A DNA stretch of 57,774 nucleotides, the filler included, from Candidatus Desantisbacteria bacterium CG1_02_49_89 (GTDB taxonomy: Bacteria; Desantisbacteria; UBA1551), in NCBI GenBank assembly GCA_001871075.1. It is 4 parts of 4 records of this genome, joined end to end, with 100 filler letters (N's around TTAATTAATTAA, not from the genome) between each part and the next. Parts side by side here need not be neighbours in the genome. Positions count along the whole stretch, not along the records: positions 1 to 15,843 come from MNUP01000009.1; positions 15,944 to 31,483 come from MNUP01000030.1; positions 31,584 to 45,898 come from MNUP01000073.1; positions 45,999 to 57,774 come from MNUP01000035.1. One strand, given 5' to 3'. Below are positions 1 to 57,774 of the stretch, piece after piece. The position numbers and the translations under genes were made by a program. The notes under the pieces are model-generated. The model was not told the DNA's origin and made no database searches. It was given only the letters and a program-made list of their open reading frames with translations. The number at the start of each line of letters is the position of its first letter. Within the stretch, counting starts at the first letter, position 1.

Positions 1-252
1 ACCGCATGGATACTGCGGCATTACGACTACCCTGTCGCCAGGCTTTACAGTTCCCTGCTGGTCAATTGCGGTAACTTCGCCTGCCGCCTCGTGGCCCAGG
101 CAGTCGGTTTTCCACCCGTTCTTGTACGCCTTGTATTCCGTGCACATCGGCGCAATAATGATCTTTACCAGGACCTGTTCTCCTTTAGGTTTCGGGTCAG
201 GCCTGTCCACCAGGCGCACTTCTTTCTCACCGGTAATTTCCACCGCTTTCAC
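1..252 (-). CDS. Zn-dependent alcohol/polyol dehydrogenase (MDR family), N-terminal part; runs off the window
   Basis: Not in the ORF track. Manual translation from GTG at 250-252 (GGAGG RBS at 258-262): MKAVEITGEKEVRLVDRPDPKPKGEQVLVKIIIAPMCTEY...LGHEAAGEV...VKPGDRVVVMPQYPCG, which contains the GHE..G.V and GDRV MDR motifs. Confidence 0.88.
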   Translation of the reverse strand, partial: MKAVEITGEKEVRLVDRPDPKPKGEQVLVKIIIAPMCTEYKAYKNGWKTDCLGHEAAGEVTAIDQQGTVKPGDRVVVMPQYPCG

Positions 253-355
253 TACAACCTCCTTAAACCACAGAGAACTCAGAGTTACTCTTGGTTACAA
301 GATAAAATATTTAACCACACGATTACACACGATTTCCACTAGAAAGTCATTGCGA

Positions 356-428
356 TCGTAGAGCCATCTGCTCAGTTCTGGCTCGAAGACCCCTGTGTTA
401 AGTTCCAGTTTTATCGGAACTACAGGGG
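356..428 (+). repeat. Double-hairpin element family B, copy 1 (73 nt)
   Basis: TCGTA-GAGCCA/TGGCTC-GAAGA-CCCCTG-N5-AGTTCC/GGAACT-ACAGGGG. Confidence 0.85.
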
Positions 429-450
429 GAAGAATTTTGAGGTGACGAAG

Positions 451-472
451 TCCCAAAGGGATCCCTTCGGGA
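451..472 (+). repeat. Minimal double hairpin TCCCAAAGGGA-TCCCTTCGGGA (family C)
   Basis: A second copy lies at 4715-4736; this one splits the GAAG|CAATCC motif. Confidence 0.85.
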
Positions 473-484
473 CAATCCGATGAA

Positions 485-545
485 GTCGTTGCGAGCGATA
501 GCGAAGCAATCTCGTATTGGATTGCTTCACTTCGTTCGCAATGAC
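485..545. repeat. GTC(A/G)TTGCG...GAAGCAATC / GATTGC...CGCAATGAC palindromic element
   Basis: Related copies at 346-478 (interrupted), 3547-3659, 11280-11344 and 43685-43712 (half). Confidence 0.85.
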
Positions 546-595
546 ATATTGTGTGAAAATCCCGTTTTTCTCTGTGACCCCTGTGGTTAATTTTA

Positions 596-1657
596 TTAGC
601 AGGGAGTGAAATCCATCTTCTTATTGACTCGTAAAATGAACTCGCTGATCAGCTTCGTGATGTTATCCAGGTCGGTTGTGCTCACAAGTTCCACAGGCGA
701 GTGCATGTACCTGTTCGGTATGCTTATCAGCCCTGTCGCAACCCCCGACTTCGTGAGTTGTATTATGCGCGCATCCGTTCCGGTAGGGCCTGATATACCC
801 TCCACCTGGTATTTTATCTTCTTCTCCCTGGCAATCTTGACGAACAGGTCAAAGACCTTCGCGTTTATATTCGGGCCCCTTGCGATAACAGGCCCGCCGC
901 CGATCTTTATATCCCCTATTTTCTTCTTATCCGCGCCGGGCATGTCCATCGCGAAGGTTACGTCTATGGCAATGCCTATGTCAGGGCTTATTCCGTACGC
1001 GCTTGTCTGAGCTCCCCTTGTGCCAAGCTCCTCCTGCACGGTGGCAACCCCGTAAACAGCCGCCTGCGGCTTTTTCTTCGAAAGGACCCTGAGCACCTCG
1101 CTCACTATGAACGCGCCTATGCGGTCATCGAATCCCCTTGCTACTATTCTGTCCCCCCTTAGCTCCTCAAATCCGACTGCCGGGACCGCCGGGTCGCCGA
1201 CCTCTACAAGCGATTTGGCTTCTTTTTCGTTCTTCGCGCCTATGTCGATCCAGACATTGTCAGGGCTGATGATCTTATTGACTTCGTCCCCTTCCTGCAG
1301 ATGCCTGGGCTTTCTTCCGGTGACCCCGTGGATCTTCCCTTTCCTGGTCTTTATCAGCACCCTCTGGCCCGGTACAAGATGGTAGTCTATCCCGCCTATG
1401 GGAGAGAAATAGATAAAACCTTCCTTGTCTATGAACTTTACCATATACCCGATCTCGTCGATATGGCCGGCGAGCATTACCCTGGGGCTTCCGTTCTTGT
1501 TCAGGACCCCGGCAGTATTGCCGTGCACGTCCGTCTTCACTTCGTCGGCAAAAACCTTTGTCCGCTCCTTCCATATCCTGGCTGAATCTTCCTCGTACCC
1601 GGACGGGCTCATGCTGTCCATAAACCTTTTAAGAAACTCTTTCGGCTCCTTTTCCAT
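596..1657 (-). CDS. M42 family metallopeptidase (TET-like aminopeptidase)
   Basis: SPSGYE, AGHIDEIG, IDIGA, FDDRIG, QEELG, DVT and RYMHSPVE motifs. Start moved to MEKEPK after a GGAGG RBS. Confidence 0.93.
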   Translation of the reverse strand: MEKEPKEFLKRFMDSMSPSGYEEDSARIWKERTKVFADEVKTDVHGNTAGVLNKNGSPRVMLAGHIDEIGYMVKFIDKEGFIYFSPIGGIDYHLVPGQRVLIKTRKGKIHGVTGRKPRHLQEGDEVNKIISPDNVWIDIGAKNEKEAKSLVEVGDPAVPAVGFEELRGDRIVARGFDDRIGAFIVSEVLRVLSKKKPQAAVYGVATVQEELGTRGAQTSAYGISPDIGIAIDVTFAMDMPGADKKKIGDIKIGGGPVIARGPNINAKVFDLFVKIAREKKIKYQVEGISGPTGTDARIIQLTKSGVATGLISIPNRYMHSPVELVSTTDLDNITKLISEFILRVNKKMDFTPC

Positions 1658-1753
1658 TATTCCTCCTCGTTCATCGTGCATCGTCCGTCGTTCATCGCAG
1701 TTTCAATAAAAATAAATTCCTTGCAGTTACGCTGACACGTTGACGCGCTTTTG

Positions 1754-3454
1754 CTATTTGCCGGAATATATCTTATCGTACAGCTTGCTGATCAAAGGCG
1801 AGCGCGCGTCCACTCTTTTCATGGCGTCCATGCAGTTCAGGGCTCTTGTTTTGTCTCCCTGTTTCAGGTAAAGCAATCCTGCCTGAAAATAGTTGTCGCA
1901 GGCAACGGACGCCATCTTGCTTTTTTCATAAACAACCCCCAGGTTAAAGCAAGCGTTGGCAAACTCAGGATTGATCCGCAGCGCCGCGTTGTAATCATCA
2001 ACCGCGTTTTTATTCTGGCCTTGAGCTTTATAAGTGTTGCCCCTGTTGTAATAAGCGTCCGCGTATTGAGGTTTCACTTCAACGGCTTTTGAAAACTCCC
2101 TGATCGCGCTGTTGTAGTCTCCCTGGTAATAATATGAATTCCCTTTATCCAGGTAGATATTTGCGTTGTTGGGGTTCAGCTCTATCGCCTTGTTGAAATC
2201 GTTTATAGCGTCGCTGTATCTCTTGAGCTGGTTTTTAACAATACCGCGGTTATAAAAACCAAGGTAATTCTTGGGATCAAACGCTATTGCCTTTGAAAAA
2301 TCATTTACCGCGCTTTCCATATTGCCCAGCAGTATGTACGTATGGCCGCGGTATATGAAAGCAGTACTGTATTTCGGATTAACTTCAATTGCCTTGGTGA
2401 AATCATTCAGCGCGTCTTTATAGAGACGCAGGCGCAGGTAGGTATAACCGCGCATATTATAAAAATAGTCTGTCTTGGGGCTGAGCTCAATTGCCTTCCC
2501 AAAATCTTTTTCTGCCCTCATGTAATCATCCCGGTTAAAATATTCCCTGCCGCGGTTATAATAGGAAAGCGAATCTCCGGGATCTTTCTCTATTGCTTTT
2601 GTGTAATGTTCCATCCTTACTTTCTTGCCGTCTTCTTTGTCGCCGATAATGATGTTCAGGGTCCTTTCGTAGCCATAATGGATCACCCTGGCTTCCACCT
2701 TCTCTCCGGGTGTTTTCATCTCCACCGCGCTGACAAGTTCCGGGTAGCTGGCGATCGGCCTGCCTCCGAATCCAATAACCACGTCGTTCGGTTCCAGCCC
2801 TGCTTTTTCCGCGGGGCTTGATGAAAATACTTCCAGGATTAACGCCCCGGTCTTGCCCGGCAGGTTCAGCTGCTTTACGGTCTTATCGTCTATGCTACCC
2901 ATCGATACACCCAGCCATCCCTCTTTCTTCTGCGATCCTGCTGTTTGGGCAATCCCTGACCTGTCATAACCGGCTTTAAGGCCGGCTATTCTGTTCACCG
3001 CGGCCTTGATAGATCCCAGCAGTCCTTCTTCCTTGCAATCGGCGCATTCCTCTGTCTCGGCTTTTTCTATTTTTCCCGACTGCACATCTACTATTTTCAG
3101 GTTTACGAGGTAAATGTCCCCGACTTTTCCCACAGAGCCTGTGAACATCTTCTGCACGCCCAGCAGCTTGCCTATCTCAACGATCTTTGCCTGGTCCACT
3201 GCGCCCGAAAGCTGGAACTGCTGCTCCTTGAGGACGGACTCCATGTTCTCGCGCGTTATGATCGCGAACTTATCAGTGTTCACAAGCTGTATACGCAGGT
3301 AGTCTGATATCGTTGAAGCCACTCCCTGAGAGATCCCTTCTTTCGCTTCCAGGTCAAGCACAGCGGCGGCTGTCTTCTGCTCTTCCGCGTTCACTGCCCA
3401 CACCCCGCCTGCCAGCCACAGCACCAGAAACAATGGAATAAAAAATTTCTTCAT
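1754..3454 (-). CDS. Secreted CsgG/TolB-N-like + PDZ + TPR-repeat protein
   Basis: Signal peptide; AVLDL...IITRENMESVLKEQ...EIGKLLGV (CsgG-like); GWLGV...SPAEKAGL..NDVV (PDZ); about 8 TPRs of the YYNRG...A..DF.KAIEL type. Confidence 0.85.
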   Translation of the reverse strand: MKKFFIPLFLVLWLAGGVWAVNAEEQKTAAAVLDLEAKEGISQGVASTISDYLRIQLVNTDKFAIITRENMESVLKEQQFQLSGAVDQAKIVEIGKLLGVQKMFTGSVGKVGDIYLVNLKIVDVQSGKIEKAETEECADCKEEGLLGSIKAAVNRIAGLKAGYDRSGIAQTAGSQKKEGWLGVSMGSIDDKTVKQLNLPGKTGALILEVFSSSPAEKAGLEPNDVVIGFGGRPIASYPELVSAVEMKTPGEKVEARVIHYGYERTLNIIIGDKEDGKKVRMEHYTKAIEKDPGDSLSYYNRGREYFNRDDYMRAEKDFGKAIELSPKTDYFYNMRGYTYLRLRLYKDALNDFTKAIEVNPKYSTAFIYRGHTYILLGNMESAVNDFSKAIAFDPKNYLGFYNRGIVKNQLKRYSDAINDFNKAIELNPNNANIYLDKGNSYYYQGDYNSAIREFSKAVEVKPQYADAYYNRGNTYKAQGQNKNAVDDYNAALRINPEFANACFNLGVVYEKSKMASVACDNYFQAGLLYLKQGDKTRALNCMDAMKRVDARSPLISKLYDKIYSGK

Positions 3455-3680
3455 AGATCATCCTTTTGCCATTAAGGCAATATTAACCACGTTAACCACA
3501 CGATTCCACTTTAACCATACGATTACACTAGATTTCCACCAGAAATGTCATTGCGAGGAATGAAATGACGAAGCAATCCAAGAGATTGCCGCGGGCTTTG
3601 CCTGCAGGCTTTGCCTGCACAACGACTTCGTCGGATTGCTTCACTTCGTTCGCAATGACAAGAAAAGTGAGATCGCGTGG

Positions 3681-4664
3681 TTAAAGTGTTATTATTTTAT
3701 TTTCGCGGATCGATCTTTTTACCGCAAGGCATATTTTCACGGATTCCACCCCGTCCTCTCCGGACGCAAGCGGCTTTTTGTCATTTATAACGCAGTCGAT
3801 GAAATGCGCGATCTCCTCTTTGAACCCGTCCGGCTTCGCGAAATTCTCGGTGTAAACCTTGTCGGGCTGAGAGCGGTAAATATATTGCAGGTTCCCGGGC
3901 TGGTCAAAATTTCCCTTTACCTCACACACCGCTTTCGCAGTCGTAAAACTCACTTCTTCTTTTGCGAACGCCCATTCAGAGCCGTATCCTGCTCCCACAC
4001 CCGCCATCCCGCCTTCTTTAAAAGATAAAGTAAAAATTCCGGTATCTATCTGTGGAGATCTGTGTCTCATAAAATAATTTCCGCCTTCAGCGTGGACCCG
4101 TTTCACGTCTCCCATAAAATACCGCAACAGATCAATTACGTGGACCGTGTTCTCGGTTATCGGGCCGCCGCCGTCCTGCTCATCCCAGAACCAGTCCATG
4201 TCCACCCTTCCGAGCGCGAATTTCACAAGAGCCCAGACAGGCCTTCCGAGATCCTCATCGCATTTTTTCTTTAGAAAGGCGTAAGCGGGCGCGAGCCTTT
4301 TTTTGAATCCTATCATAAGCTTCACCCTGTGCTTGCCGCAGGTGTCAACCATCTTTTTGGCGTCGTTAACGCTGGTGGACATCGGCTTTTCGCACATCAC
4401 ATGGACCTTTCTTTCAGCTGCCATCTGCGTAAGCTGCAAATGGGACCTCGGCGGCGTACAGATGCTTACCGCGTCCAGCTTCTCGCTCTTGAACATTTCT
4501 TCCGCGCTTGTATACGGCTTTGCCCTGTATTTTTCGCTGGCCGCTTTCAGCCTTTCGGGATTCATGTCCGCGGCAGCGGTTATTTCCACTTCGGGAACAG
4601 CCGCGTATTCTTCAAGATGCCTCATCCCTATCCCAAGCCCGATCACGCCCACCTTCAACTGCAT
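3681..4664 (-). CDS. Gfo/Idh/MocA family oxidoreductase
   Basis: VGVIGLG, DAVSICTP..H, VMCEKP, GGG.I....H.IDL motifs; AAAGGAG RBS before MQLKV. Confidence 0.92.
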   Translation of the reverse strand: MQLKVGVIGLGIGMRHLEEYAAVPEVEITAAADMNPERLKAASEKYRAKPYTSAEEMFKSEKLDAVSICTPPRSHLQLTQMAAERKVHVMCEKPMSTSVNDAKKMVDTCGKHRVKLMIGFKKRLAPAYAFLKKKCDEDLGRPVWALVKFALGRVDMDWFWDEQDGGGPITENTVHVIDLLRYFMGDVKRVHAEGGNYFMRHRSPQIDTGIFTLSFKEGGMAGVGAGYGSEWAFAKEEVSFTTAKAVCEVKGNFDQPGNLQYIYRSQPDKVYTENFAKPDGFKEEIAHFIDCVINDKKPLASGEDGVESVKICLAVKRSIRENKIITL

Positions 4665-4773
4665 AAGATCTCCTTTAACCACGGATTAACACGGATTCTC
4701 TCGGATTTAGCTTTTCCCAAAGGGATCCCTTTGGGACAACTTTCAACCTTCAACCTTTAACCTTTAACTTTGT

Positions 4774-5475
4774 TTAACACTGGCCGTAATATGCAGACTT
4801 GCCATGCTTCCGCAGGAAATGCTTGTCCAGCAAAGCGCGCCCGATGGACCTGGTCCCTGAATTTATTTCCAGCGTGAAATACGCCATTTTCGCGATCTCT
4901 TCAAGCATTATGCTGTTGTAAACAGCGCCTTCAGGGGTTTTCCCCCACGCGAATGGGCCATGCGAAGCCACGATGACCATTTCAGTGATTTCAGGAGACA
5001 GGCGCATTTTTTTGAAAGTTTTTACTATCTGTATCCCTGTCTCTTTCTCGTAATCCGACTTTATCTGCTTCGCGCTCAGGTTAAAAGTGCAGGGAATGCT
5101 GCCGCGCACATAATCAGCATGTGTTGTTCCAAAACAGGGAATTGGTTTTTTCGCCTGCGCCCAAGCAGTCGCATACGCTGAATGTGTGTGCACCACCCCG
5201 CCAATATCCGGGAAGCTTTTATATAAGACAACGTGGCTTCTCGTGTCCGAAGAAGGCTTGAATCTGCTGTCCACGGTCTTGTTGTCCAGGTCAACAAGCA
5301 CTATTTTTTCCGGAGTGAGCTCTGAATAAGGGACACCGCTTGGCTTTATGGCGACAAGACCGCGTTTCCTGTCTATGCCGCTTGCGTTGCCGAACGTGCG
5401 GACCACAAGCCCGCTCTTCCACAGCTCCATATTGCATTTCCATACGATCTTCTTCAATTCCTTCAAAGACGCCAT
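4774..5475 (-). CDS. araD: L-ribulose-5-phosphate 4-epimerase (class II aldolase fold)
   Basis: FGNAS, IKPSGV.Y, KPSSDT..H, GGVVHTHS..ATAWAQ, GTTHADY and C-terminal LLDKHFLRKHG..AYYGQ; start at MASLK. Confidence 0.93.
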   Translation of the reverse strand: MASLKELKKIVWKCNMELWKSGLVVRTFGNASGIDRKRGLVAIKPSGVPYSELTPEKIVLVDLDNKTVDSRFKPSSDTRSHVVLYKSFPDIGGVVHTHSAYATAWAQAKKPIPCFGTTHADYVRGSIPCTFNLSAKQIKSDYEKETGIQIVKTFKKMRLSPEITEMVIVASHGPFAWGKTPEGAVYNSIMLEEIAKMAYFTLEINSGTRSIGRALLDKHFLRKHGKSAYYGQC

Positions 5476-5665
5476 GCAATGCTCCTTTTGCAACCACAGA
5501 TTAACACAGGTTAACACCGTAAATGCATTAATATTTTGCAGGGATTCAGAGAGATTTAAAAATAATAGAAATTAAAGTGGTTTGAATCCCGTTAAATCCC
5601 TGTTAAAAATAAGATTTATTTTGCCGCGTTAAACCTGTGTTCACCTGTGTTCACCTGTGGTTAAA

Positions 5666-6676
5666 TTATTTTCGGGCTTCGTCGATCATTGCGGCAATGT
5701 TCTCTTCCGGCACGTCTGCCTGTATGGTTATTCCCGGCTCAAGTATGTACCCGCCGCCTTTTCCCATTTTATCCTTGAGCATCCGCACTTCTTTCTTTAT
5801 TTCTTCGGGCGTGCCGCGCGGAAGCAGGTCCTGGGTGCGCAGCCCTCCGCAGAACGCCAGGTCTTTACCGAATTCTTTTTTAAGCGCGAAGATATCCATT
5901 GCCTCAGGCTGTATGGGATGGAGTATATCCAGCCCAATCTCGATCAGGTCCGGGATTATTTCAACGATATTGCCGCACGAATGATGGAACACGACGCGGT
6001 TGTTCGCGCGCGCAAGGCCGTATATCTCCTTTAAAAGCGGCTTGACGAACTGCCTCCAGTCAGCAGGGTTCATCACAAGCTGTTTCTGGTTACCGTAGTC
6101 GTCGCTGAGCGCCACCCCGTCAAACCGAAGGACCTGCTGGAAAAGGATCTTCATCGTGCCCAGGATAAAATTACTTATACCGCAGAGGAGTTCCTTCACA
6201 AACTCAGGGTTGAGCTTTATATCCATAAGCAGGTTTTCCATCCCCCGCATGAACGTCGCACGCTCCCACAGGTCCCCTATCCAGATTATCCGGAAGCTGT
6301 CCCCCTGCCTTTTGCACCACTCTCCTATCTCATCAAAACGGCAGGGCTGGTCCGGAAAAGGGAACCTGTATCCTGAAAGGTCAGGCTCTGCCAGGCAGGG
6401 CTTAATCGGAGAGCCGCGGTCAATGGCGCTTGTGCTCCATATCACGCCGAACTCGTCCTGTATCTGCTCCCCGTATTTTTCAGGCGGGGCGTAAAGCGGC
6501 TTAATGCTCCTGGGGCTGGTCATCCTTACGGGGAAGTCAAGCTCTCTTTCTATGCTCTTGATCTTGTAATGGCTTTCAACCAGCCTGCGCGCGGGCGGGG
6601 AAAACATGAAATTATACGGGGTCTTTCCCGTATCCTTATGCTCTATAATTTGTTTGATCCATTCTCTATTATTCAT
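5666..6676 (-). CDS. Uroporphyrinogen decarboxylase / MtaA-CmuA methyltransferase-like protein (paralog 1)
   Basis: DEFGV.W, RGMENLLMD, SDDYG.Q, HHSCGN, G.D.L.PIQ and GGYI...DVP.ENI motifs. Confidence 0.85.
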   Translation of the reverse strand: MNNREWIKQIIEHKDTGKTPYNFMFSPPARRLVESHYKIKSIERELDFPVRMTSPRSIKPLYAPPEKYGEQIQDEFGVIWSTSAIDRGSPIKPCLAEPDLSGYRFPFPDQPCRFDEIGEWCKRQGDSFRIIWIGDLWERATFMRGMENLLMDIKLNPEFVKELLCGISNFILGTMKILFQQVLRFDGVALSDDYGNQKQLVMNPADWRQFVKPLLKEIYGLARANNRVVFHHSCGNIVEIIPDLIEIGLDILHPIQPEAMDIFALKKEFGKDLAFCGGLRTQDLLPRGTPEEIKKEVRMLKDKMGKGGGYILEPGITIQADVPEENIAAMIDEARK

Positions 6677-6757
6677 TTTTAATAGGGACAGGCACCAATT
6701 TTTAAATCCTTATTTTAAATGATTTTTAAAGCTACTTTTCAAATTTTTGAATTTCGT

Positions 6758-6793
6758 CTAATCGCCAACCTAATCGCCAACCTAATCGCCAAC
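6758..6793. repeat. Perfect 12-bp tandem repeat (CTAATCGCCAAC)x3
   Basis: Read directly; lies just downstream of the fic stop codon. Confidence 0.95.
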
Positions 6794-6794
6794 C

Positions 6795-7844
6795 TTATTT
6801 TAAGATGTAATGCAGGGACCGGCCCTTGCCTTTGCTTTTAATTACATCGAGTTTAACCAACTTCTTTATTTCTTTAAGCGCGCCTTCATCTGAAAGCTTA
6901 AACATTTCCCTGACATCCCTGTTGGTTATCCCTTTATTTTTATTAGCGTATTCCACGATCTGCATCTGCCGCGGGGTAAGCGCGATCTGGGCGCTCTTTC
7001 TGGTCCTGATCCCCAGTTTCAAGATCGCCTCTTTTACTTTCTTCATTGAAGATACCACGCCGTCTGTGAAATATTCCAGCCATTTTGTCAGATCTCGCGT
7101 TTCCTTGTCCACGGTTTTCAGCGCGTTATAATATGATTGCCGGTCCTTGTCATAAAAATCATCAAGTGCGAATATCCGCCTGTGGTCAAAACCGCTTAAA
7201 TAAAGGACAAGCGTCGCAAGCAGCCTGGCTGTCCTGCCGTTCCCGTCTATGAAAGGATGGATCCTTGCTATCTCATAATGAACAATTCCCGCAAGCAGGA
7301 CAGGGTTCATCTCAAACGTATCTTCCAGATTAAGCCATTCAATAAACTCATTTACCAAAACCGGGACTTCTTCTGTTTTGGGCGGCATATACGTAATCTC
7401 TTCTTTGAATCCGGTCCCGTTAAAAACCCTCCTTCCCACAAAAACCTGCCTGTTCCTGAATGCGCCGCAGTCAGAATCATTGTTAAGCGTGCCTTTCGTG
7501 ACCATTTTGTGGATATTGAGCAGATCCCGGATCGTGAATTTTCCCTTTTCCGCGAGGACGGGGATTTTTTCCAGGGCTTCAAGATAGTTCAGGACCTCCT
7601 GCTTGTCTTTTTCTTCCGCAATGACATTTTTCCCCTCTGCCAGGTCCTCCACCTGTTTGAGATCCAGCCTGTTCCCCTCAATGGCGGTGGATGAATGCGA
7701 ATTGCTAAGGATTGCCTGGCGCCTCAGCTTCGCCTCCCATTGAGGCACCAGATGCGACTGCTCAATGACCTCGCGCGCGGAGGTAATTGCCGTAAGATTG
7801 TTTAGGATTTTATCAGTTATCGTGTATTTCGGATTAAATAGCAT
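6795..7844 (-). CDS. Fic family AMPylase with C-terminal winged HTH
   Basis: Canonical HPFIDGNGRTAR motif, N-terminal autoinhibitory SSTAIEGN, C-terminal LTPRQ...ITNRDV...GKGRS..Y wHTH. Confidence 0.93.
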   Translation of the reverse strand: MLFNPKYTITDKILNNLTAITSAREVIEQSHLVPQWEAKLRRQAILSNSHSSTAIEGNRLDLKQVEDLAEGKNVIAEEKDKQEVLNYLEALEKIPVLAEKGKFTIRDLLNIHKMVTKGTLNNDSDCGAFRNRQVFVGRRVFNGTGFKEEITYMPPKTEEVPVLVNEFIEWLNLEDTFEMNPVLLAGIVHYEIARIHPFIDGNGRTARLLATLVLYLSGFDHRRIFALDDFYDKDRQSYYNALKTVDKETRDLTKWLEYFTDGVVSSMKKVKEAILKLGIRTRKSAQIALTPRQMQIVEYANKNKGITNRDVREMFKLSDEGALKEIKKLVKLDVIKSKGKGRSLHYILK

Positions 7845-8287
7845 TATACCCCCATACTAAATTTATCAGGCTGCCAGCCGCCGCATGTTTCGAATATCTT
7901 GTGGCCTATAAACGGAATAAAGCACTGAATAATGGTATTTGCGTCTAAGTTTCCTTGTTTCACCTTTCGATGAAGAGCGCGGTTAATTGTGCCAAGCGCA
8001 AGATAATCATTGCCGAGTATATCGGGATAATGTTTCTCGCATATATCAGCCAGATAGTTTTCCAGCTCTGTTTTTTTCACAATTATAAGACCGCAGTCTG
8101 CGCAGAACCTGCATGATTTGTTAAATGAGAAAAGATTTTTTGGATCTACGTGGATGATTAGACAAAACATCCGCTCTTTAGTTGTCTTCCTGTTGCATTG
8201 CGGGCAGCGGGTGAAAGCAATGTCATCATACTTATTTAAAAAGAAATAGTATCTATGTTCTCGATTGCCTGCCCATCCTTTTGTCAT
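7844..8287 (-). CDS. Hypothetical protein with two CxxC pairs (putative Zn-binding)
   Basis: RCPQC and FCADC motifs; abuts fic. The start could alternatively be the TTG at 8320, overlapping the upstream stop. Confidence 0.7.
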   Translation of the reverse strand: MTKGWAGNREHRYYFFLNKYDDIAFTRCPQCNRKTTKERMFCLIIHVDPKNLFSFNKSCRFCADCGLIIVKKTELENYLADICEKHYPDILGNDYLALGTINRALHRKVKQGNLDANTIIQCFIPFIGHKIFETCGGWQPDKFSMGV

Positions 8288-8316
8288 TTTTTTCCTTTTC
8301 TGAACAGATTGCTGGT

Positions 8317-8769
8317 TCAATCGAATTTATCCACGGTTTCATCTTCTTCTGCTTCTTCTCTTGTTTCTTCTTCAAATCCTTTTATCCCAAGTGCGGCAAG
8401 AGATTCCGACGACCGTAAAATCATATTCCTGATAATATTCAAAAGCCCTGTTTTTGTTTTCTTCTTCAGGTTTTTGATTACATCATTAAAGTCAACGAAA
8501 GTTTCAGGGGCGATTTCATACGTTTTAGCAAGAGCAAACGCATGCTTGCACGGCCAATAATCAGACGGACAGGTGCAGGTTATTTTTTTGTTATCCTTCA
8601 TATCTATCTGCGTGCGGTAATCACCGTAATTTCCCTGAATTCTGCAACTGATGATCCTGCCGATTTTCAGTCGATGAGTAATGCGGGGAGAATTTACGTA
8701 TTCGGCTATGCGGTCAGCCATTGTGTTCTGTCTATCTTTCTTTGCATCTCTTCTTGCCTTTGTTTTCAT
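8317..8769 (-). CDS. SWIM zinc-finger protein
   Basis: CTCPSDYWPCKH matches CxC-xn-CxH, preceded by the I.G..G.Y segment typical of bacterial SWIM proteins; acidic tail. Confidence 0.85.
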   Translation of the reverse strand: MKTKARRDAKKDRQNTMADRIAEYVNSPRITHRLKIGRIISCRIQGNYGDYRTQIDMKDNKKITCTCPSDYWPCKHAFALAKTYEIAPETFVDFNDVIKNLKKKTKTGLLNIIRNMILRSSESLAALGIKGFEEETREEAEEDETVDKFD

Positions 8770-8780
8770 ATTTGCCTCTT

Positions 8781-10232
8781 TCAAGCAAGGGCATCCTTGA
8801 GCAGTTTGCTCTGGCGCTCAAATGCCTGGCGCGGATTGCGCGGGTCCTTCATAAGAGAAATTTCCTGCGTGATGAGACGAGCAAGGTAGAAAATGTATGC
8901 CTCTCTGTCCTTCACCGCTCTCTGATGAAGCGGGTGGTCGCGGTTAATCGTAATGATGGTTCCCTGTGTTTCGCATTCGGGACCTTCGGGTCCGAAGTGG
9001 TCTATGAGACAACTTACTCCCTCCCTGCCTGCTGCCAGCCTTTTTACGACAGCGGTAGGGGTCAGGGGTTTGACAGAAGGGCGTTTCATTCTTTTCTTTT
9101 TTGGCTGTTCTTCTGTTTTCGCGGCAGCCCTCTCTGTTTTACCGGGTTTTCCGCTTCCTGTAAAACCGGGAGTTCCTTCCCCGGCTTTTCCTTCTTCTCC
9201 GACCGGCAGCAGACCTTCGGGACAGAATTCAGGATTCATAAAAAGACTGTCTTTTACTCTTTCAAGTACCTCGGTCAGCACCCGCTTGGTTCTCCGGTTT
9301 TGCTTGAAGTCAGAAAGTTCTTCAACGGTCTTTTTAACTCTTTCCATCACTCTTTCCATCACTTTGCGGAAAGCCTTATATTCCTCGCTGTCCCTTATAA
9401 AATCACTGCGGTCACTTGTTATTGGAAGGAAATCCGCGTTGACCTCGCCGGTCACCCTTGCCGCGCCTATCTCCCACTTTTCAATCCCGAAGAAATCCCT
9501 GCGGATTGTCGCCTGCTTGACCTTACATTCAACGCCGGCTTCTTTCGCGTCCGTCCGGGATATCGGAGTGATTATTATCTCGCCGTGGACTACTCCGAAA
9601 TCAGTTCCTTCAAGAAAAGGAATCCTGTGCCCCGGAACGAACCTTGGAGAGACTTTTTTGTCATTCAAAAACACCGAGAAGTGCGGAGCCTTCAAAGGAA
9701 CGGATTCTATGAGACGCCTCTCCACGTCCGCGAGATTGAATTTTTTCCTCAGTTTTTTCAAAGTGACAACCGTGCCGTCTGGCTTTTCGGAATCAACCGG
9801 TTCTGCAAAGAACGGAAGATTCCAGGATTCAGGGGATTTCTCCCACTCATCCTTGTCAAATACGACCTTTGCCTGAAAATCGCCCTTCTTTGTCCAAACT
9901 TCAAAATACGGACAGGCCGAGAGAACCGCGAATTTGCCTATGCCAAACTCACCTATGCGGTCCCTGTCGAATTTTGGGGATTTGCGGTGAAGTCTTTTGT
10001 GGGGTGAGCCGATGTTGAAATACTGTTCAATATCCTTCCTGTCCATTCCGCTGCCGTTGTCTGAAATGATAATTTCGTCATCGCTGATTTTTATGCGGAC
10101 CTCGCTTGCATCAGCATCGTAGGCGTTGTTTACCAGCTCCCTGATCAGCTCAACGCTTTCGCCGTATAACCGCTCGCCTATGGTAACGATGTGGGTCTTA
10201 TCCACTGTCACAGAAATAGTATTTTCAGCCAT
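8781..10232 (-). CDS. GHKL (HATPase_c, MORC/Hsp90-like) ATPase
   Basis: ELVNNAYDADA (N box), DNGSGM (G1), IGEFGIGKFA (G2), GTVV; S5-like GEVNADFL...R..F; C-terminal ITINRDHPL. Confidence 0.9.
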   Translation of the reverse strand: MAENTISVTVDKTHIVTIGERLYGESVELIRELVNNAYDADASEVRIKISDDEIIISDNGSGMDRKDIEQYFNIGSPHKRLHRKSPKFDRDRIGEFGIGKFAVLSACPYFEVWTKKGDFQAKVVFDKDEWEKSPESWNLPFFAEPVDSEKPDGTVVTLKKLRKKFNLADVERRLIESVPLKAPHFSVFLNDKKVSPRFVPGHRIPFLEGTDFGVVHGEIIITPISRTDAKEAGVECKVKQATIRRDFFGIEKWEIGAARVTGEVNADFLPITSDRSDFIRDSEEYKAFRKVMERVMERVKKTVEELSDFKQNRRTKRVLTEVLERVKDSLFMNPEFCPEGLLPVGEEGKAGEGTPGFTGSGKPGKTERAAAKTEEQPKKKRMKRPSVKPLTPTAVVKRLAAGREGVSCLIDHFGPEGPECETQGTIITINRDHPLHQRAVKDREAYIFYLARLITQEISLMKDPRNPRQAFERQSKLLKDALA

Positions 10233-10339
10233 CTTATCTCCTGTAAATCACAAATTGCGATAAACGAAATTTTATTTCTTATAAAGTATGCCGAATTATC
10301 CAACAATATAAAAGGAATAAAAATGGTGCCTGTCCCTAT

Positions 10340-11197
10340 TTACGTAAGGATTCTATCCAGCGCCTTCTTGCTGACGGCTGAGGCTTCGAACGGCTTCGGG
10401 TGCTCCCAGACGTCTATGTCTAGCCAGCCGTCATACTTCCCAACGGTTTTCAGCGCTTTAATAACTCCCGCAACATTCATTTTCCCGTCCCCGATCGCCA
10501 TATGCCTTGAGCTCTTTGACTCGATCTTCGTGCAGGTGCCGTCGTTATCGCACACGTGGGTGTAACCGATCTTTCCCGCGACTGCCTTGATGAATTTCAT
10601 GGGATTTCCCTTTGTAAATATATTCACGTGGGAAAAATCAAAAATGCACTTGAAATATTTTGAATTGACCTTGTTCAGGAGTTTCACAAGCAGGTCCAGG
10701 GTGTTTATCATCTGCACCGGCTCAGCTTCGAACGCAAGCGTGATATCATATTTTTTCGCAAGTTCCGCGCATTTGCGATAGCTTTCTATGAACCAATTCA
10801 TCGCGTCATCTGACGGCCCGTTTCCAAGGAGTTCTCCAGCCCATACCCCCATCACTTCGCAGCCCATGACCTTTGCCAGGTCCAGCTGCTGTTTTATGCC
10901 GTCAACATATTCTTTGCGCAGCATGGAGTAACTGCTTCCAGGGTTGCCTTTCAGGCCTCCGGGCAGGGACTGGAGAGCCGGAACTTTCAGTCCTCTGTTG
11001 TTTATCAGTTTTTTCAGTTTTTTCTGTTCTTTCAGGTCTGTCGGATATGGGTCAGGAATGCCGAAAAGCTCAACTCCGTTAAAACCCAGCTTTGCCGCGT
11101 GGCCAAGTATCTCCGGCAGGGAATATTTCATTTTATATACCTGGCTCGCCCACCCGAACCCGTTCAAACCTAAAGCAATACCACGAAATCCGCTCAT
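10340..11197 (-). CDS. Sugar phosphate isomerase/epimerase (xylose-isomerase-like TIM barrel)
   Basis: AAKLGFNGVE, LAFEAE, FDFSH, THVCD, GDG and YDGWL motifs; start at MSGFRG. Confidence 0.88.
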   Translation of the reverse strand: MSGFRGIALGLNGFGWASQVYKMKYSLPEILGHAAKLGFNGVELFGIPDPYPTDLKEQKKLKKLINNRGLKVPALQSLPGGLKGNPGSSYSMLRKEYVDGIKQQLDLAKVMGCEVMGVWAGELLGNGPSDDAMNWFIESYRKCAELAKKYDITLAFEAEPVQMINTLDLLVKLLNKVNSKYFKCIFDFSHVNIFTKGNPMKFIKAVAGKIGYTHVCDNDGTCTKIESKSSRHMAIGDGKMNVAGVIKALKTVGKYDGWLDIDVWEHPKPFEASAVSKKALDRILT

Positions 11198-11375
11198 GCT
11201 AAACCCCCTGTAAACCACAAAATTTCCACGAAAGCACGAAAAATTCAGCCATGGATTTGCACGGATTAATACAAGAAATGTCATTGCGAACGAAGTGAAG
11301 CAATCCGGAATTTAGATTGCCACGCCCTTCGGGCTCGCAATGACTGATAGACAGTCATCTTGTGGAATCGCGTGG

Positions 11376-14300
11376 TTAAATCTTTGATCTGAAATTATAA
11401 GTTCCGGAACCTATTTCAAAAATTGCTCTGTGATTCTCTATTCTCACAAACTTCACGCCGGAAGACTGAGAAGCGGGTTTCCCGCCCTCTGTAACATGGG
11501 CTTCGTTTTCCGCCGGAATATAGATCGTAGCGGTCGTGTTCGGCGGAACAGCCACATCCCAAACAAGATCCGTGCCTTCTTTTTTCCACCAGCTCTCGAT
11601 CTTTCCGTTTACGGAGTGGTATATGCCGCGCACCCAGTCCAGCTGGCCGAAAAGGTGCGGGTTCAGGATTATATGCCTGAAACCCGGCTGCCTTGCATCG
11701 GGATTTATGCCCGCGATACCCGAGAAGAACCACGCGTCAAACCCGCCCTGCATCGGGTGGTTGAAGGAAAAAACCGGCTTTGTGCCGTCCTTGTAAGCCG
11801 GGACCATTGCCTCCCAAAGGGTCGTGGCGCCCTGGCTGAACATGTCCGTGAAACTCGGGAAATCCGTTTTGGCCAGGATGCCATAGGCGGTGCTGTCATA
11901 CCCGAAATCGCTCAGCGCCCAGTAAAGGTGCCTGCTTCCTATAATTCCTGTCGTGAAATGGCCGCTGTGCTTTTCCATAACGTCGGTGTTAAGGCTTTTT
12001 GCAACCTCCGCGCGTTTTCCATCAGGAACAAGGTCCAGGTAAAGCGCAACCGCGTCAGCTGTCTGGCTTTTGAACGTCATTTTCTCAGGATCAAGGAATT
12101 TCTTTATGAACGATGCTTTTATCTGGTCCGCGAGCCTGCCGTATTGTTCCGCGTCCCCGGTCTTGCCAAGCAGCTTTGCTATTTCTGAAAGCAGGCGGGC
12201 GTCAAAATAATATAAGGCTGTGGACGTAAGGACAGGCGGGCATTGCATATGGGCATTGTCTCCGGGCGGGCACCAGTCGCCGAACCCGTCCTCCACGATA
12301 TTGTCCTTTGCCATCGCAGTAAGGTAGTCAACCCATCGCTTCATATGCGGGTAATGTTTCTCGAAAACGCTTGTGTCATTGTAATAAAGGTAAATGTACC
12401 AGGGCACCTGGACTATCGCGGAACCCCAGTCAGGCCGCGCCTCCCCGCAGGTGCGCTTGCCTGTTGAAATATTGCAGGGAATGCCGGGACTTGCAGGCTT
12501 GCCTGTGGCTGTTCCCCCGCCCATACCCAGGCTTGTCTCTATATCGTTCATGTATTTCGCCCAGAAAAGCGCCATGTCATAATTATAGATCGTCATTTCA
12601 CCTGACACATGCGCGTCGCCCAGCCACCCGCACCGCTCCCTGTGCGGGCAGTCTGTCGGTATGCTGTGCAGGTTGCTGATCTCGGTCCACAGGCAGGTCT
12701 TGTGTATGCGGTTAAGCAGGTCGTTTGAGCAGGTAAAGCTCCCGTTCCTCTGCACGGACGTGTGCACGACAACGCCTTCGAGCATATCCAGGTACGGCTT
12801 ACCCGGATAACCGGTCATTTCAACGAACCTGAAACCGTGGTATGTGAACCGCGGTTCCCAGACCTCAATCCCTTTCCCCTTGCAGGTATAATAATCGGTC
12901 TGGACCACACCGGTCGCGAAAACTCCGGTGCTGTTGGGGTCGATCCTTCCGTCAGGATAAAGGACTTCCGTGAAACGCAGCCTGATGGTCGTGCCTGCAG
13001 GCGCCTTGACTTTCAGCTTCACCCACCCGGTGAAATTCTGGCCCAAATCAAAAATGCAGTGGTGAGTGGTGAGTGGTGAGTGGTTAGTTAATAAATGATT
13101 TTTATCGTCTGCTGACCACTGGTCACTGGCCACTGGCCACTTTAGTTCAACGGGTTTGACAGTGGCCATGCGCTTGATCGGGGGGATCTGCTGGGAAACA
13201 AGTTTCGGCGTCAGCGGCTCTCTGACAACCGCGTTCTGCCACCCGGAATCGATAAATTTGGGCTCAGACCATCCGGGAATTTCTTTCCGCGCGTCATATG
13301 TCTCTCCGGCATAAACATTGTTGAAAACAACCGGTCCCTCTGATGCCTTCCAGTTTTCATCGGTAATTATCGTATCGGCCGTGTTATCGCTGTAATCGAT
13401 CTTTATCAAACAGATCGCTCCGGGTTTGCCGTAAACCAGCCCTCCCCAGACAAGGTCCTGGTTATACCAGCCGTTACCAAGCATAATGCCTGCGGCGTTC
13501 CTGCCTTTCCTGACCTGTTTTGTTATGTCATAGGTCGCGTAAAACGCATAATGCTCGTAGTTTGTCTGGCCAGGGTCAAGCACGCTGTCCCCTGCCTTTT
13601 TTCCGTTCAGGTAAAATTCATAATAGCCAAGCCCGCAGATATACGCGCGCGCCTGCCTTATCGGTTTTTTCAGCTCAAAAGACCTGCGAAGCAGGGGTGA
13701 AGGGAAAGGCTTGGGCGCAACAGGGATCCTGCCCCAGGGCGGGTCCCCGTATTTCAAAACAACTTTCGCATTCTTCCAGTTCTTAGGCTCAAAATCGATC
13801 CCCTTCCAGTCGCCTTCAATTTCCTCGGCTGCTGACCAGGAATTGTCTGTGAGTACTTTTGCCTCAGCGCCGTTTTCGTATTTCACCGAAAGCCCGAAGA
13901 GCGCGCCGGCGCTTGCCTGGGTTGTGTTCATATTCTGCCAGCAGTTCGCCTGGATGAGAACCGTGTTTTTTCCCGGAAAGAGGTATTTCGCGATATCAAA
14001 ATCAGTGGTATAAAGCAGGGTCCCGCAGTCGCCCACATGGATCCCGTTTATGTAGAGCATCCCGCAGGCGTATGCCGCCATCCGCGCCTTTGCCGATCTT
14101 ATTTTATTTCCCTGCTCAACATTAAAATACCGGCGCAGGTAAACGGTCTGGTGGCCCTTGAATTCAGGATACCATATCCAGTCACCGACAGAAATATCTT
14201 CCTTGCTGCCCGGATCAGGCCTGTGGTCTATAGATATCCATTTCGCGCCTGACCAGTCTTTCTGTTCGAGCAGGCCCATCTCCCAGCAGGCAGGTTCAGA

Positions 14301-14678
14301 CCATTCTGATGCCTGTCCATCCTGGTCCCACACACGCACCTTCCACCAGCATTGCATCCCGCTTTTAAGCGGCTTGCCTGAATATTTAACCTGGGAAGTT
14401 TCGCTGGATTCTATTTTCCCCGAATCCCACAGGTCAGCCTTGTCCGGATCCAGGATCTCGCGGCTGGATGCGGCCAGGATATGGTAAGCGGTCTGTTTAA
14501 GACCCCTTAAAATGGGGACAGTCCCGATTCTACGCTCCGACTTTACGTCGGAGCCGTAAATCTGGGACAGTCCCCTGGTCGCCTCTATCTGCCAGGAAAG
14601 GCGGGGCTGGACCGCGTCTATCCCTATCGGATTTATCTGGTACTCGCTTTTCAGCATTACCGGCCGAATATTAGCCAT
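11376..14678 (-). CDS. Alpha-L-rhamnosidase (GH78) carrying two repeat-derived in-frame insertions
   Basis: DLWDSG, ICGLGYYE, DLGQNFTGW, FTYHGFRFVE, PTDCPHRERCGWLGD, GATTLWE and S.NH motifs. Confidence 0.95.
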   Translation of the reverse strand: MANIRPVMLKSEYQINPIGIDAVQPRLSWQIEATRGLSQIYGSDVKSERRIGTVPILRGLKQTAYHILAASSREILDPDKADLWDSGKIESSETSQVKYSGKPLKSGMQCWWKVRVWDQDGQASEWSEPACWEMGLLEQKDWSGAKWISIDHRPDPGSKEDISVGDWIWYPEFKGHQTVYLRRYFNVEQGNKIRSAKARMAAYACGMLYINGIHVGDCGTLLYTTDFDIAKYLFPGKNTVLIQANCWQNMNTTQASAGALFGLSVKYENGAEAKVLTDNSWSAAEEIEGDWKGIDFEPKNWKNAKVVLKYGDPPWGRIPVAPKPFPSPLLRRSFELKKPIRQARAYICGLGYYEFYLNGKKAGDSVLDPGQTNYEHYAFYATYDITKQVRKGRNAAGIMLGNGWYNQDLVWGGLVYGKPGAICLIKIDYSDNTADTIITDENWKASEGPVVFNNVYAGETYDARKEIPGWSEPKFIDSGWQNAVVREPLTPKLVSQQIPPIKRMATVKPVELKWPVASDQWSADDKNHLLTNHSPLTTHHCIFDLGQNFTGWVKLKVKAPAGTTIRLRFTEVLYPDGRIDPNSTGVFATGVVQTDYYTCKGKGIEVWEPRFTYHGFRFVEMTGYPGKPYLDMLEGVVVHTSVQRNGSFTCSNDLLNRIHKTCLWTEISNLHSIPTDCPHRERCGWLGDAHVSGEMTIYNYDMALFWAKYMNDIETSLGMGGGTATGKPASPGIPCNISTGKRTCGEARPDWGSAIVQVPWYIYLYYNDTSVFEKHYPHMKRWVDYLTAMAKDNIVEDGFGDWCPPGDNAHMQCPPVLTSTALYYFDARLLSEIAKLLGKTGDAEQYGRLADQIKASFIKKFLDPEKMTFKSQTADAVALYLDLVPDGKRAEVAKSLNTDVMEKHSGHFTTGIIGSRHLYWALSDFGYDSTAYGILAKTDFPSFTDMFSQGATTLWEAMVPAYKDGTKPVFSFNHPMQGGFDAWFFSGIAGINPDARQPGFRHIILNPHLFGQLDWVRGIYHSVNGKIESWWKKEGTDLVWDVAVPPNTTATIYIPAENEAHVTEGGKPASQSSGVKFVRIENHRAIFEIGSGTYNFRSKI

Positions 14679-14831
14679 TTAATACTCCTTTACAGTTTAT
14701 ATAGTTTACAGAGTTTACAAAGTTTACAGAGTTTATATAGTGAAAATCTCAGTGGATTAAGTGAACTCAGTGGCTGAATTTAGTTTATAAGTATAATCCG
14801 TGTGAATCCGTGGAAATCCGTGGTTAAATGT

Positions 14832-15404
14832 TTATCTTGGGATTGTATTAGCGATCTCGCGGCACAGGATCTGCAGGAGGAATTCCGGGTCTTTTTTCAT
14901 GCGGTCCCTGTCCTGCGGGTCCACAAGCGCCTGTATCCTGGAGTCAGAGCTCCTGAATGTATCTTTTGCCTGCCAGACCTGCGAGCCCTTTTCAACAGAC
15001 ACAAGCCGAACGCTTATCCCCGCTTCCCCCGGCTTATACGCCGAAAGCGTTCCCAGCACCACCCCGTGCGCTCCCAGCATCTTCCCGATCTTTACCGCGG
15101 TGGATTCGTCAAGGCGTTCCGGGTCAAAATCCTGCTCCTTGAAAACTTCCTGTATGCGCAGCCTTTCCACGAGCGTGAAATGCCCGGTCTTTCCCAGCTG
15201 GAGGTTGAATTCCTCGGTCGCCTTTTCCCCGGCAAGAACATCGCCTGAAACGTTCTTGAACGGCAGGACCGCGACCCTTTTCTCCCTTATGTCCTTGAGC
15301 GAGTTGGCGTCAAGAAAAAAGTTGGTCACCTTGTATGCCGCAGGCGGCGCCGCGCATCCCGCTACCATAACCACCGATAATATCAAAAGCATTTTACGAT
15401 ACAT
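14832..15404 (-). CDS. CsgG/HfaB-like lipoprotein
   Basis: Lipobox VAGC; VAVLPF, LVER..I..V.KEQ and KIGKMLGA motifs. Confidence 0.82.
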   Translation of the reverse strand: MYRKMLLILSVVMVAGCAAPPAAYKVTNFFLDANSLKDIREKRVAVLPFKNVSGDVLAGEKATEEFNLQLGKTGHFTLVERLRIQEVFKEQDFDPERLDESTAVKIGKMLGAHGVVLGTLSAYKPGEAGISVRLVSVEKGSQVWQAKDTFRSSDSRIQALVDPQDRDRMKKDPEFLLQILCREIANTIPR

Positions 15405-15653
15405 GCAAACCTCCTATTGCAACCACAGATGAACACCCTCTACAGGTTTCTGCGAAACCTAACCGTGAGGGCAGGCAGGTGAACACTGTTTTGACCACTG
15501 AATATGCCAAAAGAAGTTATTTTCACAGGGAATTGACGAGAACTTAAACTGAACTTATTACTTTTTCTGGGTTTAACCTAAGAATTTTAAGTTCTCTTAA
15601 GTTCCCTGTAAAAGTATTTCTGTGTTAACCTGTGTTTACCTGTGGTTATTTAG

Positions 15654-15843
15654 TTATTTTTCTATTGTAAGAGCGAATTCGCGGCACAGGGTCTGGCTGA
15701 GGAATTCAACGTCCTTCACCAGTCTATCCCTGTCCTGCGGATCAACAAGCGCCTGGATCCTGGGGTCATTACCCTTGAAGGTCTCTTTTGCCTGCCACAG
15801 CTGCTCGCCTGTCTCAACGTTTACCATGCGCACGCTTATCCCG
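15654..15843 (-). CDS. C-terminal part of a tandem paralog of the CsgG-like lipoprotein (5' end lost in the gap)
   Basis: Manual translation GISVRMVNVETGEQLWQAKETFKGNDPRIQALVDPQDRDRLVKDVEFLSQTLCREFALTIEK* aligns without gaps to the C-terminus of 14832-15404. Confidence 0.88.
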
Positions 15844-15943
15844 NNNNNNNNNNNNNNNNNNNNNNNNNNNNNNNNNNNNNNNNNNNNTTAATTAATTAAN
15901 NNNNNNNNNNNNNNNNNNNNNNNNNNNNNNNNNNNNNNNNNNN
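15844..15943. other. Artificial contig linker (N run with TTAATTAATTAA six-frame stop)
   Basis: The same 100-nt linker occurs three times. Confidence 0.98.
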
Positions 15944-16176
15944 AGGAATGCCTGGTGGTTATCTATCGCCCAGATCTCGCCCTTTGAAAGCCTTGCCAGC
16001 TCAAGGGTCTGCATCCCCGGGCCGCACCCGACATCCAGGATCCTTGGCCTTTCAGGCAGATCTTTCAAAAAACCGTATGCCCTGCGCGTGGAAAGGTTGT
16101 TACCGGGACCTCCCCTGGGCAGTTTTTCGAATATTGAAAAGAAAACATCCCACTCTTTGCTTGTCCAGTCTTCCAT
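15944..16176 (-). CDS. Class I SAM-dependent methyltransferase, N-terminal part (truncated at gap)
   Basis: LPRGGPG...T.RA and ILDVGCGPG (motif I); AAGGAG RBS. Confidence 0.88.
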
Positions 16177-16310
16177 TTCTAACTCCTTAAAGAATAATCA
16201 CCCTCACCACAATCCTCCCCCGCATTAACACCCCCATCTCAATCTTCCCCCGTCTAAGGGGGAAGAAGACTTAGGAATAGATAAATTCTTAGGGGGAAGA
16301 AGATCAAGGT

Positions 16311-18899
16311 TTAAAATTTTATTTTAAAGGTTTTGATCTCGAAGGGGCGGAAACTGGCGGAGACCGTATTATCAATAACTTTAATAGGACTAAGGGAGTC
16401 TTCAAGAAGGTTGGCTTCTTCGGCGGAAACAACTTTCGCAAGGCTTCCGCCAGAGGCGGATCCGCCAATCTCTGTGGCGGAAAAGCCCTGCACTCCATTA
16501 AAAAATTTTATTTCAACGTTCTCCGCGGGCTGGCCTGCCGCTTCGTACGCGCGCAGGATCAAGCCGCCCTTCTCGTCCTGCTTCAGCGCTGAAACAACGA
16601 TATTAGGATGTGAGATCTCAAGCAAACCCCACCTTGCAGGCAGGTCTCCGGGATGGGATCCTGCCAGGCGGCAGATGAGCGGGTTGTTGAACTCAAGGCC
16701 TTCCCTGAAGATCCCGGCTTCCTGCCAGGTCCCCTTGTGCGGGACAAGCGCGTATTCAAATTCCAGCTCTTTTTCAAGCTCCAACCCTGTATCAGAAGAC
16801 ATCCCCTCTTCGTAGCCGCCGGCAAAAGCGTAGGATGTTATGCGGGTTGAGCGCATAAGCGAAAGCATCATTACGCTGTCCGCGACGTTGTTGCCAGGCA
16901 GGCCCTTGTTAAGAAGCGCGACCCCCCTGTCAGGACCCGAATGATCTATCCAGTTCTGCGCGGGGAATTCAATGCCGTCAGGGCGTTCTATCGCCCCGAA
17001 CGGGATCTCGTGGAAACTCCTGCTCTTTCCGACCGCAACCGGAAAAAGCGCGCGGTAACGGACGAACTGCGCCCTGTTCTTTATGCGCGTGCGGATCTCA
17101 ATCCTGCGCAGGTTCCTATAAAGGCGTATTTTCGTGGAAAAAGTGCCGCTGCCGAAAAGATGCGTTACTTCAAACTCGCTGTAAACGCTGCCCTTTACTG
17201 TTTTTTCAGGCCTTCCCTTGAACTGGTTACTGAAAACAGCGCCTATTCCAGGTTTCGGCGCCGGATGCCTGTCCTTCATGGCTATAGCCGATCCGCCGTC
17301 CAGCGACCTGTAGAGTTCCCAGAAATCCCCTTTGTCCTGCTCCTGGACAACCACGTTCGCGGAACCGCCCAGCACGCTCATTTTATCCGGCTTTATCTGG
17401 ATCTTCGTTATCGTCCCGGCTGCGGAATCTAGTTCAACGGAACAATACCTGCCCTCCATTGAATTCTCTTTTTCCATCCCCCGGGCCGGCTTGGTAACAG
17501 GGGATCTAAAGAACGTCTTAAGCCTGAACACCGAATAGCCGAAAGCGGGAATGTCTTCCGCGACAAAAGTAACCCTTGCCTTGCTGATCGTCTCGTTATC
17601 ATAGCGTTCAACGCCGGAAAGCTGGACCGCAACCTCCCGGTTGTCCGGGTCGAACAACTTAATATCCAGAACTTGCCTGCTGGTAAAAACCATCTCAATA
17701 CTTGACGAGTCCGCGCGCTTCCATCCCAGGGAATTGAAAACAACAATGGCCTGGCCTTCTCCGCCTTCTGTATTTATTCCAAGGACAAATTCTTCCAGCC
17801 TTTTCTCAAATTCCGCTGCTGCTGTTTCCCCGGAGAAGTTATATCCTTTTAGCGTATCCTCGTAAACCTTATCGGTCATAACGCCTGACATCAGATCGTG
17901 CGCCTGGTTAAAAAGCAAGGGCTCCCACGCCTGCCTGAGAGTATCATCTCTAACAGACATACCAGTGCATTTAAGCATTACTCCCAGTTTTTCGGCTGCG
18001 AGAAGCAGGTTCTCGGTCTCCCTTAACTTTTGCTTGAGCTCTATCCTCGAGCTATATGTGCCCTGGAATATCGGGTTGAGCTCACCCTTTATAATTGGCC
18101 TTTCGGGTTTTTGCGAAACCTCCTTTTCGTATTCAGAGGGAACCGCAAAGCTTATTTTGAAGGGCGGGGTATCGGGCTGGGCATTGAATTTCTCCGCAAG
18201 ATCAGGCAGGTGTTCCTCAGGCGGAGCTACGTCAACTCCCGCGAGGATCACCCTGCAGCTGCCTTTTGCCCTGGGCACGAGCGCGTCAAATTTTTTCTGA
18301 AAGAACTCGGTAAAGCTCTTCAGGAACTGCGGCGAGCCGTATCCGTCTCCGTAAGGAACCCAGAAGGCGGGTATCCTGGAGCCGTCAATCCCCTCCCACA
18401 GGAATTCCACGGGTGTGCCCGGGTCCGGAACGCCGCGGGAAAACCAGAACGATGTATATCCCGCAAGCTTTAAAAGCTGGGGCATCTGCGCGTGGTGGCC
18501 GAACGTGTCCAGCTGCCAGCCTGCTGTCACCTCAACGCCCAGTTCTCTGCGGAAAAATCCCTTCGCGTGAAGCACCTGGCGGACGAACGATTCGCCGCAG
18601 GGCATGTTGACGTCAAGCATCACGTGCGTGCCGCCGCAGATCTCAAGCCTGCCTTCGGATATGAATTTTTTAAGCTTGTCGCCTTCCGGAAAAGGATATT
18701 TTTTAAGGAAGGGCTCCACGTAGCAGGACTGGTCAAGCACGAACCTGTAATGAGGGTATTTTTCAAGTATCGCCAGCGCCTTGAGGATGTTAGGCAGCCC
18801 TATTTCAAGGTATTCTGCCCGCGTCTTAAACACAGCGCCTTCCCAGTGGGTGTGGGGAATAATAAATAATAATGTGGGCTTGATTTCCTTAGCTTTCAT
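16311..18899 (-). CDS. Alpha-mannosidase (GH38)
   Basis: IPHTHW, GESFVRQ, W.LDTFGH..Q.PQ, F.WEG.DGS, GTYSSR, NQAHD..SG, VFNSLGW.R and PFEIKT motifs. Confidence 0.93.
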   Translation of the reverse strand: MKAKEIKPTLLFIIPHTHWEGAVFKTRAEYLEIGLPNILKALAILEKYPHYRFVLDQSCYVEPFLKKYPFPEGDKLKKFISEGRLEICGGTHVMLDVNMPCGESFVRQVLHAKGFFRRELGVEVTAGWQLDTFGHHAQMPQLLKLAGYTSFWFSRGVPDPGTPVEFLWEGIDGSRIPAFWVPYGDGYGSPQFLKSFTEFFQKKFDALVPRAKGSCRVILAGVDVAPPEEHLPDLAEKFNAQPDTPPFKISFAVPSEYEKEVSQKPERPIIKGELNPIFQGTYSSRIELKQKLRETENLLLAAEKLGVMLKCTGMSVRDDTLRQAWEPLLFNQAHDLMSGVMTDKVYEDTLKGYNFSGETAAAEFEKRLEEFVLGINTEGGEGQAIVVFNSLGWKRADSSSIEMVFTSRQVLDIKLFDPDNREVAVQLSGVERYDNETISKARVTFVAEDIPAFGYSVFRLKTFFRSPVTKPARGMEKENSMEGRYCSVELDSAAGTITKIQIKPDKMSVLGGSANVVVQEQDKGDFWELYRSLDGGSAIAMKDRHPAPKPGIGAVFSNQFKGRPEKTVKGSVYSEFEVTHLFGSGTFSTKIRLYRNLRRIEIRTRIKNRAQFVRYRALFPVAVGKSRSFHEIPFGAIERPDGIEFPAQNWIDHSGPDRGVALLNKGLPGNNVADSVMMLSLMRSTRITSYAFAGGYEEGMSSDTGLELEKELEFEYALVPHKGTWQEAGIFREGLEFNNPLICRLAGSHPGDLPARWGLLEISHPNIVVSALKQDEKGGLILRAYEAAGQPAENVEIKFFNGVQGFSATEIGGSASGGSLAKVVSAEEANLLEDSLSPIKVIDNTVSASFRPFEIKTFKIKF
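16446..16481. repeat. Double hairpin TCCGCC..GGCGGA-TCCGCC..GGCGGA (36 nt) inside the mannosidase CDS
   Basis: Read directly; sits in the loop of a REP-like GCAGGGCTTT|AGCCTTGC hairpin. Confidence 0.85.
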
Positions 18900-19065
18900 A
18901 GTTTAGCCAGTTCTATTAAAAACAATTATGAATTATGAGTTATGAATTATGAATCATAAGCATAAGGAATTAATTTTAATAAATCAGCTTCTTTTCAATC
19001 TACAATCTGAAATCTACAATCTGCAATTTCACCCATGACCCATGACACATGACTCATGACTGCTG

Positions 19066-22000
19066 TTATTGTTCGGCAATAACAGTGAAACGGAGACGCT
19101 CACCGAAGGCGCAGCGACCGTCAGCGGACATTTCAAGTTCGACAACACGCGGGCTAAAGCCCGCGGCTACCGTCCCCTCACCTCTATCCTCTCCCGCCCG
19201 CCCAGCAAGATTGGCGGGCAAGCCAGGGGGAGAGGATAAAACAAAATCTGAAAGGACGGCGTCGGCAAGGTATGGAACGTCTGCCTTGATCTCAATCTTA
19301 ATTTTGATCTGAGAATTAGTGGTTGACACGAGGAACACCCCGCCCTTCGCGCCTTTCGCGTTCGAGGGAGCGATCCATCCTGCCTCGCCGTTATTCCCTA
19401 TGACAGCGGATGCCAGCACAGGTTCATTTGCTTTCACAGTATATCTCTTCCCGTTCTCAACTTCCTTCCACCCGTCAGCGGTCTTTATTTTAAACCGCAT
19501 AAACATCGCGTTCAGGTACTTGGGCGGGTTTGTTCCGTTGTATTCTACGTTGCCCACCGCGATAAGCGGGGTGTTCAGGGAATTCGTTCCCGTGCCTTGT
19601 GTCCTGAAGCCGCATACCTTACCGGACTTCATTGACGAGAAATATTCGTCCTTTATCTCCTCGTAGAACGCCTTGTAACCGCGGCAGTATTTATCCCTGT
19701 CAAATTCAAACCACTTGACAGGCTTTGGGATCTCCCTGGAAGCCGTGATCTTCGAAGAATTCTGCATTATGGCTTTTCCCGCGGGCCGCAGGTTCCTGTC
19801 AGGCGGCGCGATGCCGTAATCGCTTTTCTCGTCCACCCGGTAACCTCCCGGATACCACCATCCGAACCCGCCGTTCGCGCCGCTCTCGTACATCATCCGT
19901 AGTATATCCGTCCACAGGCCTCCCTGTTTTTCCATAAGCCCCTGGTCGTAGTCAAAAGTGCTGCCGGTCCATATCGACATCCCGAATTCCGCCCATATCA
20001 CGGGTAAAATCGGGGCGGCGTAACGGGCATACGTCACGGTAAACAGCCCGCCCTTCACCTTTTCCCAGTCACCGCCGTTCAGCCCGTATCCCTCAGGGCA
20101 AAGCATATCCACTGCCTTTGCAATGCCGCGGAAATCGTAGCTAAAAGAAGAAGACGGCACCCCCACGTCTCCTGCAACGTTCATCCTGAAACTCACAAGG
20201 TGGTTTGGGTCAATGTCCTTTATTTTCCTGTTTATGTCCCAGTATTTCCTGCACAGGAAATCGTCGACAAACCTCCTGTATGAGCAGATATACCGCAGAT
20301 GTTCGCCTTCGCTGTCCATCTCCTTGTCAGACGGGGCAGGCAGGCGCGAGCCCTGAGACACGGAGATACCCCAGTCCTTTTCCGCGTTCTCAACACCGCC
20401 GTATTTTTCAATGACCCAGTCCTTCCACTGCTTTTCAAACCCCTTCCTCCCTGCCTGGTTCCCGTAACCGCCGTTGTATGTCCCCCAGACCGGCTCCCAC
20501 GCAACGTCATACGCGAAAAGCACGTCGTTAAGGTCAAGCCTCGCGAACTTTATCACCTGATAACTTTCGCCGATATAGCAGTTCACGTGCATGCCGTATT
20601 TCCCGCACCTGCGCATGAAATCCAGCGCGTTCCTGATGCTGTTCCTGTCACCCGCTGAAATGCTCAGGGCAGTCACCCCCCATTCCTTCAACTGGCGCAG
20701 GTCCGGCTCAACCAGCTCAGGGTCATAGTTACCGTAGGTGAGCCAGTGAGACCAGTATTCATCCCTGCTCATCCCGGAAATATACAAAGGCCAGTAATTC
20801 ACGCCGAAAGGATACCATTTCTGGCCGCGCAGGTAGAAATCCCCGTCTTTCGCCGTAACGAATTCCTTCTTTGAATCAGGGGTCCATGGCAGGATCCCCA
20901 GCTCCTGGACAAGCACGTCAATGACCTTTCCGCTCTCAAGAAGTTCAGTTCGAATATCGTACGCTTCCGCGCTGAATCTGTCGACTTCCCACACTGTTTC
21001 CAGGGAATCTTTCTCCCCTGCCGGGATCTTCATTGCCTGTTCCTGTTTGAATACTGCCGTGGTTGACTTCTTCGGAAAGACAGAGATGCGCGCTGTCACA
21101 TTTTTTTCCTCTTGGCTGAAGTTCCCGATAAGCGCGCTGATCTTCACGGAAGTTTCATCCGTAAAAACACTGAATTCCTTTGAGCCCGCTTTCAGGATGT
21201 AGGCACCATCCCTTATACGGTCAATAACGCCTGTAAGCGCGGACATAAGTGCGGGATTTTTCAGGAATTCTTCCTTCGGGATGCTGAATGCGCCCCATAA
21301 AGACCTGTTGTATTTGCCTGAATGGCTGATATAAAGGTAGGCAAGCGTGCCGCGCGTCTCACCTGATTTGTCCTTCGCGTAGATGAGCGGGACCCACCTT
21401 GTTTTCATGCTCTGCTGAAATCCGACTCCCCGGGGCCTGTGAACGCAGGACCAGGATTGCTGGGGCGGATTGAATTTCAGGTCAGGCTTAATAAACGCCT
21501 GTTCCGGCTCAACCGCGTAACCGGTAATGTCTTTCAGCTGGTAATGCTTGTAAAGCGGGGTCATTGCCTCAAGCTCCATCTCAATCTCAGGCCCTGCTAA
21601 CTGGAATGGATTTTTCATGGCGCCTATCTCGTCTATCCAGAACGTGTGCGGGCCGGCTTCAACCGCGTTTGTCTGTCCGAACGCGAGCCCTATCATAAGC
21701 TGGGCAGCGTTCTCCGGCTTGAGCACGTCTCTGGCTCCGCCCCTTCCCTTACTGGGGTTGTCAGGCCAGTATTTGAAATCCTTAGGGGAAAGCATGAAAA
21801 ATTTCCATTTCGTCTCAAGATTAATTATAGCGAACCAGCGCGACTTATCCTCTTCTGTCCATTCGACCAGCAGCTGCTTTGTTTTTTCATCTCCTTTTGC
21901 CCAGAACGATATGATATTGCATCCGGGCGGGAACGGGTTATCGATCTGCTGAAAATAACAGTCCCATCCCTGCAGGTCTTCCACGTCAACCCTGGCGCTT

Positions 22001-23022
22001 TGCTTTGTGCCGCCGCACCCCGTCCCCTCGGCTTCTATGGCGCTCTGGCTGCCGTTCGAGGAGTGGACCCACCCGTCAACCCCGTCCTCAAAATTGAAAA
22101 GAACCGTCCTGTCAGGGGAAGAGGAAAGATATTCCTCAAGCTCGGGCCTTGTCATCCACTTCACCCCGCCTTTCGGGTCTGCCTGCTTCCACGCGGTATC
22201 CCTGAACGGCGGGCCTTCAAAACACAGCATGCTGCCGCCTGTTTTCAGGAACGACATCAGCGGCAACTGGGCGTTCGCGGGAAAAACTTTTGAATGCGGC
22301 AAAAGCAAAAGGAAAAAGTTATCGGTTGAAAGTATGGACTTGTCTGAAAGCTGTTCGCCGTCAAGGAAAGTTACTCCGAAACCTGAGCCGCGCAGCTCTT
22401 TCGCCATCGCATCCGGAAAACTCATGTCCGCATCCCTGAATTTTTCCTTAAGTATCGCGATACTTCCCTTCCTACCTTTTTCGACACTGATTAACACAGA
22501 TGGACTCTGATTTTCAGAAGATACAGATTTTTCAACCTGGGACCCAGCATCTTTTTTGACACTGATTTCCGCAGATTCAGATTTCTTGTCGGATGCCTGG
22601 GCAGCGGATGCCTTAACTATCGGTATCTGGTCAGTGAAAACAATAGGGGCAAGCGGGTTCTGCCAGTCTTCGCCCAGCCACACAGCCATAATAAGCGCCT
22701 CCTTCTCTGAGAGTTTCGGGGCAACGAATTTGAATTTCTTCTCGCCCTTGCCCGAAACCTTTTCCTTATAAGCCTTCAGCACGCCATGTTCAGGGTCTTT
22801 CATCTCGCAGTTAATGGAGGCGGAGCCTTCGGGGATCCCGAACTTCGCGGTCACCTCGAACTGCTTTCCTTCCTCTATCGTGTCAGGGGTCTTTGAGAAC
22901 TCGCAGACAGCGTCCTCTGCCCAGCAGACCGTGTAAGGTGTAACGTGTAACGTGTAAGGCAGGCAGAAACTAAAAACTAAAACCAAAACAGGCACAAAAA
23001 ACCACAGAAGAGTTCGCTTCAT
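19066..23022 (-). CDS. Large secreted clan-A glycoside hydrolase (GH5/GH42-like) with N-terminal Ig-like and CBM-like domains
   Basis: Signal peptide; galactose-binding-like domain (ISFWAKG...FWIDEI); F...G.K...GVNY, YDVAWEP (acid/base) and IWAEFG (nucleophile). Confidence 0.75.
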   Translation of the reverse strand: MKRTLLWFFVPVLVLVFSFCLPYTLHVTPYTVCWAEDAVCEFSKTPDTIEEGKQFEVTAKFGIPEGSASINCEMKDPEHGVLKAYKEKVSGKGEKKFKFVAPKLSEKEALIMAVWLGEDWQNPLAPIVFTDQIPIVKASAAQASDKKSESAEISVKKDAGSQVEKSVSSENQSPSVLISVEKGRKGSIAILKEKFRDADMSFPDAMAKELRGSGFGVTFLDGEQLSDKSILSTDNFFLLLLPHSKVFPANAQLPLMSFLKTGGSMLCFEGPPFRDTAWKQADPKGGVKWMTRPELEEYLSSSPDRTVLFNFEDGVDGWVHSSNGSQSAIEAEGTGCGGTKQSARVDVEDLQGWDCYFQQIDNPFPPGCNIISFWAKGDEKTKQLLVEWTEEDKSRWFAIINLETKWKFFMLSPKDFKYWPDNPSKGRGGARDVLKPENAAQLMIGLAFGQTNAVEAGPHTFWIDEIGAMKNPFQLAGPEIEMELEAMTPLYKHYQLKDITGYAVEPEQAFIKPDLKFNPPQQSWSCVHRPRGVGFQQSMKTRWVPLIYAKDKSGETRGTLAYLYISHSGKYNRSLWGAFSIPKEEFLKNPALMSALTGVIDRIRDGAYILKAGSKEFSVFTDETSVKISALIGNFSQEEKNVTARISVFPKKSTTAVFKQEQAMKIPAGEKDSLETVWEVDRFSAEAYDIRTELLESGKVIDVLVQELGILPWTPDSKKEFVTAKDGDFYLRGQKWYPFGVNYWPLYISGMSRDEYWSHWLTYGNYDPELVEPDLRQLKEWGVTALSISAGDRNSIRNALDFMRRCGKYGMHVNCYIGESYQVIKFARLDLNDVLFAYDVAWEPVWGTYNGGYGNQAGRKGFEKQWKDWVIEKYGGVENAEKDWGISVSQGSRLPAPSDKEMDSEGEHLRYICSYRRFVDDFLCRKYWDINRKIKDIDPNHLVSFRMNVAGDVGVPSSSFSYDFRGIAKAVDMLCPEGYGLNGGDWEKVKGGLFTVTYARYAAPILPVIWAEFGMSIWTGSTFDYDQGLMEKQGGLWTDILRMMYESGANGGFGWWYPGGYRVDEKSDYGIAPPDRNLRPAGKAIMQNSSKITASREIPKPVKWFEFDRDKYCRGYKAFYEEIKDEYFSSMKSGKVCGFRTQGTGTNSLNTPLIAVGNVEYNGTNPPKYLNAMFMRFKIKTADGWKEVENGKRYTVKANEPVLASAVIGNNGEAGWIAPSNAKGAKGGVFLVSTTNSQIKIKIEIKADVPYLADAVLSDFVLSSPPGLPANLAGRAGEDRGEGTVAAGFSPRVVELEMSADGRCAFGERLRFTVIAEQ

Positions 23023-23073
23023 TGAAGCTCCTTTAAAAATTAGCCACGGACTGTAACGATTTTACAACGATTT

Positions 23074-23146
23074 CCGGAGAGTCATTAACCCGGTTCTGAC
23101 TCGTAGGTCCCTGTGTTAAGTTCCAGTTTCACCGGAACTACAGGGA
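23074..23146 (+). repeat. Double-hairpin element family B, copy 2 (73 nt)
   Basis: CCGGA-GAGTCA/TGACTC-GTAGG-TCCCTG-N5-AGTTCC/GGAACT-ACAGGGA. Confidence 0.88.
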
Positions 23147-23181
23147 TAACGATGTTACAACGATTCTCAACGATTCTCAAC

Positions 23182-23337
23182 CTATCGTTTTATATACATC
23201 GGGCGTTTCGCCATCTTGCGGATCGAGTCCCTTTGCATTTCCCGCCGCATCTGTTCGCGCAGCTTCCTCATATCAACAAGCTGCTTCTGTTTCACCGGAT
23301 CCTTTGCCGCAGGTGCCTTGTCTTTTGACTCTTCCAT
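23182..23337 (-). CDS. Small basic hypothetical protein (51 aa)
   Basis: MEESKDK...RPMYIKR with a purine-rich RBS (AAGGGAAAGGA); no recognised motif. Confidence 0.55.
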   Translation of the reverse strand: MEESKDKAPAAKDPVKQKQLVDMRKLREQMRREMQRDSIRKMAKRPMYIKR

Positions 23338-23450
23338 TTTTTTGTCCTTTCCCTTTTTTATGGATAATAAATATAGCAAGCCTCCCTCCTTAAAAACTGG
23401 CGGGTCTGCGAAAAGGCTTGCCCTACGAAATCCTAAGGTGAGGGTGTTCA

Positions 23451-23473
23451 AGGGCGGGCAAGCCCGCCCCTAC
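23451..23473 (-). repeat. GTAG-type REP element
   Basis: Minus strand GTAGGGGCGGGCTTGCCCGCCCT; similar REP-like hairpins near 19147-19170, 23410-23426, 27751-27773, 32828-32850 and 32933-32982. Confidence 0.75.
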
Positions 23474-23553
23474 GCGTATTCGCAAGCTAAAAACATAAAA
23501 TTATCATAATCCGTGATAATCCGTGTGAATCCGTGGTTAAAATTCAGTGGTTT

Positions 23554-26500
23554 TTATTGAATAGTTACTGCTTCGCCTTCAAGCAGGTCGAGGATGAGGA
23601 GGTCGCCGTCTTTTTTGGAGCCGGCATTCCTGCCGGTAATTTTGGAGCCGGATTTGAGAGTTGAAAGGAATTTTGAAGGGGATATTTTTACCTGAAGGTC
23701 GCATGTGGACATAATTTTAAGTTTTCCGCTGCCCCAGTCCAGCATAACGTTGGCGGGTTTTCCGCCCTTGAACTGGAGGCCATCCGACTTGTATTCAGTG
23801 TTGCCGATAAAGAGGGCTTTGTCTCCCTTGAAAACATAACCTGTGCCGATCATGTTCTGCGCCTGCGCGGTTTCCATTGTCCCTGTTGGGCCTGCCCTGT
23901 TGATATATTCTGAAAGGAACTGGGTCGCGTGCGCGATCGGTTTCCTGTGCCCGAAAGGAGTGCCGTCATAGTAGAAGAACCCGAACCTTTCCTCGTAGAA
24001 ATTGTCGTCCCCGCGCCAGGCATTGGGATTGTCGTTCAGCATCCACTTGTAACTTCCTTCATACCCCCTGCTAAGCGGGTAAAGGTAATGGATCATTTCA
24101 CCCACGGCTGAAGAGTAGAAATCCAGGTATCTTGAACCCATCATAATGCCGTTCGAATACCCGAACTCACCGAAGCTGACAGGTTTTTCAGGCCATACAG
24201 CCGCTATACGGTCAAACGTAGTTATGTTCTGAATGACCGAATCGTATGAGAAAGGCCTTACGTAAACATGGTGCGAGATAAAATCCAGCTCAGAAGCGCA
24301 CGGGAACGCGGAGAACGGAGTATTGAACCCGACTGTGACCAGGTGGTTCTTGTCAACCTCCCTTATCGCATCCTTGTTAAGCTTAATCCAGATACGGAAG
24401 CTCTCGTCACCCGCTTTCACGACTTCATCGTCCAGCATCGGGACTTTGTTATCCTTCAGCTTGGGGAAGGTGGTCCACTCGCCCAGGTTCTCGCCTACGT
24501 ATATACCGAACTTATTGACTCCGTCCTGAATGTCCGTAATAGGAAGTTTTATACCCGCCGGATATTTTTCGGCAATAATAGCGGGAAGCCACGGCTCGTT
24601 CTGGATGTCGTAACCGAGCACCATTGGTTCGTCCTTAAGGTGGGCGCATAGCTTCCTGATGCACTCCTGCGATTTTTCCATCTGCCCGTAGCGTGCAAGG
24701 TGCACGAGCAGGTGTATGTCATAGCGCCTCGCGAATGTAAGCATAATATCGATCTTGTGGAAATCGTCCTTCATAATGTCGTCAGCAAGCTTATAAAGGA
24801 AGAGCCTGAAGGTATTTATCCCTGCCTCGTGCGCCTTCCTGAAATCCAGCTCCATCTTGACCGGGTCAAAATATTCCTTCCACTCGTTCCAGCACCTGTC
24901 AAACCAGCCGTGGTAGTTCGAGCCGATGCAGAAGAACCTTTTTCCGTCAGGATAAACCAGGTGTTTTTTGTCAGCGCTTACTTTCATGAAACCTTGTTGC
25001 ACTGGCGGCATCGGCGCGACATCAAACATATGTTCGGCGATATCGGATACACCCTTGCCGCTCTCTCTCAATACCACCCTCAGCATATAGCTTCCCGCGT
25101 CCATAGGGGTAACCCAGCCGCATTCAACTGCCTGGTTCTTTCCGGGCTCAAGCCCGATTTCAAATGCTTTACTGAATACAGTTTTGCCGTCCTTCACAAC
25201 GCTTATCTCAGCATTCGCCTGTTTTGCCGCAGATCCAAGGTTGCATACCCGTGCAGAAAACAAGGCTTCTTTACCCGGTTCGTAAGTAAGCCGGCCCGGA
25301 CTTATGCTTCCCAAAAACAAACCATTTTTCATCGCTCCGATTATTTTTGAAAGCGCGGGAATGAAGGACGGGTCCTTGTAAAACCCGGGATCCTTTATCC
25401 CGAAACAGGCAATGACCGAGTTTTTCATAGCCTTGCTGTAATTTACAAGCATAGACGCGATAGCGCCCTTGTATCTGCCATATTTATCATAGGCGTTGAT
25501 AAGCGGCACGTACCTGCCGCCTGTCTGGTTCGGATACGCAATGGCAAAATCCCCGCCTGTTACGCCCGCAAGGTTAAGCCCGGATTCAAGCAGCGCCTGC
25601 GCGGAATTTATTTCCGCCTTCGCGACATCATTAATAACATAGGCGCTGTAGGCGTCGTTGAAAACAGGGACCTTCATCCTCGCGGTAAGGTCCATTTTCG
25701 GGTAGGGATTCTTCGCAATGCCCACCTCGTCTATCCAGATCTCGTGCTGGCCGCCCTCCACCGAAGTGTGAGAATACGCAAGCCCGATGCTGATAATGGA
25801 CGCGTTCTCGAGTTTCACCGCGTCGCCCTTGCCGCCCCTTCCCTTGCTGGTATTATCCTTCCAGTACGCGAAGGCCTCGGGCAGGAGGCAGTAGTGTTTC
25901 CATTCGGTTCCCATGTTAACCGTGGCGATCCAGCGCGAACCGTCCCGCTCCCCGATCTCCACGGCGATCTGTTTTGTCCTCTGAGACCCTTTTGCCCAAA
26001 AGCAGACAAGGTCCTGGCCTTCGGATATGGAGCCGTCTATGCCGGCGCTCCAGTTGTCCCACCCGGTAAGTCCGGGTATGAATATTTTAGCTCCTTTGCC
26101 CTTGTATCCCTTGTCGGCCTCCAGGCTTCCCGGGGTTGAAACGTCGTTAGTTGCCCTGCGCCACCCCGAAGGCTCGTCCTCAAAATCAAAAAGCATGTTC
26201 TGGGGCTGGACCGATGAGATCGTTTCCTCTATCTGGGACTTTGTCATCCACTTGCCGTTAAAATTCCAGACAAGCTCTTTGAACGCGTACCCTCCAAGCG
26301 TCACGAGGTCGCCGCCCCTGGTCAAAAACCTCAGCAGGGAAGCGGAAGCGGAAGCCGGAAAATAATCCGCACCTCCGGCAATTACCAGGCAGTCAAAATT
26401 CTCTATATTAAGTATGGAGCTATTCCGTATTTTCTCGCTGTCAAGCACTGTCACGCCGAAACCGGATCCGCGCAGGCCCGTAACAACAGCGTCCGCAATG

Positions 26501-27621
26501 CCTGTTCCATCCATTCCGGGAAGGCTGTCCCTGAACACCGCGATGCTCCCGTTCTTCCCTTTTTCCACGTCAGGTTTCCCTCCGGGCATACCGCTCATCT
26601 CCTTTCCGGTTATCGGTATCGGCTCTGAAAACTGTATGGGCGCGAGCGGTTGCTGCCAGTCCTGCCCGAGCCAGGCGGCGATCACCACCTGCCCGGTTGA
26701 AAGGACCGGAGCAGTAAAAGAAAAAGTCGCCTTTCCTTTTCCTTTAACTTCCGGCGACTCTGATTTCAGAACGTTGTTGGACATATCCTTCATTTCGCAG
26801 TTCAGCCTTGCTTTTCCGGCTGAGGAAGGAATGCTGTATTCCACTGTTGTCATAAATTCCTTTCCTTCCACCACCTCGCCTGGCAGGTCTGCGATGGCGC
26901 AGGTTGCTTCCTTGCCGGGAGGCTCCCCGGATTCCTTAACTTCGGATTTCGAAAAAATCTCTAATTTTGACACTGATTCGACACTGATCTTACTGGTTTC
27001 TTCAGACTTGGAAGCTTCCTTCTTTTCTTCCTTCGGCTGGGGCGCTGATCTTTTCTCCACAACAGGGATAGGATCCGAGAATTTTATGGGGGCAACCGGG
27101 TTCTGCCAGTCTGTGCCGGCCCAGCAAGCCATGACTATTGCCTCCATCTGGTCCATTTTCGGCGCTACAAAAGTAAGGGTTTTCTCGCCCTTGCCCTTTA
27201 CCCTCGGGGACTGGGCTTTCAGGACATTGACGCTGTCCTTGTCCTTCATCTCGCACTGCAGGATCTGCTGGCCCGCGTCCTCGGGAATGTCGTATGAAAC
27301 CGTGACCTCGAACTTCTCGCCTTCGCCCACCTCGGACGGCAGCTTTGTGAATTCACAGGAAGCGTCTTCAGCCCAGCAAACCGTAGAAAGTGCCCACCCT
27401 GCGCAAAGGCAGGGCGAGGTCTCGCCCCGATATTGATCGGGGCGGATAAGGTGTAAGGTGTAAGGCAGGCAGAAACTAAAAGTTAAAACCAAAGGAATCA
27501 CCACGGAGGCACGGAGTCCCCTACAGCTCCGGAATAAAATCGGAGCTAAACGCAGGGACCTTCGGGTCAGAACGGAGTTAATGACCCTACGGCACGGAGA
27601 AAACACAGGTCTTTTCTTCAA
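23554..27621 (-). CDS. Large secreted clan-A glycoside hydrolase, paralog of 19066-23022, with a repeat-expanded N-terminus
   Basis: GSNY, GINTFR.F, LGYDIQNEP, DFISHHVY and FGEFG motifs; two copies of the N-terminal domain. Start placed at the TTG 5 nt after GAGG (uncertain). Confidence 0.75.
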   Translation of the reverse strand: MKKRPVFSPCRRVINSVLTRRSLRLAPILFRSCRGLRASVVIPLVLTFSFCLPYTLHLIRPDQYRGETSPCLCAGWALSTVCWAEDASCEFTKLPSEVGEGEKFEVTVSYDIPEDAGQQILQCEMKDKDSVNVLKAQSPRVKGKGEKTLTFVAPKMDQMEAIVMACWAGTDWQNPVAPIKFSDPIPVVEKRSAPQPKEEKKEASKSEETSKISVESVSKLEIFSKSEVKESGEPPGKEATCAIADLPGEVVEGKEFMTTVEYSIPSSAGKARLNCEMKDMSNNVLKSESPEVKGKGKATFSFTAPVLSTGQVVIAAWLGQDWQQPLAPIQFSEPIPITGKEMSGMPGGKPDVEKGKNGSIAVFRDSLPGMDGTGIADAVVTGLRGSGFGVTVLDSEKIRNSSILNIENFDCLVIAGGADYFPASASASLLRFLTRGGDLVTLGGYAFKELVWNFNGKWMTKSQIEETISSVQPQNMLFDFEDEPSGWRRATNDVSTPGSLEADKGYKGKGAKIFIPGLTGWDNWSAGIDGSISEGQDLVCFWAKGSQRTKQIAVEIGERDGSRWIATVNMGTEWKHYCLLPEAFAYWKDNTSKGRGGKGDAVKLENASIISIGLAYSHTSVEGGQHEIWIDEVGIAKNPYPKMDLTARMKVPVFNDAYSAYVINDVAKAEINSAQALLESGLNLAGVTGGDFAIAYPNQTGGRYVPLINAYDKYGRYKGAIASMLVNYSKAMKNSVIACFGIKDPGFYKDPSFIPALSKIIGAMKNGLFLGSISPGRLTYEPGKEALFSARVCNLGSAAKQANAEISVVKDGKTVFSKAFEIGLEPGKNQAVECGWVTPMDAGSYMLRVVLRESGKGVSDIAEHMFDVAPMPPVQQGFMKVSADKKHLVYPDGKRFFCIGSNYHGWFDRCWNEWKEYFDPVKMELDFRKAHEAGINTFRLFLYKLADDIMKDDFHKIDIMLTFARRYDIHLLVHLARYGQMEKSQECIRKLCAHLKDEPMVLGYDIQNEPWLPAIIAEKYPAGIKLPITDIQDGVNKFGIYVGENLGEWTTFPKLKDNKVPMLDDEVVKAGDESFRIWIKLNKDAIREVDKNHLVTVGFNTPFSAFPCASELDFISHHVYVRPFSYDSVIQNITTFDRIAAVWPEKPVSFGEFGYSNGIMMGSRYLDFYSSAVGEMIHYLYPLSRGYEGSYKWMLNDNPNAWRGDDNFYEERFGFFYYDGTPFGHRKPIAHATQFLSEYINRAGPTGTMETAQAQNMIGTGYVFKGDKALFIGNTEYKSDGLQFKGGKPANVMLDWGSGKLKIMSTCDLQVKISPSKFLSTLKSGSKITGRNAGSKKDGDLLILDLLEGEAVTIQ
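27393..27446 (-). repeat. Double-hairpin element family A (54 nt, in-frame in a signal peptide)
   Basis: TCCGCCCCGAT-CAAT-ATCGGGGCGAGACCTCGCCCTGC-CTTTGC-GCAGGGTGGG; absent at the same site in the paralog. Confidence 0.92.
27518..27592 (-). repeat. Double-hairpin element family B, copy 3 (75 nt, in-frame)
   Basis: CCGTA-GGGTCA/TGACCC-GAAGG-TCCCTG-N5-AGCTCC/GGAGCT-GTAGGGG. Confidence 0.88.
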
Positions 27622-27839
27622 AGTTACCTCACAAAAATTACTTTTTAAACTACTTTTGCAACCACGAATTAGCACGGATTTCCACGAATTTCAAGCTTGT
27701 AAGCTTTGTAAACTACACTTGAAACCAAAGGTGAACACGGGTTAGATACATCAGGGCTGAAGCCCTGAGTTACAGTAAATTCCTTGCTGTTGATTCATAA
27801 CTCATAATTGATTTTGCCCGCTATGGTCTATGGACTGCG

Positions 27840-30251
27840 CTACTCCCACTTCACCACCCTGCCTTCCTTCACCCATTGCAGGCGCATCGCGGCGTCGCCG
27901 TTACCTGGATCCACCCTCAGCACGGATTCGTAATACGTAGCGGCTTCAGGAAGCTTGCCCAGCCTGTAGTAGATATTACCGATATTAAGGTCCGCTGCGG
28001 GATAATAGGGGCTCAAGAACTCATCAAGATACTTTTTTGTAGACTGCCTGGCTACCGTGGCGCACCTGAAAGCCCACAGTGCTTTTTCCCATTCCTTCTT
28101 CGCGGAATAGCAAACGCCCAGCATGAAAAAACCCACGTCGTTGGACCAGTCATACTTTACAGTCGTCTCGAACTCCTTAAGAGCCTCGTCGATCCTGCCC
28201 AAGTTGTAATACGTGATACCGAAATTATAATGAATCTGGGTGTAATGGGGGCAGAGGCGTTCTATCGACCTGTAGGTTGTCAGCGCCTCGTTCCACATTT
28301 TTTTCTGGGCGTAAATGTAGGCGAGTTTGTACGGGACTTCAATATTGGTAGGCTCGTATTTAAGGGCTTTGTTGTAAGTCTGGATGGACATATCCCATTC
28401 CTGAGGCGCGTCCCTGCGAAGATTGCCATTCCTAAGGTTTATATCGGCAAGGAAAGGATAGATCACCTGTACGCAAAGGAAAATGAGCAGAACAACCGAG
28501 CCGATATAAGCAAGCACCCTGATCTCAGGGCTCAGCAGTTTCTTCTTCTCCTGCGCAGCCCTCTGCTGCGGCTGGGGCGGCGCCTGGGGTTTCGCCTTCT
28601 GTTTCTGCTGCTCCTGGGGTTTATTCTTCATCTGCGCCGCAACAGGCGTTATTCCGTTCAGGTCAGTGCGGTCAGGCAGCCTTGAAACAACGATACCCAA
28701 GGCAAGCGTAAGCCAGAAGAACGGGGCGCAGGAGGTCCATCGCAGGTTGACGCTTCCCAAATTCTCAAAAAGTATCGCGAAAACACCGGTCATCAGCCCG
28801 AAAAGAAGGTTCTGTTTCCACCGGTCAGGGGTATGCAGGGGGCCTGATCTTTTCATAAAAAAGACCCACGCGATCCACAGAAATAATATAATGCCTACCG
28901 CGCCCTGTTCTGAGAGTATCTCAAAATATTCGCCGTGCGCGTGCTCTGTGTTGTGGCTGACGGTCTTGAACCTGTAGAAAGGAGGCCTGTGAGGGGGGAA
29001 CGCCTGCCTGTATGTGCCCAGGCCCTGGCCGAAGACCCAGGTGAACGGCCTTTCAAGGAACATTCTCCAGGCGCCTGTCCATATCAGCACACGCACGCCC
29101 GCTGTCCCTAATATTTTACTGCGGTAGATATGCGCCTTTGACAGAAGCTCGCGGTTGCCGCCGTCCTCGAGCCACTCCGGAGGCGGGTATTGCGGAAACG
29201 GTTTCACGTATGTTATGAACTCGGGTGCTTCCTTAATCAGATCGACACCGAATGTAAGCGTGGTTACCATCCTGTCACGGAGAGGGCGCAGAGGTTTGGC
29301 TGTGAAAAAGATCAAGACGCCTACGCAAAGCGCCGCAAGAGCTATCAAGGACGCCCGGATAACGGTCTTGTTCTTCAGGACATTCTTGAACCCCGTTACA
29401 TAAACCTTAAGGAAAACAAGGTAAACAAACGCGAGGGGTATTGCAGCTAACCCGCCGCGCGTTAACGTATAGAACAGCCCCATGAGCTGAAGGACGGTGA
29501 GGATCACGTAAGAAACACGGTTGATGGTGGATTTTGTGGCGAATATAAGCCCGGCCCCTATCGGTATCGTGACGCAGAGGTACCCGCTGTAGAAATCCGG
29601 GTTCCCGAGGCTCGCGGGTATGCGCGCCTGCGAGGCCCAGGACACAAAATCATACCCGAAATGCTGGAATATGCCGTATACGGCAATGATCGCCGAAGTT
29701 ATCATCAGCGTAGTTATTATGCGCCAGACCTGCGTCCTTTCCTTAATATTGTTTATTATTATGAAGAAAATAAGGAAGTAGGTTACGAACCTGTAAAGCT
29801 CCTCGAGGGAAACGTATTTATACTGCGATGTTACAAAAGTGACCACGCACCAGATCCAGAATGCCATAATGGGAATGTTGATGGGGGCCTTTGCCAGGCT
29901 GAAAGAACCCTCCTCGATGATCTTCAGGAACCACATTATCGCGATAGTGAAAACTATTATCTGCGTGAATACGGTCTTGATGAAAATCGCATCGTTCGCG
30001 CGGGTATCAAGCTGCCAGGGCACTATGGCGACCAGCAGAAGTATCCCGGTCTCTATCACTCTTTCATAAAACAGAGCGAGCCTTGCCTTGGGGTTTACGC
30101 GCGTTTTGCTGCTTCCCAGAAAATCCACAAGCAGCGGGATGACGAAAAGGAACGAAAGCAGGATCACCTCTATTTTGGTAGATGGACGCCAGCTGCATAT
30201 CCACGTAAGAACGTAAATTATAGGCAGAACAAGCCACCAGACGAGATTCAT
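27840..30251 (-). CDS. O-antigen ligase / O-oligosaccharyltransferase-family membrane protein with C-terminal TPRs
   Basis: About 13 TM segments; SLGNPD, T.TRGG, R..IW..A..M, G.G.GTY and HAH.EY..I..E.G motifs; TPR tail. Confidence 0.88.
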   Translation of the reverse strand: MNLVWWLVLPIIYVLTWICSWRPSTKIEVILLSFLFVIPLLVDFLGSSKTRVNPKARLALFYERVIETGILLLVAIVPWQLDTRANDAIFIKTVFTQIIVFTIAIMWFLKIIEEGSFSLAKAPINIPIMAFWIWCVVTFVTSQYKYVSLEELYRFVTYFLIFFIIINNIKERTQVWRIITTLMITSAIIAVYGIFQHFGYDFVSWASQARIPASLGNPDFYSGYLCVTIPIGAGLIFATKSTINRVSYVILTVLQLMGLFYTLTRGGLAAIPLAFVYLVFLKVYVTGFKNVLKNKTVIRASLIALAALCVGVLIFFTAKPLRPLRDRMVTTLTFGVDLIKEAPEFITYVKPFPQYPPPEWLEDGGNRELLSKAHIYRSKILGTAGVRVLIWTGAWRMFLERPFTWVFGQGLGTYRQAFPPHRPPFYRFKTVSHNTEHAHGEYFEILSEQGAVGIILFLWIAWVFFMKRSGPLHTPDRWKQNLLFGLMTGVFAILFENLGSVNLRWTSCAPFFWLTLALGIVVSRLPDRTDLNGITPVAAQMKNKPQEQQKQKAKPQAPPQPQQRAAQEKKKLLSPEIRVLAYIGSVVLLIFLCVQVIYPFLADINLRNGNLRRDAPQEWDMSIQTYNKALKYEPTNIEVPYKLAYIYAQKKMWNEALTTYRSIERLCPHYTQIHYNFGITYYNLGRIDEALKEFETTVKYDWSNDVGFFMLGVCYSAKKEWEKALWAFRCATVARQSTKKYLDEFLSPYYPAADLNIGNIYYRLGKLPEAATYYESVLRVDPGNGDAAMRLQWVKEGRVVKWE

Positions 30252-30497
30252 TTTTTCTCCTTTATCCGTCGTACGTCGCCCTGGCGGGTCGTACGTCGTA
30301 CGTAAAAACTTGGATTTTTATATACGATTGAAACATCCAACGCATAATGTTATTTAGCTCTTATTACATGTTATAAGCTTATGCGGTATTTATTTCGCAA
30401 TAGTTTTACAGGCAAGGATCTTTAAAAATATCCTTAAGTAGTTGCCATAGGCTATACACTATAAGCCATAAGCAATATTTTCACATTCAGCTTTTAG

Positions 30498-31019
30498 CTA
30501 TTTCGGTTTTTTGGTGCCGAGGAATGTGAACTTCACGGCGTCAGCGATACCGTTGCCGTTCCCGCCTGAGTTCGTGCTGACATACGCCTTATCGCCTTTC
30601 TTGCATTTGAACACGCCCAGGGAATTCCATTTCCCGAAATCTTTTTTAAGGTCAATTACGAATACCTTGGTTTCCTTGTCATTCACAGCCACTATGAAGA
30701 GAGCATTGGTCGCATGGTCATTGTTGGGATCCCCGCAGTACCAGATAGAAACATCATAATAGCCTTCCTTCGGAAGGTTCGGCCTCCACCACGCTATGTC
30801 AGAACCCTTAGGGTTCACCATTGCCCACAGGGAGTCTGTGCCGAAGCCCTGCCCGCCCTGGCCCTCATCGGTCATCCACTGCCCTTTCGTCACAAATCCT
30901 TCTTTGCTGGAATTGTCTATGATAAACTCCGTCACTTCCTTTGCCTTCTCCGCCGCCATTACCGCGATGGAACCGGCAAACAAACAAACCAGCAAACCAA
31001 CCAACAATACTTTTTTCAT
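30498..31019 (-). CDS. Secreted beta-sandwich protein (golvesin C-terminal/CBM-like)
   Basis: Signal peptide; IIDN, W.P.LP..G.YDV..WY, G.W.SLG.F and ADAVKF motifs. Confidence 0.75.
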   Translation of the reverse strand: MKKVLLVGLLVCLFAGSIAVMAAEKAKEVTEFIIDNSSKEGFVTKGQWMTDEGQGGQGFGTDSLWAMVNPKGSDIAWWRPNLPKEGYYDVSIWYCGDPNNDHATNALFIVAVNDKETKVFVIDLKKDFGKWNSLGVFKCKKGDKAYVSTNSGGNGNGIADAVKFTFLGTKKPK

Positions 31020-31062
31020 TGAGCCACCCCCATTAATATATTTTGAATATTTCTTATAGTGT

Positions 31063-31090
31063 ATTATATATATATTTTAAATAATGTCAA
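31063..31090 (-). promoter_or_regulatory. Sigma70-type promoter TTGACA-N16-TATAAT
   Basis: Perfect -35 (31085-31090) and -10 (31063-31068) hexamers about 45 nt upstream of the 31019 start. Confidence 0.8.
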
Positions 31091-31106
31091 GGAAAAAACC
31101 ACACTC

Positions 31107-31441
31107 TGTTCCGCAACATTCAAAAGCGGACATTTGGGAACCTTAAAACCGAACATTAATTAAAGATGGAACTCTCCAATTTTCTGCTCATCCTTTAAAA
31201 CAATAATCTTTCTGTTGGGGATAAGACCCACGGTTACTTCCTGTTCTGGAAATCGTCCTACTTTCCAGGTTCTGCCTTCGAGAGTACCCCCCCCCTCACC
31301 CTACCCCTCTCCCTCGAGGGGAGAGGATAAAGGAGAGGGTGATTATTACCTGATTTTTAAACCAGCCAGCCTAAATAATTTTCCCCCGGCTATGTGACAC
31401 TTTGATTGTTCCCAATGTGACCTTTTGATTATTTCCGCACA
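31107..31441. mobile_element. Internally deleted IS1202/IS481-like element (MITE-like remnant), followed by the start of a second copy at 31459
   Basis: TGT...ACA termini, each with two imperfect internal AAA(N)...ACAT sub-repeats; flanking direct repeat GGAAAAAACCACACT (31091-31105 and 31442-31456); a 41-codon minus-strand ORF tail at 31160-31285. Confidence 0.65.
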
Positions 31442-31483
31442 GGAAAAAACCACACTTGTGTTCCGCAACATTCAAAAGCGGAC

Positions 31484-31583
31484 NNNNNNNNNNNNNNNNN
31501 NNNNNNNNNNNNNNNNNNNNNNNNNNNTTAATTAATTAANNNNNNNNNNNNNNNNNNNNNNNNNNNNNNNNNNNNNNNNNNNN
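31484..31583. other. Artificial contig linker
   Basis: N run with TTAATTAATTAA. Confidence 0.98.
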
Positions 31584-32338
31584 AAAGCTTGAATAGCGCC
31601 AGATTGATTCAAGAGATAAACAGAATCGCCAATTGAGAATGTAGTTTGCTTTGGATTAAGAATTTTCATATCATAGTTGGAAGTCCATCCTTTGCCAAAT
31701 ATTCCAATCGCATCAGATTTACTGTTATAGGTCCTGGCAAGCTTTATATCTGGACCCCTGCCGCGTATTTCAAAATCCTTAACAGAAAAACAGAGGTTTC
31801 CGTTCAAGCTATTTACATTTCTAACCAATCTTTGAATTCCCCTTGCAGGCACACCTAGTGCGCTTGAAGAACTAAAATAGCATATTACTTCTACTGAACT
31901 GCTTAAGTCAATTTGTTGTGTGGTCTCATAAGGGTCACGCCCATTATAACTAACATTTATTTCATATTTACCTGTTCTTGTGGCTGTAAAAGTAGCGGTT
32001 GCTTCTCCCGAAGAATTGGTTCCAATAAAAGCATAATTTACTTTGGTTGGAAGGGGAGTTCCTCCCGCTGAAAGAAAATATCCTCCTTGCGCACTAGAAA
32101 GAAAAGTTAAACAAATACCTCGATATGGGTAACCTGATTTTGTCACTTTGGCTGTTATTGTACACACATCATCATTATAAATTACACTGGGTTTTACATT
32201 TACCACGAGCATATAGGACGCTTCGCTTGTAACTGCAATTAGCGTGAAAGTAAAAATAAAAAATAATACACTTACGAATGTATTTAAACTGAAGGAAGGA
32301 ATTTTCAACAAATAATGTTTTTTGCTATTTACTTTCAT
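31584..32338 (-). CDS. RHS/YD-repeat protein, N-terminal part (signal peptide, Ig-like domain, DUF6531); truncated at gap
   Basis: VNSLNGNL....KD..I.GRG..I.LARTYNS....G.FGKGW matches the DUF6531 pattern; visibly AT-rich. Confidence 0.82.
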
Positions 32339-32389
32339 TGCTTATCCTCATTACAATAATCTTCTGTTTTTTTATTCTCAGTTCAAAAT

Positions 32390-32438
32390 AAAAAAAGGCT
32401 CCAGTCCGCCACCAATGCTTTGGCGGATTCAGCGCCTT
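32390..32438 (-). terminator. Terminator-like hairpin plus T-run in the leader of the RHS gene
   Basis: Minus strand AAGGCGCTGAATCCGCCA...TGGCGGACTGGAGCC followed by 7 T, about 50 nt before the start codon. Confidence 0.5.
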
Positions 32439-32771
32439 GTGTTTGTTCCATAAATCCCGCTATTCTCCCTGACCGAAGCAGTATCCCAATTAGCATATAT
32501 CAGGATCTTCGGACAGCAATAGCCTAATTCTTCTATTCTTTTACTCAAAAACAAAAATCCCCCGGGCGTTTACAATATTAGCCCTGTTTGGCGCTCCTTT
32601 CTTTAAAACAGTTAAAAGTTAAAGGTTGAAAGTTACCCCTCTACTCCGATGTATCGGAGTCCCAGGGGGATCTTCGAAAAGTTGTAGGATTGGAGGAAGA
32701 GTAATCGGCAGAGATTTTAAGGATTAGGAAAATAAGTAAATAGGGAAGTTAAAGAAGTTGGGTATATATGT

Positions 32772-32799
32772 ATTATAATCCGAAATCGTTATTTGTCAA
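32772..32799 (-). promoter_or_regulatory. Sigma70-type promoter TTGACA-N16-TATAAT
   Basis: Minus strand CTTGACAAATAACGATTTCGGATTATAAT. Confidence 0.75.
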
Positions 32800-33117
32800 G
32801 AATAAAGGTGAATTTTATACGCAACAATGTCGGATAAATCCGACCGCTACAAAATCCCCCTTAATTCCTCTTTGAAAAAGGGGGAGATAGGAGGATTTGA
32901 AACGGAGTAGAGCCTTCTAGAGTAGAGCTTTAGGAGTAGACCCTTCAGGGTCGTAAAACAACGGGGCTGAAGCCCCTACTCCTAACACACGCAAACCTCC
33001 TTCCTTGAAGATTGGCAGCTTGCCCGCCGTAGCATCCGCAACCTTTCCGCGAATAGCGGAGAGCTAAGGTTGACGGAGTATCTGCGCAGGCGGGGGTCTT
33101 CGAAAAGGTTTGCCCTA

Positions 33118-33164
33118 TCCGCCCCGATGGACATCGGGGCGAGACCTCGCCCCAAAGGGGCGGG
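33118..33164 (+). repeat. Double-hairpin element family A (47 nt, intergenic)
   Basis: TCCGCCCCGAT-GGAC-ATCGGGGCGAGACCTCGCCCC-AAA-GGGGCGGG; splits the GCCCTA|C end of a REP. Confidence 0.9.
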
Positions 33165-33180
33165 CGATGCACGAGTCTGT

Positions 33181-34194
33181 CTATTCCCAGAACGCCGCGT
33201 ACATCGCGTCCGCGTTCTCTATGGGCACGTCTTTCGCGATCTCTCCCCTTCCGATAAACCCGCCGTTCTTCGCGTCGAATGTTTTTACCACCCTGCGCGT
33301 GTAGTCTCTTACCTCCGCGGGTTTCCCAAAAGGCAGGAAATGCTGCCTGTCTATATCCGAGAGTATCACGAGCCTCTTCCTGGTAAGAGCGGCAAGTTTT
33401 TCAAGGTCCATGCACGAAAACTGGGGGTTGAGGATGTTAAGGCCTATTTCCATGAAATCCGGGATTATTTCCATTATCATTCCATCGCTGTGGAAATGGG
33501 TATACGCGCCGGCCCCTCGCACCATGTCAAACAATTTTTTGTACCTCGGCTTGAAAAAATGTCTCCATTCCCTTGGGTTTATGATCAGCTGGACCTGCGT
33601 GCCCCAGTCATCGCTGTACGCCACGCAGTCCGGCTCAAGCAGGAGGACAAGCCGGGTCCCCCTAAGCATGTAGTCAAGCAGCATGTCCATCAGCTCGTAT
33701 ATCTCCTTCGGCTTTTCCATAAAATCCATCATCAGGTTCTCGTACCCCCGCAGGAACTGCAGGCGCTCGAACAGGTTGCCCAGCCCGTATGGCCCGGCGA
33801 AATAAAAATATTCCTCCTTGTGTTTTTTAACCGCGTCTCTGTTCCTGAGGACGTCTTCCTCTGAGGGAAGCGGGGGGAGTTTCAGGGATTTCAATTTGCC
33901 CCAGTCGCCAAGCGGCACTTTCAGCACCTGGCCGTGCATCCCCTCCTGCTCGTTGCCCCACAGCGTGCCCCAGCCGTCATAATGCTGCCCGTATTTATAT
34001 TCGGGAGGAAGGCTTTCCTTCGGCGGTATCCCGTGGACCGGCGGCCCGAAATCGTGGGGATATTTTTTATTGAACATATCTACAAGCGCCTGGTCGTGCG
34101 CGTAATACGCAGCGGGCAGAGCGCAGTGCATTATCGGTATTCTGTCCGGCGCCTCGAATTTCAGCGCTTTTAGAACCCTTTCCCTGCCTGTCAT
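33181..34194 (-). CDS. UroD/MtaA-CmuA-like protein (paralog 2)
   Basis: MT.RERV..AL....PDR.P, D.WGT.W, LRGYENL, SDDWG.Q and FHSDG motifs. Confidence 0.87.
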   Translation of the reverse strand: MTGRERVLKALKFEAPDRIPIMHCALPAAYYAHDQALVDMFNKKYPHDFGPPVHGIPPKESLPPEYKYGQHYDGWGTLWGNEQEGMHGQVLKVPLGDWGKLKSLKLPPLPSEEDVLRNRDAVKKHKEEYFYFAGPYGLGNLFERLQFLRGYENLMMDFMEKPKEIYELMDMLLDYMLRGTRLVLLLEPDCVAYSDDWGTQVQLIINPREWRHFFKPRYKKLFDMVRGAGAYTHFHSDGMIMEIIPDFMEIGLNILNPQFSCMDLEKLAALTRKRLVILSDIDRQHFLPFGKPAEVRDYTRRVVKTFDAKNGGFIGRGEIAKDVPIENADAMYAAFWE

Positions 34195-34204
34195 TTTGCC
34201 TCCG

Positions 34205-34987
34205 TCACCGCATCTCCTGCCCGCCGGTCACGTTGACCGCCTGCCCGGTCATATAGCTTGACCTGTCGCTTGCGAGGAACAGGGCTACCGAAGCCACGTC
34301 CTCCGGAGTCTGCGCCCTGCCCAGCGGGATCTTTCCCGCGAGATATTCTCTTACTTTCTCCGCGGGCATACCCCTTTTTACGGCGTATTGTTTCTGCAGC
34401 TCGTCCCAGTGGGGCGTAAATACTATTCCCGGGCAGACAGCGTTGACGTTTATTTTATAGGGGGCGAGGTCAAGTGCAAGCGACTGGGTAAGGCCTATAA
34501 CGGCGAATTTTGACGCGCAGTACGCAGCGAACCACGCGTTTGCGCTCTTGCCGGACTTGGAGCTCATATTTATTATTTTCCCGTATCTGCGCTCTATCAT
34601 CCAGGGAGTAAACGCCCTGCAGCACAGGAAAGTCCCCTTAAGGTTCACGCCGATGATCTTGTCCCAGATTTCCTCGGTCGTGTCCGTGAAGGGAAGGATT
34701 TTGGCGATGCCCGCGTTATTCACGAGTATGTCAAGCACAGGTCCGAACTTTTTTTCAACCGCCTGTTTCATTCCCCCGACTTCCCCGGAAATACTTACGT
34801 CCGCCCTGACTGCAAGGGAACGCCTGCCGGTTTTTTCTATCTCGTCCGCGGCTTTACGCGCGGTCTCAAGGCTCACGTCGTTCACGATGACGTCCGCGCC
34901 CTCTTGCGCAAACCTCAGCGCGATGGCTTTCCCTATTCCCTGCCCCGCGCCGGTCACCAGCGCAATCTTATCTTTCAACCTCTGCAT
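34205..34987 (-). CDS. SDR oxidoreductase, sorbitol-6-phosphate dehydrogenase-like
   Basis: TGAGQGIG, NNAG, SSKSGK, YCASKF and YMTGQAVNVTGGQ motifs. Confidence 0.9.
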   Translation of the reverse strand: MQRLKDKIALVTGAGQGIGKAIALRFAQEGADVIVNDVSLETARKAADEIEKTGRRSLAVRADVSISGEVGGMKQAVEKKFGPVLDILVNNAGIAKILPFTDTTEEIWDKIIGVNLKGTFLCCRAFTPWMIERRYGKIINMSSKSGKSANAWFAAYCASKFAVIGLTQSLALDLAPYKINVNAVCPGIVFTPHWDELQKQYAVKRGMPAEKVREYLAGKIPLGRAQTPEDVASVALFLASDRSSYMTGQAVNVTGGQEMR

Positions 34988-35138
34988 TCAAACCTCTCAA
35001 GATTAACCACAGAGACACAGAGGCACAGAGAACTACAAGTTTTTTTACAGGGAATTTATGAGAACTTAAAATGAATTCTTTTAGGTTCCCTGTGAAAAAA
35101 AGTTCTTCTCTGTGTCTCCGTGCCTCCGTGGTGAATTA

Positions 35139-36176
35139 TTACGGGTTTATGATTATTTTAAGGCCTTCTTTCTTTTTCATTGTTTCAAGCGCTTCGGGGA
35201 ATTTTGAGAGCGGGAACCTGTGTGTGATCAGGGCCTTGGCGTTAATTTTGCCGGAAGCCAGCATGTCAAGGGCGAGTTTCTGGTGAATGGCGCGCGAATC
35301 GGAACTGCCGCACACCCGCAGCTCCCTGTAATGGAGCAGGTTGGTGTGCAGGGTTGCGTACGGGTTGTCTTTAGGTATGCTTGAAAAGAAACTTATCCTC
35401 GCGCCTTTCGCGGCCATTTGGATGCTCTGCGCCTGCGCCTGCGCGTCCGGTGCCGCCACAATAACCGCGTCCGCTCCCCTTCCTCCCGTCAGATCCATGA
35501 CCTTTTTAACAGGGTCTTCTTCCTGGGAGCATATCGCGGCTTCAACGCCGAATTTCTTCGCGAATTCAAGCCTTGTCCTGGAACGCTGCACAAGTATCAC
35601 GCGTATTGCGCCTCTTGCCCTCGCGGTTTCAACATGCAGGTACCCGATGGGCCCTGCGCCTATCACGACGACCGTGTCCGCGGCGGTTATGCCGATTATC
35701 TCCTGCGCGTTTATAACGCACCCAAGCGGCTCTGAAAGAGAAGCCTCGTCGCTTGAAAGCCCGTCCGGAATCCTGAGGACGTTCCCCTGCGCTATCCCTA
35801 ACGGCGGTATCAGCATGTATTCCGCGAAAGCCCCGTCTATGGCGGTGCCTACGGGAATCAAGTTCTCGCACATATTCTGCAGGCCCTCCAGGCATAGAAT
35901 ACACCTGCCGCAGGGAATGCTGGTAGCCATCGTGACCCTTTCACCGATGCTGAACCCGGCCGCGCCGGTTCCGATTTCCGTTATCCTGCCGGCAAACTCG
36001 TGGCCCAGCACCAGCGGGGGCTTCATCCTGGGGTTGCCGTGCACGTAAGCCTTAAGGTCCGTCCCGCATATCGCACAGGACTCAACCCTGATAACGATAC
36101 CGCCCGCAGCCGTGGCGGGCATCTCCGCTTCCTTTACCGAAATCCTGCCCACGCCATCGTAAACAGCCGCCTTCAT
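35139..36176 (-). CDS. Zn-dependent polyol dehydrogenase (L-iditol/sorbitol DH-like)
   Basis: ICGTD, GHE, C..C..C...C structural Zn site and GAGPIG; start at MKAAVY. Confidence 0.9.
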   Translation of the reverse strand: MKAAVYDGVGRISVKEAEMPATAAGGIVIRVESCAICGTDLKAYVHGNPRMKPPLVLGHEFAGRITEIGTGAAGFSIGERVTMATSIPCGRCILCLEGLQNMCENLIPVGTAIDGAFAEYMLIPPLGIAQGNVLRIPDGLSSDEASLSEPLGCVINAQEIIGITAADTVVVIGAGPIGYLHVETARARGAIRVILVQRSRTRLEFAKKFGVEAAICSQEEDPVKKVMDLTGGRGADAVIVAAPDAQAQAQSIQMAAKGARISFFSSIPKDNPYATLHTNLLHYRELRVCGSSDSRAIHQKLALDMLASGKINAKALITHRFPLSKFPEALETMKKKEGLKIIINP

Positions 36177-36293
36177 TTTTACCCCGGGAAAATACGTTTT
36201 TGGCCCAAAAAAGCAAAAAGGGCCGGAAATACCGCGAAACACGCCATATTCTCCAGCCCTTCAGCTCTATTTTCCTTTCATATAACCTGATGG

Positions 36294-36971
36294 TTATTTG
36301 CCGGCCTTTTCCACCACGACATCCTTGAAAACGGCAACGCAGTCAGACGTTGAATTCGTCCACTTGCGCGCGCCTAACACTATCTTGCCCTTTGCCACGT
36401 ACGGCGCCTCGTTCCAGTCCTTGTCTTCCGCCTTCAGGACCTCCTTGCCGTCCAGGCTTATCGTTATCACGTTTTTGACCGCGGTTATCTTAAGGTCGTG
36501 CCACTTCGCGTCCCGCAGGGTCAGGTTCTCGCCTTCCGCTATCTTAAGCGGCGTGTCGTCGTTGGTGCCGACGCCCTCGGACATCTTGTGGATAAATATC
36601 CCGCGCGCCTAGAAAGCTATAGTGTACAGGTTCATTTCGTCCATGTACCTTATCCCTATCCACACGCCGTCCCTCCAGTCAGCGCCGGGAGAAGTCATTT
36701 TCAGCTTGCAGGAAAGCGAATAATCCGCCCAGTCTTCCTTGCCTGCTGACACCCCGACCACGTTCCAGCCGTCGTTCCCGCTGTTCTTAACCTCATACCC
36801 GTCAGCGGTAACCGCTGCCTCGCCGCCTTCCACTGTCCATGCCGGCGAACCGTCGCTGCCCTTGGCATACTTCTTGAAATCATCCGAAAAGAGCGGCGCG
36901 TCCGCGGCGAAACACCTTAACCACAGAGAACACAGAGACAAAACCAGGATCCCGGCCAATCTTTTTCTCAT
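36294..36971 (-). pseudogene. Secreted beta-sandwich (DUF1080/LamG-like) protein interrupted by one in-frame TAG at 36609-36611
   Basis: Track ORFs 36609-37043 and 36294-36584 are in the same frame and read ...YTIAF*ARGIFIHKMSEG...; LFSDDF, W.DY, WHDLKI, G.I.L and FKDV.V motifs span the stop. Confidence 0.75.
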
Positions 36972-37006
36972 ATCTCCCTCCCTTAAAATATGAACCCGTC
37001 CTTTTT

Positions 37007-38305
37007 TTAATACTGGCGGTATTTTATTGTGAGGTAGTCCCAATTTGTGTCTGTACTGTTCCTGGTATACCCTGTCACATACACATTGCCTGAGGAATCA
37101 ACTGCGATACCTCTGCCACCATCATCAGTTACCCCATTCCATACCTTCTGCCAGACAGTATTTCCATTTGTGTCATATTTTATTGTCAGGTAGTCCGAGT
37201 TTGTGCCGTTAGAGGAATACCCTGTTACATAGACATTGCCAGAGGAATCAACTGCGATGCCATAGCCATAATCAGCACCTATGCCATTATATGCCTTCTG
37301 CCATACAGTTTCCCCATCTGCGTTGTATTTTATTGTCAGGTAGTCATAGGTTGTACCGTTATAGAACTGCCCTGTCACATACACATTTCTTGAGGAATCC
37401 ACTGCGATGCCTCTGCCCCAATCATCATTTCCCCCATCCCACGCCTTCTGCCATACAGTTTCCCCATCTGCGTTGTATTTTATTGTGAGGTAGTCCTTGT
37501 TTGAGTTGCCAGTGGAATACCCTGCCACATATACATTGCCTGAGGAATCAACTGCAATACCATAGGCATCATCATCTTTTCCTAATCCCCTATCCCACGC
37601 CTTCTGCCAAACAATATTCCTTGCTGAATCGTATTTTATTGTCAGGTAATCCCAGTTTGTGTCTGTGCTGTTTCTGGTATACCCTGTCACATAGACATTG
37701 CCCGAGGAATCCACTGCGATGCCTCTGCCACCATCATCAGCTACCCCATCCCACGCCTCCTGCCAGACAAAACTCCCTGCTGAATCGTATTTTCTTGTCA
37801 GGCAGTCGTTCCCCGGGACTGCGCCGTTATAGGACCACCCTGTTACATATACGTTGCCCGTGTCGTCAACTGCAACGTCATAACCCCAATCATCACCACC
37901 AAACCCATTCCACGCTTCCTGCCACACAGTATCCCCGGTTGAGTTGTATTTTATTGTGAGGTAGTCCTTGTTTGAGTTGCCAATGGAATACCCTGTTACA
38001 TAGACATTTCCTGAGGAGTCAACTGCAATGCCATAGGCATCATCATCATTTCCTAATCCCCTATCCTACGCCTTCTGCCAGACAGTTTCTGCGTTTGTGT
38101 ATTGCACTGGTCCAGGCGTTGTTTCGCCACCTGTTCCTGTATCCGGAACTTTTGGGATTTTCCCCTCATCCTGGCCCTTCTTTATTACCTGCTCTGCTCC
38201 GCCTGATGAACCGAAGCCCACAAAGAAAGCATAAGAAGAAACAGTAACCAGTATTAAGTAGAAAGCAACTAACAGAAACACTAAAACCATAACTGACTTT
38301 TTCAT
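37007..38305 (-). pseudogene. Exported SBBP-type seven-bladed beta-propeller protein interrupted by one in-frame TAG at 38066-38068
   Basis: Seven IAVDSSGNVYVTG-type repeats in a single frame. WQKA*DRGLG at the stop matches WQKAWDRGLG in repeat 4, implying TGG>TAG. Confidence 0.85.
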
Positions 38306-38321
38306 TTTCTTCTCCAATTTT

Positions 38322-39230
38322 TTAAAATTTAATGTATACCTGCCCTAATTTCTTCCTCGCGTCGTCCTCCTCCCTGTAGAACATATTCTCTACCGCCGCG
38401 GCGATCTGGCCCGCGACCGCGGAAAGCATTGTCAGGTTCTTGTTCCTGTAACCTCCCGCTTTCTTTTTCCCCAGTATTATCAGCCCGATATCCCTGCTTC
38501 CTAATTTTATCGGGCTTGCTATCATGGAAAGGATCTCCGGCTCGGATTTTATCTTCCCGGACAGGCCTTCGGCTGCAGCGTCGTTCACTATCCTGCCCAC
38601 GGTTTCCTTCATCACGCTCTCCACCAGCCCGTTTTCAACGTCCGATATGCCTGCGGATTCCTTGACCGCGTATCCCTGCGAGAACTGGTTATGCAGGATG
38701 AATGCCGCGCAGTTTGAGCCTGTCGCGTTCAGCAGGGCATTGAGCGTTCCGGAGAGCAGCTCTTTCAGGTCGCGTGAGGAACCTATGGTCCTTCCGGTCT
38801 CGTAAAGCGCCACAAGCTCTTCGGTGGAGGACCTGAGCCGCTCGCTCATTATTTTTATCAGGAAAAACAGCAGCCTGGACGCGGTTTCGTAGTCGGTCCT
38901 GAGCATCCCCTCAAAAGCCCCGCGCTCTATGGCAAGGACCCTGACCTTTTCAAGCGCCTTGGCGTTGGCGGAATGGGGACCTCCGTCAAGCAGGGACATC
39001 TCGCCGAAGAAATCCCCCTGCTCTAATATCGCCAGCGCCTTGTCCTCTTTCCCCTCTATCTTTTTGCTTATGAGCACCCTGCCGGACTCAATGACGTAAA
39101 ATCTCCGGCCGGGTGTCCCTTCTTCAACTATCTTTTCTCCCTCGGAATATTCCTTCCTGGCTGCAAGCCCTAATATCTTCTTCTCGTCCTGTTCGCCGAG
39201 GTCGGTGAAGACCGATTTCAAAACGCTCAT
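38322..39230 (-). CDS. Cyclic-nucleotide-binding + GAF domain protein
   Basis: FYVI.SG.V and GDFFGEMSLLDG..SA (cNMP); SMIASP...IG.I.L...L.AVA.Q.A.A.EN (GAF). Confidence 0.88.
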   Translation of the reverse strand: MSVLKSVFTDLGEQDEKKILGLAARKEYSEGEKIVEEGTPGRRFYVIESGRVLISKKIEGKEDKALAILEQGDFFGEMSLLDGGPHSANAKALEKVRVLAIERGAFEGMLRTDYETASRLLFFLIKIMSERLRSSTEELVALYETGRTIGSSRDLKELLSGTLNALLNATGSNCAAFILHNQFSQGYAVKESAGISDVENGLVESVMKETVGRIVNDAAAEGLSGKIKSEPEILSMIASPIKLGSRDIGLIILGKKKAGGYRNKNLTMLSAVAGQIAAAVENMFYREEDDARKKLGQVYIKF

Positions 39231-40273
39231 CTTATAAGCCTCCTCAGCTCGTCCGGATTGCTGGATTTGGATATACCCTCATCGTATGAAATAAATCCCT
39301 TATCGTACAGGTCTTTTATCGCCTGTTCCATTGTTTTCATCCCGGCCTGGGTGCTGGTCTGTATGGCGCTGTATATCTGGTGGGTCTTGCCTTCCCTTAT
39401 AAGGTTCGCTATCGCGGGGTTGATAAGCATTACTTCTCTCGCCGCGACACGGCCTCCACCCACCTTGCTCAGGAGCTGCTGGGACAGCACGCCTTCCAGC
39501 GCCATTGAAAGCTGCGCCCTTATCTGCTGCTGCTGGTACGGCGGGAAAACGTCTATGATGCGGTCAACGGTCTGCGCCGCGTCTATGGTGTGCAGGGTGG
39601 AGAATATCAGGTGGCCTGTTTCCGCAAGGGTCAGGGCTGCGGCGATGGTCTCAAGGTCCCTCATCTCGCCCACAAGCAGCACGTCCGGGTCCTCCCGCAG
39701 CGCGTACTTCAGCGCGCTGGCAAAGGTTTTTGTGTGAATGGTCAGTTCCCTCTGGTTTATGATGGCTTTCCTTCTCTGGTAGATGAACTCAATCGGGTCC
39801 TCTATGGTAATTATGTGGCAGTTCCTTTCCAAGTTAATAAGGTTCAGCATCGCCGCCAGGCTGGTGGACTTGCCGCTGCCGGTCGGCCCGGTCACAAGCA
39901 CAAGGCCCCTGGGAAGCCTTGCCAGCCTGAAAGCCGCCTCAGGCATTTCTATCTCTTCCATCGTGGGGATAAGCGCCGGTATTGCGCGCAGGGCCGCCGC
40001 GATCCCGCCGGAGTCCATGTAAACGTTCACCCTGAAACGCCCGTTCGGCATGCCGTAGGAAAGGTCCAGCTCGTATTCGTTCTCGAACTTCTTAGCCTGA
40101 TCGCTGGTCAGTATGCTGTAAACAAGGCTGCGGGTTTCTTCAAACGTAAGAGGCTTATCCCCGAAAGGCAATAACTCGCCGCTTATCCTGAGCATGGGCG
40201 GCGAACCCGCGCTTATGTGTATGTCCGAAGCGCCTTTTTCCAGCGCTGCCTTTAAAATGGCATTCATATCCAT
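39227..40273 (-). CDS. pilT: Type IV pilus retraction ATPase PilT
   Basis: ASDIH, GPTGSGKST, TIEDPIE, LREDPD...GEMRD, AETGH..STLHT and ANLIRE motifs. Confidence 0.93.
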   Translation of the reverse strand: MDMNAILKAALEKGASDIHISAGSPPMLRISGELLPFGDKPLTFEETRSLVYSILTSDQAKKFENEYELDLSYGMPNGRFRVNVYMDSGGIAAALRAIPALIPTMEEIEMPEAAFRLARLPRGLVLVTGPTGSGKSTSLAAMLNLINLERNCHIITIEDPIEFIYQRRKAIINQRELTIHTKTFASALKYALREDPDVLLVGEMRDLETIAAALTLAETGHLIFSTLHTIDAAQTVDRIIDVFPPYQQQQIRAQLSMALEGVLSQQLLSKVGGGRVAAREVMLINPAIANLIREGKTHQIYSAIQTSTQAGMKTMEQAIKDLYDKGFISYDEGISKSSNPDELRRLIR

Positions 40274-40282
40274 TTTTTCCCC

Positions 40283-41521
40283 TTAGAAGTGGAGCTTGGT
40301 CTCTATCGAGGTTGAATTGATTCTCTGCCCGTCCGGCGCGTATTTCTGCGTGTAGACGTAGATGATGTCAACGTTCTCCGATACCCCGTAAGAAACCCTT
40401 GCCTGCATCATCTGGTCATCTGGTTTTTGCGGGACTGCGCCAAGGTTCTTATAGTCATAAGCCGCGCTGATATTGATGCGCTGCTTGGTAATGCTGAACA
40501 GGTTCTCGTTGAGCGTGAGCCCGGCGTGCAGCCACGGGCATCCTTCCATCTTGGTGCCGTCCGTGAACGCGTCCTCATACGAAACAAGGATATACACCGC
40601 GTTCATTATGCCGAAGTTCAGCTCCCCGTACCACCCGTTATACCTTTCGGTCGTGGATTTAACGAGCTTGGGTTTGCCCATTTCATAGTAACCGTCAAAA
40701 TACCGCGGGCTGAAATCCGCGCCTAAGTTGCGGTACTCAAACCTGTAGTCTATGGAGAACCATTCCCAGCCTTTGCCGCCCATGAACCCTGTCGCAAGCC
40801 CGTTGCCGTGGCCAAGCATCTGGGCTACGTCAAGGTAGTAAGTGAGCCAGCCTTTTATGATCGGCAGGTCAAGGTCAGCGCCTATTATATTGACCTTCGT
40901 TTCCGGCACGTTGGCAAGCGCGTCCACCGCAACGCCCGTCTCCACGTCAGTCGCGTAACTTACGCCTATCGCAAGCTCGCTTAACACCGGGATATCGGAC
41001 CCTATGATCTTTAACGGCTTCACGTAAGGCCTCAGCCCGTAAACCGTGACCCTGTCCGGGAATATGTTGCTGAACACTGTTTCAAGCCCCCACTGCTCAA
41101 AATTCAGGTCCAGTTCAAGGCCTATGTTCCTGTAGGCGTTCAGGTACGCCCTCTGGTTCATATTTGAATACCCGCCCAGTATAAAACCGTGTCCCAGGGT
41201 CGCGGACTGCATGTCCCCGATCCTGAAATAAAGAGGGCTTGCGCCTTTCTCCGCCCACTGGATGAACAGTATGAGGTTCGCCCAGTCTTCCTTCTCCCAG
41301 AGCTTTATGCCGTCCGTGTCGTTCCAGGTCAGGCCCAGGTTGAGCCCGACCTTCAGCTTGTTGAATTTCATCACGGGCTGCAGCGCCACCCTGTACCACA
41401 TTTCTCCGTTTATGCTGATAGCGCCTATGGAACCGCCCATTGAAAAATTCTCGCCTGCTGAAGTTGTCAAGGGAAAAACCAATCCTGCTATTAATATGGA
41501 AAAAACGACTATGCGCTTCAT
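40283..41521 (-). CDS. Exported hypothetical protein, probable outer-membrane beta-barrel
   Basis: Signal peptide, alternating amphipathic strands, TLGHG.I...YSN motif and terminal Phe. Confidence 0.65.
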   Translation of the reverse strand: MKRIVVFSILIAGLVFPLTTSAGENFSMGGSIGAISINGEMWYRVALQPVMKFNKLKVGLNLGLTWNDTDGIKLWEKEDWANLILFIQWAEKGASPLYFRIGDMQSATLGHGFILGGYSNMNQRAYLNAYRNIGLELDLNFEQWGLETVFSNIFPDRVTVYGLRPYVKPLKIIGSDIPVLSELAIGVSYATDVETGVAVDALANVPETKVNIIGADLDLPIIKGWLTYYLDVAQMLGHGNGLATGFMGGKGWEWFSIDYRFEYRNLGADFSPRYFDGYYEMGKPKLVKSTTERYNGWYGELNFGIMNAVYILVSYEDAFTDGTKMEGCPWLHAGLTLNENLFSITKQRINISAAYDYKNLGAVPQKPDDQMMQARVSYGVSENVDIIYVYTQKYAPDGQRINSTSIETKLHF

Positions 41522-41564
41522 TGAAACCTCCCGTATAATATATTATAGTTCCATTATAGGATAT

Positions 41565-41592
41565 ATTATAACAAATTTATCCTGTTTGTCAA
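41565..41592 (-). promoter_or_regulatory. Sigma70-type promoter TTGACA-N16-TATAAT with extended -10 TG
   Basis: Minus strand CTTGACAAACAGGATAAATTTGTTATAAT, about 44 nt upstream of the 41521 start. Confidence 0.8.
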
Positions 41593-41688
41593 GCCCCGAC
41601 AGCTTTTGTCGGGGCGCAGACCCCCCTGTTTTATGCCGAAGGCATAGGAGGGGTCAAGCCCCAATGACTTTTGTCGGAGCGCCGGGGG

Positions 41689-42546
41689 TCAGTTAATTCC
41701 CAGTATCTTGTGGAACTGGGGAATAATCCTGACGTCTTCCAGGCTGTGCCCGGCGATCCGCTGGAATTCAAACAGGTCCTTATGGCGCTGCCCGGACGCG
41801 GGCTGGATAACCAGAGGGATCTTTCTGTCAACCCCGGCAACAAGAAGCGCTGCTTTTTCAATCTCCCGGGCGGTAGTCCTGCCTGTGACCACGACCTTCA
41901 CGAAAACCCTGTTCCCTGCCGCGCGCAGGAACCTTCGGTGTTTTTCCCACAGGTCTCTTCTACCTGTCGCGCTGGGGAATTTTATGTCCATTGCGACGAA
42001 ATCCACGTTTTTTATTATCCCGCGCAAGGCGGCAGGCAGCGTTCCGTTTGTTTCCAGGTAGATCCTGAAACCCAGGCCCTTCAGGTCCGGGATCAGTTCT
42101 TTCAGGAAATCCGCCTGCAGAAGCGGCTCTCCCCCGGTCAGGGAAATTGAATGATAGTGAAAAGTTGAAGGTTGCCCGCCCCGATTGATATCGGGGCGAG
42201 ATCTCGCCCCCGAGTAAGGGGCGGAAAAGTTGAAAGTTAAATACTCCTTCAAAACCGCGACAATATCTTTTGATGATATTGGATTTTTAAGTTTTAACCT
42301 TTCCCGCCCAATCAAAACGATTGGGCGAGGTCTCGCCCGCTGAAAAGACGGGCGGAGACTTTTGCAATCTGTAATCTGCAATTTATTTATACAATACTCC
42401 TGTCGCTTCCAGGAAAACCGGCTGTCGCAGTAATCACAGCGTCGAAGATTGCAGCCGGAGAAACGGATGAATATCTGCCTGACGCCGGCGTATATCCCCT
42501 CGCCCTGTATGCTGTCAAATATCTCCGCCACCCACGCGCTTCGCAT
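41689..42546 (-). CDS. queE: 7-carboxy-7-deazaguanine synthase (radical SAM) with two in-frame hairpin insertions
   Basis: EIFDSIQGEG...G.RQIFIRF.GCN, SLTGGEPLLQ, LETNGT, MDIK and R.IPQ.HK motifs. The start could be the GTG at 42576. Confidence 0.88.
   Translation of the reverse strand: MRSAWVAEIFDSIQGEGIYAGVRQIFIRFSGCNLRRCDYCDSRFSWKRQEYCINKLQITDCKSLRPSFQRARPRPIVLIGRERLKLKNPISSKDIVAVLKEYLTFNFSAPYSGARSRPDINRGGQPSTFHYHSISLTGGEPLLQADFLKELIPDLKGLGFRIYLETNGTLPAALRGIIKNVDFVAMDIKFPSATGRRDLWEKHRRFLRAAGNRVFVKVVVTGRTTAREIEKAALLVAGVDRKIPLVIQPASGQRHKDLFEFQRIAGHSLEDVRIIPQFHKILGIN
42175..42225 (-). repeat. Double-hairpin element family A (51 nt, in-frame in queE)
   Basis: TCCGCCCC..GGGGCGAGATCTCGCCCCGAT..ATCGGGGCGGG inside an AAAGTTG heptamer array. 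Confidence 0.9.
42303..42356 (-). repeat. Double-hairpin element family A (54 nt, in-frame in queE)
   Basis: TCCGCCCG..CGGGCGAGACCTCGCCCAATC..GATTGGGCGGG. Confidence 0.9.
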
Positions 42547-42583
42547 AGTGATTGTTTCATTAGTCCGATTGCCCACAAACTAT

Positions 42584-43666
42584 TTACAACAGGTTTATCG
42601 GGTATCTGCCGAACTCATGGACTGTCCTGTAAAACGCCAGAATGTTCTCAAGCGGCGTGGAGGGCGTTACCTCGCTGGATGAACCTATGAAATGCCCTCC
42701 TCCGGCAGAAGCATCTCTTATGCAATTCTTCACAGCTTCAATGACCTGTTCCTTCGTTCCCAGCGGAAGCACCTGCGAACAGTCCACGTTGCCCAGGAGT
42801 ATAAGCTTCCCGTGGTATTTTTTCTTAAGCAGCGCGATATCCATGCCCGCTATAGGCTCTATGGGATTGAGCCCGTCTATGCCCGCCTCGATCATGTCGT
42901 CAAGTATCTCCATAACGTTCCCGTCGCTGTGGAACATAACCTTCACACCGTGCGCGTGAAGCGCGTCGCATACCCTTCGGAGCATCGGTATGAAGGTCCT
43001 GCGCAGAAAAGCAGGAGAGAACATCAGCCGCCCCTTGTACGCTATATCGTCCCCCACCATGCACAGCGGGCACGCTTTTGCTTCACCGGCAACCTGGGCG
43101 TATCTTACGTGCTCTTCGCATCTGTTGTCAAGAAGCCGCTGCAAAGCTTCGGGAGCGTCATAGATCGCAGTTGAAAAAGTTTCAAGCCCCATCACGCTGT
43201 ATGACGCGTGGAACCCGCATCCGATGCACGGCACGAACATTGTCTTGGGCGCGAAAGCCTCCTGGCAGGTTTTTAACCACGGCAGCCATGAGTTTTGGTA
43301 ATAGTCAATAGGGGGCGGCTGGAAATCAAACGCCTTCAGGTCTTCCATGGTTCTTACGGCGTGCTTTGTCTCCCACCTTGTCTGGCCTGACACCAGTGTT
43401 TCAACGCATCCAGCCTGCGTGCCCTGCCCGTTCTGTTCCTGCGAAAAACTCTCGCCGAAACCCCTGCACAGGTCTATCCCCAGCCCGTGGTACACCCTGA
43501 CATTCGCCTTGAGCAGGTCGGTCTCGCCCGGCGCAAAATGCTCAAGGGCGTACCTGTTGTCCATATAATCCCAGATCGGGACCCTGTCTGCTTCGCAGAA
43601 ATTTGCGGACTTCATTATCCTGTCGTATATTTTCGGGTCAACCAGCTTTTCGCTGTAAAATCCCAT
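42584..43666 (-). CDS. UroD/MtaA-CmuA-like protein (paralog 3)
   Basis: DRVP, MGLE.F, GDDIA, FHSDGN, GIDG.NPIEP and TPLENI motifs. Confidence 0.87.
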   Translation of the reverse strand: MGFYSEKLVDPKIYDRIMKSANFCEADRVPIWDYMDNRYALEHFAPGETDLLKANVRVYHGLGIDLCRGFGESFSQEQNGQGTQAGCVETLVSGQTRWETKHAVRTMEDLKAFDFQPPPIDYYQNSWLPWLKTCQEAFAPKTMFVPCIGCGFHASYSVMGLETFSTAIYDAPEALQRLLDNRCEEHVRYAQVAGEAKACPLCMVGDDIAYKGRLMFSPAFLRRTFIPMLRRVCDALHAHGVKVMFHSDGNVMEILDDMIEAGIDGLNPIEPIAGMDIALLKKKYHGKLILLGNVDCSQVLPLGTKEQVIEAVKNCIRDASAGGGHFIGSSSEVTPSTPLENILAFYRTVHEFGRYPINLL

Positions 43667-43741
43667 TTAAATCCCACCAGAAATGTCATTGCGAACGCAG
43701 TGAAGCAATCTCATATAGACTTCTACTTGATACTTGACTCT

Positions 43742-45898
43742 TTATTTTAGTATCAGCAGAAGCGCGGCGAGGGAGAAAAAGAAGATCGCGGTTATTATCT
43801 TAACAGGTATTATATTTTTCTGCGAGAATTCAGCGAACTTCTTTGAGCCGACCCCGAAATACGCGAGCAGAAATACTATAATGAGGGGAATGATGAACAT
43901 CAGGTTATAAAGAAAAAGATAGAAGTAAGCCTGCGCCGCGAGGGCCGGGTCCTTGGTCATAAAAGCAATGGTCGGTATGTATATCTGTCCCGTGCACACG
44001 GCTTCAAGCAAAGAAACAAGCAGTCCCGTGAAAAACGCCCCGGCTATGATCAAAGGCGCGTTTATGTTTTTCCTTATCCAGAAATGTATGCTTTCCTTGA
44101 CTGCCCGGGGAAGCTGGAGCGCTATCCTGCTCGAATCGCCGGTTTTCTTGTAGATATACGCGTCATACAGGCTCATGCAGCCCAGGAATACGGCAACGGC
44201 AAAAATGGCGTAGAAGATAGCGGAAGAAACAACCTTGAACGCGGATATGCTTTGCAGGACCTTAAAAAGCCCCACGCCAAGCATGTAATAAGCGGCAAAA
44301 ACCCCTGCCGCGAAAAATATCCCGTTCAGCAGTATGTCCCGCTTGCTCCTGCCCGCGTAGGTCAGGAAAGAAATAAAAAATATGATAGTCGCGAAAGCGC
44401 AGGGATTTATACCGTCGATAAGCCCAGCGGCTATCACGGCAAACGGGCCGAAAGACCTGAACCTGCGGGCTATCACGCTTTCAGTATTAGCGCCTGCGGC
44501 CTGAAAGGTTTCGGAAAGAGTCTTTTTAAGCGGCTGGGTCTTCTTGGCCTTAATCGCGGCAAGCTCTTCTTCGATCAATTTTTCGAGCTTTTTCTTTATC
44601 TCTATGCTGCCAAGCAGACACCTTCCGCCCACATAAGCTTCCATGGGCACGCTTTTCTTTATCCCGTATTTTTCTTCAAGGCCCACGAGCATCTCGTAAT
44701 TTTCTTTTTTCGAAATATCGAATTCTTTTATTTCGACAGCACCGCCGTATTTGACCCTGATCCCCGGCAGCAACCCTCCCCTTATTTCCTCGCACTGGCG
44801 GCATCCCGGCGAATAAAAATACATAACCTGCAACGCGCCTTTTTGCTGTTTGTTCGGAGTCACAAACTTTTGACTTTTACCTTTTACCTTTTGACTTTTG
44901 ACTTGTATCTTCTCTTCGATTACAGGCCTTTTCACCCTTCCCGTTATCAGAATTGAACTCACCTGCTGGGTCGGGTCATTCGTCTCTATGTATAAGTTAT
45001 AGATAAATGTTTCTCCGAGGACTTCTTCGGAAAAGAAAAACAACTTTATACCTGATTCCCCGAGCGGCTGAATACTGTCCGAGGCAGGAAGAGCGCTAAT
45101 GCATTCGCAGGAAGCCCTTATTTTCCTTAAAACAAGTGTGTCTGACCCGATGTTGCGGACAGGTATCTCGCTTTCAACGGTCCTGCCCTTCTCTATCTCG
45201 CCCCAGTCCAGCTCATCCGGGACCATGATGAACGGGATCGCTCTTCCAAGCTTTGTTTCCGGGACGACCTTTAACGCGGCGGTTTCAGGTGCTGCCGTTG
45301 CTGCAAGTCTTTTTGCTTCCTGCAAAACATCGTATTCCGCCACAAGCGCGGCGGTCTGCGTGTCATCCGAAACTTTGTCGTTAAGCAGCGTCAGCTTGTA
45401 ATCAGAAACCTTCAATATATAATCTTTTTTCTGGATATAGAGCTTGTATGTTGACTGGCCCGGGAACTGGACAAGGTTCGCTTTTGTCGCGATCTTATCC
45501 CTTGTAAGCGTGATCCTGCCCGCGTATTCGCCGTTTTTGCCTGCCTGGACGATAACTGCGTTCCCGGATTTAAGCGGTTTTTCCATCAGGGTCTGCGTGT
45601 GCCCGCCTACAATAATGTCTATTCCTTCCACCTCTTTGGCTAATTTTTCATCCCCTTCGTCTCCGAGATGAGAAAGCACGACAACAATGTCTGCCTTACC
45701 TTTTGTGTCAGCAATGATCTTTTTCAAAACCGCTGCCGGGTCAAGGATCACAAGCCCTTCGATCTTTTCTTTGGGGAAGAAAAGGAACGCCCTGTCATTC
45801 ACAACAGACGCTATCAGGATCTTAAATCCGCCTATATCCTTGATTATGTACGGCTTAGTAAATAATGGGGACTGTCCCGATTTTTGTAAGTCAAAATC
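43742..45898 (-). CDS. Multidomain protein: 5'-nucleotidase-like metallophosphoesterase part + DUF1573 Ig-like + thioredoxin-like CxxC + CcdA/DsbD-like TM domain (5' end truncated at gap)
   Basis: VVLSHLG...IDIIVGGHTQ...QAG..G (metallophosphoesterase); N.GSDTL.L...ASCEC (DUF1573); FYSPGCRQC; GLIDGINPCAF...EAVCTGQIY. The frame stays open to the gap. Confidence 0.82.
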   Translation of the reverse strand, partial: DFDLQKSGQSPLFTKPYIIKDIGGFKILIASVVNDRAFLFFPKEKIEGLVILDPAAVLKKIIADTKGKADIVVVLSHLGDEGDEKLAKEVEGIDIIVGGHTQTLMEKPLKSGNAVIVQAGKNGEYAGRITLTRDKIATKANLVQFPGQSTYKLYIQKKDYILKVSDYKLTLLNDKVSDDTQTAALVAEYDVLQEAKRLAATAAPETAALKVVPETKLGRAIPFIMVPDELDWGEIEKGRTVESEIPVRNIGSDTLVLRKIRASCECISALPASDSIQPLGESGIKLFFFSEEVLGETFIYNLYIETNDPTQQVSSILITGRVKRPVIEEKIQVKSQKVKGKSQKFVTPNKQQKGALQVMYFYSPGCRQCEEIRGGLLPGIRVKYGGAVEIKEFDISKKENYEMLVGLEEKYGIKKSVPMEAYVGGRCLLGSIEIKKKLEKLIEEELAAIKAKKTQPLKKTLSETFQAAGANTESVIARRFRSFGPFAVIAAGLIDGINPCAFATIIFFISFLTYAGRSKRDILLNGIFFAAGVFAAYYMLGVGLFKVLQSISAFKVVSSAIFYAIFAVAVFLGCMSLYDAYIYKKTGDSSRIALQLPRAVKESIHFWIRKNINAPLIIAGAFFTGLLVSLLEAVCTGQIYIPTIAFMTKDPALAAQAYFYLFLYNLMFIIPLIIVFLLAYFGVGSKKFAEFSQKNIIPVKIITAIFFFSLAALLLILK

Positions 45899-45998
45899 NN
45901 NNNNNNNNNNNNNNNNNNNNNNNNNNNNNNNNNNNNNNNNNNTTAATTAATTAANNNNNNNNNNNNNNNNNNNNNNNNNNNNNNNNNNNNNNNNNNNN
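45899..45998. other. Artificial contig linker
   Basis: N run with TTAATTAATTAA. Confidence 0.98.
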
Positions 45999-46711
45999 TT
46001 CGCGTTTGTCTGCTGCAGATGGATGACCGGGGAGACCTTCGCGAACCTGCGCAGCCATTCGTAGGGATCGGTGTCTTTGTCGCTGTGGGGGAAGTTGTGG
46101 CAGCAGGCGTGGCCCACGTCCACCGTAAGGTAAACCGGCACAGCGGAATCCTTGTTGAACTTGTCGTAATATTCCTGCGCTTCATCGAGGGTGTAGGGTT
46201 TTTCGGATGGAACATACATCTGCTCGAGCATCAGGAACTTGAGGCCTTTTTTCCTGCATTCCTCAGCCAGCATCATAAAGGATTTGTAAACGCACTGCAT
46301 AAGGAAATCTTTTTCCCTGGGCCTCATCAGGTTCCTGTAAGGTATGTTGTCCAGGTGGCCCCCCATTCCGGACGCGCCCATGGCCACAGCCACTTCTATT
46401 GCCTCTTTACACCAGTGCTCGCCGTCCTTCCTTACTCCGGGCCTTGCGTCCCCCAGCAGGTTTACGCAGTGGGTTATGGTGCCGGTGTAGTAGTCGTAGA
46501 TGACAACTCCGTCTTCCTTGCATTCCTTCAGGGTTTTTTTCGCGATCTCCGTTCTCGTGGGTTCGGATATCATCAGGGGATCAAGCAGGTCCGAGCAGAA
46601 CTCCACGTATTTCACGCCGATCTTATTGACCACCCACAGCCATTCCCTTGGCTGGGGCCATCTTTTTTTCGCGAACGCGAGGTTTATTCCCAGATGAAGC
46701 TTGGTCGCCAT
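45999..46711 (-). CDS. TIM-barrel sugar-phosphate epimerase (erythrulose-phosphate epimerase-like), 3' truncated
   Basis: LGINLAFA.KRWP.P..W, DLLDP, DVGH and DPY.WL......SP.IHLQQT motifs. Confidence 0.78.
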
Positions 46712-46819
46712 GATTTGCTCCTTTCCTTTAAATGATGATGTCAGCGATAAATACCCAAATTAATACTGTTTTTTTGTTTTTAATCGCTGAAATTGGTCTT
46801 TTATCGCTGTAATCATTAT

Positions 46820-47842
46820 TTATTTGATTTTAACCACATGCGCCGGCATCGCGCCTTCCGCTTTGATCTTTGCCGCGAGCTCTTTTGCTTTTTTTTCGTC
46901 GGTAAATTTCCCGATGTTAACCCTGTAGAAATTGTCCAGGCCCACGGTAGCCTTCTGGGTCCAGGGGTCAAGGCCCTTCTTCTTAAGCTCCCGGACCTGC
47001 GCTTGAGCGTTCTCCTCGCTGATGAACGAACCTACCTGGACTGTCCATACCTGCCTGTCTAAAGGCCATAGGGCGTGTGTTTCAGCCACCGCTATCTTTT
47101 CAACAGGCACAGCCAGTATTTCAATTGTTTCTTCCGAGATCTCTGCGGTCGAAGGCGGAACGCCCTCTTTTATTTCAACCGTTTCCTCAGGGTGGCGTAT
47201 AAATTTCGCCTCAGAGCTCAACGGGTACCTGCGGCACAGGTCGTCCGCGGTGATCTGCGCTACCCTGTCGTTATCCGTTTTCATATAGCAGAGATATGTC
47301 TGGTAAAGCACGTAGGGTTCTATCTCCCGCGTCGGGAAGATCCACCTGTATTCCCGCAGGGCCCGGATATAATCCTCTTTTTTATAATAAGCGTTGGCGA
47401 TCCCGGTCTTTGAAGGGACCACAAACCCAGACCAGGGGTTTGACGAGATGGCCCTGCGGAATTCTTCCACAGCAAGGTCGTATTTGCCGTTTTCCATTGA
47501 GCACAGCCCCATCCTGTACCAGGCAAGGGGGGTCTGCTTGTGCCTTATGAACAGCTTCGTGAATACCTCGTAGTTAAAATGCGCGGTTTCGTATTCCCCC
47601 ATCAGGAACCTGGTTTCCGCTATCGCCATATAGGCTTCCCCGGCTTCATCCGTCCCGGGGAATTTTTCAACCACTTTCAGGTATTTTTCTATTGCCAGCA
47701 GTATATTTTCTTCCTTCCTGGCGCTGTCCATCAGGCCCAGTAGTTCAGCGTTCATTCCCGGCACCTCATACTGGGAGAAAGCCGGCAAGGAAGAGGCAAT
47801 TACCGCGAAAAGGATAATGACCGCAATATTTACTTTTTTCAT
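46820..47842 (-). CDS. Periplasmic TPR (BamD/CpoB-like) + SPOR domain protein
   Basis: Signal peptide at MKKVN; TPRs with FP.T..A / YP.S..A; WTVQVGSF....NA...YRVNIGKF SPOR domain. Confidence 0.88.
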   Translation of the reverse strand: MKKVNIAVIILFAVIASSLPAFSQYEVPGMNAELLGLMDSARKEENILLAIEKYLKVVEKFPGTDEAGEAYMAIAETRFLMGEYETAHFNYEVFTKLFIRHKQTPLAWYRMGLCSMENGKYDLAVEEFRRAISSNPWSGFVVPSKTGIANAYYKKEDYIRALREYRWIFPTREIEPYVLYQTYLCYMKTDNDRVAQITADDLCRRYPLSSEAKFIRHPEETVEIKEGVPPSTAEISEETIEILAVPVEKIAVAETHALWPLDRQVWTVQVGSFISEENAQAQVRELKKKGLDPWTQKATVGLDNFYRVNIGKFTDEKKAKELAAKIKAEGAMPAHVVKIK

Positions 47843-47871
47843 TTCCCCCTCAAAGATTACCACGAAAGCAC

Positions 47872-47924
47872 TCCGCCCGTCTTTCAGCGGGCGAGACTTC
47901 GCCCACCCGGAAAGGATGGGCGAG
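47872..47924 (+). repeat. Double-hairpin element family A (53 nt, intergenic)
   Basis: TCCGCCCG..CGGGCGAGACTTCGCCCA..TGGGCGAG; splits CAC|GAAA of a CACGAAA array. Confidence 0.88.
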
Positions 47925-48118
47925 GAAATCACGAAAACACGAAATAAACAACTTTATAACCTTTATAAACTACCTTTTAACCACGAATTTCCACTAATTT
48001 ACACGAATTATTTTTAACTTTGGAAACTCTGTAAACTATGTAAACTTGTAAGCTTATCAGCCTAAAACTCTGACACGCTGATACGTTGACACGTTGATAC
48101 GCTTTAACTTGTTACTTG

Positions 48119-49243
48119 TTACTTGTTACTTGTTACTTGTTGCGCCATTTGCAGTATTATGGCGGCTATCCTTGCCGCTGCGCACGGCCTGCCGAAGTTC
48201 TTGCTCGCCCTGCCCATTTTTTCAAGGATCTCCGGGTTGTTTATAAGGCTCAGTATCTCACAGGCAAGCCTGCGACCGTTCAAGTCGCTGTCCGCTATTG
48301 TCCGCGAAGCCCCCCTTCCCATAAGCACTTCCGCGTTCAGCATCTGGTGGTTTTCCGCCGCGTAAGGGTAAGGTATAAGGATCGAAGGAAGGCCCCTGGT
48401 TGTTATTTCAGCGATGCTTGTGGCTCCCGCCCTGCATACAACAAGGTCAGCCGCGGCAAGGGCGTCCCAGATATCGTCCATGTATGCATACAGCTCATAG
48501 CTCATAGCTGATGGCTTAAAACCTGAAGTCAGGGATTTAACGGATTCAAAATCGTCACGGCCGGTAATGTGAAGGATCTGGAGATCGGGTTTATCAAGGA
48601 GTTTAAGGGCTTCGGCGAACACGGTGTTGATCTTTCTCGCTCCCCTGCTGCCGCCGAACACCAGCACCGTTTTTTTATTAAGGTCAAGCCCCAGCTTTTT
48701 CATCGAGGTTTCCCTTTCAGCTGAAAGGACCTCTTCCCTTACAGGATTACCCGTAACCTCTATCTTTTCCTTCGGGAAATATTTGCCTGATACTTCAAAG
48801 GTTATGCCTATGCCTGTTGCCGCCTTACCAAGGATCCTGTTCGTAAGCCCGGCAACCGTGTTCTGCTCGTGTATGAAAACAGGGACCCGGAGGAACCAGC
48901 CTGCCAGAGCGACAGGCCCGCTCACGTAACCGCCTACCCCAACGCACACATCGGGCCTGAATTTATTCACTATCGAAAGCGACTGGAAACACGCGGCAAC
49001 GGCGCTGAAGAAAAACGCGGGGTACGTCAGGACGTTCCGCCTGAGGAGCTTTTTAGCGGAAATACTTTCAAATGGGATCCCGGCTTTTTTCACGACAGCT
49101 TCCTCTATGCCGCCCTTTGTGCCGACAAAAAGGATCTTCACTCCCTTGTTTTTCAGGAGCTGTTCAATGATCGCAAGCGCCGGATACAGGTGCCCGCCTG
49201 TCCCGCCCGCAGCAATTAATATTTTTATTTCCTTATTATTCAT
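48119..49243 (-). CDS. murG: Undecaprenyl-PP-MurNAc-pentapeptide GlcNAc transferase
   Basis: GGTGGH.YPA, GGYVS, HEQN..G..N, GNPVR, GGS.GA, RAGA.SI.E and HQ..NA motifs. Confidence 0.96.
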   Translation of the reverse strand: MNNKEIKILIAAGGTGGHLYPALAIIEQLLKNKGVKILFVGTKGGIEEAVVKKAGIPFESISAKKLLRRNVLTYPAFFFSAVAACFQSLSIVNKFRPDVCVGVGGYVSGPVALAGWFLRVPVFIHEQNTVAGLTNRILGKAATGIGITFEVSGKYFPKEKIEVTGNPVREEVLSAERETSMKKLGLDLNKKTVLVFGGSRGARKINTVFAEALKLLDKPDLQILHITGRDDFESVKSLTSGFKPSAMSYELYAYMDDIWDALAAADLVVCRAGATSIAEITTRGLPSILIPYPYAAENHQMLNAEVLMGRGASRTIADSDLNGRRLACEILSLINNPEILEKMGRASKNFGRPCAAARIAAIILQMAQQVTSNK

Positions 49244-49308
49244 TTGTTTAAAAGTTAAAAAGGTTAAAGGGGTTAAAGGTTTTAAACCATAATTCGTGCT
49301 AATTCGCG

Positions 49309-49374
49309 CCGTAGCCCGCCACGAATATTGGCGGGCGGAGGCCCCTGTATTGAGCTGCATAGCAGCTACAGGGG
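49309..49374 (+). repeat. Double-hairpin element family B, copy 4 (66 nt)
   Basis: CCGTA-GCCCGCCA/TGGCGGGC-GGAGG-CCCCTG-N5-AGCTGC/GCAGCT-ACAGGGG. Confidence 0.85.
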
Positions 49375-49396
49375 GAAATTCGTGGTTAAATGTATT

Positions 49397-49558
49397 TCAG
49401 GGGGTAAACGATGAAAGCATCGCGATGATCTTCGAGTAATAGCCCTCAAGGGCGCTTTGAAAGAGCGCGTGCGCTCCCAGGGCAGCAAGCCCCACGAACG
49501 CGGCCGCCATCACGTACTCCACCATCCCCTGTCCTTTTTCCCTGAGTTTTACAATCAT
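49397..49558 (-). CDS. Flp/Fap-like small pilin (53 aa)
   Basis: Not in the ORF track. MIVKLREKG|QGMVEYVMAAAFVGLAALG...: class III signal with Gly(-1), Glu(+5), Tyr(+6) and a hydrophobic helix. Confidence 0.8.
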   Translation of the reverse strand: MIVKLREKGQGMVEYVMAAAFVGLAALGAHALFQSALEGYYSKIIAMLSSFTP

Positions 49559-49569
49559 GTTCGCCTTTT

Positions 49570-49669
49570 GATTACAGTGATTTAAAAAGAGATTACAGTG
49601 ATTACTTTTAAAATATCATGATCAGTTTTTCAATATCACCGTAATCATTAGTTAATAATCACCGTAATC
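49570..49669. repeat. Inverted pair of GATTAC(A/G)GTGATT doublets filling the spacer
   Basis: Same architecture at 52158-52257 and 53719-53854. Confidence 0.9.
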
Positions 49670-49670
49670 G

Positions 49671-50234
49671 TTATTTAAAGGAAACGCTGGCGGCAAGCAG
49701 GATAAGCAGCGAAATAACGCTTGCACCCAGAGCGAACTTTGTTTTCCTGGTTTCTTTCCCCTGCTCATTAAGCCGGGATATCAGCGCGTCCTGCTGAGCT
49801 GCCGCGTCTGAAAGATTCTTTTCAAGCACTGCCATGTCCTGAGCCACACCTGTTACTATTTCGGAAGGCTCTTTCCGCGCTTCTTCCTTTATAAGCGATC
49901 CCCGGATCTCCTCAAACAGGCTTTTAAGCGAAGCAGGTTCTCTGTTCGAGACCTTGTAACCGGGGCTGAGCGCCAGTATTTCTCTTATTTCAGCCTTCAT
50001 TTTCTCGTCGTCGCCGAAAGCCCTGTGTATCTTCATCATATAATAGTGCGCTTTTATTTTGTCTTCGTCAGGCGCGTCAGCGGAGTCAGCTATTCCCCGG
50101 AATTCTTTCAGGGCGTCTTCGTAATACGCTTTGTCGAACAGGTCAATGCCTTTCTTCATCTCCTGCGCCGGGCAGGAACTTTTGACACAGATCACCACAG
50201 ATATCACTGTTACCGCTAAGATCAACTTTTTCAT
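49671..50234 (-). CDS. Exported TPR-like/coiled-coil protein with C-terminal membrane anchor
   Basis: Signal peptide at MKKLI, helical TPR-like segment and terminal hydrophobic helix. Confidence 0.68.
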   Translation of the reverse strand: MKKLILAVTVISVVICVKSSCPAQEMKKGIDLFDKAYYEDALKEFRGIADSADAPDEDKIKAHYYMMKIHRAFGDDEKMKAEIREILALSPGYKVSNREPASLKSLFEEIRGSLIKEEARKEPSEIVTGVAQDMAVLEKNLSDAAAQQDALISRLNEQGKETRKTKFALGASVISLLILLAASVSFK

Positions 50235-50342
50235 TTTAACTCCCGTTAGCAACCACGAATTTACACTAATTTCCACGAATTAAATGAAGTTATTTGCCAA
50301 ATTTGCTAATTCGTGAAAATTCGTGATAATTAGTGGTTAAAA

Positions 50343-50585
50343 TCAGTTCGAGCAGGTAGAGCATTTGTGCGAGCCGCAGGAACCGCATTTTGAACCGGAA
50401 CTTGAGCAGGAGCCTGAAGACGATTTATTATCCGCGCTGTGCGCGCCGTGCACTGCGAACGCGGAAAGCAGTTTGTCTAAATTGCCGCTGCCGCACTTTT
50501 CGCAGTTTATCTTTTCGTCCTTCCTCATTACAAGGGTCTCAAACTCTAACCCGCATTCATTGCACTTAAATTCGCGAATAGGCAT
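50343..50585 (-). CDS. FmdB-family zinc-ribbon protein
   Basis: MPI.EF.C..CG..FE.L.......C.KCGS..L.KLLS.F with a Cys/Ser-rich tail. Confidence 0.9.
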   Translation of the reverse strand: MPIREFKCNECGLEFETLVMRKDEKINCEKCGSGNLDKLLSAFAVHGAHSADNKSSSGSCSSSGSKCGSCGSHKCSTCSN

Positions 50586-50684
50586 CACAACCTCCAAAAT
50601 GCTCATAGCTCATAGCTGATAGCTCATAGTTAGAACAAAATACTTAAGCAGCTGCAATGAGCCATGAGCTATATGCGGCATTTG

Positions 50685-52148
50685 TTATTCTAAAGTGATT
50701 TCTCCGTTCTTGTAAATTATCCGCAAGACAGGCTTGTCGGGCGTTATTTCGACCGCCCGGATCTCGTCTTCATAGTCCGGATGGGTGATCTTTATAGCGT
50801 GCTTCCCGGCTTTGACATTTTTAATGACCCTGCTTCCCTCTCCCTGCGCCGCGTTATCAAAATATATAATTGCGTCCGCCGGGGTCGAGTTAATGTAAAT
50901 TGCCCCGGGTATCTCCTCTTTTTTTGCGGAATAAACCGCCTTGTCTTCTTTAAGGGTGGTAAGCGAAGGGTCCGCGTTGTTCAGGGGAGCCGCGGGTGCT
51001 TTGCTGATCTCACCGGAACTTTCAGCATTTTTCTTTTCCTCCGGGACAGTAACAGCCGCGGGGGCCGCGTTTTCCTCAACTGACTGTTTGGTTCCGGGTT
51101 TATAAAAGAATAAGACCGCTATTATTGTGCACAAAAGCGCTGCGGAAGCGGTTATAATGACCTTCCGGGACATGCCTGATCCTGTTGCCGCTCTGACAAT
51201 TCTGGAGCTGATCACCTGTGTCTGGGCGCCGGCCGTAGGTGACGCGCCGGCAGCGGTGGTATCTTCGGCCGGCTGCAGCAGTGCCGCGGCGTCTTTTTCG
51301 GAAAAAACTATTCCCAGTTCCCTTGCCGCGGCTTCCAGGCCGGTAAGCACTGCCTGCGCTGACCCGTACCTTTTATCCCTGTCTTTTTGAAGGCTTTGCC
51401 TCAGGACCTTCAATATCTCCTGCGGGACCCCTTCAAGTGAACGCAGGTCTGTTTCGATCTCAGCGTTGCGCACTTTCTCCAGTATCTCGAATTCCGATTC
51501 ACCTGCGAACAGCCTGCGGCCGGCAAGCATTTCATACATTACTATACCGGCGGCGAATATGTCCGCGCGCAGGTCCGTGTTTTCCCCTTTCGCCTGTTCC
51601 GGAGAAAGATAGGAAAGTTTGCCTTTCAGCATCCCTACGCTTGTGTTCGAGGGAGCCATGAACGCGGCCCTGGCTATGCCAAAATCGCTGAGCTTCACCC
51701 TGCCTTCGTTCGAAATAAGGATGTTGGACGGGTTTACATCCCTGTGGATCACGTTCTTTGTGTGCGCGAACTGCAAAGCGTTCAAAACGGATGTTATCAC
51801 AAAAAGAGCGGAAGCAAGCGGTATCCCGCTGGGGGATGTTTCCATTTTTTCCGCCCTGTCCAGCACCTGGGCAAGGGTCCTGCCATCCACGTATTCCATG
51901 GAGATATAGTAACTGCCGTCCTGCATCCCCATTTCGTATATGCTGACTATCCCGGGATGGTTAAGGTTCGCCGCGATGACCGCTTCGTTGCGGAACATCC
52001 GGACGAATTCCTTATCCTCGCTTAAGTGGAGTTTTATCATTTTGATGGCGACTATCCTGCGCAGGTCTGTCTGCCTGGCTTTCAGGACATTGGCCATCCC
52101 GCCCCTGCCTATCTCTCCCAGTATCTCGTAGTTCCCGAACTTCTCCAT
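50685..52148 (-). CDS. Hanks-type Ser/Thr protein kinase with TM helix and PEGA domain
   Basis: GRGGMA, VAIK, HRDVNPSNIL, DFGIA and YLSPEQ motifs; TM helix; INSTPADA.IY...G.H.I.I PEGA. Confidence 0.93.
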   Translation of the reverse strand: MEKFGNYEILGEIGRGGMANVLKARQTDLRRIVAIKMIKLHLSEDKEFVRMFRNEAVIAANLNHPGIVSIYEMGMQDGSYYISMEYVDGRTLAQVLDRAEKMETSPSGIPLASALFVITSVLNALQFAHTKNVIHRDVNPSNILISNEGRVKLSDFGIARAAFMAPSNTSVGMLKGKLSYLSPEQAKGENTDLRADIFAAGIVMYEMLAGRRLFAGESEFEILEKVRNAEIETDLRSLEGVPQEILKVLRQSLQKDRDKRYGSAQAVLTGLEAAARELGIVFSEKDAAALLQPAEDTTAAGASPTAGAQTQVISSRIVRAATGSGMSRKVIITASAALLCTIIAVLFFYKPGTKQSVEENAAPAAVTVPEEKKNAESSGEISKAPAAPLNNADPSLTTLKEDKAVYSAKKEEIPGAIYINSTPADAIIYFDNAAQGEGSRVIKNVKAGKHAIKITHPDYEDEIRAVEITPDKPVLRIIYKNGEITLE

Positions 52149-52264
52149 TTTGATTATGATTACAGTGATTCTAAAAGAGATTACAGTGATTATTTTTAAA
52201 TTGCCATACTCAGCTTTTAAATAATCACCGTAATCATTAGTTGAAATCACCGTAATCGGTATTA

Positions 52265-52450
52265 TTAAGCCTTGGGCATCTTGCCGGAACGCAGGCACTT
52301 GGTGCACAGCATAACAGTTTTCACCCTGCCCTTTATCTTGACCTTGGTTTTGTGCAGGTTCGGCTGGAAGGTGCGTTTAAACCCCTGGTGCGAGTGGCTG
52401 ATCTGAAATCCCTGCTGGTGTACCTTGCCGCACAGTTCGCATTTTGCCAT
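52265..52450 (-). CDS. rpmB: 50S ribosomal protein L28
   Basis: MAKCELCGK....G..ISHSH....R.F.PNL...CTKCLRSG. Confidence 0.95.
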   Translation of the reverse strand: MAKCELCGKVHQQGFQISHSHQGFKRTFQPNLHKTKVKIKGRVKTVMLCTKCLRSGKMPKA

Positions 52451-52540
52451 AATTCCTCCGGAATTCGTCATACGTCATACGTCGTAGGTCGTACGTTTAA
52501 ACATTTAAAACGTATGACGTAAGACGTTCGACGCTCGACG

Positions 52541-53341
52541 TTATTTAGCCCGTGCCATTTTTTCGAACTTCCTTGTGGCTTTAGCCACAAAATTGTAATA
52601 CTGCTTCCTTTTCAAAAGGGACGCCGCTTCCTCGTCCAGGAACACGTTGACCCTGCGGTGCAGCTGCAGGACGGAAGCGGTAACCTGCGCCGTTACCCCG
52701 CCCTCTATGGTTATGGAGATGACGTTCGCCTTGCTCTTCCCGTTCGCGAGCAGTATTATTTCCTTCGCCTCCATAACGGTGCCCACGCCCATTGTTATGG
52801 AATAAGTGGGCACTTCGCTCTGGTCTTTGAAGAAACGGGAGTTGTCCTGTATGGTTTCCTCTGTGAGCGTTTTTACCCTTGTGCGGGAGCCCAGCGATGA
52901 GCCCGGTTCGTTGAACCCTATGTGCCCGTCCCTTCCTATGCCCAGCACCTGCAGGTCGATGCCGCCGAATTTCTTTATGCGGCTCTCGTACCAGTCGCAG
53001 TATTCATCTATGTCGCACGGCTTCGCCATGCCGTTGGGCACGTGGACGTTCTTTATATTGATGTCCAGGTGCTTGAAAAGGTTCTCGCGCATGAAACGGA
53101 AATAGCTCTGTTCGTGGTCCTGCGCGATCCCCAGGTATTCGTCCAGGTTGAACGTAACCACGTGTTTGAAGCTCAGCCCTTCATCCTTGTGCAACCTTAT
53201 GAGTTCTTTGTAAAGCCCCAGCGGCGTGCTGCCGGTCGCAAGGCCCATCACAAGGTTCGGTTTTTTAAGCAGCCTGTCCTTTACCTCAAGCGCGGCTTCC
53301 CTGCTCATTTCTTCGTAATTCTTCAGTATGAATACCTGCAT
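52541..53341 (-). CDS. nagB: Glucosamine-6-phosphate deaminase
   Basis: GLATGSTP, TFNLDEY, GGIDLQ.LGIG.DGHIGFNEPGSS and ITMG motifs. Confidence 0.96.
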   Translation of the reverse strand: MQVFILKNYEEMSREAALEVKDRLLKKPNLVMGLATGSTPLGLYKELIRLHKDEGLSFKHVVTFNLDEYLGIAQDHEQSYFRFMRENLFKHLDINIKNVHVPNGMAKPCDIDEYCDWYESRIKKFGGIDLQVLGIGRDGHIGFNEPGSSLGSRTRVKTLTEETIQDNSRFFKDQSEVPTYSITMGVGTVMEAKEIILLANGKSKANVISITIEGGVTAQVTASVLQLHRRVNVFLDEEAASLLKRKQYYNFVAKATRKFEKMARAK

Positions 53342-53463
53342 GTCAACCCCCAATCCAATTATGAATTATGAATGATGAATTATGAGTCAAAAACAAGGAT
53401 TTTTTTATTTAAATTTAACTCCATGCAGTTGATTCATAACTCATAATTCATAACTCATAACTA

Positions 53464-53703
53464 TTATTTAAGAAGATTTTGAATAAAGTCGATTGCCTTG
53501 CCGACGGTCTTGACGTCAAGCGCGGCTTCCTCGTCCATGGTTATGTCGAACTCCTGCTCGAACGCCGCCACGAGCTCAAGGCTCTGTATGGATTCCGCCC
53601 CGAGGTCCTTTACGAAGTCAGACTCGTTTTTGATCTTTTCGGGCTGGACTTTCAGCTGTTTTGACACCACCTTCTTCACCCTTTCCTCAACGCTTCCTTC
53701 CAT
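53464..53703 (-). CDS. acpP: Acyl carrier protein
   Basis: 79 aa; F.KDLGAESIQSLELV...E.EFDI..E.A....TVG. The Ser sits in an atypical ES.Q context. Confidence 0.88.
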   Translation of the reverse strand: MEGSVEERVKKVVSKQLKVQPEKIKNESDFVKDLGAESIQSLELVAAFEQEFDITMDEEAALDVKTVGKAIDFIQNLLK

Positions 53704-53774
53704 TTTTCCTCCACTTGGGATTACGGTGATTATAACTGAGATTACGGTGATTATCTAAATTTAAATAATCGCTG

Positions 53775-53827
53775 TCCCTAAAGGACCCCTGCGTCTTGTC
53801 CCGATTCTTATATCGGGACTGCAGGGG
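53775..53827 (+). repeat. Hybrid double hairpin (family-C-like first half plus family-B second half, 53 nt)
   Basis: TCCCTAAAGGA-CCCCTG-CGTCTT-GTCCCGAT/ATCGGGAC-TGCAGGGG; removing it restores AATCGCTG|TAATC. Confidence 0.8.
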
Positions 53828-53857
53828 TAATCATCTTTCTAAATCACTGTAATCAGT

Positions 53858-55114
53858 TTATTGCATTCTCGACTTGCGGACTGCTTCTTCGCGGTCATCT
53901 TTGGTAATTTCATGCACGTGCTTCAGGAGCGCGATATCCTCTTCCGCCAGGCTGACGCCCCTTCTTGACATCGCGGCCCTGGCGGTTTCTGTCTGCATCC
54001 TGAACCCGTAGCCTTTTGAAAACGCGTTATTCAAAAACCAGCAGTAGGAAGGGATGTATTTCGGCGCCACTCCCCCGCTTCCCACAACATTGCACATAAT
54101 GCCTATCACCGTGCCGGTGTTCAGGAGCGTGCCGATGCTTGTTTTGGTGTGGTCCCCGATAAACGAGCCCACCTTGGTGCTTCCGGAATCCACGGCCGTG
54201 TTTTTCACGTGCACGGAAACAGAGCTGTAGTCATTTTTCAGGTCGCTGTTCGTGGTTAGCGCGCCAAGGTTCACCCATTCGCACACGTAGGCGTGGCCCA
54301 GGAACCCGTCGTGGTACTTGTTGGAATAGGCGTGGATGATGGTTTCCTCCACTTCGCCGCCGACCCTGCACACAGGCCCGATGGATGTCCCTTCCCTTAT
54401 CCTGGACGCTCCCATTATCTGCGAGTTCCTGCCCAGGTACATAGGCCCTTCTATCCGGGAAAAAGGAAAGATCTCAGAGCTTTCATCAAGGATGATCGGT
54501 CCCCTGGTCGTGTCCAGGACCACAAAAGGATGCACCTTCGCGCCGGGAGCGACCCGTATCCTGTTCTCGTCGCCGTACACACAGGCAAGTTTGTGTATCT
54601 CGCCTTTGACAGACCCTCCACCGGATGCCATGAAGTCATCCTCTATCGCTTTCGGGTTGTAATTTACAAGGTCCCACGGAAAGGATATGACAGGGATATC
54701 CGTTTCTTTTGCCGGGACCGCATGTTTAATTGACTCGAGAAAGATCCAGATATTACCGGCGGCTTTTGACGCTTTTTCTTTTTTAAGCCTTGCGAAAACC
54801 ACGGAATCGCTTTTTATCCCTATTTCTTCTTCCCCGGTAAGCGGCGGCGCCTTCCCTTCCAGGACAAGCATCCTGCCGTTAATGAAAAGGATGTCGTCGT
54901 TAATCGCACCTTCGTTGTTCGCTCCGGCAAACCTTTTGCCGAAAACCGGGACCAGTTCTTCCCGCATCCTGTAAATGATCTCGCATTTCCCGTAAAACCT
55001 CGCTATTTTCTCCCAGAGCTTTGTCGCCCCGCATCTCAGCTCGAAAACCGGGCGCAGGAACGTAAGCGGGTAAAGCTGGTCGATCTTGTCGTCCTCGAAT
55101 ACGCAGACTTTCAT
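53858..55114 (-). CDS. Putative sugar nucleotidyltransferase with left-handed beta-helix (GlmU-like)
   Basis: LYPLT..RPVFELRCG, hexapeptide repeats, VGGEV, SNKYHDGFLGH and WVNLGA.T.NSDLKN.Y motifs. Confidence 0.85.
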   Translation of the reverse strand: MKVCVFEDDKIDQLYPLTFLRPVFELRCGATKLWEKIARFYGKCEIIYRMREELVPVFGKRFAGANNEGAINDDILFINGRMLVLEGKAPPLTGEEEIGIKSDSVVFARLKKEKASKAAGNIWIFLESIKHAVPAKETDIPVISFPWDLVNYNPKAIEDDFMASGGGSVKGEIHKLACVYGDENRIRVAPGAKVHPFVVLDTTRGPIILDESSEIFPFSRIEGPMYLGRNSQIMGASRIREGTSIGPVCRVGGEVEETIIHAYSNKYHDGFLGHAYVCEWVNLGALTTNSDLKNDYSSVSVHVKNTAVDSGSTKVGSFIGDHTKTSIGTLLNTGTVIGIMCNVVGSGGVAPKYIPSYCWFLNNAFSKGYGFRMQTETARAAMSRRGVSLAEEDIALLKHVHEITKDDREEAVRKSRMQ

Positions 55115-55226
55115 TAAACCCCCCATTTCGCATATGGCTAATGGCGTATGGCAACTGCTTAAGGGTCTGGATTCATATCATAGGTTGTAAGCCATGAGCC
55201 ATGAGCTATTGAGCGCATTTGTTCTT

Positions 55227-56156
55227 TTACAGGTTCATCCTTGCCGATATCCTGTGGGTATTGCCTACCGCGCCGAACGGTATCCAGGCGTAATCGATCG
55301 CGAACGACTCTCCCTGGATCCCCCCTCCGAGCGTAAGCCCGCCCGGGCATCCCGCTGAATAGTTCGTTCCGTTATAACCCGCGCGCAGGATGCATGAAAG
55401 AGAACCCGCAACGTTTACCGCGTATTCGGCGCCGGCCTGCAGCGATACGTCGGCATCATACGGCATTACTGCGTCCAGGGAAACAAGCAGCGACCGGAAC
55501 CTGTACGAGGCACCCAGGCGCACCGCTGAAGGAAGCGTGTCCTGCTGGGATATGAATTTCATGGATGCCCCCAGGTTCTGCACAGACAGGCCGGCCCTGA
55601 GGCTGTCCTGAAGCACGGAATAGGTAATGCCGGCGTCAACCGCAAGCGAGCTCGCCGAAGACCCGTCTATGTCGGAATAGATAACCTTTGCCGCGAAACC
55701 CGCGTCCAGTCCCGGGATGATATTTTTCGCGACCGCGGCGCCTGCTGCTATGTCAAAGGGGGAGAAACTGCCCGCAAGTTCTATTCCGTTCTTGTCGAGC
55801 TTCTGTATCGCGCCGGCGTTCAGGTAACCGAAAGTAAATCCAAGGGTGGCGAATTCCTGCAATGGCACGGCGCATGCCACGTAATCGACCGTAGCGTCCT
55901 CAAGCCAGAACGAATGCATGAACGAAACCGATGCGTTCATCCCTGAAATGGATGCCGGGTTCCAGCACACGCTGAAAGCGTCACCTTTCACCGAAGAGAA
56001 CGCGTCGCCCATAGCCGCCTGCCTCGCGCCCGGCCTGAACTTCAGGAACTGAGCCCCGGTTGTCCCAGCGTTCTGGTTTATCGCGTATGACACGCTTGCC
56101 CCGCCTGCCACCATCCCCATTATTATTACCGCTATTACTGCAGATGATTTTTTCAT
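55227..56156 (-). CDS. PorV/PorQ-family outer-membrane beta-barrel protein
   Basis: Signal peptide; GTTGAQFLK...GAR..AMG.A....WNPA, D.G..Y, LP...RLG and DYA..P.G..G.THR motifs. Confidence 0.85.
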   Translation of the reverse strand: MKKSSAVIAVIIMGMVAGGASVSYAINQNAGTTGAQFLKFRPGARQAAMGDAFSSVKGDAFSVCWNPASISGMNASVSFMHSFWLEDATVDYVACAVPLQEFATLGFTFGYLNAGAIQKLDKNGIELAGSFSPFDIAAGAAVAKNIIPGLDAGFAAKVIYSDIDGSSASSLAVDAGITYSVLQDSLRAGLSVQNLGASMKFISQQDTLPSAVRLGASYRFRSLLVSLDAVMPYDADVSLQAGAEYAVNVAGSLSCILRAGYNGTNYSAGCPGGLTLGGGIQGESFAIDYAWIPFGAVGNTHRISARMNL

Positions 56157-56185
56157 TTTATCTCCTTAATTTATAGTGTTTGAGA

Positions 56186-57774
56186 CTACCGGACCATACT
56201 TATCTTACCGCTTTTTCTTTCCCCGTTCGCGTTGGTAATAATGTATATGTAGGTGCCGCTGGCAAGATCAGCGCCATTCTGGTTAACGCCCTTCCAGAGG
56301 AAGAACCCGTCCCCGTCAGTTTCCTCGCCTTCATATACGGGTTCGCCCATCATAGTATAGATACGTATCGTGGCTTTTGACGTAAGGCCGGCGAAAGTTA
56401 TATCAGTGCTGTCAAGGGAGGTCCCGCTTCCCGGGCGCCAGGGATTAGGGTACACCTTCGCGTCCTTAAGGGTTGAAGAAACAGATTCCTTCATAAGTAT
56501 GGAATAAACGGAAAAATGCCTTGACTGCGTTGTGAGCTCTTTGCCGTTCTTGTCAAGCGTGAAGGAAACCTTGTCCCAGGTTTTCGCAACTTCGTTAAAA
56601 AGATACAGGCCCAGGTTTTCAACGGGGATGCTTGTCCCGTCGACAATTCCGTCATTATCGCTGTCCTGGAACGGTATCCTTAACGTAACAGGCAGCACAA
56701 AGTTCTGAGTGAAACCTTCGCCGCTTGATGATCTGAACGCAGAGAACTCGCGCTTTATGCCTGTAAGCCTGTGCGCGCCCGCCTTGCTGTCAGCCTCAAG
56801 CAGGGAGTCCGCGTTGACAGCTATGGGCTGCGCCTGGGGGTCTGTCGAGATCGCCACAACAAGGTCAGAGCCAAGCGCTCCCGGATTTGCGTCCGCTATT
56901 GTTTTGCTGTCCTCCCCTGTTACGAAACCGCCTGCCGCGCTTGCTATGAGTTTTGCCGCGGGGAGCGCGTTTACCTTCTGGCAGTATAAGTTCCAGTCTG
57001 CCGCGTTCCTATTATCGCACCATACCGTAAAAAAGCCTCCGCCGCAATCGGTTAACGCGACCGGCGCGGACTTATCGTTCGCTATAACGCAGAGTGTTTC
57101 GCCTTTCGCGGTCCATACCGAATTTAAAGAACTGTTAATGTGCTGGGCGTACAGGTTGTAGTTACCTTTGCGGTTGTCCCTCCAGGCAGCGAACGCCCCG
57201 CCAAGGCCATCATTGGCAACCGATACACCCTGGCTCATCAAATGATCGTATAGCGTTATCCCTGAGCCGGATGCCAGCAGGCTGCCTGACGCGTTAACTC
57301 CCTGCAGCATGGCGTTGGTTCCGTCCGTCCATATTATCCAGCTCCCGCCTTTGCCGTCCGCGCATATGGACCAGTTGTCGTTGGTTAAGGCGCCTGAAAT
57401 AAGTATCCCGTTGTTCGTCCACTTCATTATTCCGTTGCCGTCAAATCTCTGGGTGTAAACACAGCTAGCGCCTCCTGAGCGGCGGTCGCGCCAGGCTGTG
57501 ATCGCTCCTCCTGAACCGTCAGAGATAACCGAGAGCGCCCTGCGCCAGTTCACCTCAACGCATACCGTAATGCCGTTTGTGGCCCATTTGGTATCGCCGT
57601 TCGCGTTAAAACTTTGCGCGTAAACATCGCAGTCGTGCACGCGCGAGTCCATCCATGCCGCGATCACCCCGCCCGCTCCGTCAGGCGCAATACCCATGTC
57701 GTTCTGGTAACCCGTGAACGTGCAGACAGTTTCCCCATTCTTTGTCCATAGCATTGTGCCGCTGGGGTCAACTC
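56186..57774 (-). CDS. Secreted beta-propeller-repeat protein with FlgD-Ig/T9SS-like C-terminal domain (5' end outside the window)
   Basis: Repeated DG.GG...W.D.R....YAQ units; C-terminal VYPNP...I.IYT..GE.V...W.G.N..G..LASGTYIY. The frame is open to the window edge. Confidence 0.85.
   Translation of the reverse strand, partial: VDPSGTMLWTKNGETVCTFTGYQNDMGIAPDGAGGVIAAWMDSRVHDCDVYAQSFNANGDTKWATNGITVCVEVNWRRALSVISDGSGGAITAWRDRRSGGASCVYTQRFDGNGIMKWTNNGILISGALTNDNWSICADGKGGSWIIWTDGTNAMLQGVNASGSLLASGSGITLYDHLMSQGVSVANDGLGGAFAAWRDNRKGNYNLYAQHINSSLNSVWTAKGETLCVIANDKSAPVALTDCGGGFFTVWCDNRNAADWNLYCQKVNALPAAKLIASAAGGFVTGEDSKTIADANPGALGSDLVVAISTDPQAQPIAVNADSLLEADSKAGAHRLTGIKREFSAFRSSSGEGFTQNFVLPVTLRIPFQDSDNDGIVDGTSIPVENLGLYLFNEVAKTWDKVSFTLDKNGKELTTQSRHFSVYSILMKESVSSTLKDAKVYPNPWRPGSGTSLDSTDITFAGLTSKATIRIYTMMGEPVYEGEETDGDGFFLWKGVNQNGADLASGTYIYIITNANGERKSGKISMVR

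What the first reader, a model, noticed from the sequence alone, without database searches (positions are those of the whole stretch)
356..53827. Family B double-hairpin element with compensatory covariation in both stems
Seen: copies at 356-428, 23074-23146, 27518-27592 (minus) and 49309-49374. Stem 1 is GAGCCA/TGGCTC, GAGTCA/TGACTC, GGGTCA/TGACCC or GCCCGCCA/TGGCGGGC. Stem 2 is AGTTCC/GGAACT (twice), AGCTCC/GGAGCT or AGCTGC/GCAGCT, closed by CCCTG...AGGG with a constant 5-nt asymmetric linker. Each copy interrupts a different host repeat (GTCATTGCGA|G, AACGATT, CACGGAG and AATTCG(T/C)G arrays). Degenerate relatives lie near 15437-15476 and 32636-32678. Inference: structure rather than sequence is under selection, as expected for an ssDNA/RNA substrate or a small structured RNA.
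Basis: partly seen in the sequence, partly recalled or inferred. Interest (0 to 1): 0.82.

Follow-up and report, generated by a model that had tools for sequence, protein, structure and literature searches.

The report
Mobile double-hairpin DNA micro-element family
A roughly 70-base, two-hairpin repeat has spread to over a hundred sites in an uncultured groundwater bacterium, and its loops are the kind that are stable in single-stranded DNA rather than RNA, so it is most likely a tiny mobile DNA whose copying enzyme is still unknown.

Summary
The four copies are real and exactly placed. They belong to a family of about 110 copies genome-wide (116 by nhmmer; 107 by covariance model). Covariation holds up: the 11 top-scoring column pairs are all predicted base pairs, 5 above a tree-based null. 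The bulge is 4 nt, not 5.

The evidence favours single-stranded DNA over RNA. Hairpin 2 triloops are c-GNA-g in 30 of 36 cases, hairpin 1 keeps a GNA/GNA internal loop, both orientations occur, and Rfam has no match.

It moves without target duplication: into its own loop, other repeats, and one gene in frame. Junctions are heterogeneous, though, and subfamilies track their host repeats. No candidate enzyme gene lies within 1 kb of a copy. It fails the GTAG-REP tests (tag in 54 of 106, no CT sites).

Hairpin 2 is the core of a wider family: 43 more copies carry other first hairpins, and a short form occurs in a second family of the same order. The scan found this family before elsewhere in this genome (e1-7228851). 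Verdict: new variant of REP/SDR-like micro-elements; mechanism inferred.

The parts
356..428 (+). Full copy, 73 nt (hairpin 1 at 356-389, hairpin 2 at 390-428), inside a GTCATTGCGA...GCAATC (SRM/CGTC-type) repeat
   Evidence: 92.6 bits
23074..23146 (+). Full copy, 73 nt, inside an AACGATT-type tandem array
   Evidence: 90.8 bits
27518..27592 (-). Full copy, 75 nt, inside a CTCCGTG-type array, same strand as the flanking genes
   Evidence: 85.2 bits
49309..49374 (+). Full copy, 66 nt, with the alternative CCGCCA-type hairpin-1 body and a triloop hairpin 2, inside an AATTCGTG-type array
   Evidence: 50.0 bits
53775..53827 (+). Sister type: same hairpin 2 behind a short TCCC-NAA-GGA first hairpin, inside an ATCAC(T/G)GTAATC array; one of 20 such copies in the genome
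   Evidence: (27.0 bits, E 1.8e-4)
41589..41653 (+).
   Evidence: (30.3 bits, E 3.3e-5)
32636..32677 (-). Probable short form (mini TC-GAA-GA hairpin plus degenerate hairpin 2); weak
   Evidence: z -2.7; 9.4 bits, E 2.1
15436..15471 (-). Possible hairpin-2-only remnant with a c-GCA-g triloop; assigned by eye only
   Evidence: z -1.7; not found

Best explanation
A non-autonomous mobile micro-element that works as folded single-stranded DNA. SHOWN: about 110 diverged copies of two abutting hairpins. Hairpin 1 has a 2-bp base, a GNA/GNA internal loop, a 6-bp stem and a 12-nt loop. Hairpin 2 has a 7-bp stem, a 4-nt T-rich bulge, a 6-bp stem and a c-GNA-g triloop, or a second small hairpin in place of the loop. 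The unit has arrived at many unrelated sites without target duplication. Hairpin 2 is the shared core of a wider family with interchangeable first hairpins. INFERRED: one strand folds when exposed during replication, repair or DNA uptake; sheared G-A pairs and the bulge are the identity elements read by a host-encoded ssDNA-cutting enzyme acting in trans (most likely a HUH Y1/RAYT-type tyrosine transposase, otherwise a GIY-YIG Ssn-type nuclease); the unit is joined or copied into a nick, often at a loop or bulge of another hairpin or in a repeat array, sometimes with loss of the host loop. A few dozen primary insertions were then multiplied as passengers of the host repeats and by swapping of whole spacers between strains.
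For: Copy number and divergence: 116 hits, 107; 81 distinct sequences among 82 parsed. Covariation. DNA signature: c-GNA-g in 29 of 35 parsed triloops and in 30 of 36 by a search blind to loop letters, with none of the complementary c-TNC-g; all four N occur, on at least five different inner stems. PMC13037366 (passages read) reports GCGNAGC as an extraordinarily stable DNA mini-hairpin with a sheared G-A pair, and much lower stability for an RNA counterpart. In the internal loop A is invariant in 84 of 84 and G in 82 of 84 on both sides, while N varies freely. Stems hold 1143 Watson-Crick, 21 G-T, 9 A-C and 3 other cells. Mobility: 6 copies nested in the hairpin-1 loop of another copy restore the 12-nt loop when removed; 62 distinct junctions and 40 distinct left 6-mers among 82 copies; a 75-nt in-frame insert in an AlbA/RecG-like gene that 29 of 29 parsed homologues lack; 9 distinct metagenome loci map by both flanks to sites where this genome has no copy. 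Wider family.
Against: No enzyme was found: none of 36 candidate genes lies within 1 kb of a copy, and 65 small neighbouring ORFs include no transposase, GIY-YIG or reverse transcriptase. No clean empty allele was seen: the orthologous spacers differ wholesale and no read-contig joint removes a copy exactly (best-supported rows only). The exact-junction test alone was not significant (10 of 73 against a shuffle mean of 4.8, maximum 11). Junctions differ in kind (exact, 1 nt off, loop lost, extra tail), which a fixed-end transposase would not give. Subfamilies track host repeats (45 of 68 nearest neighbours share a host class, shuffle mean 9.5), so many copies may be passengers. The GNA strand lies antisense to flanking genes more often than sense (48 vs 28), which is not the strand expected to be exposed. 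Folding energies do not separate the strands.
Confidence: 0.6

Rival explanations
1. Passive passenger. A handful of old insertions were multiplied only by recombination of the host arrays and spacers, and the stems were kept perfect by replication template switching rather than by selection.
For: Subfamily-host association, 45 of 68. A same-species allele differs by a whole swapped spacer, including the last codons of the flanking gene. Very low G-T content in stems. The CCGCCA-type hairpin occurs with its loop in both orientations. Template switching can create compensatory changes (PMC8794818, passages).
Against: At least nine host classes plus 14 other sites, self-nesting at several positions and an in-gene insertion need many separate arrivals. 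Of 79 hairpin-1-like matches, none has the GNA/GNA mismatch perfected and none of the 71 with GNA/GNA has an inverted loop; no hairpin-2 triloop is inverted (0 of 36).
Confidence: 0.2
2. An ordinary GTAG-tagged REP (or head-to-tail REP dimer) cut and moved by a canonical TnpA-REP/RAYT at CT dinucleotides.
For: GTAG is the commonest 5' tag and recurs before hairpin 2; the genome has 10 Y1 genes, some flanked by their own hairpin arrays; REPs insert without duplication and in frame into genes (PMC6006769, passages); a stem bulge is required in E. coli REPs (PMC8266576, passages).
Against: GTAG is in only 54 of 106 copies, whereas it is above 90% in most REP families (PMC3733652, part 2 read) and tolerates no change for the E. 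coli enzyme. The tag is part of a closed internal loop, not a free foot. CT or AG lies at 14 of 82 emptied junctions against 34% background. No Y1 gene is flanked by this repeat. One group-3 enzyme is more tolerant of tag changes, so a divergent RAYT is not excluded.
Confidence: 0.12
3. A small structured RNA or cis-acting RNA element (stabiliser, terminator, ribozyme) under RNA-level selection, or one that moves through RNA.
For: It folds well as RNA (z -2.4 to -5.4). G-T exceeds A-C on the top strand. Tandem G-A loops also occur in RNA (own knowledge). A few copies sit just upstream of a ribosome-binding site (4 of 106; 3 of 4 in G001).
Against: No Rfam family (best E 1.2, none at a copy). 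Both orientations, with the motif strand mostly antisense. No U-tracts. Triloops rather than GNRA/UNCG tetraloops (only 2 of 82 loops are 4 nt). The single reverse-transcriptase match lies 17.8 kb from the nearest copy.
Confidence: 0.08

Closest known systems
GTAG-tagged REPs/BIMEs/REPINs with TnpA-REP (RAYT) (PMC3733652: parts 1-2 of 8 read; PMC8266576, PMC6006769, PMC3116915: passages read)
   Same: Small intergenic hairpins at high copy, a GTAG-like motif 5' of a stem, a bulged stem, insertion into other palindromes and in frame into genes, no target duplication.
   Different: The tag is GNAG inside a closed GNA/GNA loop; two abutting dissimilar hairpins in one orientation; no CT sites; no flanked RAYT gene; 66-77 nt rather than 20-40.
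Small dispersed repeats (SDR) of Nostoc (Elhai et al. 2008, PMC2527708; not held here; seen only as citations in PMC3116915 and PMC2884548, the rest recalled)
   Same: From recall: tiny structured repeats with compensatory changes, nested in themselves and in short tandem arrays, enzyme unknown.
   Different: From recall SDRs are 21-27 nt and cyanobacterial; this is three times longer with a two-hairpin modular build. No sequence comparison was possible.
Double-hairpin elements (DHEs) of fungal mitochondria (Paquin et al. 2000, seen through passages of PMC10085805)
   Same: Two adjacent GC-rich hairpins, potentially mobile, mostly intergenic, mechanism unknown.
   Different: Mitochondrial and few copies; no homology tested; probably convergent architecture.
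NTS/SRM repeats with Ssn GIY-YIG ssDNA nucleases (PMC11893778: results part 1 of 4 read)
   Same: Strand-specific hairpin repeats that act as ssDNA, not RNA; SRM-type repeats are among the hosts here, and an Ssn-like gene flanked by them is in the genome.
   Different: The element lacks the CGTC/TGTC tag and does not flank any GIY-YIG gene; it is a guest of SRMs, not one of them.
Class 3 TnpA-Y1 repeats (PMC6006769, passages)
   Same: Atypical high-copy hairpins with a variable-position foot (CnGA) beside a HUH Y1 enzyme.
   Different: The foot differs (CGNAG here); no Y1 gene beside any copy; their sequences were not compared (supplement not read).

Membership tests
GTAG REP | Conserved unpaired GTAG foot 5' of the stem | tested here: not met
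   GTAG 54, GAAG 20, GGAG 17, GCAG 11, other 4 of 106; its last G pairs and the motif is closed by a 2-bp stem
GTAG REP | Cognate tnpA-REP gene flanked by the repeat | tested here: not met
   10 Y1 matches, nearest copy 2.1 kb away; genome 93.5% complete in 150 contigs, so a missing gene is possible
GTAG REP | Cleavage/insertion at CT | tested here: not met
   CT or AG within the 4 junction bases in 14 of 82, background 34%
GTAG REP | High-copy intergenic palindrome, no target duplication | tested here: met
GTAG REP | Bound and cut as ssDNA by TnpA-REP | not testable with these tools
   needs biochemistry
CGTC REP / SRM (Ssn substrate) | CGTC/TGTC tag before an ATT-starting stem; flanks an Ssn gene | tested here: not met
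   No such tag in the element; no copy within 2 kb of 8 GIY-YIG matches
MITE | Terminal inverted repeats and target-site duplication | tested here: not met
   The ends do not pair with each other; no junction supports a 3- or 4-nt duplication (0 of 73); nested copies restore the host loop exactly
IS200/IS605 non-autonomous derivative (PATE) | Fixed tetra/pentanucleotide target 5' of the insertion; ends shared with an IS in the genome | tested here: not met
   40 distinct left 6-mers in 82 copies; the IS200-like gene on C83 has different flanking hairpins
Rfam RNA family | Match to a curated covariance model | tested here: not met
Intrinsic terminator | Hairpin followed by a U-tract, one orientation | tested here: not met
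Cyanobacterial SDR | 21-27 nt unit with a shared SDR structure (recalled) | not tested
   paper not held; length differs
Mitochondrial DHE | Two adjacent GC-rich hairpins, dispersed, potentially mobile | tested here: inconclusive
   Architecture met; homology not tested; different compartment

The most novel reading that the evidence does not exclude
Hairpin 2 defines an old, lineage-wide superfamily of modular micro-elements whose identity is written in DNA-specific non-canonical structure (sheared G-A mini-hairpins, GNA/GNA loops, a T-rich bulge). They spread not by a fixed-end transposase but by an undescribed nick-and-copy pathway that patches a donor hairpin into unpaired positions of other ssDNA hairpins, swapping loops and modules as it goes. 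The in-gene case, where the host's own TCCGAA supplies the element's first bases, would be a footprint of such priming or of structure-guided target choice.
Probability: 0.2. Interest if true: 0.75.

Novelty: new variant of a known kind. Interest (0 to 1): 0.47.

Why it matters
How REP-like and smaller repeats spread is an open question (PMC8266576 calls the dissemination mechanism unresolved; passage read). This family supplies what is usually missing: many diverged copies with defined structure, nested insertions into a conserved host whose original sequence is known, a coding-sequence insertion with known ancestral residues, and interchangeable modules. It is also a natural comparative-genomics case of a fold that looks selected as DNA rather than RNA, a caution for RNA-motif searches that read covariation as RNA function. 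The interest is capped because such micro-repeats are a known class, the enzyme is unidentified, the host is uncultured, and the scan has already reported the family.

Tried and rejected
Own error: model R1 had hairpin 2 out of register by one column, found. Searches used it and are not relied on; one search's hairpin-2 counts are void. The model was rebuilt as R2 and repeated on the own genome (100), 39 other genomes (101), the window (102) and 49 loci (103). The 140-genome search was not repeated at that size; a pattern search of 400 genomes (111) stands in.

Distant homologues: a loose hairpin-1 pattern gave 18 single hits in GTDB genomes; 6 of 18 pair at the three free positions against 1.6 by shuffle. 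All lack hairpin 2, several appear to lie in ORFs, and each of 5 genomes re-searched holds only that one match. Not accepted as members; the excess pairing is unexplained. Viral pattern hits scored at most 20.7 bits.

Enzyme hunt: Y1_Tnp, GIY-YIG, four-helix-bundle, GxxExxY, DUF559 and RVT_1 searches; none adjacent. The Y2_Tnp search found nothing, but its controls were blank too.

Expression: no RNA holder was listed. Contigs of four DNA runs laid on 16000-31400 showed no exact excision among the listed joints; contigs break at the copies.

Target unpairedness: mean 0.60 at emptied junctions against 0.46 in flanks, driven by the hairpin-loop hosts where it is built in; not used as evidence. 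A CT cut site and a host-derived CCGNA target for all copies were considered and rejected. One search (MurG against viral contigs, for taxonomy) found nothing. One sub-search returned 0 through an over-strict filter and was replaced.

Literature: searches returned no paper holding the required term sets; others gave the papers cited; no listed title or abstract describes this family. Subscription journals and supplements were not searched.
Full report
Observation. The window is four contigs (C103-C106) of a 2.48-Mb, 93.5% complete genome joined by N spacers. Runs that hold it are groundwater and aquifer metagenomes; the label Desantisbacteria comes only from earlier scan notes and was not tested. 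Flanking genes are ordinary metabolic and envelope genes. Rfam has no match at any copy.

Family size. An iterated nhmmer profile finds 116 hits at E<1e-3 and none in the reversed genome. The corrected covariance model finds 107 among 150 scored candidates. A structural parser resolved hairpin 1 in 106 of the 116 and both hairpins in 82; it demands pairing, so pairing percentages from it are inflated. Lengths cluster at 67 and 72-73 nt, and 81 of the 82 sequences are distinct.

Anatomy. Hairpin 1 reads YC, GNA, a 6-bp stem, a 12-nt loop, the stem, GNA, GR. Hairpin 2 follows with no spacer: a 7-bp stem, a 4-nt T-rich bulge, a 6-bp stem and a loop. In the longer copies the hairpin-2 loop is occupied by another small hairpin of the CCGAT...ATCGG or CCGCCA...TGGCGG kind, and in some copies the latter replaces the body of hairpin 1, as at 49309.

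Covariation. On 16 aligned copies, 99.1% of cells pair and 11 of 21 pairs change on both sides; 0 of 500 shuffles reach this, and slid registers give at most 45%. On 56 distinct full-length main-type copies, the 11 highest APC-corrected G scores are all predicted pairs. Five exceed the 95th percentile of the maximum in 60 tree-based simulations and three exceed every simulation; parsimony puts double changes on up to 5-6 separate branches per pair. This is my own approximation of R-scape. A possible 3-bp helix inside the 12-nt loop shows wobble but no covariation.

DNA or RNA. Triloops are c-GNA-g in 29 of 35 parsed copies and 30 of 36 in a search blind to loop letters; the complementary c-TNC-g never occurs. 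GCGNAGC is the known extra-stable DNA mini-hairpin with a sheared G-A pair, and the RNA counterpart measured is far less stable (PMC13037366, passages). The internal loop keeps G and A on both sides while N takes any value and does not covary; that this forms sheared pairs with stacked middle bases in DNA is my own knowledge, not tested. Both motifs are on the same strand. Template switching could explain perfect stems (PMC8794818, passages), but it would tend to repair the internal loop or invert loops, and neither is seen. The motif strand is antisense to co-directional flanking genes in 48 spacers and sense in 28, with 17 at contig edges. T-rich tails are rare. No RNA run was available.

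Mobility. Six copies sit in the hairpin-1 loop of another copy and restore the 12-nt loop when removed; two other loop insertions do not restore it cleanly. Removing a copy from tandem-array hosts mostly gives a gap-free or 1-nt-off match to uninterrupted arrays elsewhere (55 of 81 junctions had a spanning hit, output partly cut). The strict 7+7-mer test was not significant on its own. In 12 hairpin hosts the element stands where paralogous hosts have a 4-7 nt loop. Insertions at the hairpin-2 bulge go with loss of part of the inner stem. One copy plus an 8-nt tail lies in frame in an AlbA/RecG-like gene: 38 residues between two motifs against 13 in 29 of 29 homologues that the motif search could parse, out of 119 listed. 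There the host codons overlap the element's first bases. No target duplication of 3-4 nt was found.

Co-spread. Nearest neighbours share a host class in 45 of 68 cases (shuffle mean 9.5, maximum 21), so many copies travelled with their hosts. A metagenome scan gave 104 loci: 71 are the same sites in the same species, 11 are duplicates, 12 do not map by both flanks, 1 is a shared site at 92%, and 9 map to spacers where this genome has no copy (one of the 9, L056, maps through repeats and is doubtful). In the seven cross-species alignments inspected the whole repeat content of the spacer differs (output partly cut). One case is within the species: the flanks are near-identical but the spacer and the last codons of the flanking gene are swapped. 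Turnover is therefore fast, but no clean empty allele was seen.

Enzyme. The genome has 10 Y1, 8 GIY-YIG, 10 four-helix-bundle, 5 GxxExxY, 2 DUF559 and 1 reverse-transcriptase loci. Several have their own flanking repeats; the nearest to any copy is 1.1 kb away. Sixty-five small neighbouring ORFs are housekeeping, toxin-antitoxin or unknown. GTAG and CT tests for a canonical RAYT fail.

Wider family. A search for hairpin 2 outside the known copies returned 51 matches. By eye, 6 are halves of interrupted copies, 2 look like chance and 43 carry other 5' modules: 20 with a short TCCC-NAA-GGA hairpin (one at 53775), several with only a 7-nt YC-GNA-GA mini-hairpin, and others with tandem-GA or longer leaders. 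G001, the only other genome of the phylum held (same order, another family, 87% complete), has 4 matches to mini-hairpin plus hairpin-2 start and none for the reversed control; 3 have a full hairpin 2, one with the same inner stem as a G000 subfamily. So hairpin 2 behind a GNA-bearing first hairpin is the old core, and Family B is an elaboration in which CGNAG appears twice around an inner stem-loop (inference). Outside the lineage nothing convincing was found: 0 of 60 genomes, 0 in a GTDB scan, 0 of 38 by model R2, and 3 matches in 399 unrelated genomes against 6 for the reversed control.

Verdict. A real, structured, mobile micro-element that most likely acts as single-stranded DNA (confidence 0.6); passenger plus template switching 0.2, canonical REP 0.12, RNA 0.08. 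It works like a REP, SDR or DHE but meets the membership tests of none that could be tested. An earlier report of this scan (e1-7228851) described the same family on other contigs; the DNA-loop evidence, the junction heterogeneity, the hairpin-2 superfamily and the G001 copies were worked out here. Interest 0.47.

Noticed in passing
window 450-471: A 22-nt double hairpin (TCCC-NAA-GGGA TCCC-TTN-GGGA, 'family A') interrupts the same SRM-type host just downstream of the 356 copy; 108 such matches on both strands of the genome. It shares YCC...GGR ends with hairpin 2.
   Followed up: partly
G001 loci L245, L247, L248 at ~1500; G000 C135:37936, C135:45089, C71:16678, C14:5058: Copies abut a Shine-Dalgarno-like GGAG(G) on the opposite strand: 3 of 4 in G001 and 4 of 106 in G000.
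   Followed up: partly
G000 C100:7198, C100:1570, C135:22593, C135:37936, C13:2875, C14:4777, C72:3945: Seven copies carry a 3' CAA(A)ATA-like tail, several followed by a fragment of a second copy; possibly a dimer donor.
   Followed up: partly
whole genome: Extreme gene co-orientation: 938 co-directional against 28 divergent or convergent gaps of 100 nt or more, by a rough gene caller.
   Followed up: no
L039 ~1100-1450 against G000 C36:250-450: Same-species allele swap of an SRM-flanked spacer that also changes the last codons of the flanking gene.
   Followed up: partly
G000 C74:10911, C81:15516, C81:19821, C122:3058, C142:772: Small GIY-YIG genes next to tRNA genes or tRNA-like fragments, several carrying CCGCCA or CCGAT hairpins; candidate movers of the smallest hairpins.
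   Followed up: no
G000 C23:1824-4176, C111:7597: RAYT-like genes flanked by their own tandem hairpin arrays, unrelated to this family; four other Y1 genes have terminal inverted repeats.
   Followed up: no
window 37007-38250: 150-159 nt coding repeats (SBBP/delta-60 beta-propeller type) running across two reading frames.
   Followed up: no
L172-L189 at ~1500: Six of 18 distant hairpin-1 pattern hits pair fully, more than shuffles give (1.6); single copies without hairpin 2. Unexplained.
   Followed up: yes
neighbours of copies on C114, C135, C149, C82, C50, C19: Several copies lie beside toxin-antitoxin cassettes (nucleotidyltransferase/HEPN, PIN, MazE, CopG); enrichment not tested.
   Followed up: no

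Follow-up and report, generated by a model that had tools for sequence, protein, structure and literature searches.

To our knowledge, the spread of REP-type repeats is poorly understood, and the direct evidence for it is usually limited to a handful of polymorphic loci in proteobacteria. The described systems that come nearest to the repeats reported here are the REP/BIME elements with their TnpA-REP/RAYT transposases and REPtrons, including the Y, Z1 and Z2 units of E. coli. The likeness (PMC3333891, PMC6006769) lies in short palindromes of about 20-65 nt, high in copy number, mostly intergenic and with subfamilies, in pairs with short linkers, in mosaic clusters and in the presence of several families and Y1 genes in one genome. 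Published REPs carry a GT[AG]G or CGTC tag at the hairpin foot, whereas the families that we call A and C do not. Hairpin-guided cutting and rejoining of single strands, REP heterodimers, hybrid dimers and in-frame REP inserts are all described (PMC6006769, PMC3733652); for S. maltophilia, about 10% hybrid dimers between REP families are given (Di Nocera et al. 2013, PMC3733652).

The window analysed here is a stretch of 57,774 nucleotides, consisting of four contigs joined by N, from the repeat-rich genome of a groundwater bacterium (2.48 Mb in 150 contigs). A first-pass annotation had reported pairs of abutting hairpins in it, sorted into families A to D, and all of these pairs are present at the coordinates given. 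They prove to be precise inserts beside the hairpin foot of another repeat, within tandem tracts of 7-8-nt words and sometimes in frame within genes. The reading that we prefer, with a probability of about 0.6, is that the pairs are non-autonomous, REP/BIME-like two-hairpin cassettes moved by Y1 transposases.

Hairpin pairs in the window and genome

Perfect hairpins with loops of 3-12 exceed shuffled DNA 3.7-10-fold across the genome. Stems of at least 8 number 1172, compared with 307 and 324 in two block shuffles; the corresponding figures are 559 against 77 and 79 for stems of at least 9, and 203 against 20 and 22 for stems of at least 10. Crude ORFs take up 0.87 of the genome, and 684 of the 1172 hairpins with stems of at least 8 lie outside them. 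Where hairpins abut, both belong to the same family in 147 of 184 pairs. The features of the window that concern us are the following, with the basis of each in brackets.

451..472, + strand: C-type 22-nt doublet, TCCCAAAGGGA+TCCCTTCGGGA, interrupting an M-type repeat between GACGAAG and CAATC (sequence; comparison of empty and filled frames)
4715..4736, no strand assigned: C-type doublet forming a perfect palindrome of 22 nt, with tandem word tracts on either side (sequence, fold)
16446..16481, no strand assigned: D doublet (TCCGCC-aga-GGCGGA + TCCGCCA-atctctg-TGGCGGA), in frame in the GH38 mannosidase ORF 16314-18899 (- strand) (sequence, homologue gap, fold)
27393..27446, - strand: A doublet, linker AGGTCT on the + strand, left anchor degenerate (CACCC); the fifth A doublet of the window, added here to the first-pass list (pattern match, fold)
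27751..27800, + strand: empty copy of frame 1 (see below), with T-family hairpin TCAGGGC-tgaa-GCCCTGA and tag GTTA, then directly CAGTAAATTCCTTG (comparison with filled copies)
33118..33164, + strand: A doublet P+Q1, 47 nt, linker AGACCT (sequence, fold)
41692..42576, - strand: queE ORF (7-carboxy-7-deazaguanine synthase) with two A doublets inside (homologue comparison)
42175..42225, no strand assigned: A doublet, 51 nt, palindromic linker AGATCT, in-frame queE insert (sequence, fold, homologue comparison)
42303..42356, - strand: A doublet, 54 nt, oriented reading Q3 + AATC module, in-frame queE insert (sequence, fold, homologue comparison)
47872..47925, + strand: A doublet Q3+Q4 with linker AGACTT, flanked by CACGAAA word tracts (sequence, fold)
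49311..49336, + strand: REP with a GTAG tag and the form CCGCCA-N7-TGGCGG, related to the second hairpin of D (sequence)
53775..53827, + strand: B-family element with a C-like first hairpin and a long composite second hairpin, CCCCTGCGTCTTG[GTCCCGAT..ATCGGGAC]TGCAGGGG (sequence, fold)

Family A has the frame TC-CGCCC[X]GGGCG-AGACCT-CGCCC[Y]GGGCG-GG, in which the feet are constant and the tops X and Y variable, both arms co-varying with stem pairing kept. The 129 doublets found genome-wide are all strictly two-hairpin, and their linkers read AGACCT in 77 cases and AGACTT in 36, four rarer variants together making up the other 16. In unique contexts the element starts with TC in 95 of 108 cases and has GG as its last two bases in 80 of 108, doublets ending in either GG or AG. 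The largest subfamily is Q3+Q4, with 29 copies by class. Folded as single-stranded DNA, the A copies of the window form two separate hairpins at -17 to -20 kcal/mol, which none of 200 shuffles equalled. Among 242 chains (100 of them perfect doublets) there was no A triplet; all 45 singles that bear a linker have a degenerate partner immediately beside them and, judged by eye, few of the other 97 single matches to the A regular expression resemble true solo hairpins.

Families B and C were rightly taken to be related, since their first hairpin is common to both. The copy at 53775-53827 had been read as a C/B hybrid; it is instead a normal B member, a C-like first hairpin being the rule among the roughly 25 copies of that family. 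It folds into a first hairpin of 3 bp followed by a single long one, at -16.5 kcal/mol and with no equal among 200 shuffles, and the second hairpin as printed has a letter-identical copy at C38:15825. C-type doublets number 77 genome-wide and are flanked by (A/T)TG and CAA, and runs of three to four TCCC..GGGA hairpins occur at seven further loci. The description of family C as two abutting hairpins suits 451-472, weakly (two 4-bp hairpins, -3.7 kcal/mol; 78 of 200 shuffles as good), but not 4715-4736, which folds as one 9-bp hairpin (-8.1 kcal/mol; 5 of 200 as good). The D doublet folds as two hairpins (-13.7 kcal/mol; 0 of 200 as good). It shows no bond in common with A, B or C. Other hairpins of the window that carry GTAG/CTAC tags are those at 49311-49336 and 23452-23473.

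Three of the named copies lie inside ORFs, two of A in queE and that of D in the GH38 gene. Relative to the QueE of a same-order relative, both A doublets are in-frame inserts, and the place of D corresponds to a gap of 17 residues in a homologue with 43% identity across 204 aligned positions. The length of deep intragenic copies is divisible by 3 in 11 of 12, against 20 of 89 intergenic ones, a difference partly forced by the definition of 'inside an ORF' and given no weight of its own here. An enzyme such as QueE can gain 17-18 residues from a cassette with its frame kept. The doublet at 27393-27446 probably lies upstream of the true start of the ORF 23557-27675 (1373 aa), since the first ~95 residues of that ORF look non-coding. 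An assignment of the same ORF as rpoB was rejected, there being no NCBIfam match at 1e-10.

Insertion bonds and the pairing of halves

The clearest view of insertion comes from two repeated frames. In frame 1 the contents stand between CCTGAGTTA and CAATAAAATTCCTTG, always at the identical bond, 4 nt after the T hairpin, and without target duplication. Its 46 regular-expression matches, 7 of them unrelated, hold the following.

19 of 46: empty
7 of 46: C-type doublet
1 of 46: four C-type hairpins
10 of 46: 47-nt A doublet
1 of 46: 54-nt A doublet
1 of 46: A/C chimera, in which P plus linker precedes a C-type doublet
7 of 46: unrelated matches

In frame 2, the M-type repeat with its bond between GACGAAG and CAATC, 83 copies are empty and 6 hold the 22-nt C doublet. 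The insert is preceded by GTTA in the first frame and by GAAG in the second. The right flank prefers C-A-A (0.45/0.64/0.60) and the left flank, weakly, (C/T)-T-N; no conserved target tetranucleotide was seen at the insert flanks. The absence of target site duplications (TSDs), already remarked upon in the first-pass annotation, holds at the empty and filled copies of both frames. A and C use exactly one bond in frame 1, where the A/C chimera also sits. Direct repeats of the same 7-8-nt word flank 43 of 100 A doublets, against 7% of controls, and inverted word arms show no enrichment (6 of 100 against 4%). As TSDs these words were rejected for frames 1 and 2, where duplication is absent, and their period moreover varies between 6 and 8. 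At one orthologous locus, with ~87% identical flanks, an A doublet is present where this genome has none. Copies were 100% stable in the near-identical population contigs aligned in detail, and neither excision products nor circle junctions were observed.

The hairpin halves had been supposed to be interchangeable, and those of family A are indeed not locked in fixed pairs. Its 129 doublets hold 56 distinct left-right pairings, where ~31 would be expected under fixed and 68±2 under free pairing, and a single connected sharing network takes in 123 of the 129. Pairing is not free, however, as none of 5000 shuffles gave as few as the observed 56 (the lowest was 59) and some modules are polar: Q3 is found 47 times on the left and never on the right, Q4 33 times on the right and never on the left. 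Module P, with 26 partner classes, is left-hand in 44 doublets and right-hand in 26. The two halves are unlike in 54 of the 56 pairings. Five loci that share CTTACAC-word flanks and the left hairpin P have four different right hairpins, and in the CACGAAA frame the left hairpin is either Q3 or P, so that one set of flanks, linker and partner can occur with different hairpins. The module said to recur in 42303-42356 and 47872-47924 is indeed common to both (CGCCCG-tctttcag-CGGGCG, with a one-T loop difference), but on the + strand it stands second in 42303-42356 and becomes the first only after orientation by the linker.

Candidate transposases and the origin of the cassettes

Matches to Y1_Tnp (IS200/RAYT) occur at 10 places in the assembly, the ORF on contig C111 being a candidate from that search. 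With NCBIfam, two genes on contig C23 and one on C13 score above the REP-transposase cut-off and the gene on C83 above the IS200 cut-off. All 9 of the printed Y1 ORFs show what we take to be the His-x-His motif and downstream Tyr. Five of the genes match subclass 2.1 in their length, their motifs and their DnaA_C tail, and PMC6006769 lists that subclass as not REP-associated. IS110, TnpB, DDE_Tnp_1 and rve each gave no match in the assembly.

Head-to-tail arrays of T-family hairpins flank the two C23 genes and the C111 gene is flanked by its own hairpins; no A or C cassette lies within 350 nt on either side at any of the 10 places. One B copy stands ~75 nt upstream of the C13 gene, which could be chance (rough p about 0.15). 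The IS200-type tnpA on C83 is bracketed by two identical hairpins of the CCCCGCGG family, unrelated to A-D; 10 of the 15 copies of this hairpin are solo and have the outer flanks of the left and the right end, and one deleted derivative of the element has 128 nt between its hairpins. The same hairpins bracketing an ORF, as the first-pass annotation had proposed to look for, are found at the C83 tnpA, but no long parent element or ORF bracketed by A, B, C or D hairpins was found in the assembly. Since the assembly is incomplete (93.5% completeness) and has repeats at 201 of its 300 contig ends, an enzyme gene could be missing.

The first-pass interpretation, of modular halves arising as a junction or by serial insertion, is borne out in part by the 56 pairings, the first hairpin common to B and C and the bond common to A and C, and weakened by the restricted pairing and the lack of an A-D parent. 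In its junction form, which we regard as doubtful, the doublets would be minimal IS200/IS605-type elements, with the left-end hairpin of a lost or unassembled autonomous element joined to its right-end hairpin, comparable to palindrome-associated MITEs such as PATE-type elements. The strict doublet state of A (100 perfect, 0 triplets), the polarity of Q3 (47/0) and Q4 (0/33), insertion without TSDs and the C83 tnpA, where identical bracketing hairpins, the 128-nt derivative and the solo copies (10 of 15) show the process for another family, are all as this would have it; yet no ORF lies between A, B, C or D hairpins, the linker-bearing singles (45 of 45) have a degenerate neighbour, module P takes both sides (44 left, 26 right), the left end has no conserved target tetranucleotide, and TnpB was not found in the assembly. 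That each hairpin is its own mobile unit, and the doublet two hits at one target, seems improbable. Serial insertion would account for P plus linker before the C-type doublet of the frame-1 chimera, four C-type hairpins in series in another frame-1 copy, three to four TCCC..GGGA hairpins at the seven further loci and the T arrays beside the C23 genes, but it is unfit for family A, given the absence of triplets from 242 chains, the few apparently true solo hairpins among 97 singles against 129 doublets, the fixed 6-nt linker and the amplification of whole doublets with their flanks (Q3+Q4, 29 copies).

It is very unlikely that we are dealing with immobile host elements under selection for a structure-dependent job as terminator, RNA stabiliser or protein binding site, even though stems stay perfectly paired despite sequence change, the ORF neighbours are co-directional for 56 of the 70 copies that do not overlap a crude ORF, and the literature credits REPs with such roles (PMC3733652, PMC6006769). 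Against this, the same frame is met both empty and filled, there are in-frame inserts in queE and GH38, the strand is unbiased relative to neighbouring genes (13:12 and 19:12), the printed copies lack a T-run after the stems, and an Rfam scan of the window gave no matches; a function could nevertheless have been gained after insertion.

On the preferred reading of non-autonomous cassettes, these would be cut and ligated as single-stranded DNA by at least one Y1 (HUH) transposase of this genome; the protein would recognise the surface offered by the constant feet and the linker, and the tops would be unconstrained. The mobile unit of family A would be the doublet, and new left-right combinations may come from exchange of hairpins among copies or from rapid joint change of both arms, rather than from free assembly of single hairpins. 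A bolder version, which we offer tentatively and think unlikely, is a cassette-exchange system for intergenic DNA. A small set of defined docking bonds, at the feet of RAYT-type hairpins, at M-repeat feet and in tandem word tracts, would here receive untagged A, C and B-type cassettes. Y1 enzymes in trans would swap these in and out or recombine single hairpins at the conserved feet, and the nick that an enzyme makes beside its own hairpin would serve as the entry for foreign cassettes. If true, this would be a combinatorial, still active builder of much of the non-coding DNA in the lineage, and one that seeds in-frame peptide inserts of enzymes.

Distribution and comparison with known systems

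The A linker pattern was absent from all 40 further genomes examined, the closest of them related only at the level of order, and a 19-nt A motif gave 9 single matches in unrelated taxa of the genome collection, which is chance level. A metagenome scan yielded 114 stretches. Among the 80 of these that were listed, 50 are full-length copies of this population at identities of at least 97.9%, 5 are partial or rearranged copies of it, 9 have repeat-level matches only or diverged flanks and 16 are without match. The 23 metagenome stretches that were printed divide into 12 with the A frame in a different context and 11 apparent chance matches in G+C-rich DNA. Public contigs of four runs, aligned to 31584-45898, break at repeats and show joints with short sides.

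The frames amount to a natural experiment in one assembly, with dozens of paralogous copies, each either empty or filled at one bond with any of several cassette types. Constant feet, freely varying tops and ~10 candidate Y1 enzymes would define the substrates and targets, to the letter, for work on Y1 enzymes independent of GTAG-tagged REPs. Were the cassettes inert, they would still form a clean catalogue of extreme repeat load in a candidate-phylum genome.

Several described systems share particular traits with these cassettes. Miniature derivatives of IS200/IS605 and their parents (PMC6006769) have a subterminal hairpin at each end, lack terminal inverted repeats and TSDs, and use a single-strand mechanism. 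The C83 element with its solo derivatives is a precedent within the genome, but no guide/target tetranucleotide pair was recognised here and no parent element was found for A-D. Rickettsia palindromic elements and other in-frame REPs, as cited in PMC3733652 and PMC6006769, similarly place repeats of 17-18 codons in frame in housekeeping enzymes and leave the ORF open, but the sequences and lineage differ from those here. In REPINs, too, the doublet rather than the single palindrome replicates, non-autonomously (Bertels and Rainey 2011, PMC3116915); a REPIN, though, is two inverted copies of one REP forming one long hairpin, while an A doublet is two unlike hairpins folding separately.

The REP heterodimers of PMC3733652 include dimers with differing stems or loops, REPs inside other palindromic repeats and intragenic in-frame copies. 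What differs here is exchange inside a constant frame, the use of one bond by alternative families and the presence of empty copies alongside, and the tags also differ. As in REP/BIME systems, two Y1 genes lie within arrays of their own T-family hairpins; the REPtron arrangement, with a Y1 gene flanked by the same repeat, holds for the T family on C23 and for the C111 hairpins but not for A or C. The A hairpins, moreover, abut across a fixed 6-nt linker, are not inverted copies and are strictly doublet. The REP/BIME type itself is known; the untagged, mix-and-match version is unusual.

Anatomy of the hairpin cassettes

Every sequence quoted in the first-pass annotation was found at its coordinates. 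Triplets were absent from the matches to a regular expression for CGCCC..GGGCG units, which comprised 142 singles and 100 perfect doublets; 45 of the singles carry the linker and a one-mismatch partner, and 129 doublets are obtained when one mismatch is allowed. The unit of family A is the doublet. Oriented by its linker, it reads TC-CGCCC[X]GGGCG-AGACCT-CGCCC[Y]GGGCG-GG, the linker being AGACCT in 77 of the 129, AGACTT in 36 and one of four rarer variants in 16. In 108 unique contexts, the start is TC in 95, and the end is GG in 80 and AG in 20. The five-base feet are constant while inner stems and loops differ widely, with pairing kept. Five doublets lie in the window:

27393-27446, family A doublet
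33118-33164, family A doublet
42175-42225, family A doublet
42303-42356, family A doublet
47872-47925, family A doublet

On other contigs, long A-like doublets abut what resembles the 5' beginning of a tRNA gene (GGAGAGGTGGCCGAG..):

C81:19390-19660, A-like doublet at a tRNA-like start
C113:3754-3812, the same
C109:317-346, the same
C142:1207-1235, the same

At two metagenome loci (L075 and L089), a segment of about 150 nt with an A half-element is repeated relative to contig C85 (2586-2759), through either tandem duplication or an assembly artefact.

In family C, TCCCAAAGGGA precedes a second hairpin of 4 bp, the two arms of which vary jointly (TCCC/GGGA, TTCC/GGAA, CTCC/GGAG or CCCC/GGGG); the family has 77 copies genome-wide, in 76 contexts. 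Family B numbers about 25 (17 of the 33 anchor matches and eight variants), and its second hairpin has a long stem, CCCnGCGTCTnG..CnGCnGGG, on top of which sits any of several small hairpins. The copy at 53775-53827, previously taken for a C/B hybrid, is an ordinary B member, because all B copies have this C-like hairpin at their start; a second hairpin identical to that of 53775-53827 in every letter is present on contig C38. The second hairpin of family D is one of a large CCGCCA-N7-TGGCGG group, in which many hairpins bear a GTAG tag. Among the named families, including the separate RAYT-type T family, 147 of 184 abutting pairs are within-family (96 A-A, 43 T-T, six D-D and two B-B) and 37 are mixed.

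The copies in the window were folded as single-stranded DNA and compared with 200 shuffles. The A copies fold into a pair of hairpins with energies from -17 to -20 kcal/mol (z -3.8 to -6.3), the D copy into a pair at -13.7 kcal/mol, and the B copy into a hairpin of 3 bp and a long one (-16.5 kcal/mol), none of the 200 shuffles being as good in any of these cases. Family C folds more weakly than A, B and D: the copy at 451-472 is equalled by 78 of 200 shuffles, and that at 4715-4736, a perfect 22-nt palindrome, favours a single 9-bp hairpin.

Precise insertion at a shared bond

The decisive comparison comes from a repeated sequence, frame 1, which exists in empty and filled forms. It comprises a T-family hairpin, the tag GTTA and then CAATAAAATTCCTTG, occurs in many paralogous copies of a larger repeat, and gives 46 regular expression matches.

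Table. Content between GTTA and CAAT in the 46 matches to frame 1
Nothing: 19/46
22-nt C-type doublet or close variant: 7/46
Four C-type hairpins: 1/46
47-nt A doublet, exactly TC..GG: 10/46
54-nt A doublet: 1/46
A/C chimera (module P, linker, C-type doublet): 1/46
Unrelated sequence: 7/46

An extra empty copy lies at 27751-27800 in the window. Frame 2 (GACGAAG/CAATC, the slash marking the bond), situated in the M repeat, is empty in 83 copies and holds the 22-nt C doublet in six, one of which is 451-472. In all filled copies of both frames the insert is precise and target duplication is absent. The cassettes are discrete, exactly bordered inserts, and one bond is common to several cassette types. 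Both A and C prefer C-A-A after the insert.

In a related population whose flanks are about 87% identical, an A doublet occupies a place that is bare in the studied genome, and at another orthologous spacer the same word arms enclose a different element. A doublets situated within tandem word tracts have one word running on past either end. In 43 of 100 A doublets the two flanks share a direct stretch of 7 nt or more, against 7% in controls, and deletion of TC..GG restores the word period perfectly in 16 of 100 and nearly in 47 of 100, compared with 1.3% and 3.8% among 548 control pairs.

Genome-wide, words of 6-9 nt are repeated in tandem at very high density: the merged tracts number 1994 and span 55.5 kb, where shuffled DNA has 166 tracts, and 1362 of them have midpoints outside crude ORFs. 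Hairpin cassettes usually have an identical tandem word on either side. Examples in the window are:

4655-4714, tandem word tract
4737-4775, tandem word tract
27447-27470, tandem word tract
53715-53760, tandem word tract

Copies also occur within genes. ORF 41692-42576 (-) is queE. Its family match consists of two blocks, one at residues about 15-62 and one from 143 on, and two A doublets are inserted in frame, adding 18 and 17 codons. Against a same-order relative, the only one among the comparison genomes, the extra residues form two gap blocks (17+4 and 16 residues) that coincide with the 54-nt and 51-nt doublets. The product has 295 aa, compared with 226-267 aa in most homologues, and one insert is flanked by a 15-nt direct repeat (14/15 identical). 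A D doublet lies in frame in the last, C-terminal domain of a GH38 alpha-mannosidase (ORF 16314-18899, -), within a 17-residue gap of a homologue with 43% identity over 204 aligned positions; the residues encoded there are SATEIGGSASGGS. For 12 A doublets deep in long ORFs, length is divisible by three in 11, a count partly forced by the definition, with at least one case a spurious ORF extension. The 1373-aa ORF 23557-27675 (-) has no NCBIfam match at 1e-10, and its first 95 or so codons look non-coding.

Restricted exchange of hairpin halves

Classified by their inner ends, the hairpins of the 129 A doublets fall into 55 classes. The first-pass proposal of interchangeable halves proves partly correct: halves recombine, but not freely. 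The 56 distinct left-right pairs exceed the 31 or so expected under fixed pairing, yet fall short of the 68±2.3 expected under free pairing (minimum 59 in 5000 shuffles). Shared modules link 123 of the 129 doublets into one connected component. Module P (CGCCCCGAT-NNNN-ATCGGGGCG) has 26 partner classes and stands left in 44 cases and right in 26; other modules are strictly polar (left/right: Q3 47/0, Q4 0/33, Q1 0/16, Q2 0/13). The Q3+Q4 combination, with 29 copies, was amplified as a whole doublet along with its flanks. Variation of one hairpin within an otherwise fixed frame is visible at five loci with identical CTTACAC-word flanks and P on the left, where the right hairpins are of four kinds, and in a CACGAAA-word frame with Q4, where the left hairpin is Q3 or P. 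The hairpin noted as common to 42303-42356 and 47872-47924 is indeed shared (Q3), but is the second, not the first, hairpin of 42303-42356 on the + strand.

Candidate enzymes and known repeats

The draft genome (2.48 Mb, 150 contigs, 93.5% complete; the window is four N-joined contigs, C103-C106, not continuous DNA) is rich in hairpins. Stems of at least 8, 9 and 10 bp occur in 1172, 559 and 203 perfect hairpins, against about 315, 78 and 21 in block-shuffled DNA; of the 1172, 684 fall outside crude ORFs, which cover 87% of the genome. Repeats contain 201 of 300 contig ends. One repeat is MITE-like, about 170 nt long, with inverted ends of 13 nt (CTAGTGTGGTGTC); it is found at C19:47078-47244 and many contig ends, with a fragment at window 473-540, and its inner hairpin occurs 29 times. 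A repeat of more than 200 nt, common to about 30 contig ends, contains the hairpin CCTCTCCC-tcgag-GGGAGAGG, seen in the window at 31290-31340 and also at the ends of C104, C129 and C150.

Y1_Tnp transposases are encoded at ten places. On C83 (3384-3995), an IS200-type tnpA lies between two identical CCCCGCGG hairpins. Ten of the 15 copies of this hairpin are solo, keeping left-end and right-end outer flanks, and one pair encloses only 128 nt; the solo copies resemble what deletion between two end hairpins would leave. Two 160-aa Y1 genes on C23, within T-family hairpin arrays, exceed the NCBIfam REP-transposase cut-off, and a Y1 gene on C111 has its own flanking hairpin arrays. Five further genes, with products of 221-332 aa that in one case bear a DnaA_C tail, are similar to subclass 2.1, which PMC6006769 gives as not REP-associated. 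Four of these lie within short inverted pairs built on GGGACAG or GGGGACGG, motifs with 4-11 genome copies:

C38:3652-4426, bracketed Y1 gene
C114:4753-5535, bracketed Y1 gene
C13, bracketed Y1 gene
C100, bracketed Y1 gene

No A or C cassette was found within 350 nt on either side of the ten Y1 places, and the 93.5% complete assembly yielded no cognate Y1 gene for the cassettes. IS110, TnpB, DDE_Tnp_1 and rve have no matches in the assembly. No GTAG-type tag was found in the insertion contexts of A and C cassettes, and no cassette excision was observed. The census of enzymes, the enzyme properties described in PMC3733652 and PMC6006769, and the location of the shared bond, four bases past a RAYT-type hairpin, together suggest that Y1 transposases move the cassettes as single strands, in which case the constant feet and linker would be what they recognize. 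The cassettes are best read as a variant of the REP/BIME class of palindromic repeats.

Follow-up and report, generated by a model that had tools for sequence, protein, structure and literature searches.

The window, by which we mean the whole stretch of 57,774 nucleotides from Candidatus Desantisbacteria bacterium CG1_02_49_89 that was analysed, holds five copies of a ~50-base repeat made of two adjoining hairpins, which is sited in short repeats and in genes of this uncultivated groundwater bacterium.

27393..27446, minus strand: double-hairpin copy 1; 54 nt, minus-strand linker GACC, 70.1 bits
33118..33164, plus strand: double-hairpin copy 2; 47 nt, intergenic, 59.7 bits
42175..42225, no strand assigned: double-hairpin copy 3; 51 nt, symmetric linker GATC, in frame in a QueE-like gene
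42303..42356, minus strand: double-hairpin copy 4; 54 nt, in frame in the same QueE-like gene
47872..47924, plus strand: double-hairpin copy 5; 53 nt, linker GACT, right end GGGCGAG, intergenic, 54.6 bits

All five lie where the original prediction had placed them. The 16-base core GGGCGAGRYYTCGCCC occurs with at most two mismatches at five places in the window (10 strand matches), while shuffled controls gave a mean of 0.40 matches and reached 10 in 0/100 shuffles. A covariance model made from the five window copies and four foreign copies, and run over the window with filters off, returned the same five at 32-70 bits and no others, the next-best match scoring 11.5 bits (E 0.47). The sequence frame proposed for the copies was borne out as well, with some added detail: the GAYY orientation of the linker puts copies 1 and 4 on the minus strand, and copy 3, besides its symmetric linker, has a plus-strand start CCCGCCC and end bases that read T...G on the minus strand.

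Each copy consists of two adjacent hairpins, whose 5-bp feet (CGCCC/GGGCG) are near-invariant and whose tips vary with pairing kept, and upon folding as single-stranded DNA 5/5 copies form two side-by-side hairpins (z -4.6 to -6.1). The layout of the unit is YC-CGCCC-(variable paired tip)-GGGCG-AGR, the central AGAYCT being the junction of the two 3-nt tails of paired units, and the core is a near-perfect palindrome, both strands of which score with the covariance model. That the element is defined by its structure, as proposed, is supported by covariation of the inner stems. A pairing count gave 93.3% of cells paired and eight pairs with double changes (matched by 0/500 shuffles), and in an alignment of 92 distinct rows, which was fitted to the covariance model and is therefore tilted in favour of structure, 94.7% of cells pair, with double changes in 182 cells versus 52.5 after shuffling (0/500 as high). 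A search of the window for solitary hairpins with real stems found none, and among 873,686 bases (loci and window) the solo-like matches with a real stem were halves of doublets missed by our first pattern. The element, which has in common with REPs that it is a short imperfect palindrome folding as a hairpin, is an inverted, tail-to-tail pair of REP-like hairpin units without spacer, i.e. a minimal REPIN/BIME-like doublet in form.

Host genes and host repeats in the window

The surroundings of the five copies comprise the following features, which show what the host sequence looks like with and without the element.

23554..27675, minus strand: large ORF hosting copy 1; 1373 aa, no Pfam family, true start uncertain
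22929..22954, minus strand: empty paralogous site; same heptamer array without the element, junction between 22940 and 22941
41689..42576, minus strand: QueE-like radical SAM gene; copies 3 and 4 lie between the Cys motif and the GGEP motif
27751..27786, plus strand: element-free host repeat of the copy-2 type (GCCCTGAGTTA left of the junction, CA right of it); filled at L116, L137, L140, L161 and L178
11226..11243, plus strand: element-free host repeat of the copy-5 type (CCACGAAAGCAC left of the junction, GAAAA right of it); filled at other places
32933..32952, plus strand: REP with a GTAG tag, from a different family; separate from the element, kin of this REP flank a RAYT gene in L149

The N-terminal signal-peptide region of the 1373-aa ORF contains an array of CCTTACA-type heptamers, within which copy 1 is found. 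The empty site is carried by a tandem paralog of this ORF (19066-23022, minus strand), and alignment of the two DNAs leaves a single gap, within the common heptamer array, that corresponds to exactly the 54 nt of copy 1 (TCCGCCC...GGGTGGG), with no base duplicated. Gene callers are split on whether the ORF starts before or after copy 1 (P0124 versus P0125), which exemplifies how copies within genes can mislead start-codon calls. The assignment of copy 1 to coding sequence is therefore divided, while the predicted lengths of all copies, the coding location of copies 3 and 4 and the intergenic location of copies 2 and 5 stand.

In the QueE-like gene, copy 3 encodes SAPYSGARSRPDINRGG, and copy 4, which adjoins a TGCAATC heptamer tract, encodes LRPSFQRARPRPIVLIGR. 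In the closest QueE relative (P0005), precisely the 17 residues encoded by copy 3 are missing and the heptamer-coded flanks are kept; at copy 4 this protein shows a 16-column gap amid diverged surroundings. A structural model of the QueE-like protein (P0004) has pLDDT values below 50 in just two stretches, 60-81 and 108-128, which cover the two inserts (64-81 and 108-124), and the copy 3 peptide is predicted to form an unstructured loop. Copy 3 is spanned, element included, by Logan contigs (records 6 and 29). Over 31600-45890, contigs of four Logan runs revealed no joint skipping just copy 2, 3 or 4 among the best 15 of 20, a result that, coming from contigs only, carries no weight for or against polymorphism. 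Contigs from many other copies stack on the element, which gives no copy number.

The two intergenic copies are likewise embedded in repeats. Copy 2 lies 17 nt past the stop codon of a URO-D-family ORF (33181-34194, minus strand) and is nested in another dispersed repeat (GGTTTGCCCTA left of the junction, CGA right of it), which occurs without the element, over 28/28 bases, in the metagenome locus L175. Copy 5 lies upstream of the ATG at 47842 of a SPOR/TPR gene, inside an 8-mer array of CACGAAAN, and has 19 near-identical copies elsewhere that share its flanks. The claim that deleting the element restores an intact host repeat is thus upheld for copy 1 by the 54-nt paralog gap, for copy 3 by the relative without the 17 residues, and for copies 2 and 5 by the element-free host repeats at 27751-27786 and 11226-11243. 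Its ends being fixed at single-base precision by paralog and ortholog comparison, the element offers a clean substrate for an enzyme hunt.

Insertion sites across metagenomes

A metagenome scan yielded 100 distinct sites of the element, a census conditioned by the fetch pattern, which demanded one hairpin of 10-13 nt. (A first loose-pattern scan of genome contigs, which fetched at least 88 stretches, was discarded as mostly chance GC-rich matches.) Flanking direct repeats are at the level of chance for k=2 (5/100 sites, 3.8 expected), and were seen at 0/100 sites for k=3 and at 1/100 for k=4; microhomology of at least 2 nt was detected at 2/100 sites per side. A DDE-type MITE was rejected on this count, a target-site duplication of fixed length being absent at the 100 sites. 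The element-free junction 28-mer (at most two substitutions) is present elsewhere for 14/100 sites. The metagenome loci, having been chosen for holding the element, are unable to show empty alleles. Two pairs that we considered as orthologous empty sites, L132/L175 and L191/L200, proved on alignment to be paralogous host repeats at different loci.

The target arrays consist of 7-8-nt tandem units, into which the element is frequently inserted in phase. In a strict test, 14/99 sites were in phase versus 26/1992 shuffled left/right pairs, and of 49 offsets compared, the one at the exact ends of the element had the best phase in 13 of the 14. The left flank closes with the tetranucleotide GCAC at 15 of the 100 sites, GTTA at 13, CTTT, ACTG and CCTA at six each, and others at the remainder, and a C follows the right end in 45/100. 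Together with the paralog and QueE gaps, the in-phase arrays and the absence of target duplication at the 100 sites agree with what had been proposed for the five copies, namely base-exact, duplication-free insertion into other repeats. We are confident, short of certainty, that this is mobile DNA that is inserted precisely.

Could the copies nevertheless have spread without any dedicated enzyme, by slippage, template switching or gene conversion, with palindrome correction keeping the stems paired? Several observations would suit such passive copying. Host repeats are seen both filled and element-free, hairpin modules have been swapped between left and right positions at the metagenome sites, the element is carried within a ~190-nt composite repeat in an Omnitrophota genome (G001), and all 19 sites of the largest cluster are in one CACGAAAG context. 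This coupling of subtype and flank may reflect either the copying of composites or a choice of target by some rule. However, one 54-nt variant (at most three substitutions) is found in five unrelated contexts, including a Ddl gene and copy 1, which indicates that the element moves independently of its flanks; its junctions are without microhomology; and the feet and linker are near-invariant across phyla, which fits protein recognition better than passive copying. We regard an enzyme-free origin as improbable.

Not all targets are intergenic. At 18/100 sites the element is read through by an ORF with at least 60 codons on each side, and Pfam families were recognised in 8/10 of the ORF-spanning cases tested (HisF-like, B12 radical SAM, GH127, aconitase family, Ddl, tRNA U5-methyltransferase, OmpA family and signal peptidase), the element being within or between host domains in seven of these eight genes. 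The proposal that selection for reading frame filters the insertions, and the comparison of length modulo 3 that was to check it, are borne out: 14 of the 18 ORF-spanned copies are of 3n length versus 18/57 outside ORFs (Fisher p 0.0008), the length classes over all 100 sites being 40/34/26. There is no sign of design for read-through among the 100 copies, 55-88 of which are open in a given frame versus ~70 for shuffles. Outside ORFs, 10 copies are oriented with local genes and 23 opposite to them (p 0.035, in a test that is too rough to rely on, with 41 mixed and 11 uncallable). Conserved enzymes (QueE, HisF-like, Ddl, aconitase family and others) have in this way gained loops of 15-19 residues in one step.

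The same observations bear on whether the element might be a functional cis-element that is kept in place rather than mobile, serving either as the 16-bp palindromic target of a dimeric protein or as RNA terminator/stabiliser hairpins. The position of copy 2, 17 nt after a stop codon, is usual for REPs, and a near-perfect palindromic core that scores on both strands is what such a site could look like. Against this, the element is in frame in at least eight Pfam-supported genes (twice in QueE), it occurs in many unrelated contexts, and paralogous and ortholog sites lack it exactly. Nor does Rfam lend support, with no match at gathering threshold over the whole window; a relaxed search of 42100-42420 (E up to 1) gave only mir-962, whose 18.4 bits compare with a threshold of 70. 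A cis-acting role of this kind is, in our view, very improbable.

Candidate enzymes and mode of movement

The element was predicted to be non-autonomous, and at ~50 nt it is indeed without coding capacity, with no transposase among the 29 window ORFs scanned. The accompanying suggestion of mobilisation by HUH/RAYT enzymes is not supported. Y1_Tnp genes are present in 5/5 genomes tested, including one without the element, and the 12 Y1 loci examined in five genomes (~3 kb each) are in no case flanked by its hairpins. One Y1 gene on an element-bearing contig (L149:861-1487) passes the NCBI RAYT model NF047646 at 95.3 bits (cut-off 80), the Y1 proteins of L183 and L230 falling below the cut-off at 74.7 and 69.1 bits; bordering the RAYT gene of L149 are inverted REPs that carry a GTAG tag and belong to another family (GGAGTAGACCC...), which is also represented in the window at 32933-32952. 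No RAYT gene flanked by the element (REPtron) was found within the part of the host genome seen.

These findings weigh on the idea that the element is a true REPIN, moved by a RAYT encoded in the same genomes. Its doublet-only occurrence and hairpin form fit this, as does the presence of RAYT-class Y1 proteins on element-bearing contigs (L149, L183, L230), and the 330-aa proteins with Y1 and DnaA_C-like parts keep the HUH histidines and tyrosine. But a GTAG or CGTC tag is found at the outer edges of 0/100 sites (the inner tails read AGR), the only RAYT above cut-off is bordered by different REPs, Y1 genes occur equally where the element is missing and without its hairpins within ~3 kb, and 18/100 sites are in ORFs whereas REPINs are extragenic. 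We therefore think it unlikely that the element is a REPIN in the strict sense.

Other routes to a mobilising enzyme were equally unproductive. Full-length insertion sequences with the same ends were absent from the loci examined, where the IS200-like genes of L136 and L179 are more than 4 kb from any element, and plasmids, phages and viral contigs gave no match to the element. A search for protein families that co-occur with the element, which the original prediction had advised, led only to ordinary neighbours: the genes between element pairs are ordinary, the families recurring near elements are ordinary paralog families, and Y1_Tnp is also found in the genome lacking the element. A Fic-family protein that appeared as a shared neighbour (surroundings of G001-G004 versus metagenome loci) was judged a chance match, at 28% identity and 20 kb from the window copies.

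On balance, the element is probably a non-autonomous mobile DNA repeat of ~45-57 nt, a REP-like doublet. New copies enter base-exactly, without target duplication or microhomology. Their targets are mainly tandem arrays with units of 7-8 nt, besides small dispersed repeats of other kinds. Some of the arrays are within genes, where the copies observed are mainly stop-free, of 3n length and accommodated as unstructured surface loops. We infer that a trans-acting enzyme may read the hairpin feet, which are invariant, once single-stranded DNA has folded, and may cut and rejoin at the outer ends in a manner reminiscent of the 'peel and paste' of HUH single-strand transposases, with tandem arrays, when single-stranded or slipped, possibly supplying the target. 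Such single-strand, hairpin-guided cut and paste is plausible, and is put forward tentatively. More speculative, and to be held with some doubt, is the notion of an enzyme-orphan class of repeats, defined by structure and two 5-bp feet, that would insert without duplication, home to arrays of any sequence, be moved by a non-RAYT hairpin-specific nuclease or transposase, and be patchily distributed in at least four phyla.

Relation to known repeats

Scattered look-alikes with the same frame were met in records of Omnitrophota, Verrucomicrobia and Pirellulales. In phylum scans with the covariance model (E up to 1e-5, strict filters, 37 candidates scored per genome), 3/151 Omnitrophota and 2/151 Verrucomicrobiota genomes were positive, too few for an association test. 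The statement that this is not a described family holds for the sequence, in view of the searches of Rfam, plasmids, phages and viral contigs and of the absence of three core 16-mers from the literature searched, with identity to the Opitutus terrae families discussed below still conceivable; as a kind of element, it has known counterparts.

The closest of these are REP doublets (REPINs), intragenic REPs, Rickettsia palindromic elements (RPEs, named in PMC3733652) and cyanobacterial SDRs. RPEs are ~100-150 bp long, are not known outside Rickettsia and have no known tie to tandem arrays. The likeness to them, which is one of behaviour only, is in-frame insertion in conserved genes, tolerated as extra peptide.

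With the REPIN/BIME-RAYT system, as portrayed in parts of PMC3116915 and PMC3733652, the element shares (i) inverted hairpin pairs as the unit, (ii) lack of autonomy, (iii) high copy number, (iv) 'heterodimers' with unlike stems and loops and (v) nesting in other repeats. Unlike REPINs/BIMEs, it has no GTAG (0/100), no spacer and no flanked RAYT, is in ORFs at 18/100 sites, and has tips that vary freely above 5-bp feet that are invariant. PMC3733652 describes REP dimers with tightly joined partners, REPs within genes and repeats that are nested in others. Among those described there, GTAG-17/19 of Opitutus terrae (Di Nocera et al. 2013, PMC3733652) have partners 1-2 bp apart and a Verrucomicrobia host, and GTAG/CGTC REP dimers are found in genes, where they encode 20-30 residues, with two inserts in a single gene, and inside other palindromic repeats. 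These GTAG/CGTC families differ by their defining end, which the element lacks, a distinction drawn from their description in parts of PMC3733652 and not from their sequences. The Ssn-related motif (NTS/SRM, GTC tag), in the degenerate pattern given in a portion of PMC11893778, matched 0/100 sites on either strand.

How the smallest bacterial repeats move (REPs without RAYT, CGTC REPs, SDRs and RPEs) is a standing question. Another counterpart is the IS200/IS605 family with its miniature derivatives, whose 'peel and paste' transposition is mentioned in PMC11893778. Our element appears to differ from them in the diversity of its flanks, where no fixed target tetranucleotide is evident; no full-length relative with the same ends turned up in the loci examined, and its hairpins are 2 nt from the ends, which leaves no room for guide sequences. 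It resembles them in its hairpins at both ends, the lack of DDE-type terminal inverted repeats, precise junctions and lack of target duplication.

A last comparison concerns cyanobacteria. The SDRs of these bacteria are reportedly 21-27 nt, and to our knowledge no transposase is known for SDR4-6. Our element differs as a 45-57-nt double hairpin of non-cyanobacterial groundwater lineages that is often in genes, the two being compared by character and not by sequence. PMC5861425 reports SDRs from Nostocaceae only. According to passages of PMC5861425 and PMC2884548, SDR4-6 are like our element in being very small, structured and apparently mobile repeats that sit in tandem heptamer arrays and nest in other repeats.

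Fold and anatomy of the element

The element, a double-hairpin repeat of about 50 nt, is real and well delimited, and our sequence readings agree with the original prediction at all five copies in the window:

27393-27446: copy 1
33118-33164: copy 2
42175-42225: copy 3
42303-42356: copy 4
47872-47924: copy 5

The core GGGCGAGRYYTCGCCC occurs at five places in the window (0.40 expected), a count that was reached in 0 of 100 shuffles. Aligned with four similar elements found in other genomes (A2), these copies fit two side-by-side hairpins, with 93.3% of cells paired and both-sided changes at 8 of 17 pairs, which was equalled in 0 of 500 shuffles. The covariance model derived from A2 (R1), a check for which the prediction had called, was run on the whole window with filters off and scores the five copies at 32-70 bits, the next best match reaching at most 11.5 bits. 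Single-stranded DNA folding gives two hairpins of identical type in each of the five copies (z -4.6 to -6.1), and no solitary hairpin of this kind was found in the window.

Oriented by its GAYY linker, the frame reads T-CCGCCC-[tip]-GGGCGAG-AY-CTCGCCC-[tip]-GGGCGG-G. The left-half frame, when reverse-complemented, is the right half, and the element is thus an inverted tail-to-tail pair of YC-CGCCC-[tip]-GGGCG-AGR units, spacer absent. The basal 5-bp stems (feet) are near-invariant, and the hairpin tops (tips) vary in sequence and length yet remain paired. In the second copy of a foreign-genome locus (L065), CGTCC/GGACG pairing is seen in a single foot, a sequence change that favours two separate hairpins rather than a cloverleaf.

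A pattern scan of metagenome contigs, whose figures are conditioned by a fetch pattern requiring one tip of 10-13 nt, yielded at least 116 stretches (815,912 bases). Together with the window, these hold at least 141 instances, plus 14 cores with feet that the script could not place, which reduce to 100 sites that differ in their 12+12-nt flanks among the matches listed. An independent R1 run covering 100 of the 116 listed loci returned 284 strand matches (E <=0.001) with identical ends, and in its alignment of census copies, made to fit the model, 94.7% of cells are paired and both-sided changes occupy 182 cells versus 52.5 in shuffles. Among the 100 listed sites, linkers are AGACCT (62), AGACTT (27), AGATCT (10) or AAACCT (1), ends are TCCGCCC...GGGCGGG (55), ...GGGCGAG (26), ...GGGCGGA (8), ...GGGTGGG (7) or others (4), and lengths range from 44 to 68 nt (modes 52, 54 and 47). 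A few tip modules, including CGAT..ATCG, GTCTTTCAGC, ACCTGAAAGGAT, the minimal CAAAG and TGCCTTTGCGCA, recur in varied pairings on either side. Apparent solo hairpins in the census proved to be doublet halves overlooked by the first pattern.

The frame is found in MAGs from Omnitrophota (two), Verrucomicrobia (one) and Pirellulales (one), with 42, 8, 4 and 4 R1 strand matches in these four, in several high-GC metagenome contigs and, under strict filters, in 3 of 151 Omnitrophota and 2 of 151 Verrucomicrobiota genomes sampled. R1 had no matches on a Kuenenia genome, and plasmids, phages and viral contigs gave no element match. In the Omnitrophota genome with most copies (G001), the element is part of a larger structured repeat, a composite some 190 nt long, which sits at five contig ends (L091, L093, L096, L099 and L101) and evidently breaks assembly.

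Insertion sites and host genes

Several features of the window frame the description of its insertion sites:

19066-23022, minus strand: tandem paralog, 1318 aa, no Pfam family
23554-27675, minus strand: tandem paralog, 1373 aa, no Pfam family
41689-42576, minus strand: QueE-like gene, host of copies 3 and 4
5666-6676, 33181-34194 and 42584-43666: three URO-D-family paralogs
37067-38086: tandem repeat (150-nt period, 6.6 copies) coding for the repeats in an SBBP/NHL beta-propeller protein

All Pfam-matching window ORFs in our scans are on the minus strand, most intergenic gaps are filled by short 7-10-nt tandem arrays (78 TRF rows), and paired N stretches occur at three places. The URO-D family recurs in the listed metagenome loci that carry the element, with 11 members falling into 10 groups at <85% identity. 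Both tandem paralogs have heptamer-array-coded residues (LPYTLH...) inside the signal-peptide region; the signal peptide of a third relative, P0127, is ordinary.

Alignment of the tandem paralogs' 5' regions leaves a single gap of precisely 54 nt, which is copy 1 from TCCGCCC to GGGTGGG. As predicted, its removal restores the host repeat, the gap lying inside a heptamer array common to both paralogs, with no duplication. The same holds for copy 3, since P0005 (251 aa), the closest relative of the QueE-like protein (64% identity by BLASTP, 72% in alignment), is without exactly SAPYSGARSRPDINRGG and keeps the heptamer-coded flanks TFNF and Q.STF.YH. The flanking array (42140-42175 and 42226-42245, translated as TFNF...Q.STF.YH) is thus kept in an element-free protein 64% identical, which argues that this gene-internal array is older than the element. 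At copy 4, the P0005 gap is 16 columns and its surroundings are more diverged; both inserts are absent from ten further relatives. Elsewhere in the data, an element-free junction 28-mer (at most two substitutions) was found for 14 of the 100 listed sites, and the window itself contains two element-free host repeats. Two of these junction matches (L132/L175 and L191/L200), aligned as candidate same-locus empty/filled pairs, were rejected, the alignments showing paralogous host repeats.

The absence of target duplication extends to the 100 listed sites. Direct repeats of k=2 flank 5 of them (3.8 expected), those of k=3 flank none and those of k=4 flank one, and microhomology of at least 2 nt between flank and element end is found at just two sites per side. 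By a strict test, a 7- or 8-nt array runs in phase across the junction at 14 of 99 listed sites versus 26 of 1992 shuffled flank pairs, and the exact element ends give the best phase of 49 offset pairs in 13 of these 14. Independence from the flanks is seen in one 54-nt variant, which occupies five unrelated contexts; the largest cluster (copy-5 type, 19 listed sites), by contrast, always sits between CACGAAAGCAC and GAAAGCACGAAA, a host repeat also found empty.

Read-through, defined as a frame open for at least 60 codons either side, applies to 18 of the 100 listed sites (14 of length 3n, three 3n+1 and one 3n+2), the four non-3n cases of which may be spurious frames. Lengths of 3n, 3n+1 and 3n+2 number 18/18/21 at the 57 sites without a long frame and 40/34/26 at all 100 listed sites. 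Lengths of 3n are in excess in ORFs (14:4 vs 18:39 outside; Fisher p 0.0008) and, because an intact ORF tolerates only a 3n insert, the excess reflects selection after insertion and is no property of the element; shuffles are at least as open to translation as its copies. The T...G orientation is on the sense strand in 11 of the fourteen 3n read-through cases. Pfam families were found in 8 of 10 ORFs scanned out of the 18, and in seven of these eight the insert is within or between host domains (HisF-like, B12-binding radical SAM, GH127, aconitase family, D-Ala-D-Ala ligase, tRNA U5-methyltransferase and OmpA family). The QueE-like ORF is continuous through copies 3 and 4, and in its AlphaFold model (mean pLDDT 81) only residues 60-81 and 108-128 fall below 50, spanning both inserts (residues 64-81 and 108-124), which are predicted to be loose loops in an otherwise confident fold. 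In a rough strand test on the listed loci, with many sites uncallable, non-ORF copies tend to oppose the direction of the local genes (same in 10, opposite in 23) and in-ORF copies follow it (5 same, 0 opposite).

Search for the moving enzyme

No transposase was found among the 29 window ORFs scanned. Y1_Tnp genes are present in 5 of 5 genomes tested, element-bearing or not, and no element hairpins surround them in 12 fetched loci; tblastn with Y1 products revealed Y1-like genes in six metagenome loci, none adjoining an element. The relevant features are:

L149:861-1640: canonical REPtron, a RAYT-class gene with inverted GTAG REPs
window 32933-32952, within 32904-32955: GTAG-tagged REP of the L149 family
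L183:1421-2419, L230, L227 and L234: Y1 + DnaA-C-like proteins

The Y1-like gene of the metagenome locus L149 passes the NCBI RAYT model (95.3 bits, cut-off 80) and lies between GTAG-tagged REPs (GGAGTAGACCC...) of a family other than the element, so that the canonical REP-RAYT pair of this community is distinct from it. Mobilisation by HUH/RAYT enzymes, as originally proposed, thus finds no support, the GTAG tag also being present at 0 of the 100 listed sites. An Ssn-related motif likewise matches at 0 of 100, and candidate genes between element pairs or recurring near elements are ordinary genes or families only. Copies of the L149-family REP also occur in the window's intergenic mosaic (32340-33180). 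The Y1 + DnaA-C-like proteins form a family of ~330 aa that combines a Y1 (HUH) transposase domain, its HUH and Tyr conserved, with a DnaA-C-like helix-turn-helix; the L183 gene is 8 nt behind another gene, operon-like.

The element may move by hairpin-guided single-strand transposition, which, to judge by the known IS200/IS605 and REP-RAYT mechanisms (see also PMC11893778 and PMC3733652), would yield invariant feet, tips that must pair, ends exact to the base and insertion that duplicates nothing.

Comparison with known small repeats

The element is probably new in sequence and of a known kind, the small palindromic repeats. That it is an undescribed sequence family, as first suggested, agrees with the absence of matching Rfam families and of its three core 16-mers from the literature searched. 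The O. terrae REP families, to which it may still correspond, are defined by a GTAG or CGTC end, which it lacks. Unlike REP/REPIN, it has no tag, no cognate RAYT in the loci examined and no extragenic restriction, and its movement mechanism is worth pursuing. PMC3733652 describes REP dimers in which 1-2 bp separate the partners, REP heterodimers, gene-internal REPs encoding 20-30 residues and REPs nested inside other palindromes, and the element behaves alike in its tight pairing, heterodimers, in-gene location and nesting. Its behaviour is also like that of RPEs and of the cyanobacterial SDRs, which likewise lie in heptamer arrays (see also PMC5861425 and PMC2884548).

Follow-up and report, generated by a model that had tools for sequence, protein, structure and literature searches.

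The stretch between 27364 and 27621 raises the question of how the leader of an exported protein would come to span 86 codons, as read from TTG 27621, when its tandem paralog manages with 37, and whether so long a leader is translated and still works. Two translated, non-autonomous double-hairpin repeats lying inside short tandem arrays have, in our view, probably lengthened it. The window, by which we mean the whole 57.7-kb stretch of DNA analysed, is made up of four contigs with N/TTAATTAATTAA/N linkers between them (15844-15943, 31484-31583 and 45899-45998), and the leader in question lies on the second contig (15944-31483). All 24 listed sequencing runs that contain the stretch are groundwater or aquifer metagenomes, with no RNA run among them. 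The two paralogs are the following.

19066-23022, minus strand: gene A, whose site is empty; starts at ATG, with an AAGGAG ribosome site at spacing 5
23554-27621, minus strand: gene B, tandem paralog of gene A; its exported product has about 1,355 aa if the start is TTG 27621

Identity between the two proteins is 32% in the body and 49% in the N-terminal domain. Their minus-strand translations are exactly those given in the original prediction, with gene A starting at ATG 23022. The count of 86 codons from TTG 27621 to the shared WAED motif also held, and only the boundary given as 27363 was one base off. Sequence searches of Pfam, NCBIfam and PDB with both genes returned zero matches, and an AlphaFold model of the putative catalytic part of gene B, built on a four-row alignment, was poor (mean pLDDT 41.1). 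By eye, gene B carries NEP and EFG-like motifs, and neighbouring genes encode GH38 and O-antigen ligase-like proteins; from these motifs and neighbours gene B might be read as a putative glycosidase. A scan of genome contigs found one distant relative and a scan of metagenome contigs at least three loci. A promoter and terminator scan upstream of gene B found nothing convincing. From the start codon inward, the leader of gene B is laid out as follows.

27626-27630, minus strand: GAGGT, a Shine-Dalgarno-like site 4 nt upstream of TTG 27621
27619-27621, minus strand: TTG, the favoured start codon, with Lys-Lys-Arg next
27593-27599, plus strand: one CACGGAG unit flanking the 75-nt family-B element on the start-codon side
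27518-27592, minus strand: family-B double-hairpin element of 75 nt, equal to 25 codons if the start is TTG 27621
27502-27516, plus strand: two CACGGAG units flanking the 75-nt element on the gene side
27448-27504, minus strand: hydrophobic core of the leader, within a block matching gene A at 43 of 47 nt
27447-27465, plus strand: heptamer array of 2.7 TAAGGTG units adjoining the 54-nt element, with its remainder at 27381-27392
27393-27446, minus strand: family-A double-hairpin element of 54 nt, equal to 18 codons in frame; minimum free energy -35.6 kcal/mol
27364-27372, minus strand: Ala-Glu-Asp codons at the leader end, by translation

The 54-nt insert is the more sharply delimited of the two. 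In a MAFFT alignment of the 5' regions of genes A and B, gene A has a single gap, exactly 54 columns long and facing 27393-27446, as the original prediction had held, and the four TTACACN heptads keep their register on both sides of it. The leader of gene A itself holds a four-unit heptamer array at 22930-22957. The insert belongs to a dispersed family, whose core GGGCGAGRYCTCGCCC occurs five times in the window against 0.07 expected, a count reached in 0 of 100 shuffles. The two-hairpin layout is common to all five copies, with stems that vary from copy to copy, and the fold energy of the gene B copy has a z-score of -5.5. Copies end in TCCGCCC...GGGCGGR, and no target duplication is evident. 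The four other copies are these.

33113-33166, plus strand: intergenic copy
42176-42223, minus strand: copy in frame in queE, second insert, 17 residues, flanked by a CAACTTT array
42300-42345, minus strand: copy in frame in queE, first insert, 16 residues
47882-47927, minus strand: copy in the 5' untranslated region of the gene at 46820-47841, within a TTTCGTG array

Three of the five copies thus lie in frame inside genes, with one in a 5' UTR and one between genes, and each of the three within coding sequence keeps the frame and is free of stops. The bin with the gene B copy had a depth of 20-32 times the single-copy level in all four runs, which indicates that many more copies exist in the same population.

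The 75-nt insert belongs to a second family, with two further members in the window.

357-438, plus strand: third family-B copy
23075-23156, plus strand: family-B copy upstream of gene A, within an ATCGTT-type array, in the opposite orientation to the gene and clearly non-coding

Mean column identity among the three copies is 79%, with compensatory differences in both stems, and the copy in gene B folds at -31.6 kcal/mol (z = -3.8). Two of the three family-B copies have GTAG next to the first stem, a tag that family-A copies lack. Only one of the three forward frames of the gene B copy is open, and it is the frame of the gene. The other two copies have TAA in place of TTA and a loop 2 nt shorter (73 against 75). 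The copy in gene B is bracketed by CACGGAG units, as had been reported, and the claim that it adds 25 codons would stand if translation starts at TTG 27621, the probable start. An Rfam search of the window found no family at gathering score for either element. The sole match at an E-value of 1 or less, Termite-leu, was dismissed at 17.4 bits against a threshold of 51 bits.

The direction of change is given by homologs from outside the pair. Plain leaders of about 22-26 residues are found in P0005, which is gene A's ortholog from a different genome (locus L004), and in a distant homolog from Armatimonadia (L001); both leaders stop immediately ahead of the mature domain's conserved Cys. Both outgroup homologs lack the 54-nt segment, whose presence in distant orthologs would have pointed to a deletion in the paralog. 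Because both outgroup leaders are plain, the two inserts of gene B are insertions and not a deletion in gene A. Locus L004 also lacks the arrays: its 15 kb contain 6 tandem-repeat rows, whereas the 57.7-kb window contains 78. The description of genes A and B as a natural pair of states before and after insertion is less clean than proposed, since the insert also occurs, with flanks of the gene B type, in public variants of gene A (P0025, P0026 and the end of L003). P0025, a gene A whose start at ATG is unambiguous, differs from the gene A of the window at 22 positions, all at the insert, where it has the same 18 residues and the gene-B-type flanks; the rest of the full-length protein is identical. 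P0026 joins the body of gene A to a leader of the gene B type, and the short public contig L003 is a mosaic that switches from A-type to B-type within the heptads at its end. The leader cores of the paralogs match at 43 of 47 nt, against 184 of 309 aligned columns over the next 300 nt. From this contrast and the mosaic variants of gene A, the 5' ends of the two genes evidently exchange sequence. The longest exact stretch that the paralogs have in common downstream of the insert is only about 8 nt, as judged by eye in the alignment, which makes a simple k-mer chimera an unlikely origin for P0025.

The start codon decides whether the 75-nt copy is translated, and TTG 27621 is probably the one used. 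It is favoured by the GAGGT at spacing 4, by the Lys-Lys-Arg that follows as in other leaders, and by the family-B copy in gene B being the only one that is both open in the frame of the gene and 2 nt longer. Among all 38 start picks in the window, AGGAG-type sites mostly lie at spacing 4-6. The original prediction had marked the TTG start as uncertain; it emerges as the best candidate on ribosome site, n-region and frame, and remains unproven with public models in disagreement. Nine of the 15 listed members of a cluster of 17 are full-length gene B models, and these start at 27504 (one), 27621 (two), 27675 (two) and 27330 (four). One cluster member is named Candidatus Desantisbacteria. The open upstream frame of 62 codons has a chance probability of about 0.07, in a case that was picked because it is open.

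A possible, if doubtful, alternative is that translation starts at GTG 27504 (or 27501), so that the leader would have about 47 codons, the 75-nt copy would be an element of the 5' UTR, and only the 54-nt copy would be coding. P0002, the cluster representative and the sole NCBI model with a leader among those listed, starts at 27504 and thus places the family-B copy in the 5' UTR. Elsewhere, 5' UTRs do contain copies of both families, one ahead of gene A and one at 47882. TTG is also rare among the confident starts of the window, where 24 of 28 minus-strand picks are ATG. The two GTG codons (minus strand) fall within the CACGGAG units at 27502-27516. Against a start there, no basic residue would precede the hydrophobic core, unlike in the other leaders examined in the window, and GTG 27504 has no ribosome site of at least 5 nt at a usable spacing. 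Its nearest purine run, AGGGGA, lies about 12 nt upstream, where it pairs within the stem of family-B hairpin 2. A start at GTG 27504 would also leave unexplained why only the family-B copy of gene B is open in frame and 75 nt long. The 54-nt copy is less exposed to this choice and lies inside the frame for every start except GTG 27330.

With TTG 27621 as the probable start, the proposed sequence of events would be as follows. Two small REP/MITE-like, non-autonomous double-hairpin repeats each landed inside a short tandem array. The 75-nt family-B copy would have come to lie between TTG 27621 and the hydrophobic core, and the 54-nt family-A copy in frame between the core and the probable signal-peptidase site. 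Cleavage there would presumably follow Ala, immediately ahead of the mature domain's conserved Cys-Glu-Phe. Both copies would be translated through, as Rickettsia palindromic elements are, and the leader would still work. Inserts might persist here since this part of a leader has no fold to disturb, which would leave gene B with a long basic n-region and a long stretch ahead of cleavage. As read by eye from TTG 27621, the n-region is long, strongly basic and free of Asp and Glu; a core about 19 residues long comes next, and a Cys-Trp-Ala site is present. The roughly 30 residues from the core to the expected cleavage site are far above the usual distance, and the leader may act as an uncleaved anchor or work poorly.

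The same abnormal distance, together with the start at GTG 27330 in four of the nine full-length public models, is what might suggest that the inserts disabled export, with the gene now read from 27330 or decaying and the upstream sequence a relic. We consider such a dead leader unlikely. A start at GTG 27330 would remove not only the leader but also the Cys-Glu-Phe..Lys..Pro stretch upstream of it. Gene A and P0005 both conserve this stretch, of which the Armatimonadia homolog retains just the Cys near this position. The 5' end of gene B is disputed, and its body of 1,269 codons is intact, with the frame from 27621 unbroken. P0025, with its unambiguous ATG, likewise has the insert, while its full-length protein otherwise matches gene A.

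That the inserts escape translation, by removal from the mRNA or by ribosomal bypass, is very improbable. Phage T4 gene 60 and the mitochondrial byp elements are precedents for such events, and the elements are indeed very stable hairpins, but neither removal nor bypass requires the frame and freedom from stops found in all three family-A copies within coding sequence.

The inserts are also reproduced in independent data. Another assembly (L002) is 99.9% identical over 14.5 kb, differing by one substitution and by a shortening of one array by two heptamers. Two Logan contigs from run X2 match 23117-27422 and 27429-27771 at single-copy depth and with 0 mismatches. They span the entire 75-nt element and the two junctions of the 54-nt element, leaving only 27423-27428, within the repeated core, unbridged. 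An assembly artefact caused by repeats is practically dismissed, for although Logan unitigs break within the family-A core at that point and the short contig L003 is a mosaic, these X2 contigs and the independent L002 assembly agree with the filled arrangement. Contigs skipping either insert were absent from four runs (15 of 19 joints), a survey of contigs in which rare alleles are invisible. Frame-shifting copy-number variants of the coding repeats were likewise absent from the cluster variants and the four runs, with the same blindness of contigs to rare variants, and the only variant array found is intergenic.

Other genes in the window place the leader in a wider context. The original prediction regarded cleaved signal peptides as tolerated landing sites, which proves too narrow, as two of the three in-frame family-A copies lie inside the catalytic domain of queE (41689-42546). 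What family-A copies share is a setting in short tandem arrays, not in leaders. The two queE copies each adjoin arrays, and the closest queE ortholog (P0032, 64% identity) lacks exactly the 16 and 17 residues while retaining array-like peptides at both sites. In the AlphaFold model of queE (mean pLDDT 81.7), pLDDT falls below 50 only at residues 63-81 and 108-126, the two inserts, which are thus predicted to form disordered loops. Both inserts are kept in all four full-length sequences of the queE cluster, which vary at a few residues elsewhere, and some public queE models are split or truncated (P0152, P0156). Arrays also contribute to coding sequence in their own right. A GH78 rhamnosidase (11376-14678) has about 21 extra residues relative to PDB 6i60, encoded by two heptamer arrays, so that heptamer units occur in the coding DNA of the gene A leader, queE and GH78. 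The leader of the gene at 36609-36971 is encoded at 36919-36940 by two AACCACAGAG-like units, in agreement with the third example of the original prediction. Nearly every array in the window has its own repeat unit.

Across both families, the same short tandem unit stands on both sides of five of the eight copies, with flanks read by eye. Arrays make up 3.1% of the window, or 6.5% with 15-nt margins, and the binomial probability of at least five copies in eight is 6e-5. We tentatively suggest, as a broader idea that is more doubtful than the account of gene B, that arrays of 7-10 nt units might serve as landing pads for both families. Arrays and elements together would colonise coding DNA about as easily as intergenic DNA. 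Should arrays prove to be an insertion target, a targeting mechanism would be implied and worth finding. On this broader idea, arrays and elements would give the lineage a source of its own for new disordered loops and extended leaders. Heptamers in leaders might likewise switch exported glycan-degrading enzymes on and off by frame, given a unit that is not divisible by three. Independently of this idea, the comparisons of queE with P0032 and of gene B with gene A offer natural contrasts of filled and empty sites, the latter pair not being clean. The four-way disagreement on the start of gene B and the split or truncated queE models also show that genomes of this type need repeat-aware annotation.

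Several known systems resemble parts of this locus. Coding repeats of CTCTT in the leader of Neisseria opa genes are a proven on/off switch through changes in copy number. As in opa, a tandem unit not divisible by three lies here in the leader-coding region of an exported protein, but the cluster variants and four runs contain no frame-shifting copy-number variant. The TAACTGA repeats of Beggiatoaceae and cyanobacteria resemble the present arrays in having 2-6 heptamer copies just upstream of start codons, but the cited excerpts describe a single heptamer genome-wide, whereas here the unit differs nearly array by array (PMC4679880). The tandem repeats of Borgs, as far as the cited excerpts describe them, share with our arrays a locus-specific unit, an occurrence in both intergenic and coding DNA, an enrichment in exported proteins and a disordered peptide product (PMC9879509). 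In that description, Borg repeat units within ORFs are all divisible by three, in contrast to the heptamers found here in coding DNA, and the present arrays, unlike Borg repeats, also host hairpin elements (PMC9879509).

The hairpin elements themselves bear comparison with two kinds of dispersed repeats. Like the elements described here, REP/BIME elements and GTAG-tagged palindromes are, in the excerpts cited, hairpins that are short, rich in GC, often paired and without target-site duplication (PMC3733652). REPs are by the same account extragenic by definition, whereas three of five family-A copies are intragenic (PMC3733652). The 23 ORFs of the window that were scanned contain neither a RAYT nor any other transposase. 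REP and BIME elements are mobilised by RAYT transposases.

The closest known case, by analogy, is that of the Rickettsia palindromic elements, reportedly the subject of work by Ogata et al. in 2000 and 2002. The excerpts cited describe them as dispersed, in frame in unrelated genes, translated and compatible with the protein fold (PMC10969869, PMC3184786). On that description, both systems are dispersed palindromic repeats lying in frame within coding genes. The 54-nt copy has the same hallmarks of a dispersed family, stable hairpins and an in-frame position relative to an empty site, and the 75-nt copy shares the comparison with an empty site only if translation starts at TTG 27621. The elements differ in size, at 48-54 nt and 75 nt here against approximately 105-150 nt in Rickettsia according to the excerpts. 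Compared by description, the present copies also belong to a different phylum, sit in short tandem arrays and include one in a secretion leader. Homology to the Rickettsia families is unlikely given the differences in size and phylum. The literature searched contained no prior description of such insertions in the Desantisbacteria phylum. The kind of event is already known, and what is new is this example in this phylum. It carries the theme of selfish DNA within coding genes, for which Rickettsia is the best-known example, into an uncultured phylum from groundwater.

Within queE, hairpin elements of family A, one of the dispersed double-hairpin repeats of this genome, occupy two in-frame positions (42300-42345 and 42176-42223), and heptamer arrays likewise lie within a glycosidase gene:

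41689-42546, minus strand: queE, radical-SAM 7-carboxy-7-deazaguanine synthase
13058-13141: two heptamer arrays, AGTGGTG x4.4 and CTGGCCA x4.3, in the GH78 alpha-rhamnosidase gene (11376-14678, minus strand)

The closest queE ortholog lacks both elements, and in the structure model they form the only disordered loops. Some public gene models of queE (P0152 and P0156) start within or past the inserts. The GH78 arrays encode about 21 residues, which are absent from PDB 6i60. An ACTTTTG array of 5.6 copies (44866-44904) is also found within a DUF1573/Ig-like protein gene (43742-45802, minus strand). The longest murG open reading frame (48119-49360, minus strand) has a 46-residue N-terminal extension that includes an array at 49246-49279. 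The real murG start probably lies downstream, and murG is probably a further site where arrays confuse start calling.

Array copy number differs among assemblies, since the independent contig L002 has two fewer units (14 nt) of the AATTATG array (18939-18952) in the intergenic region downstream of gene A. The body of gene B, the tandem paralog of gene A, has a 774-nt in-frame deletion (258 codons, ~25062-25825) in contig L003 and protein P0003, bounded by short direct repeats. Unitigs of run X7 are interrupted at both deletion ends (25032-25061 and 25826-25855), a hint that an allele with the deletion is also present there.

N44-TTAATTAATTAA-N44 linkers at 15844-15943, 31484-31583 and 45899-45998 identify the window as a concatenation of four contigs. 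Open reading frames spanning these artificial joins are not genuine.

Decamer arrays of the AATYCGTGGN type lie immediately 5' of the ribosome-binding sites of many genes, frequently terminate in GTGGTTGCAAAAGGAG or a near variant, and may represent promoter or regulator sites:

4675-4697
5495-5517
14795-14823
15620-15644
27662-27692
47981-48009
50253-50335

The second hairpin family, family B, carries sequence tags in its copies:

27518-27592
23075-23156
357-438

GTAG opens two of the three copies, adjoining the first stem, and a second, purine-rich tag is located at the 3' stem in all three. These tags are reminiscent of those of GTAG-tagged REP elements.
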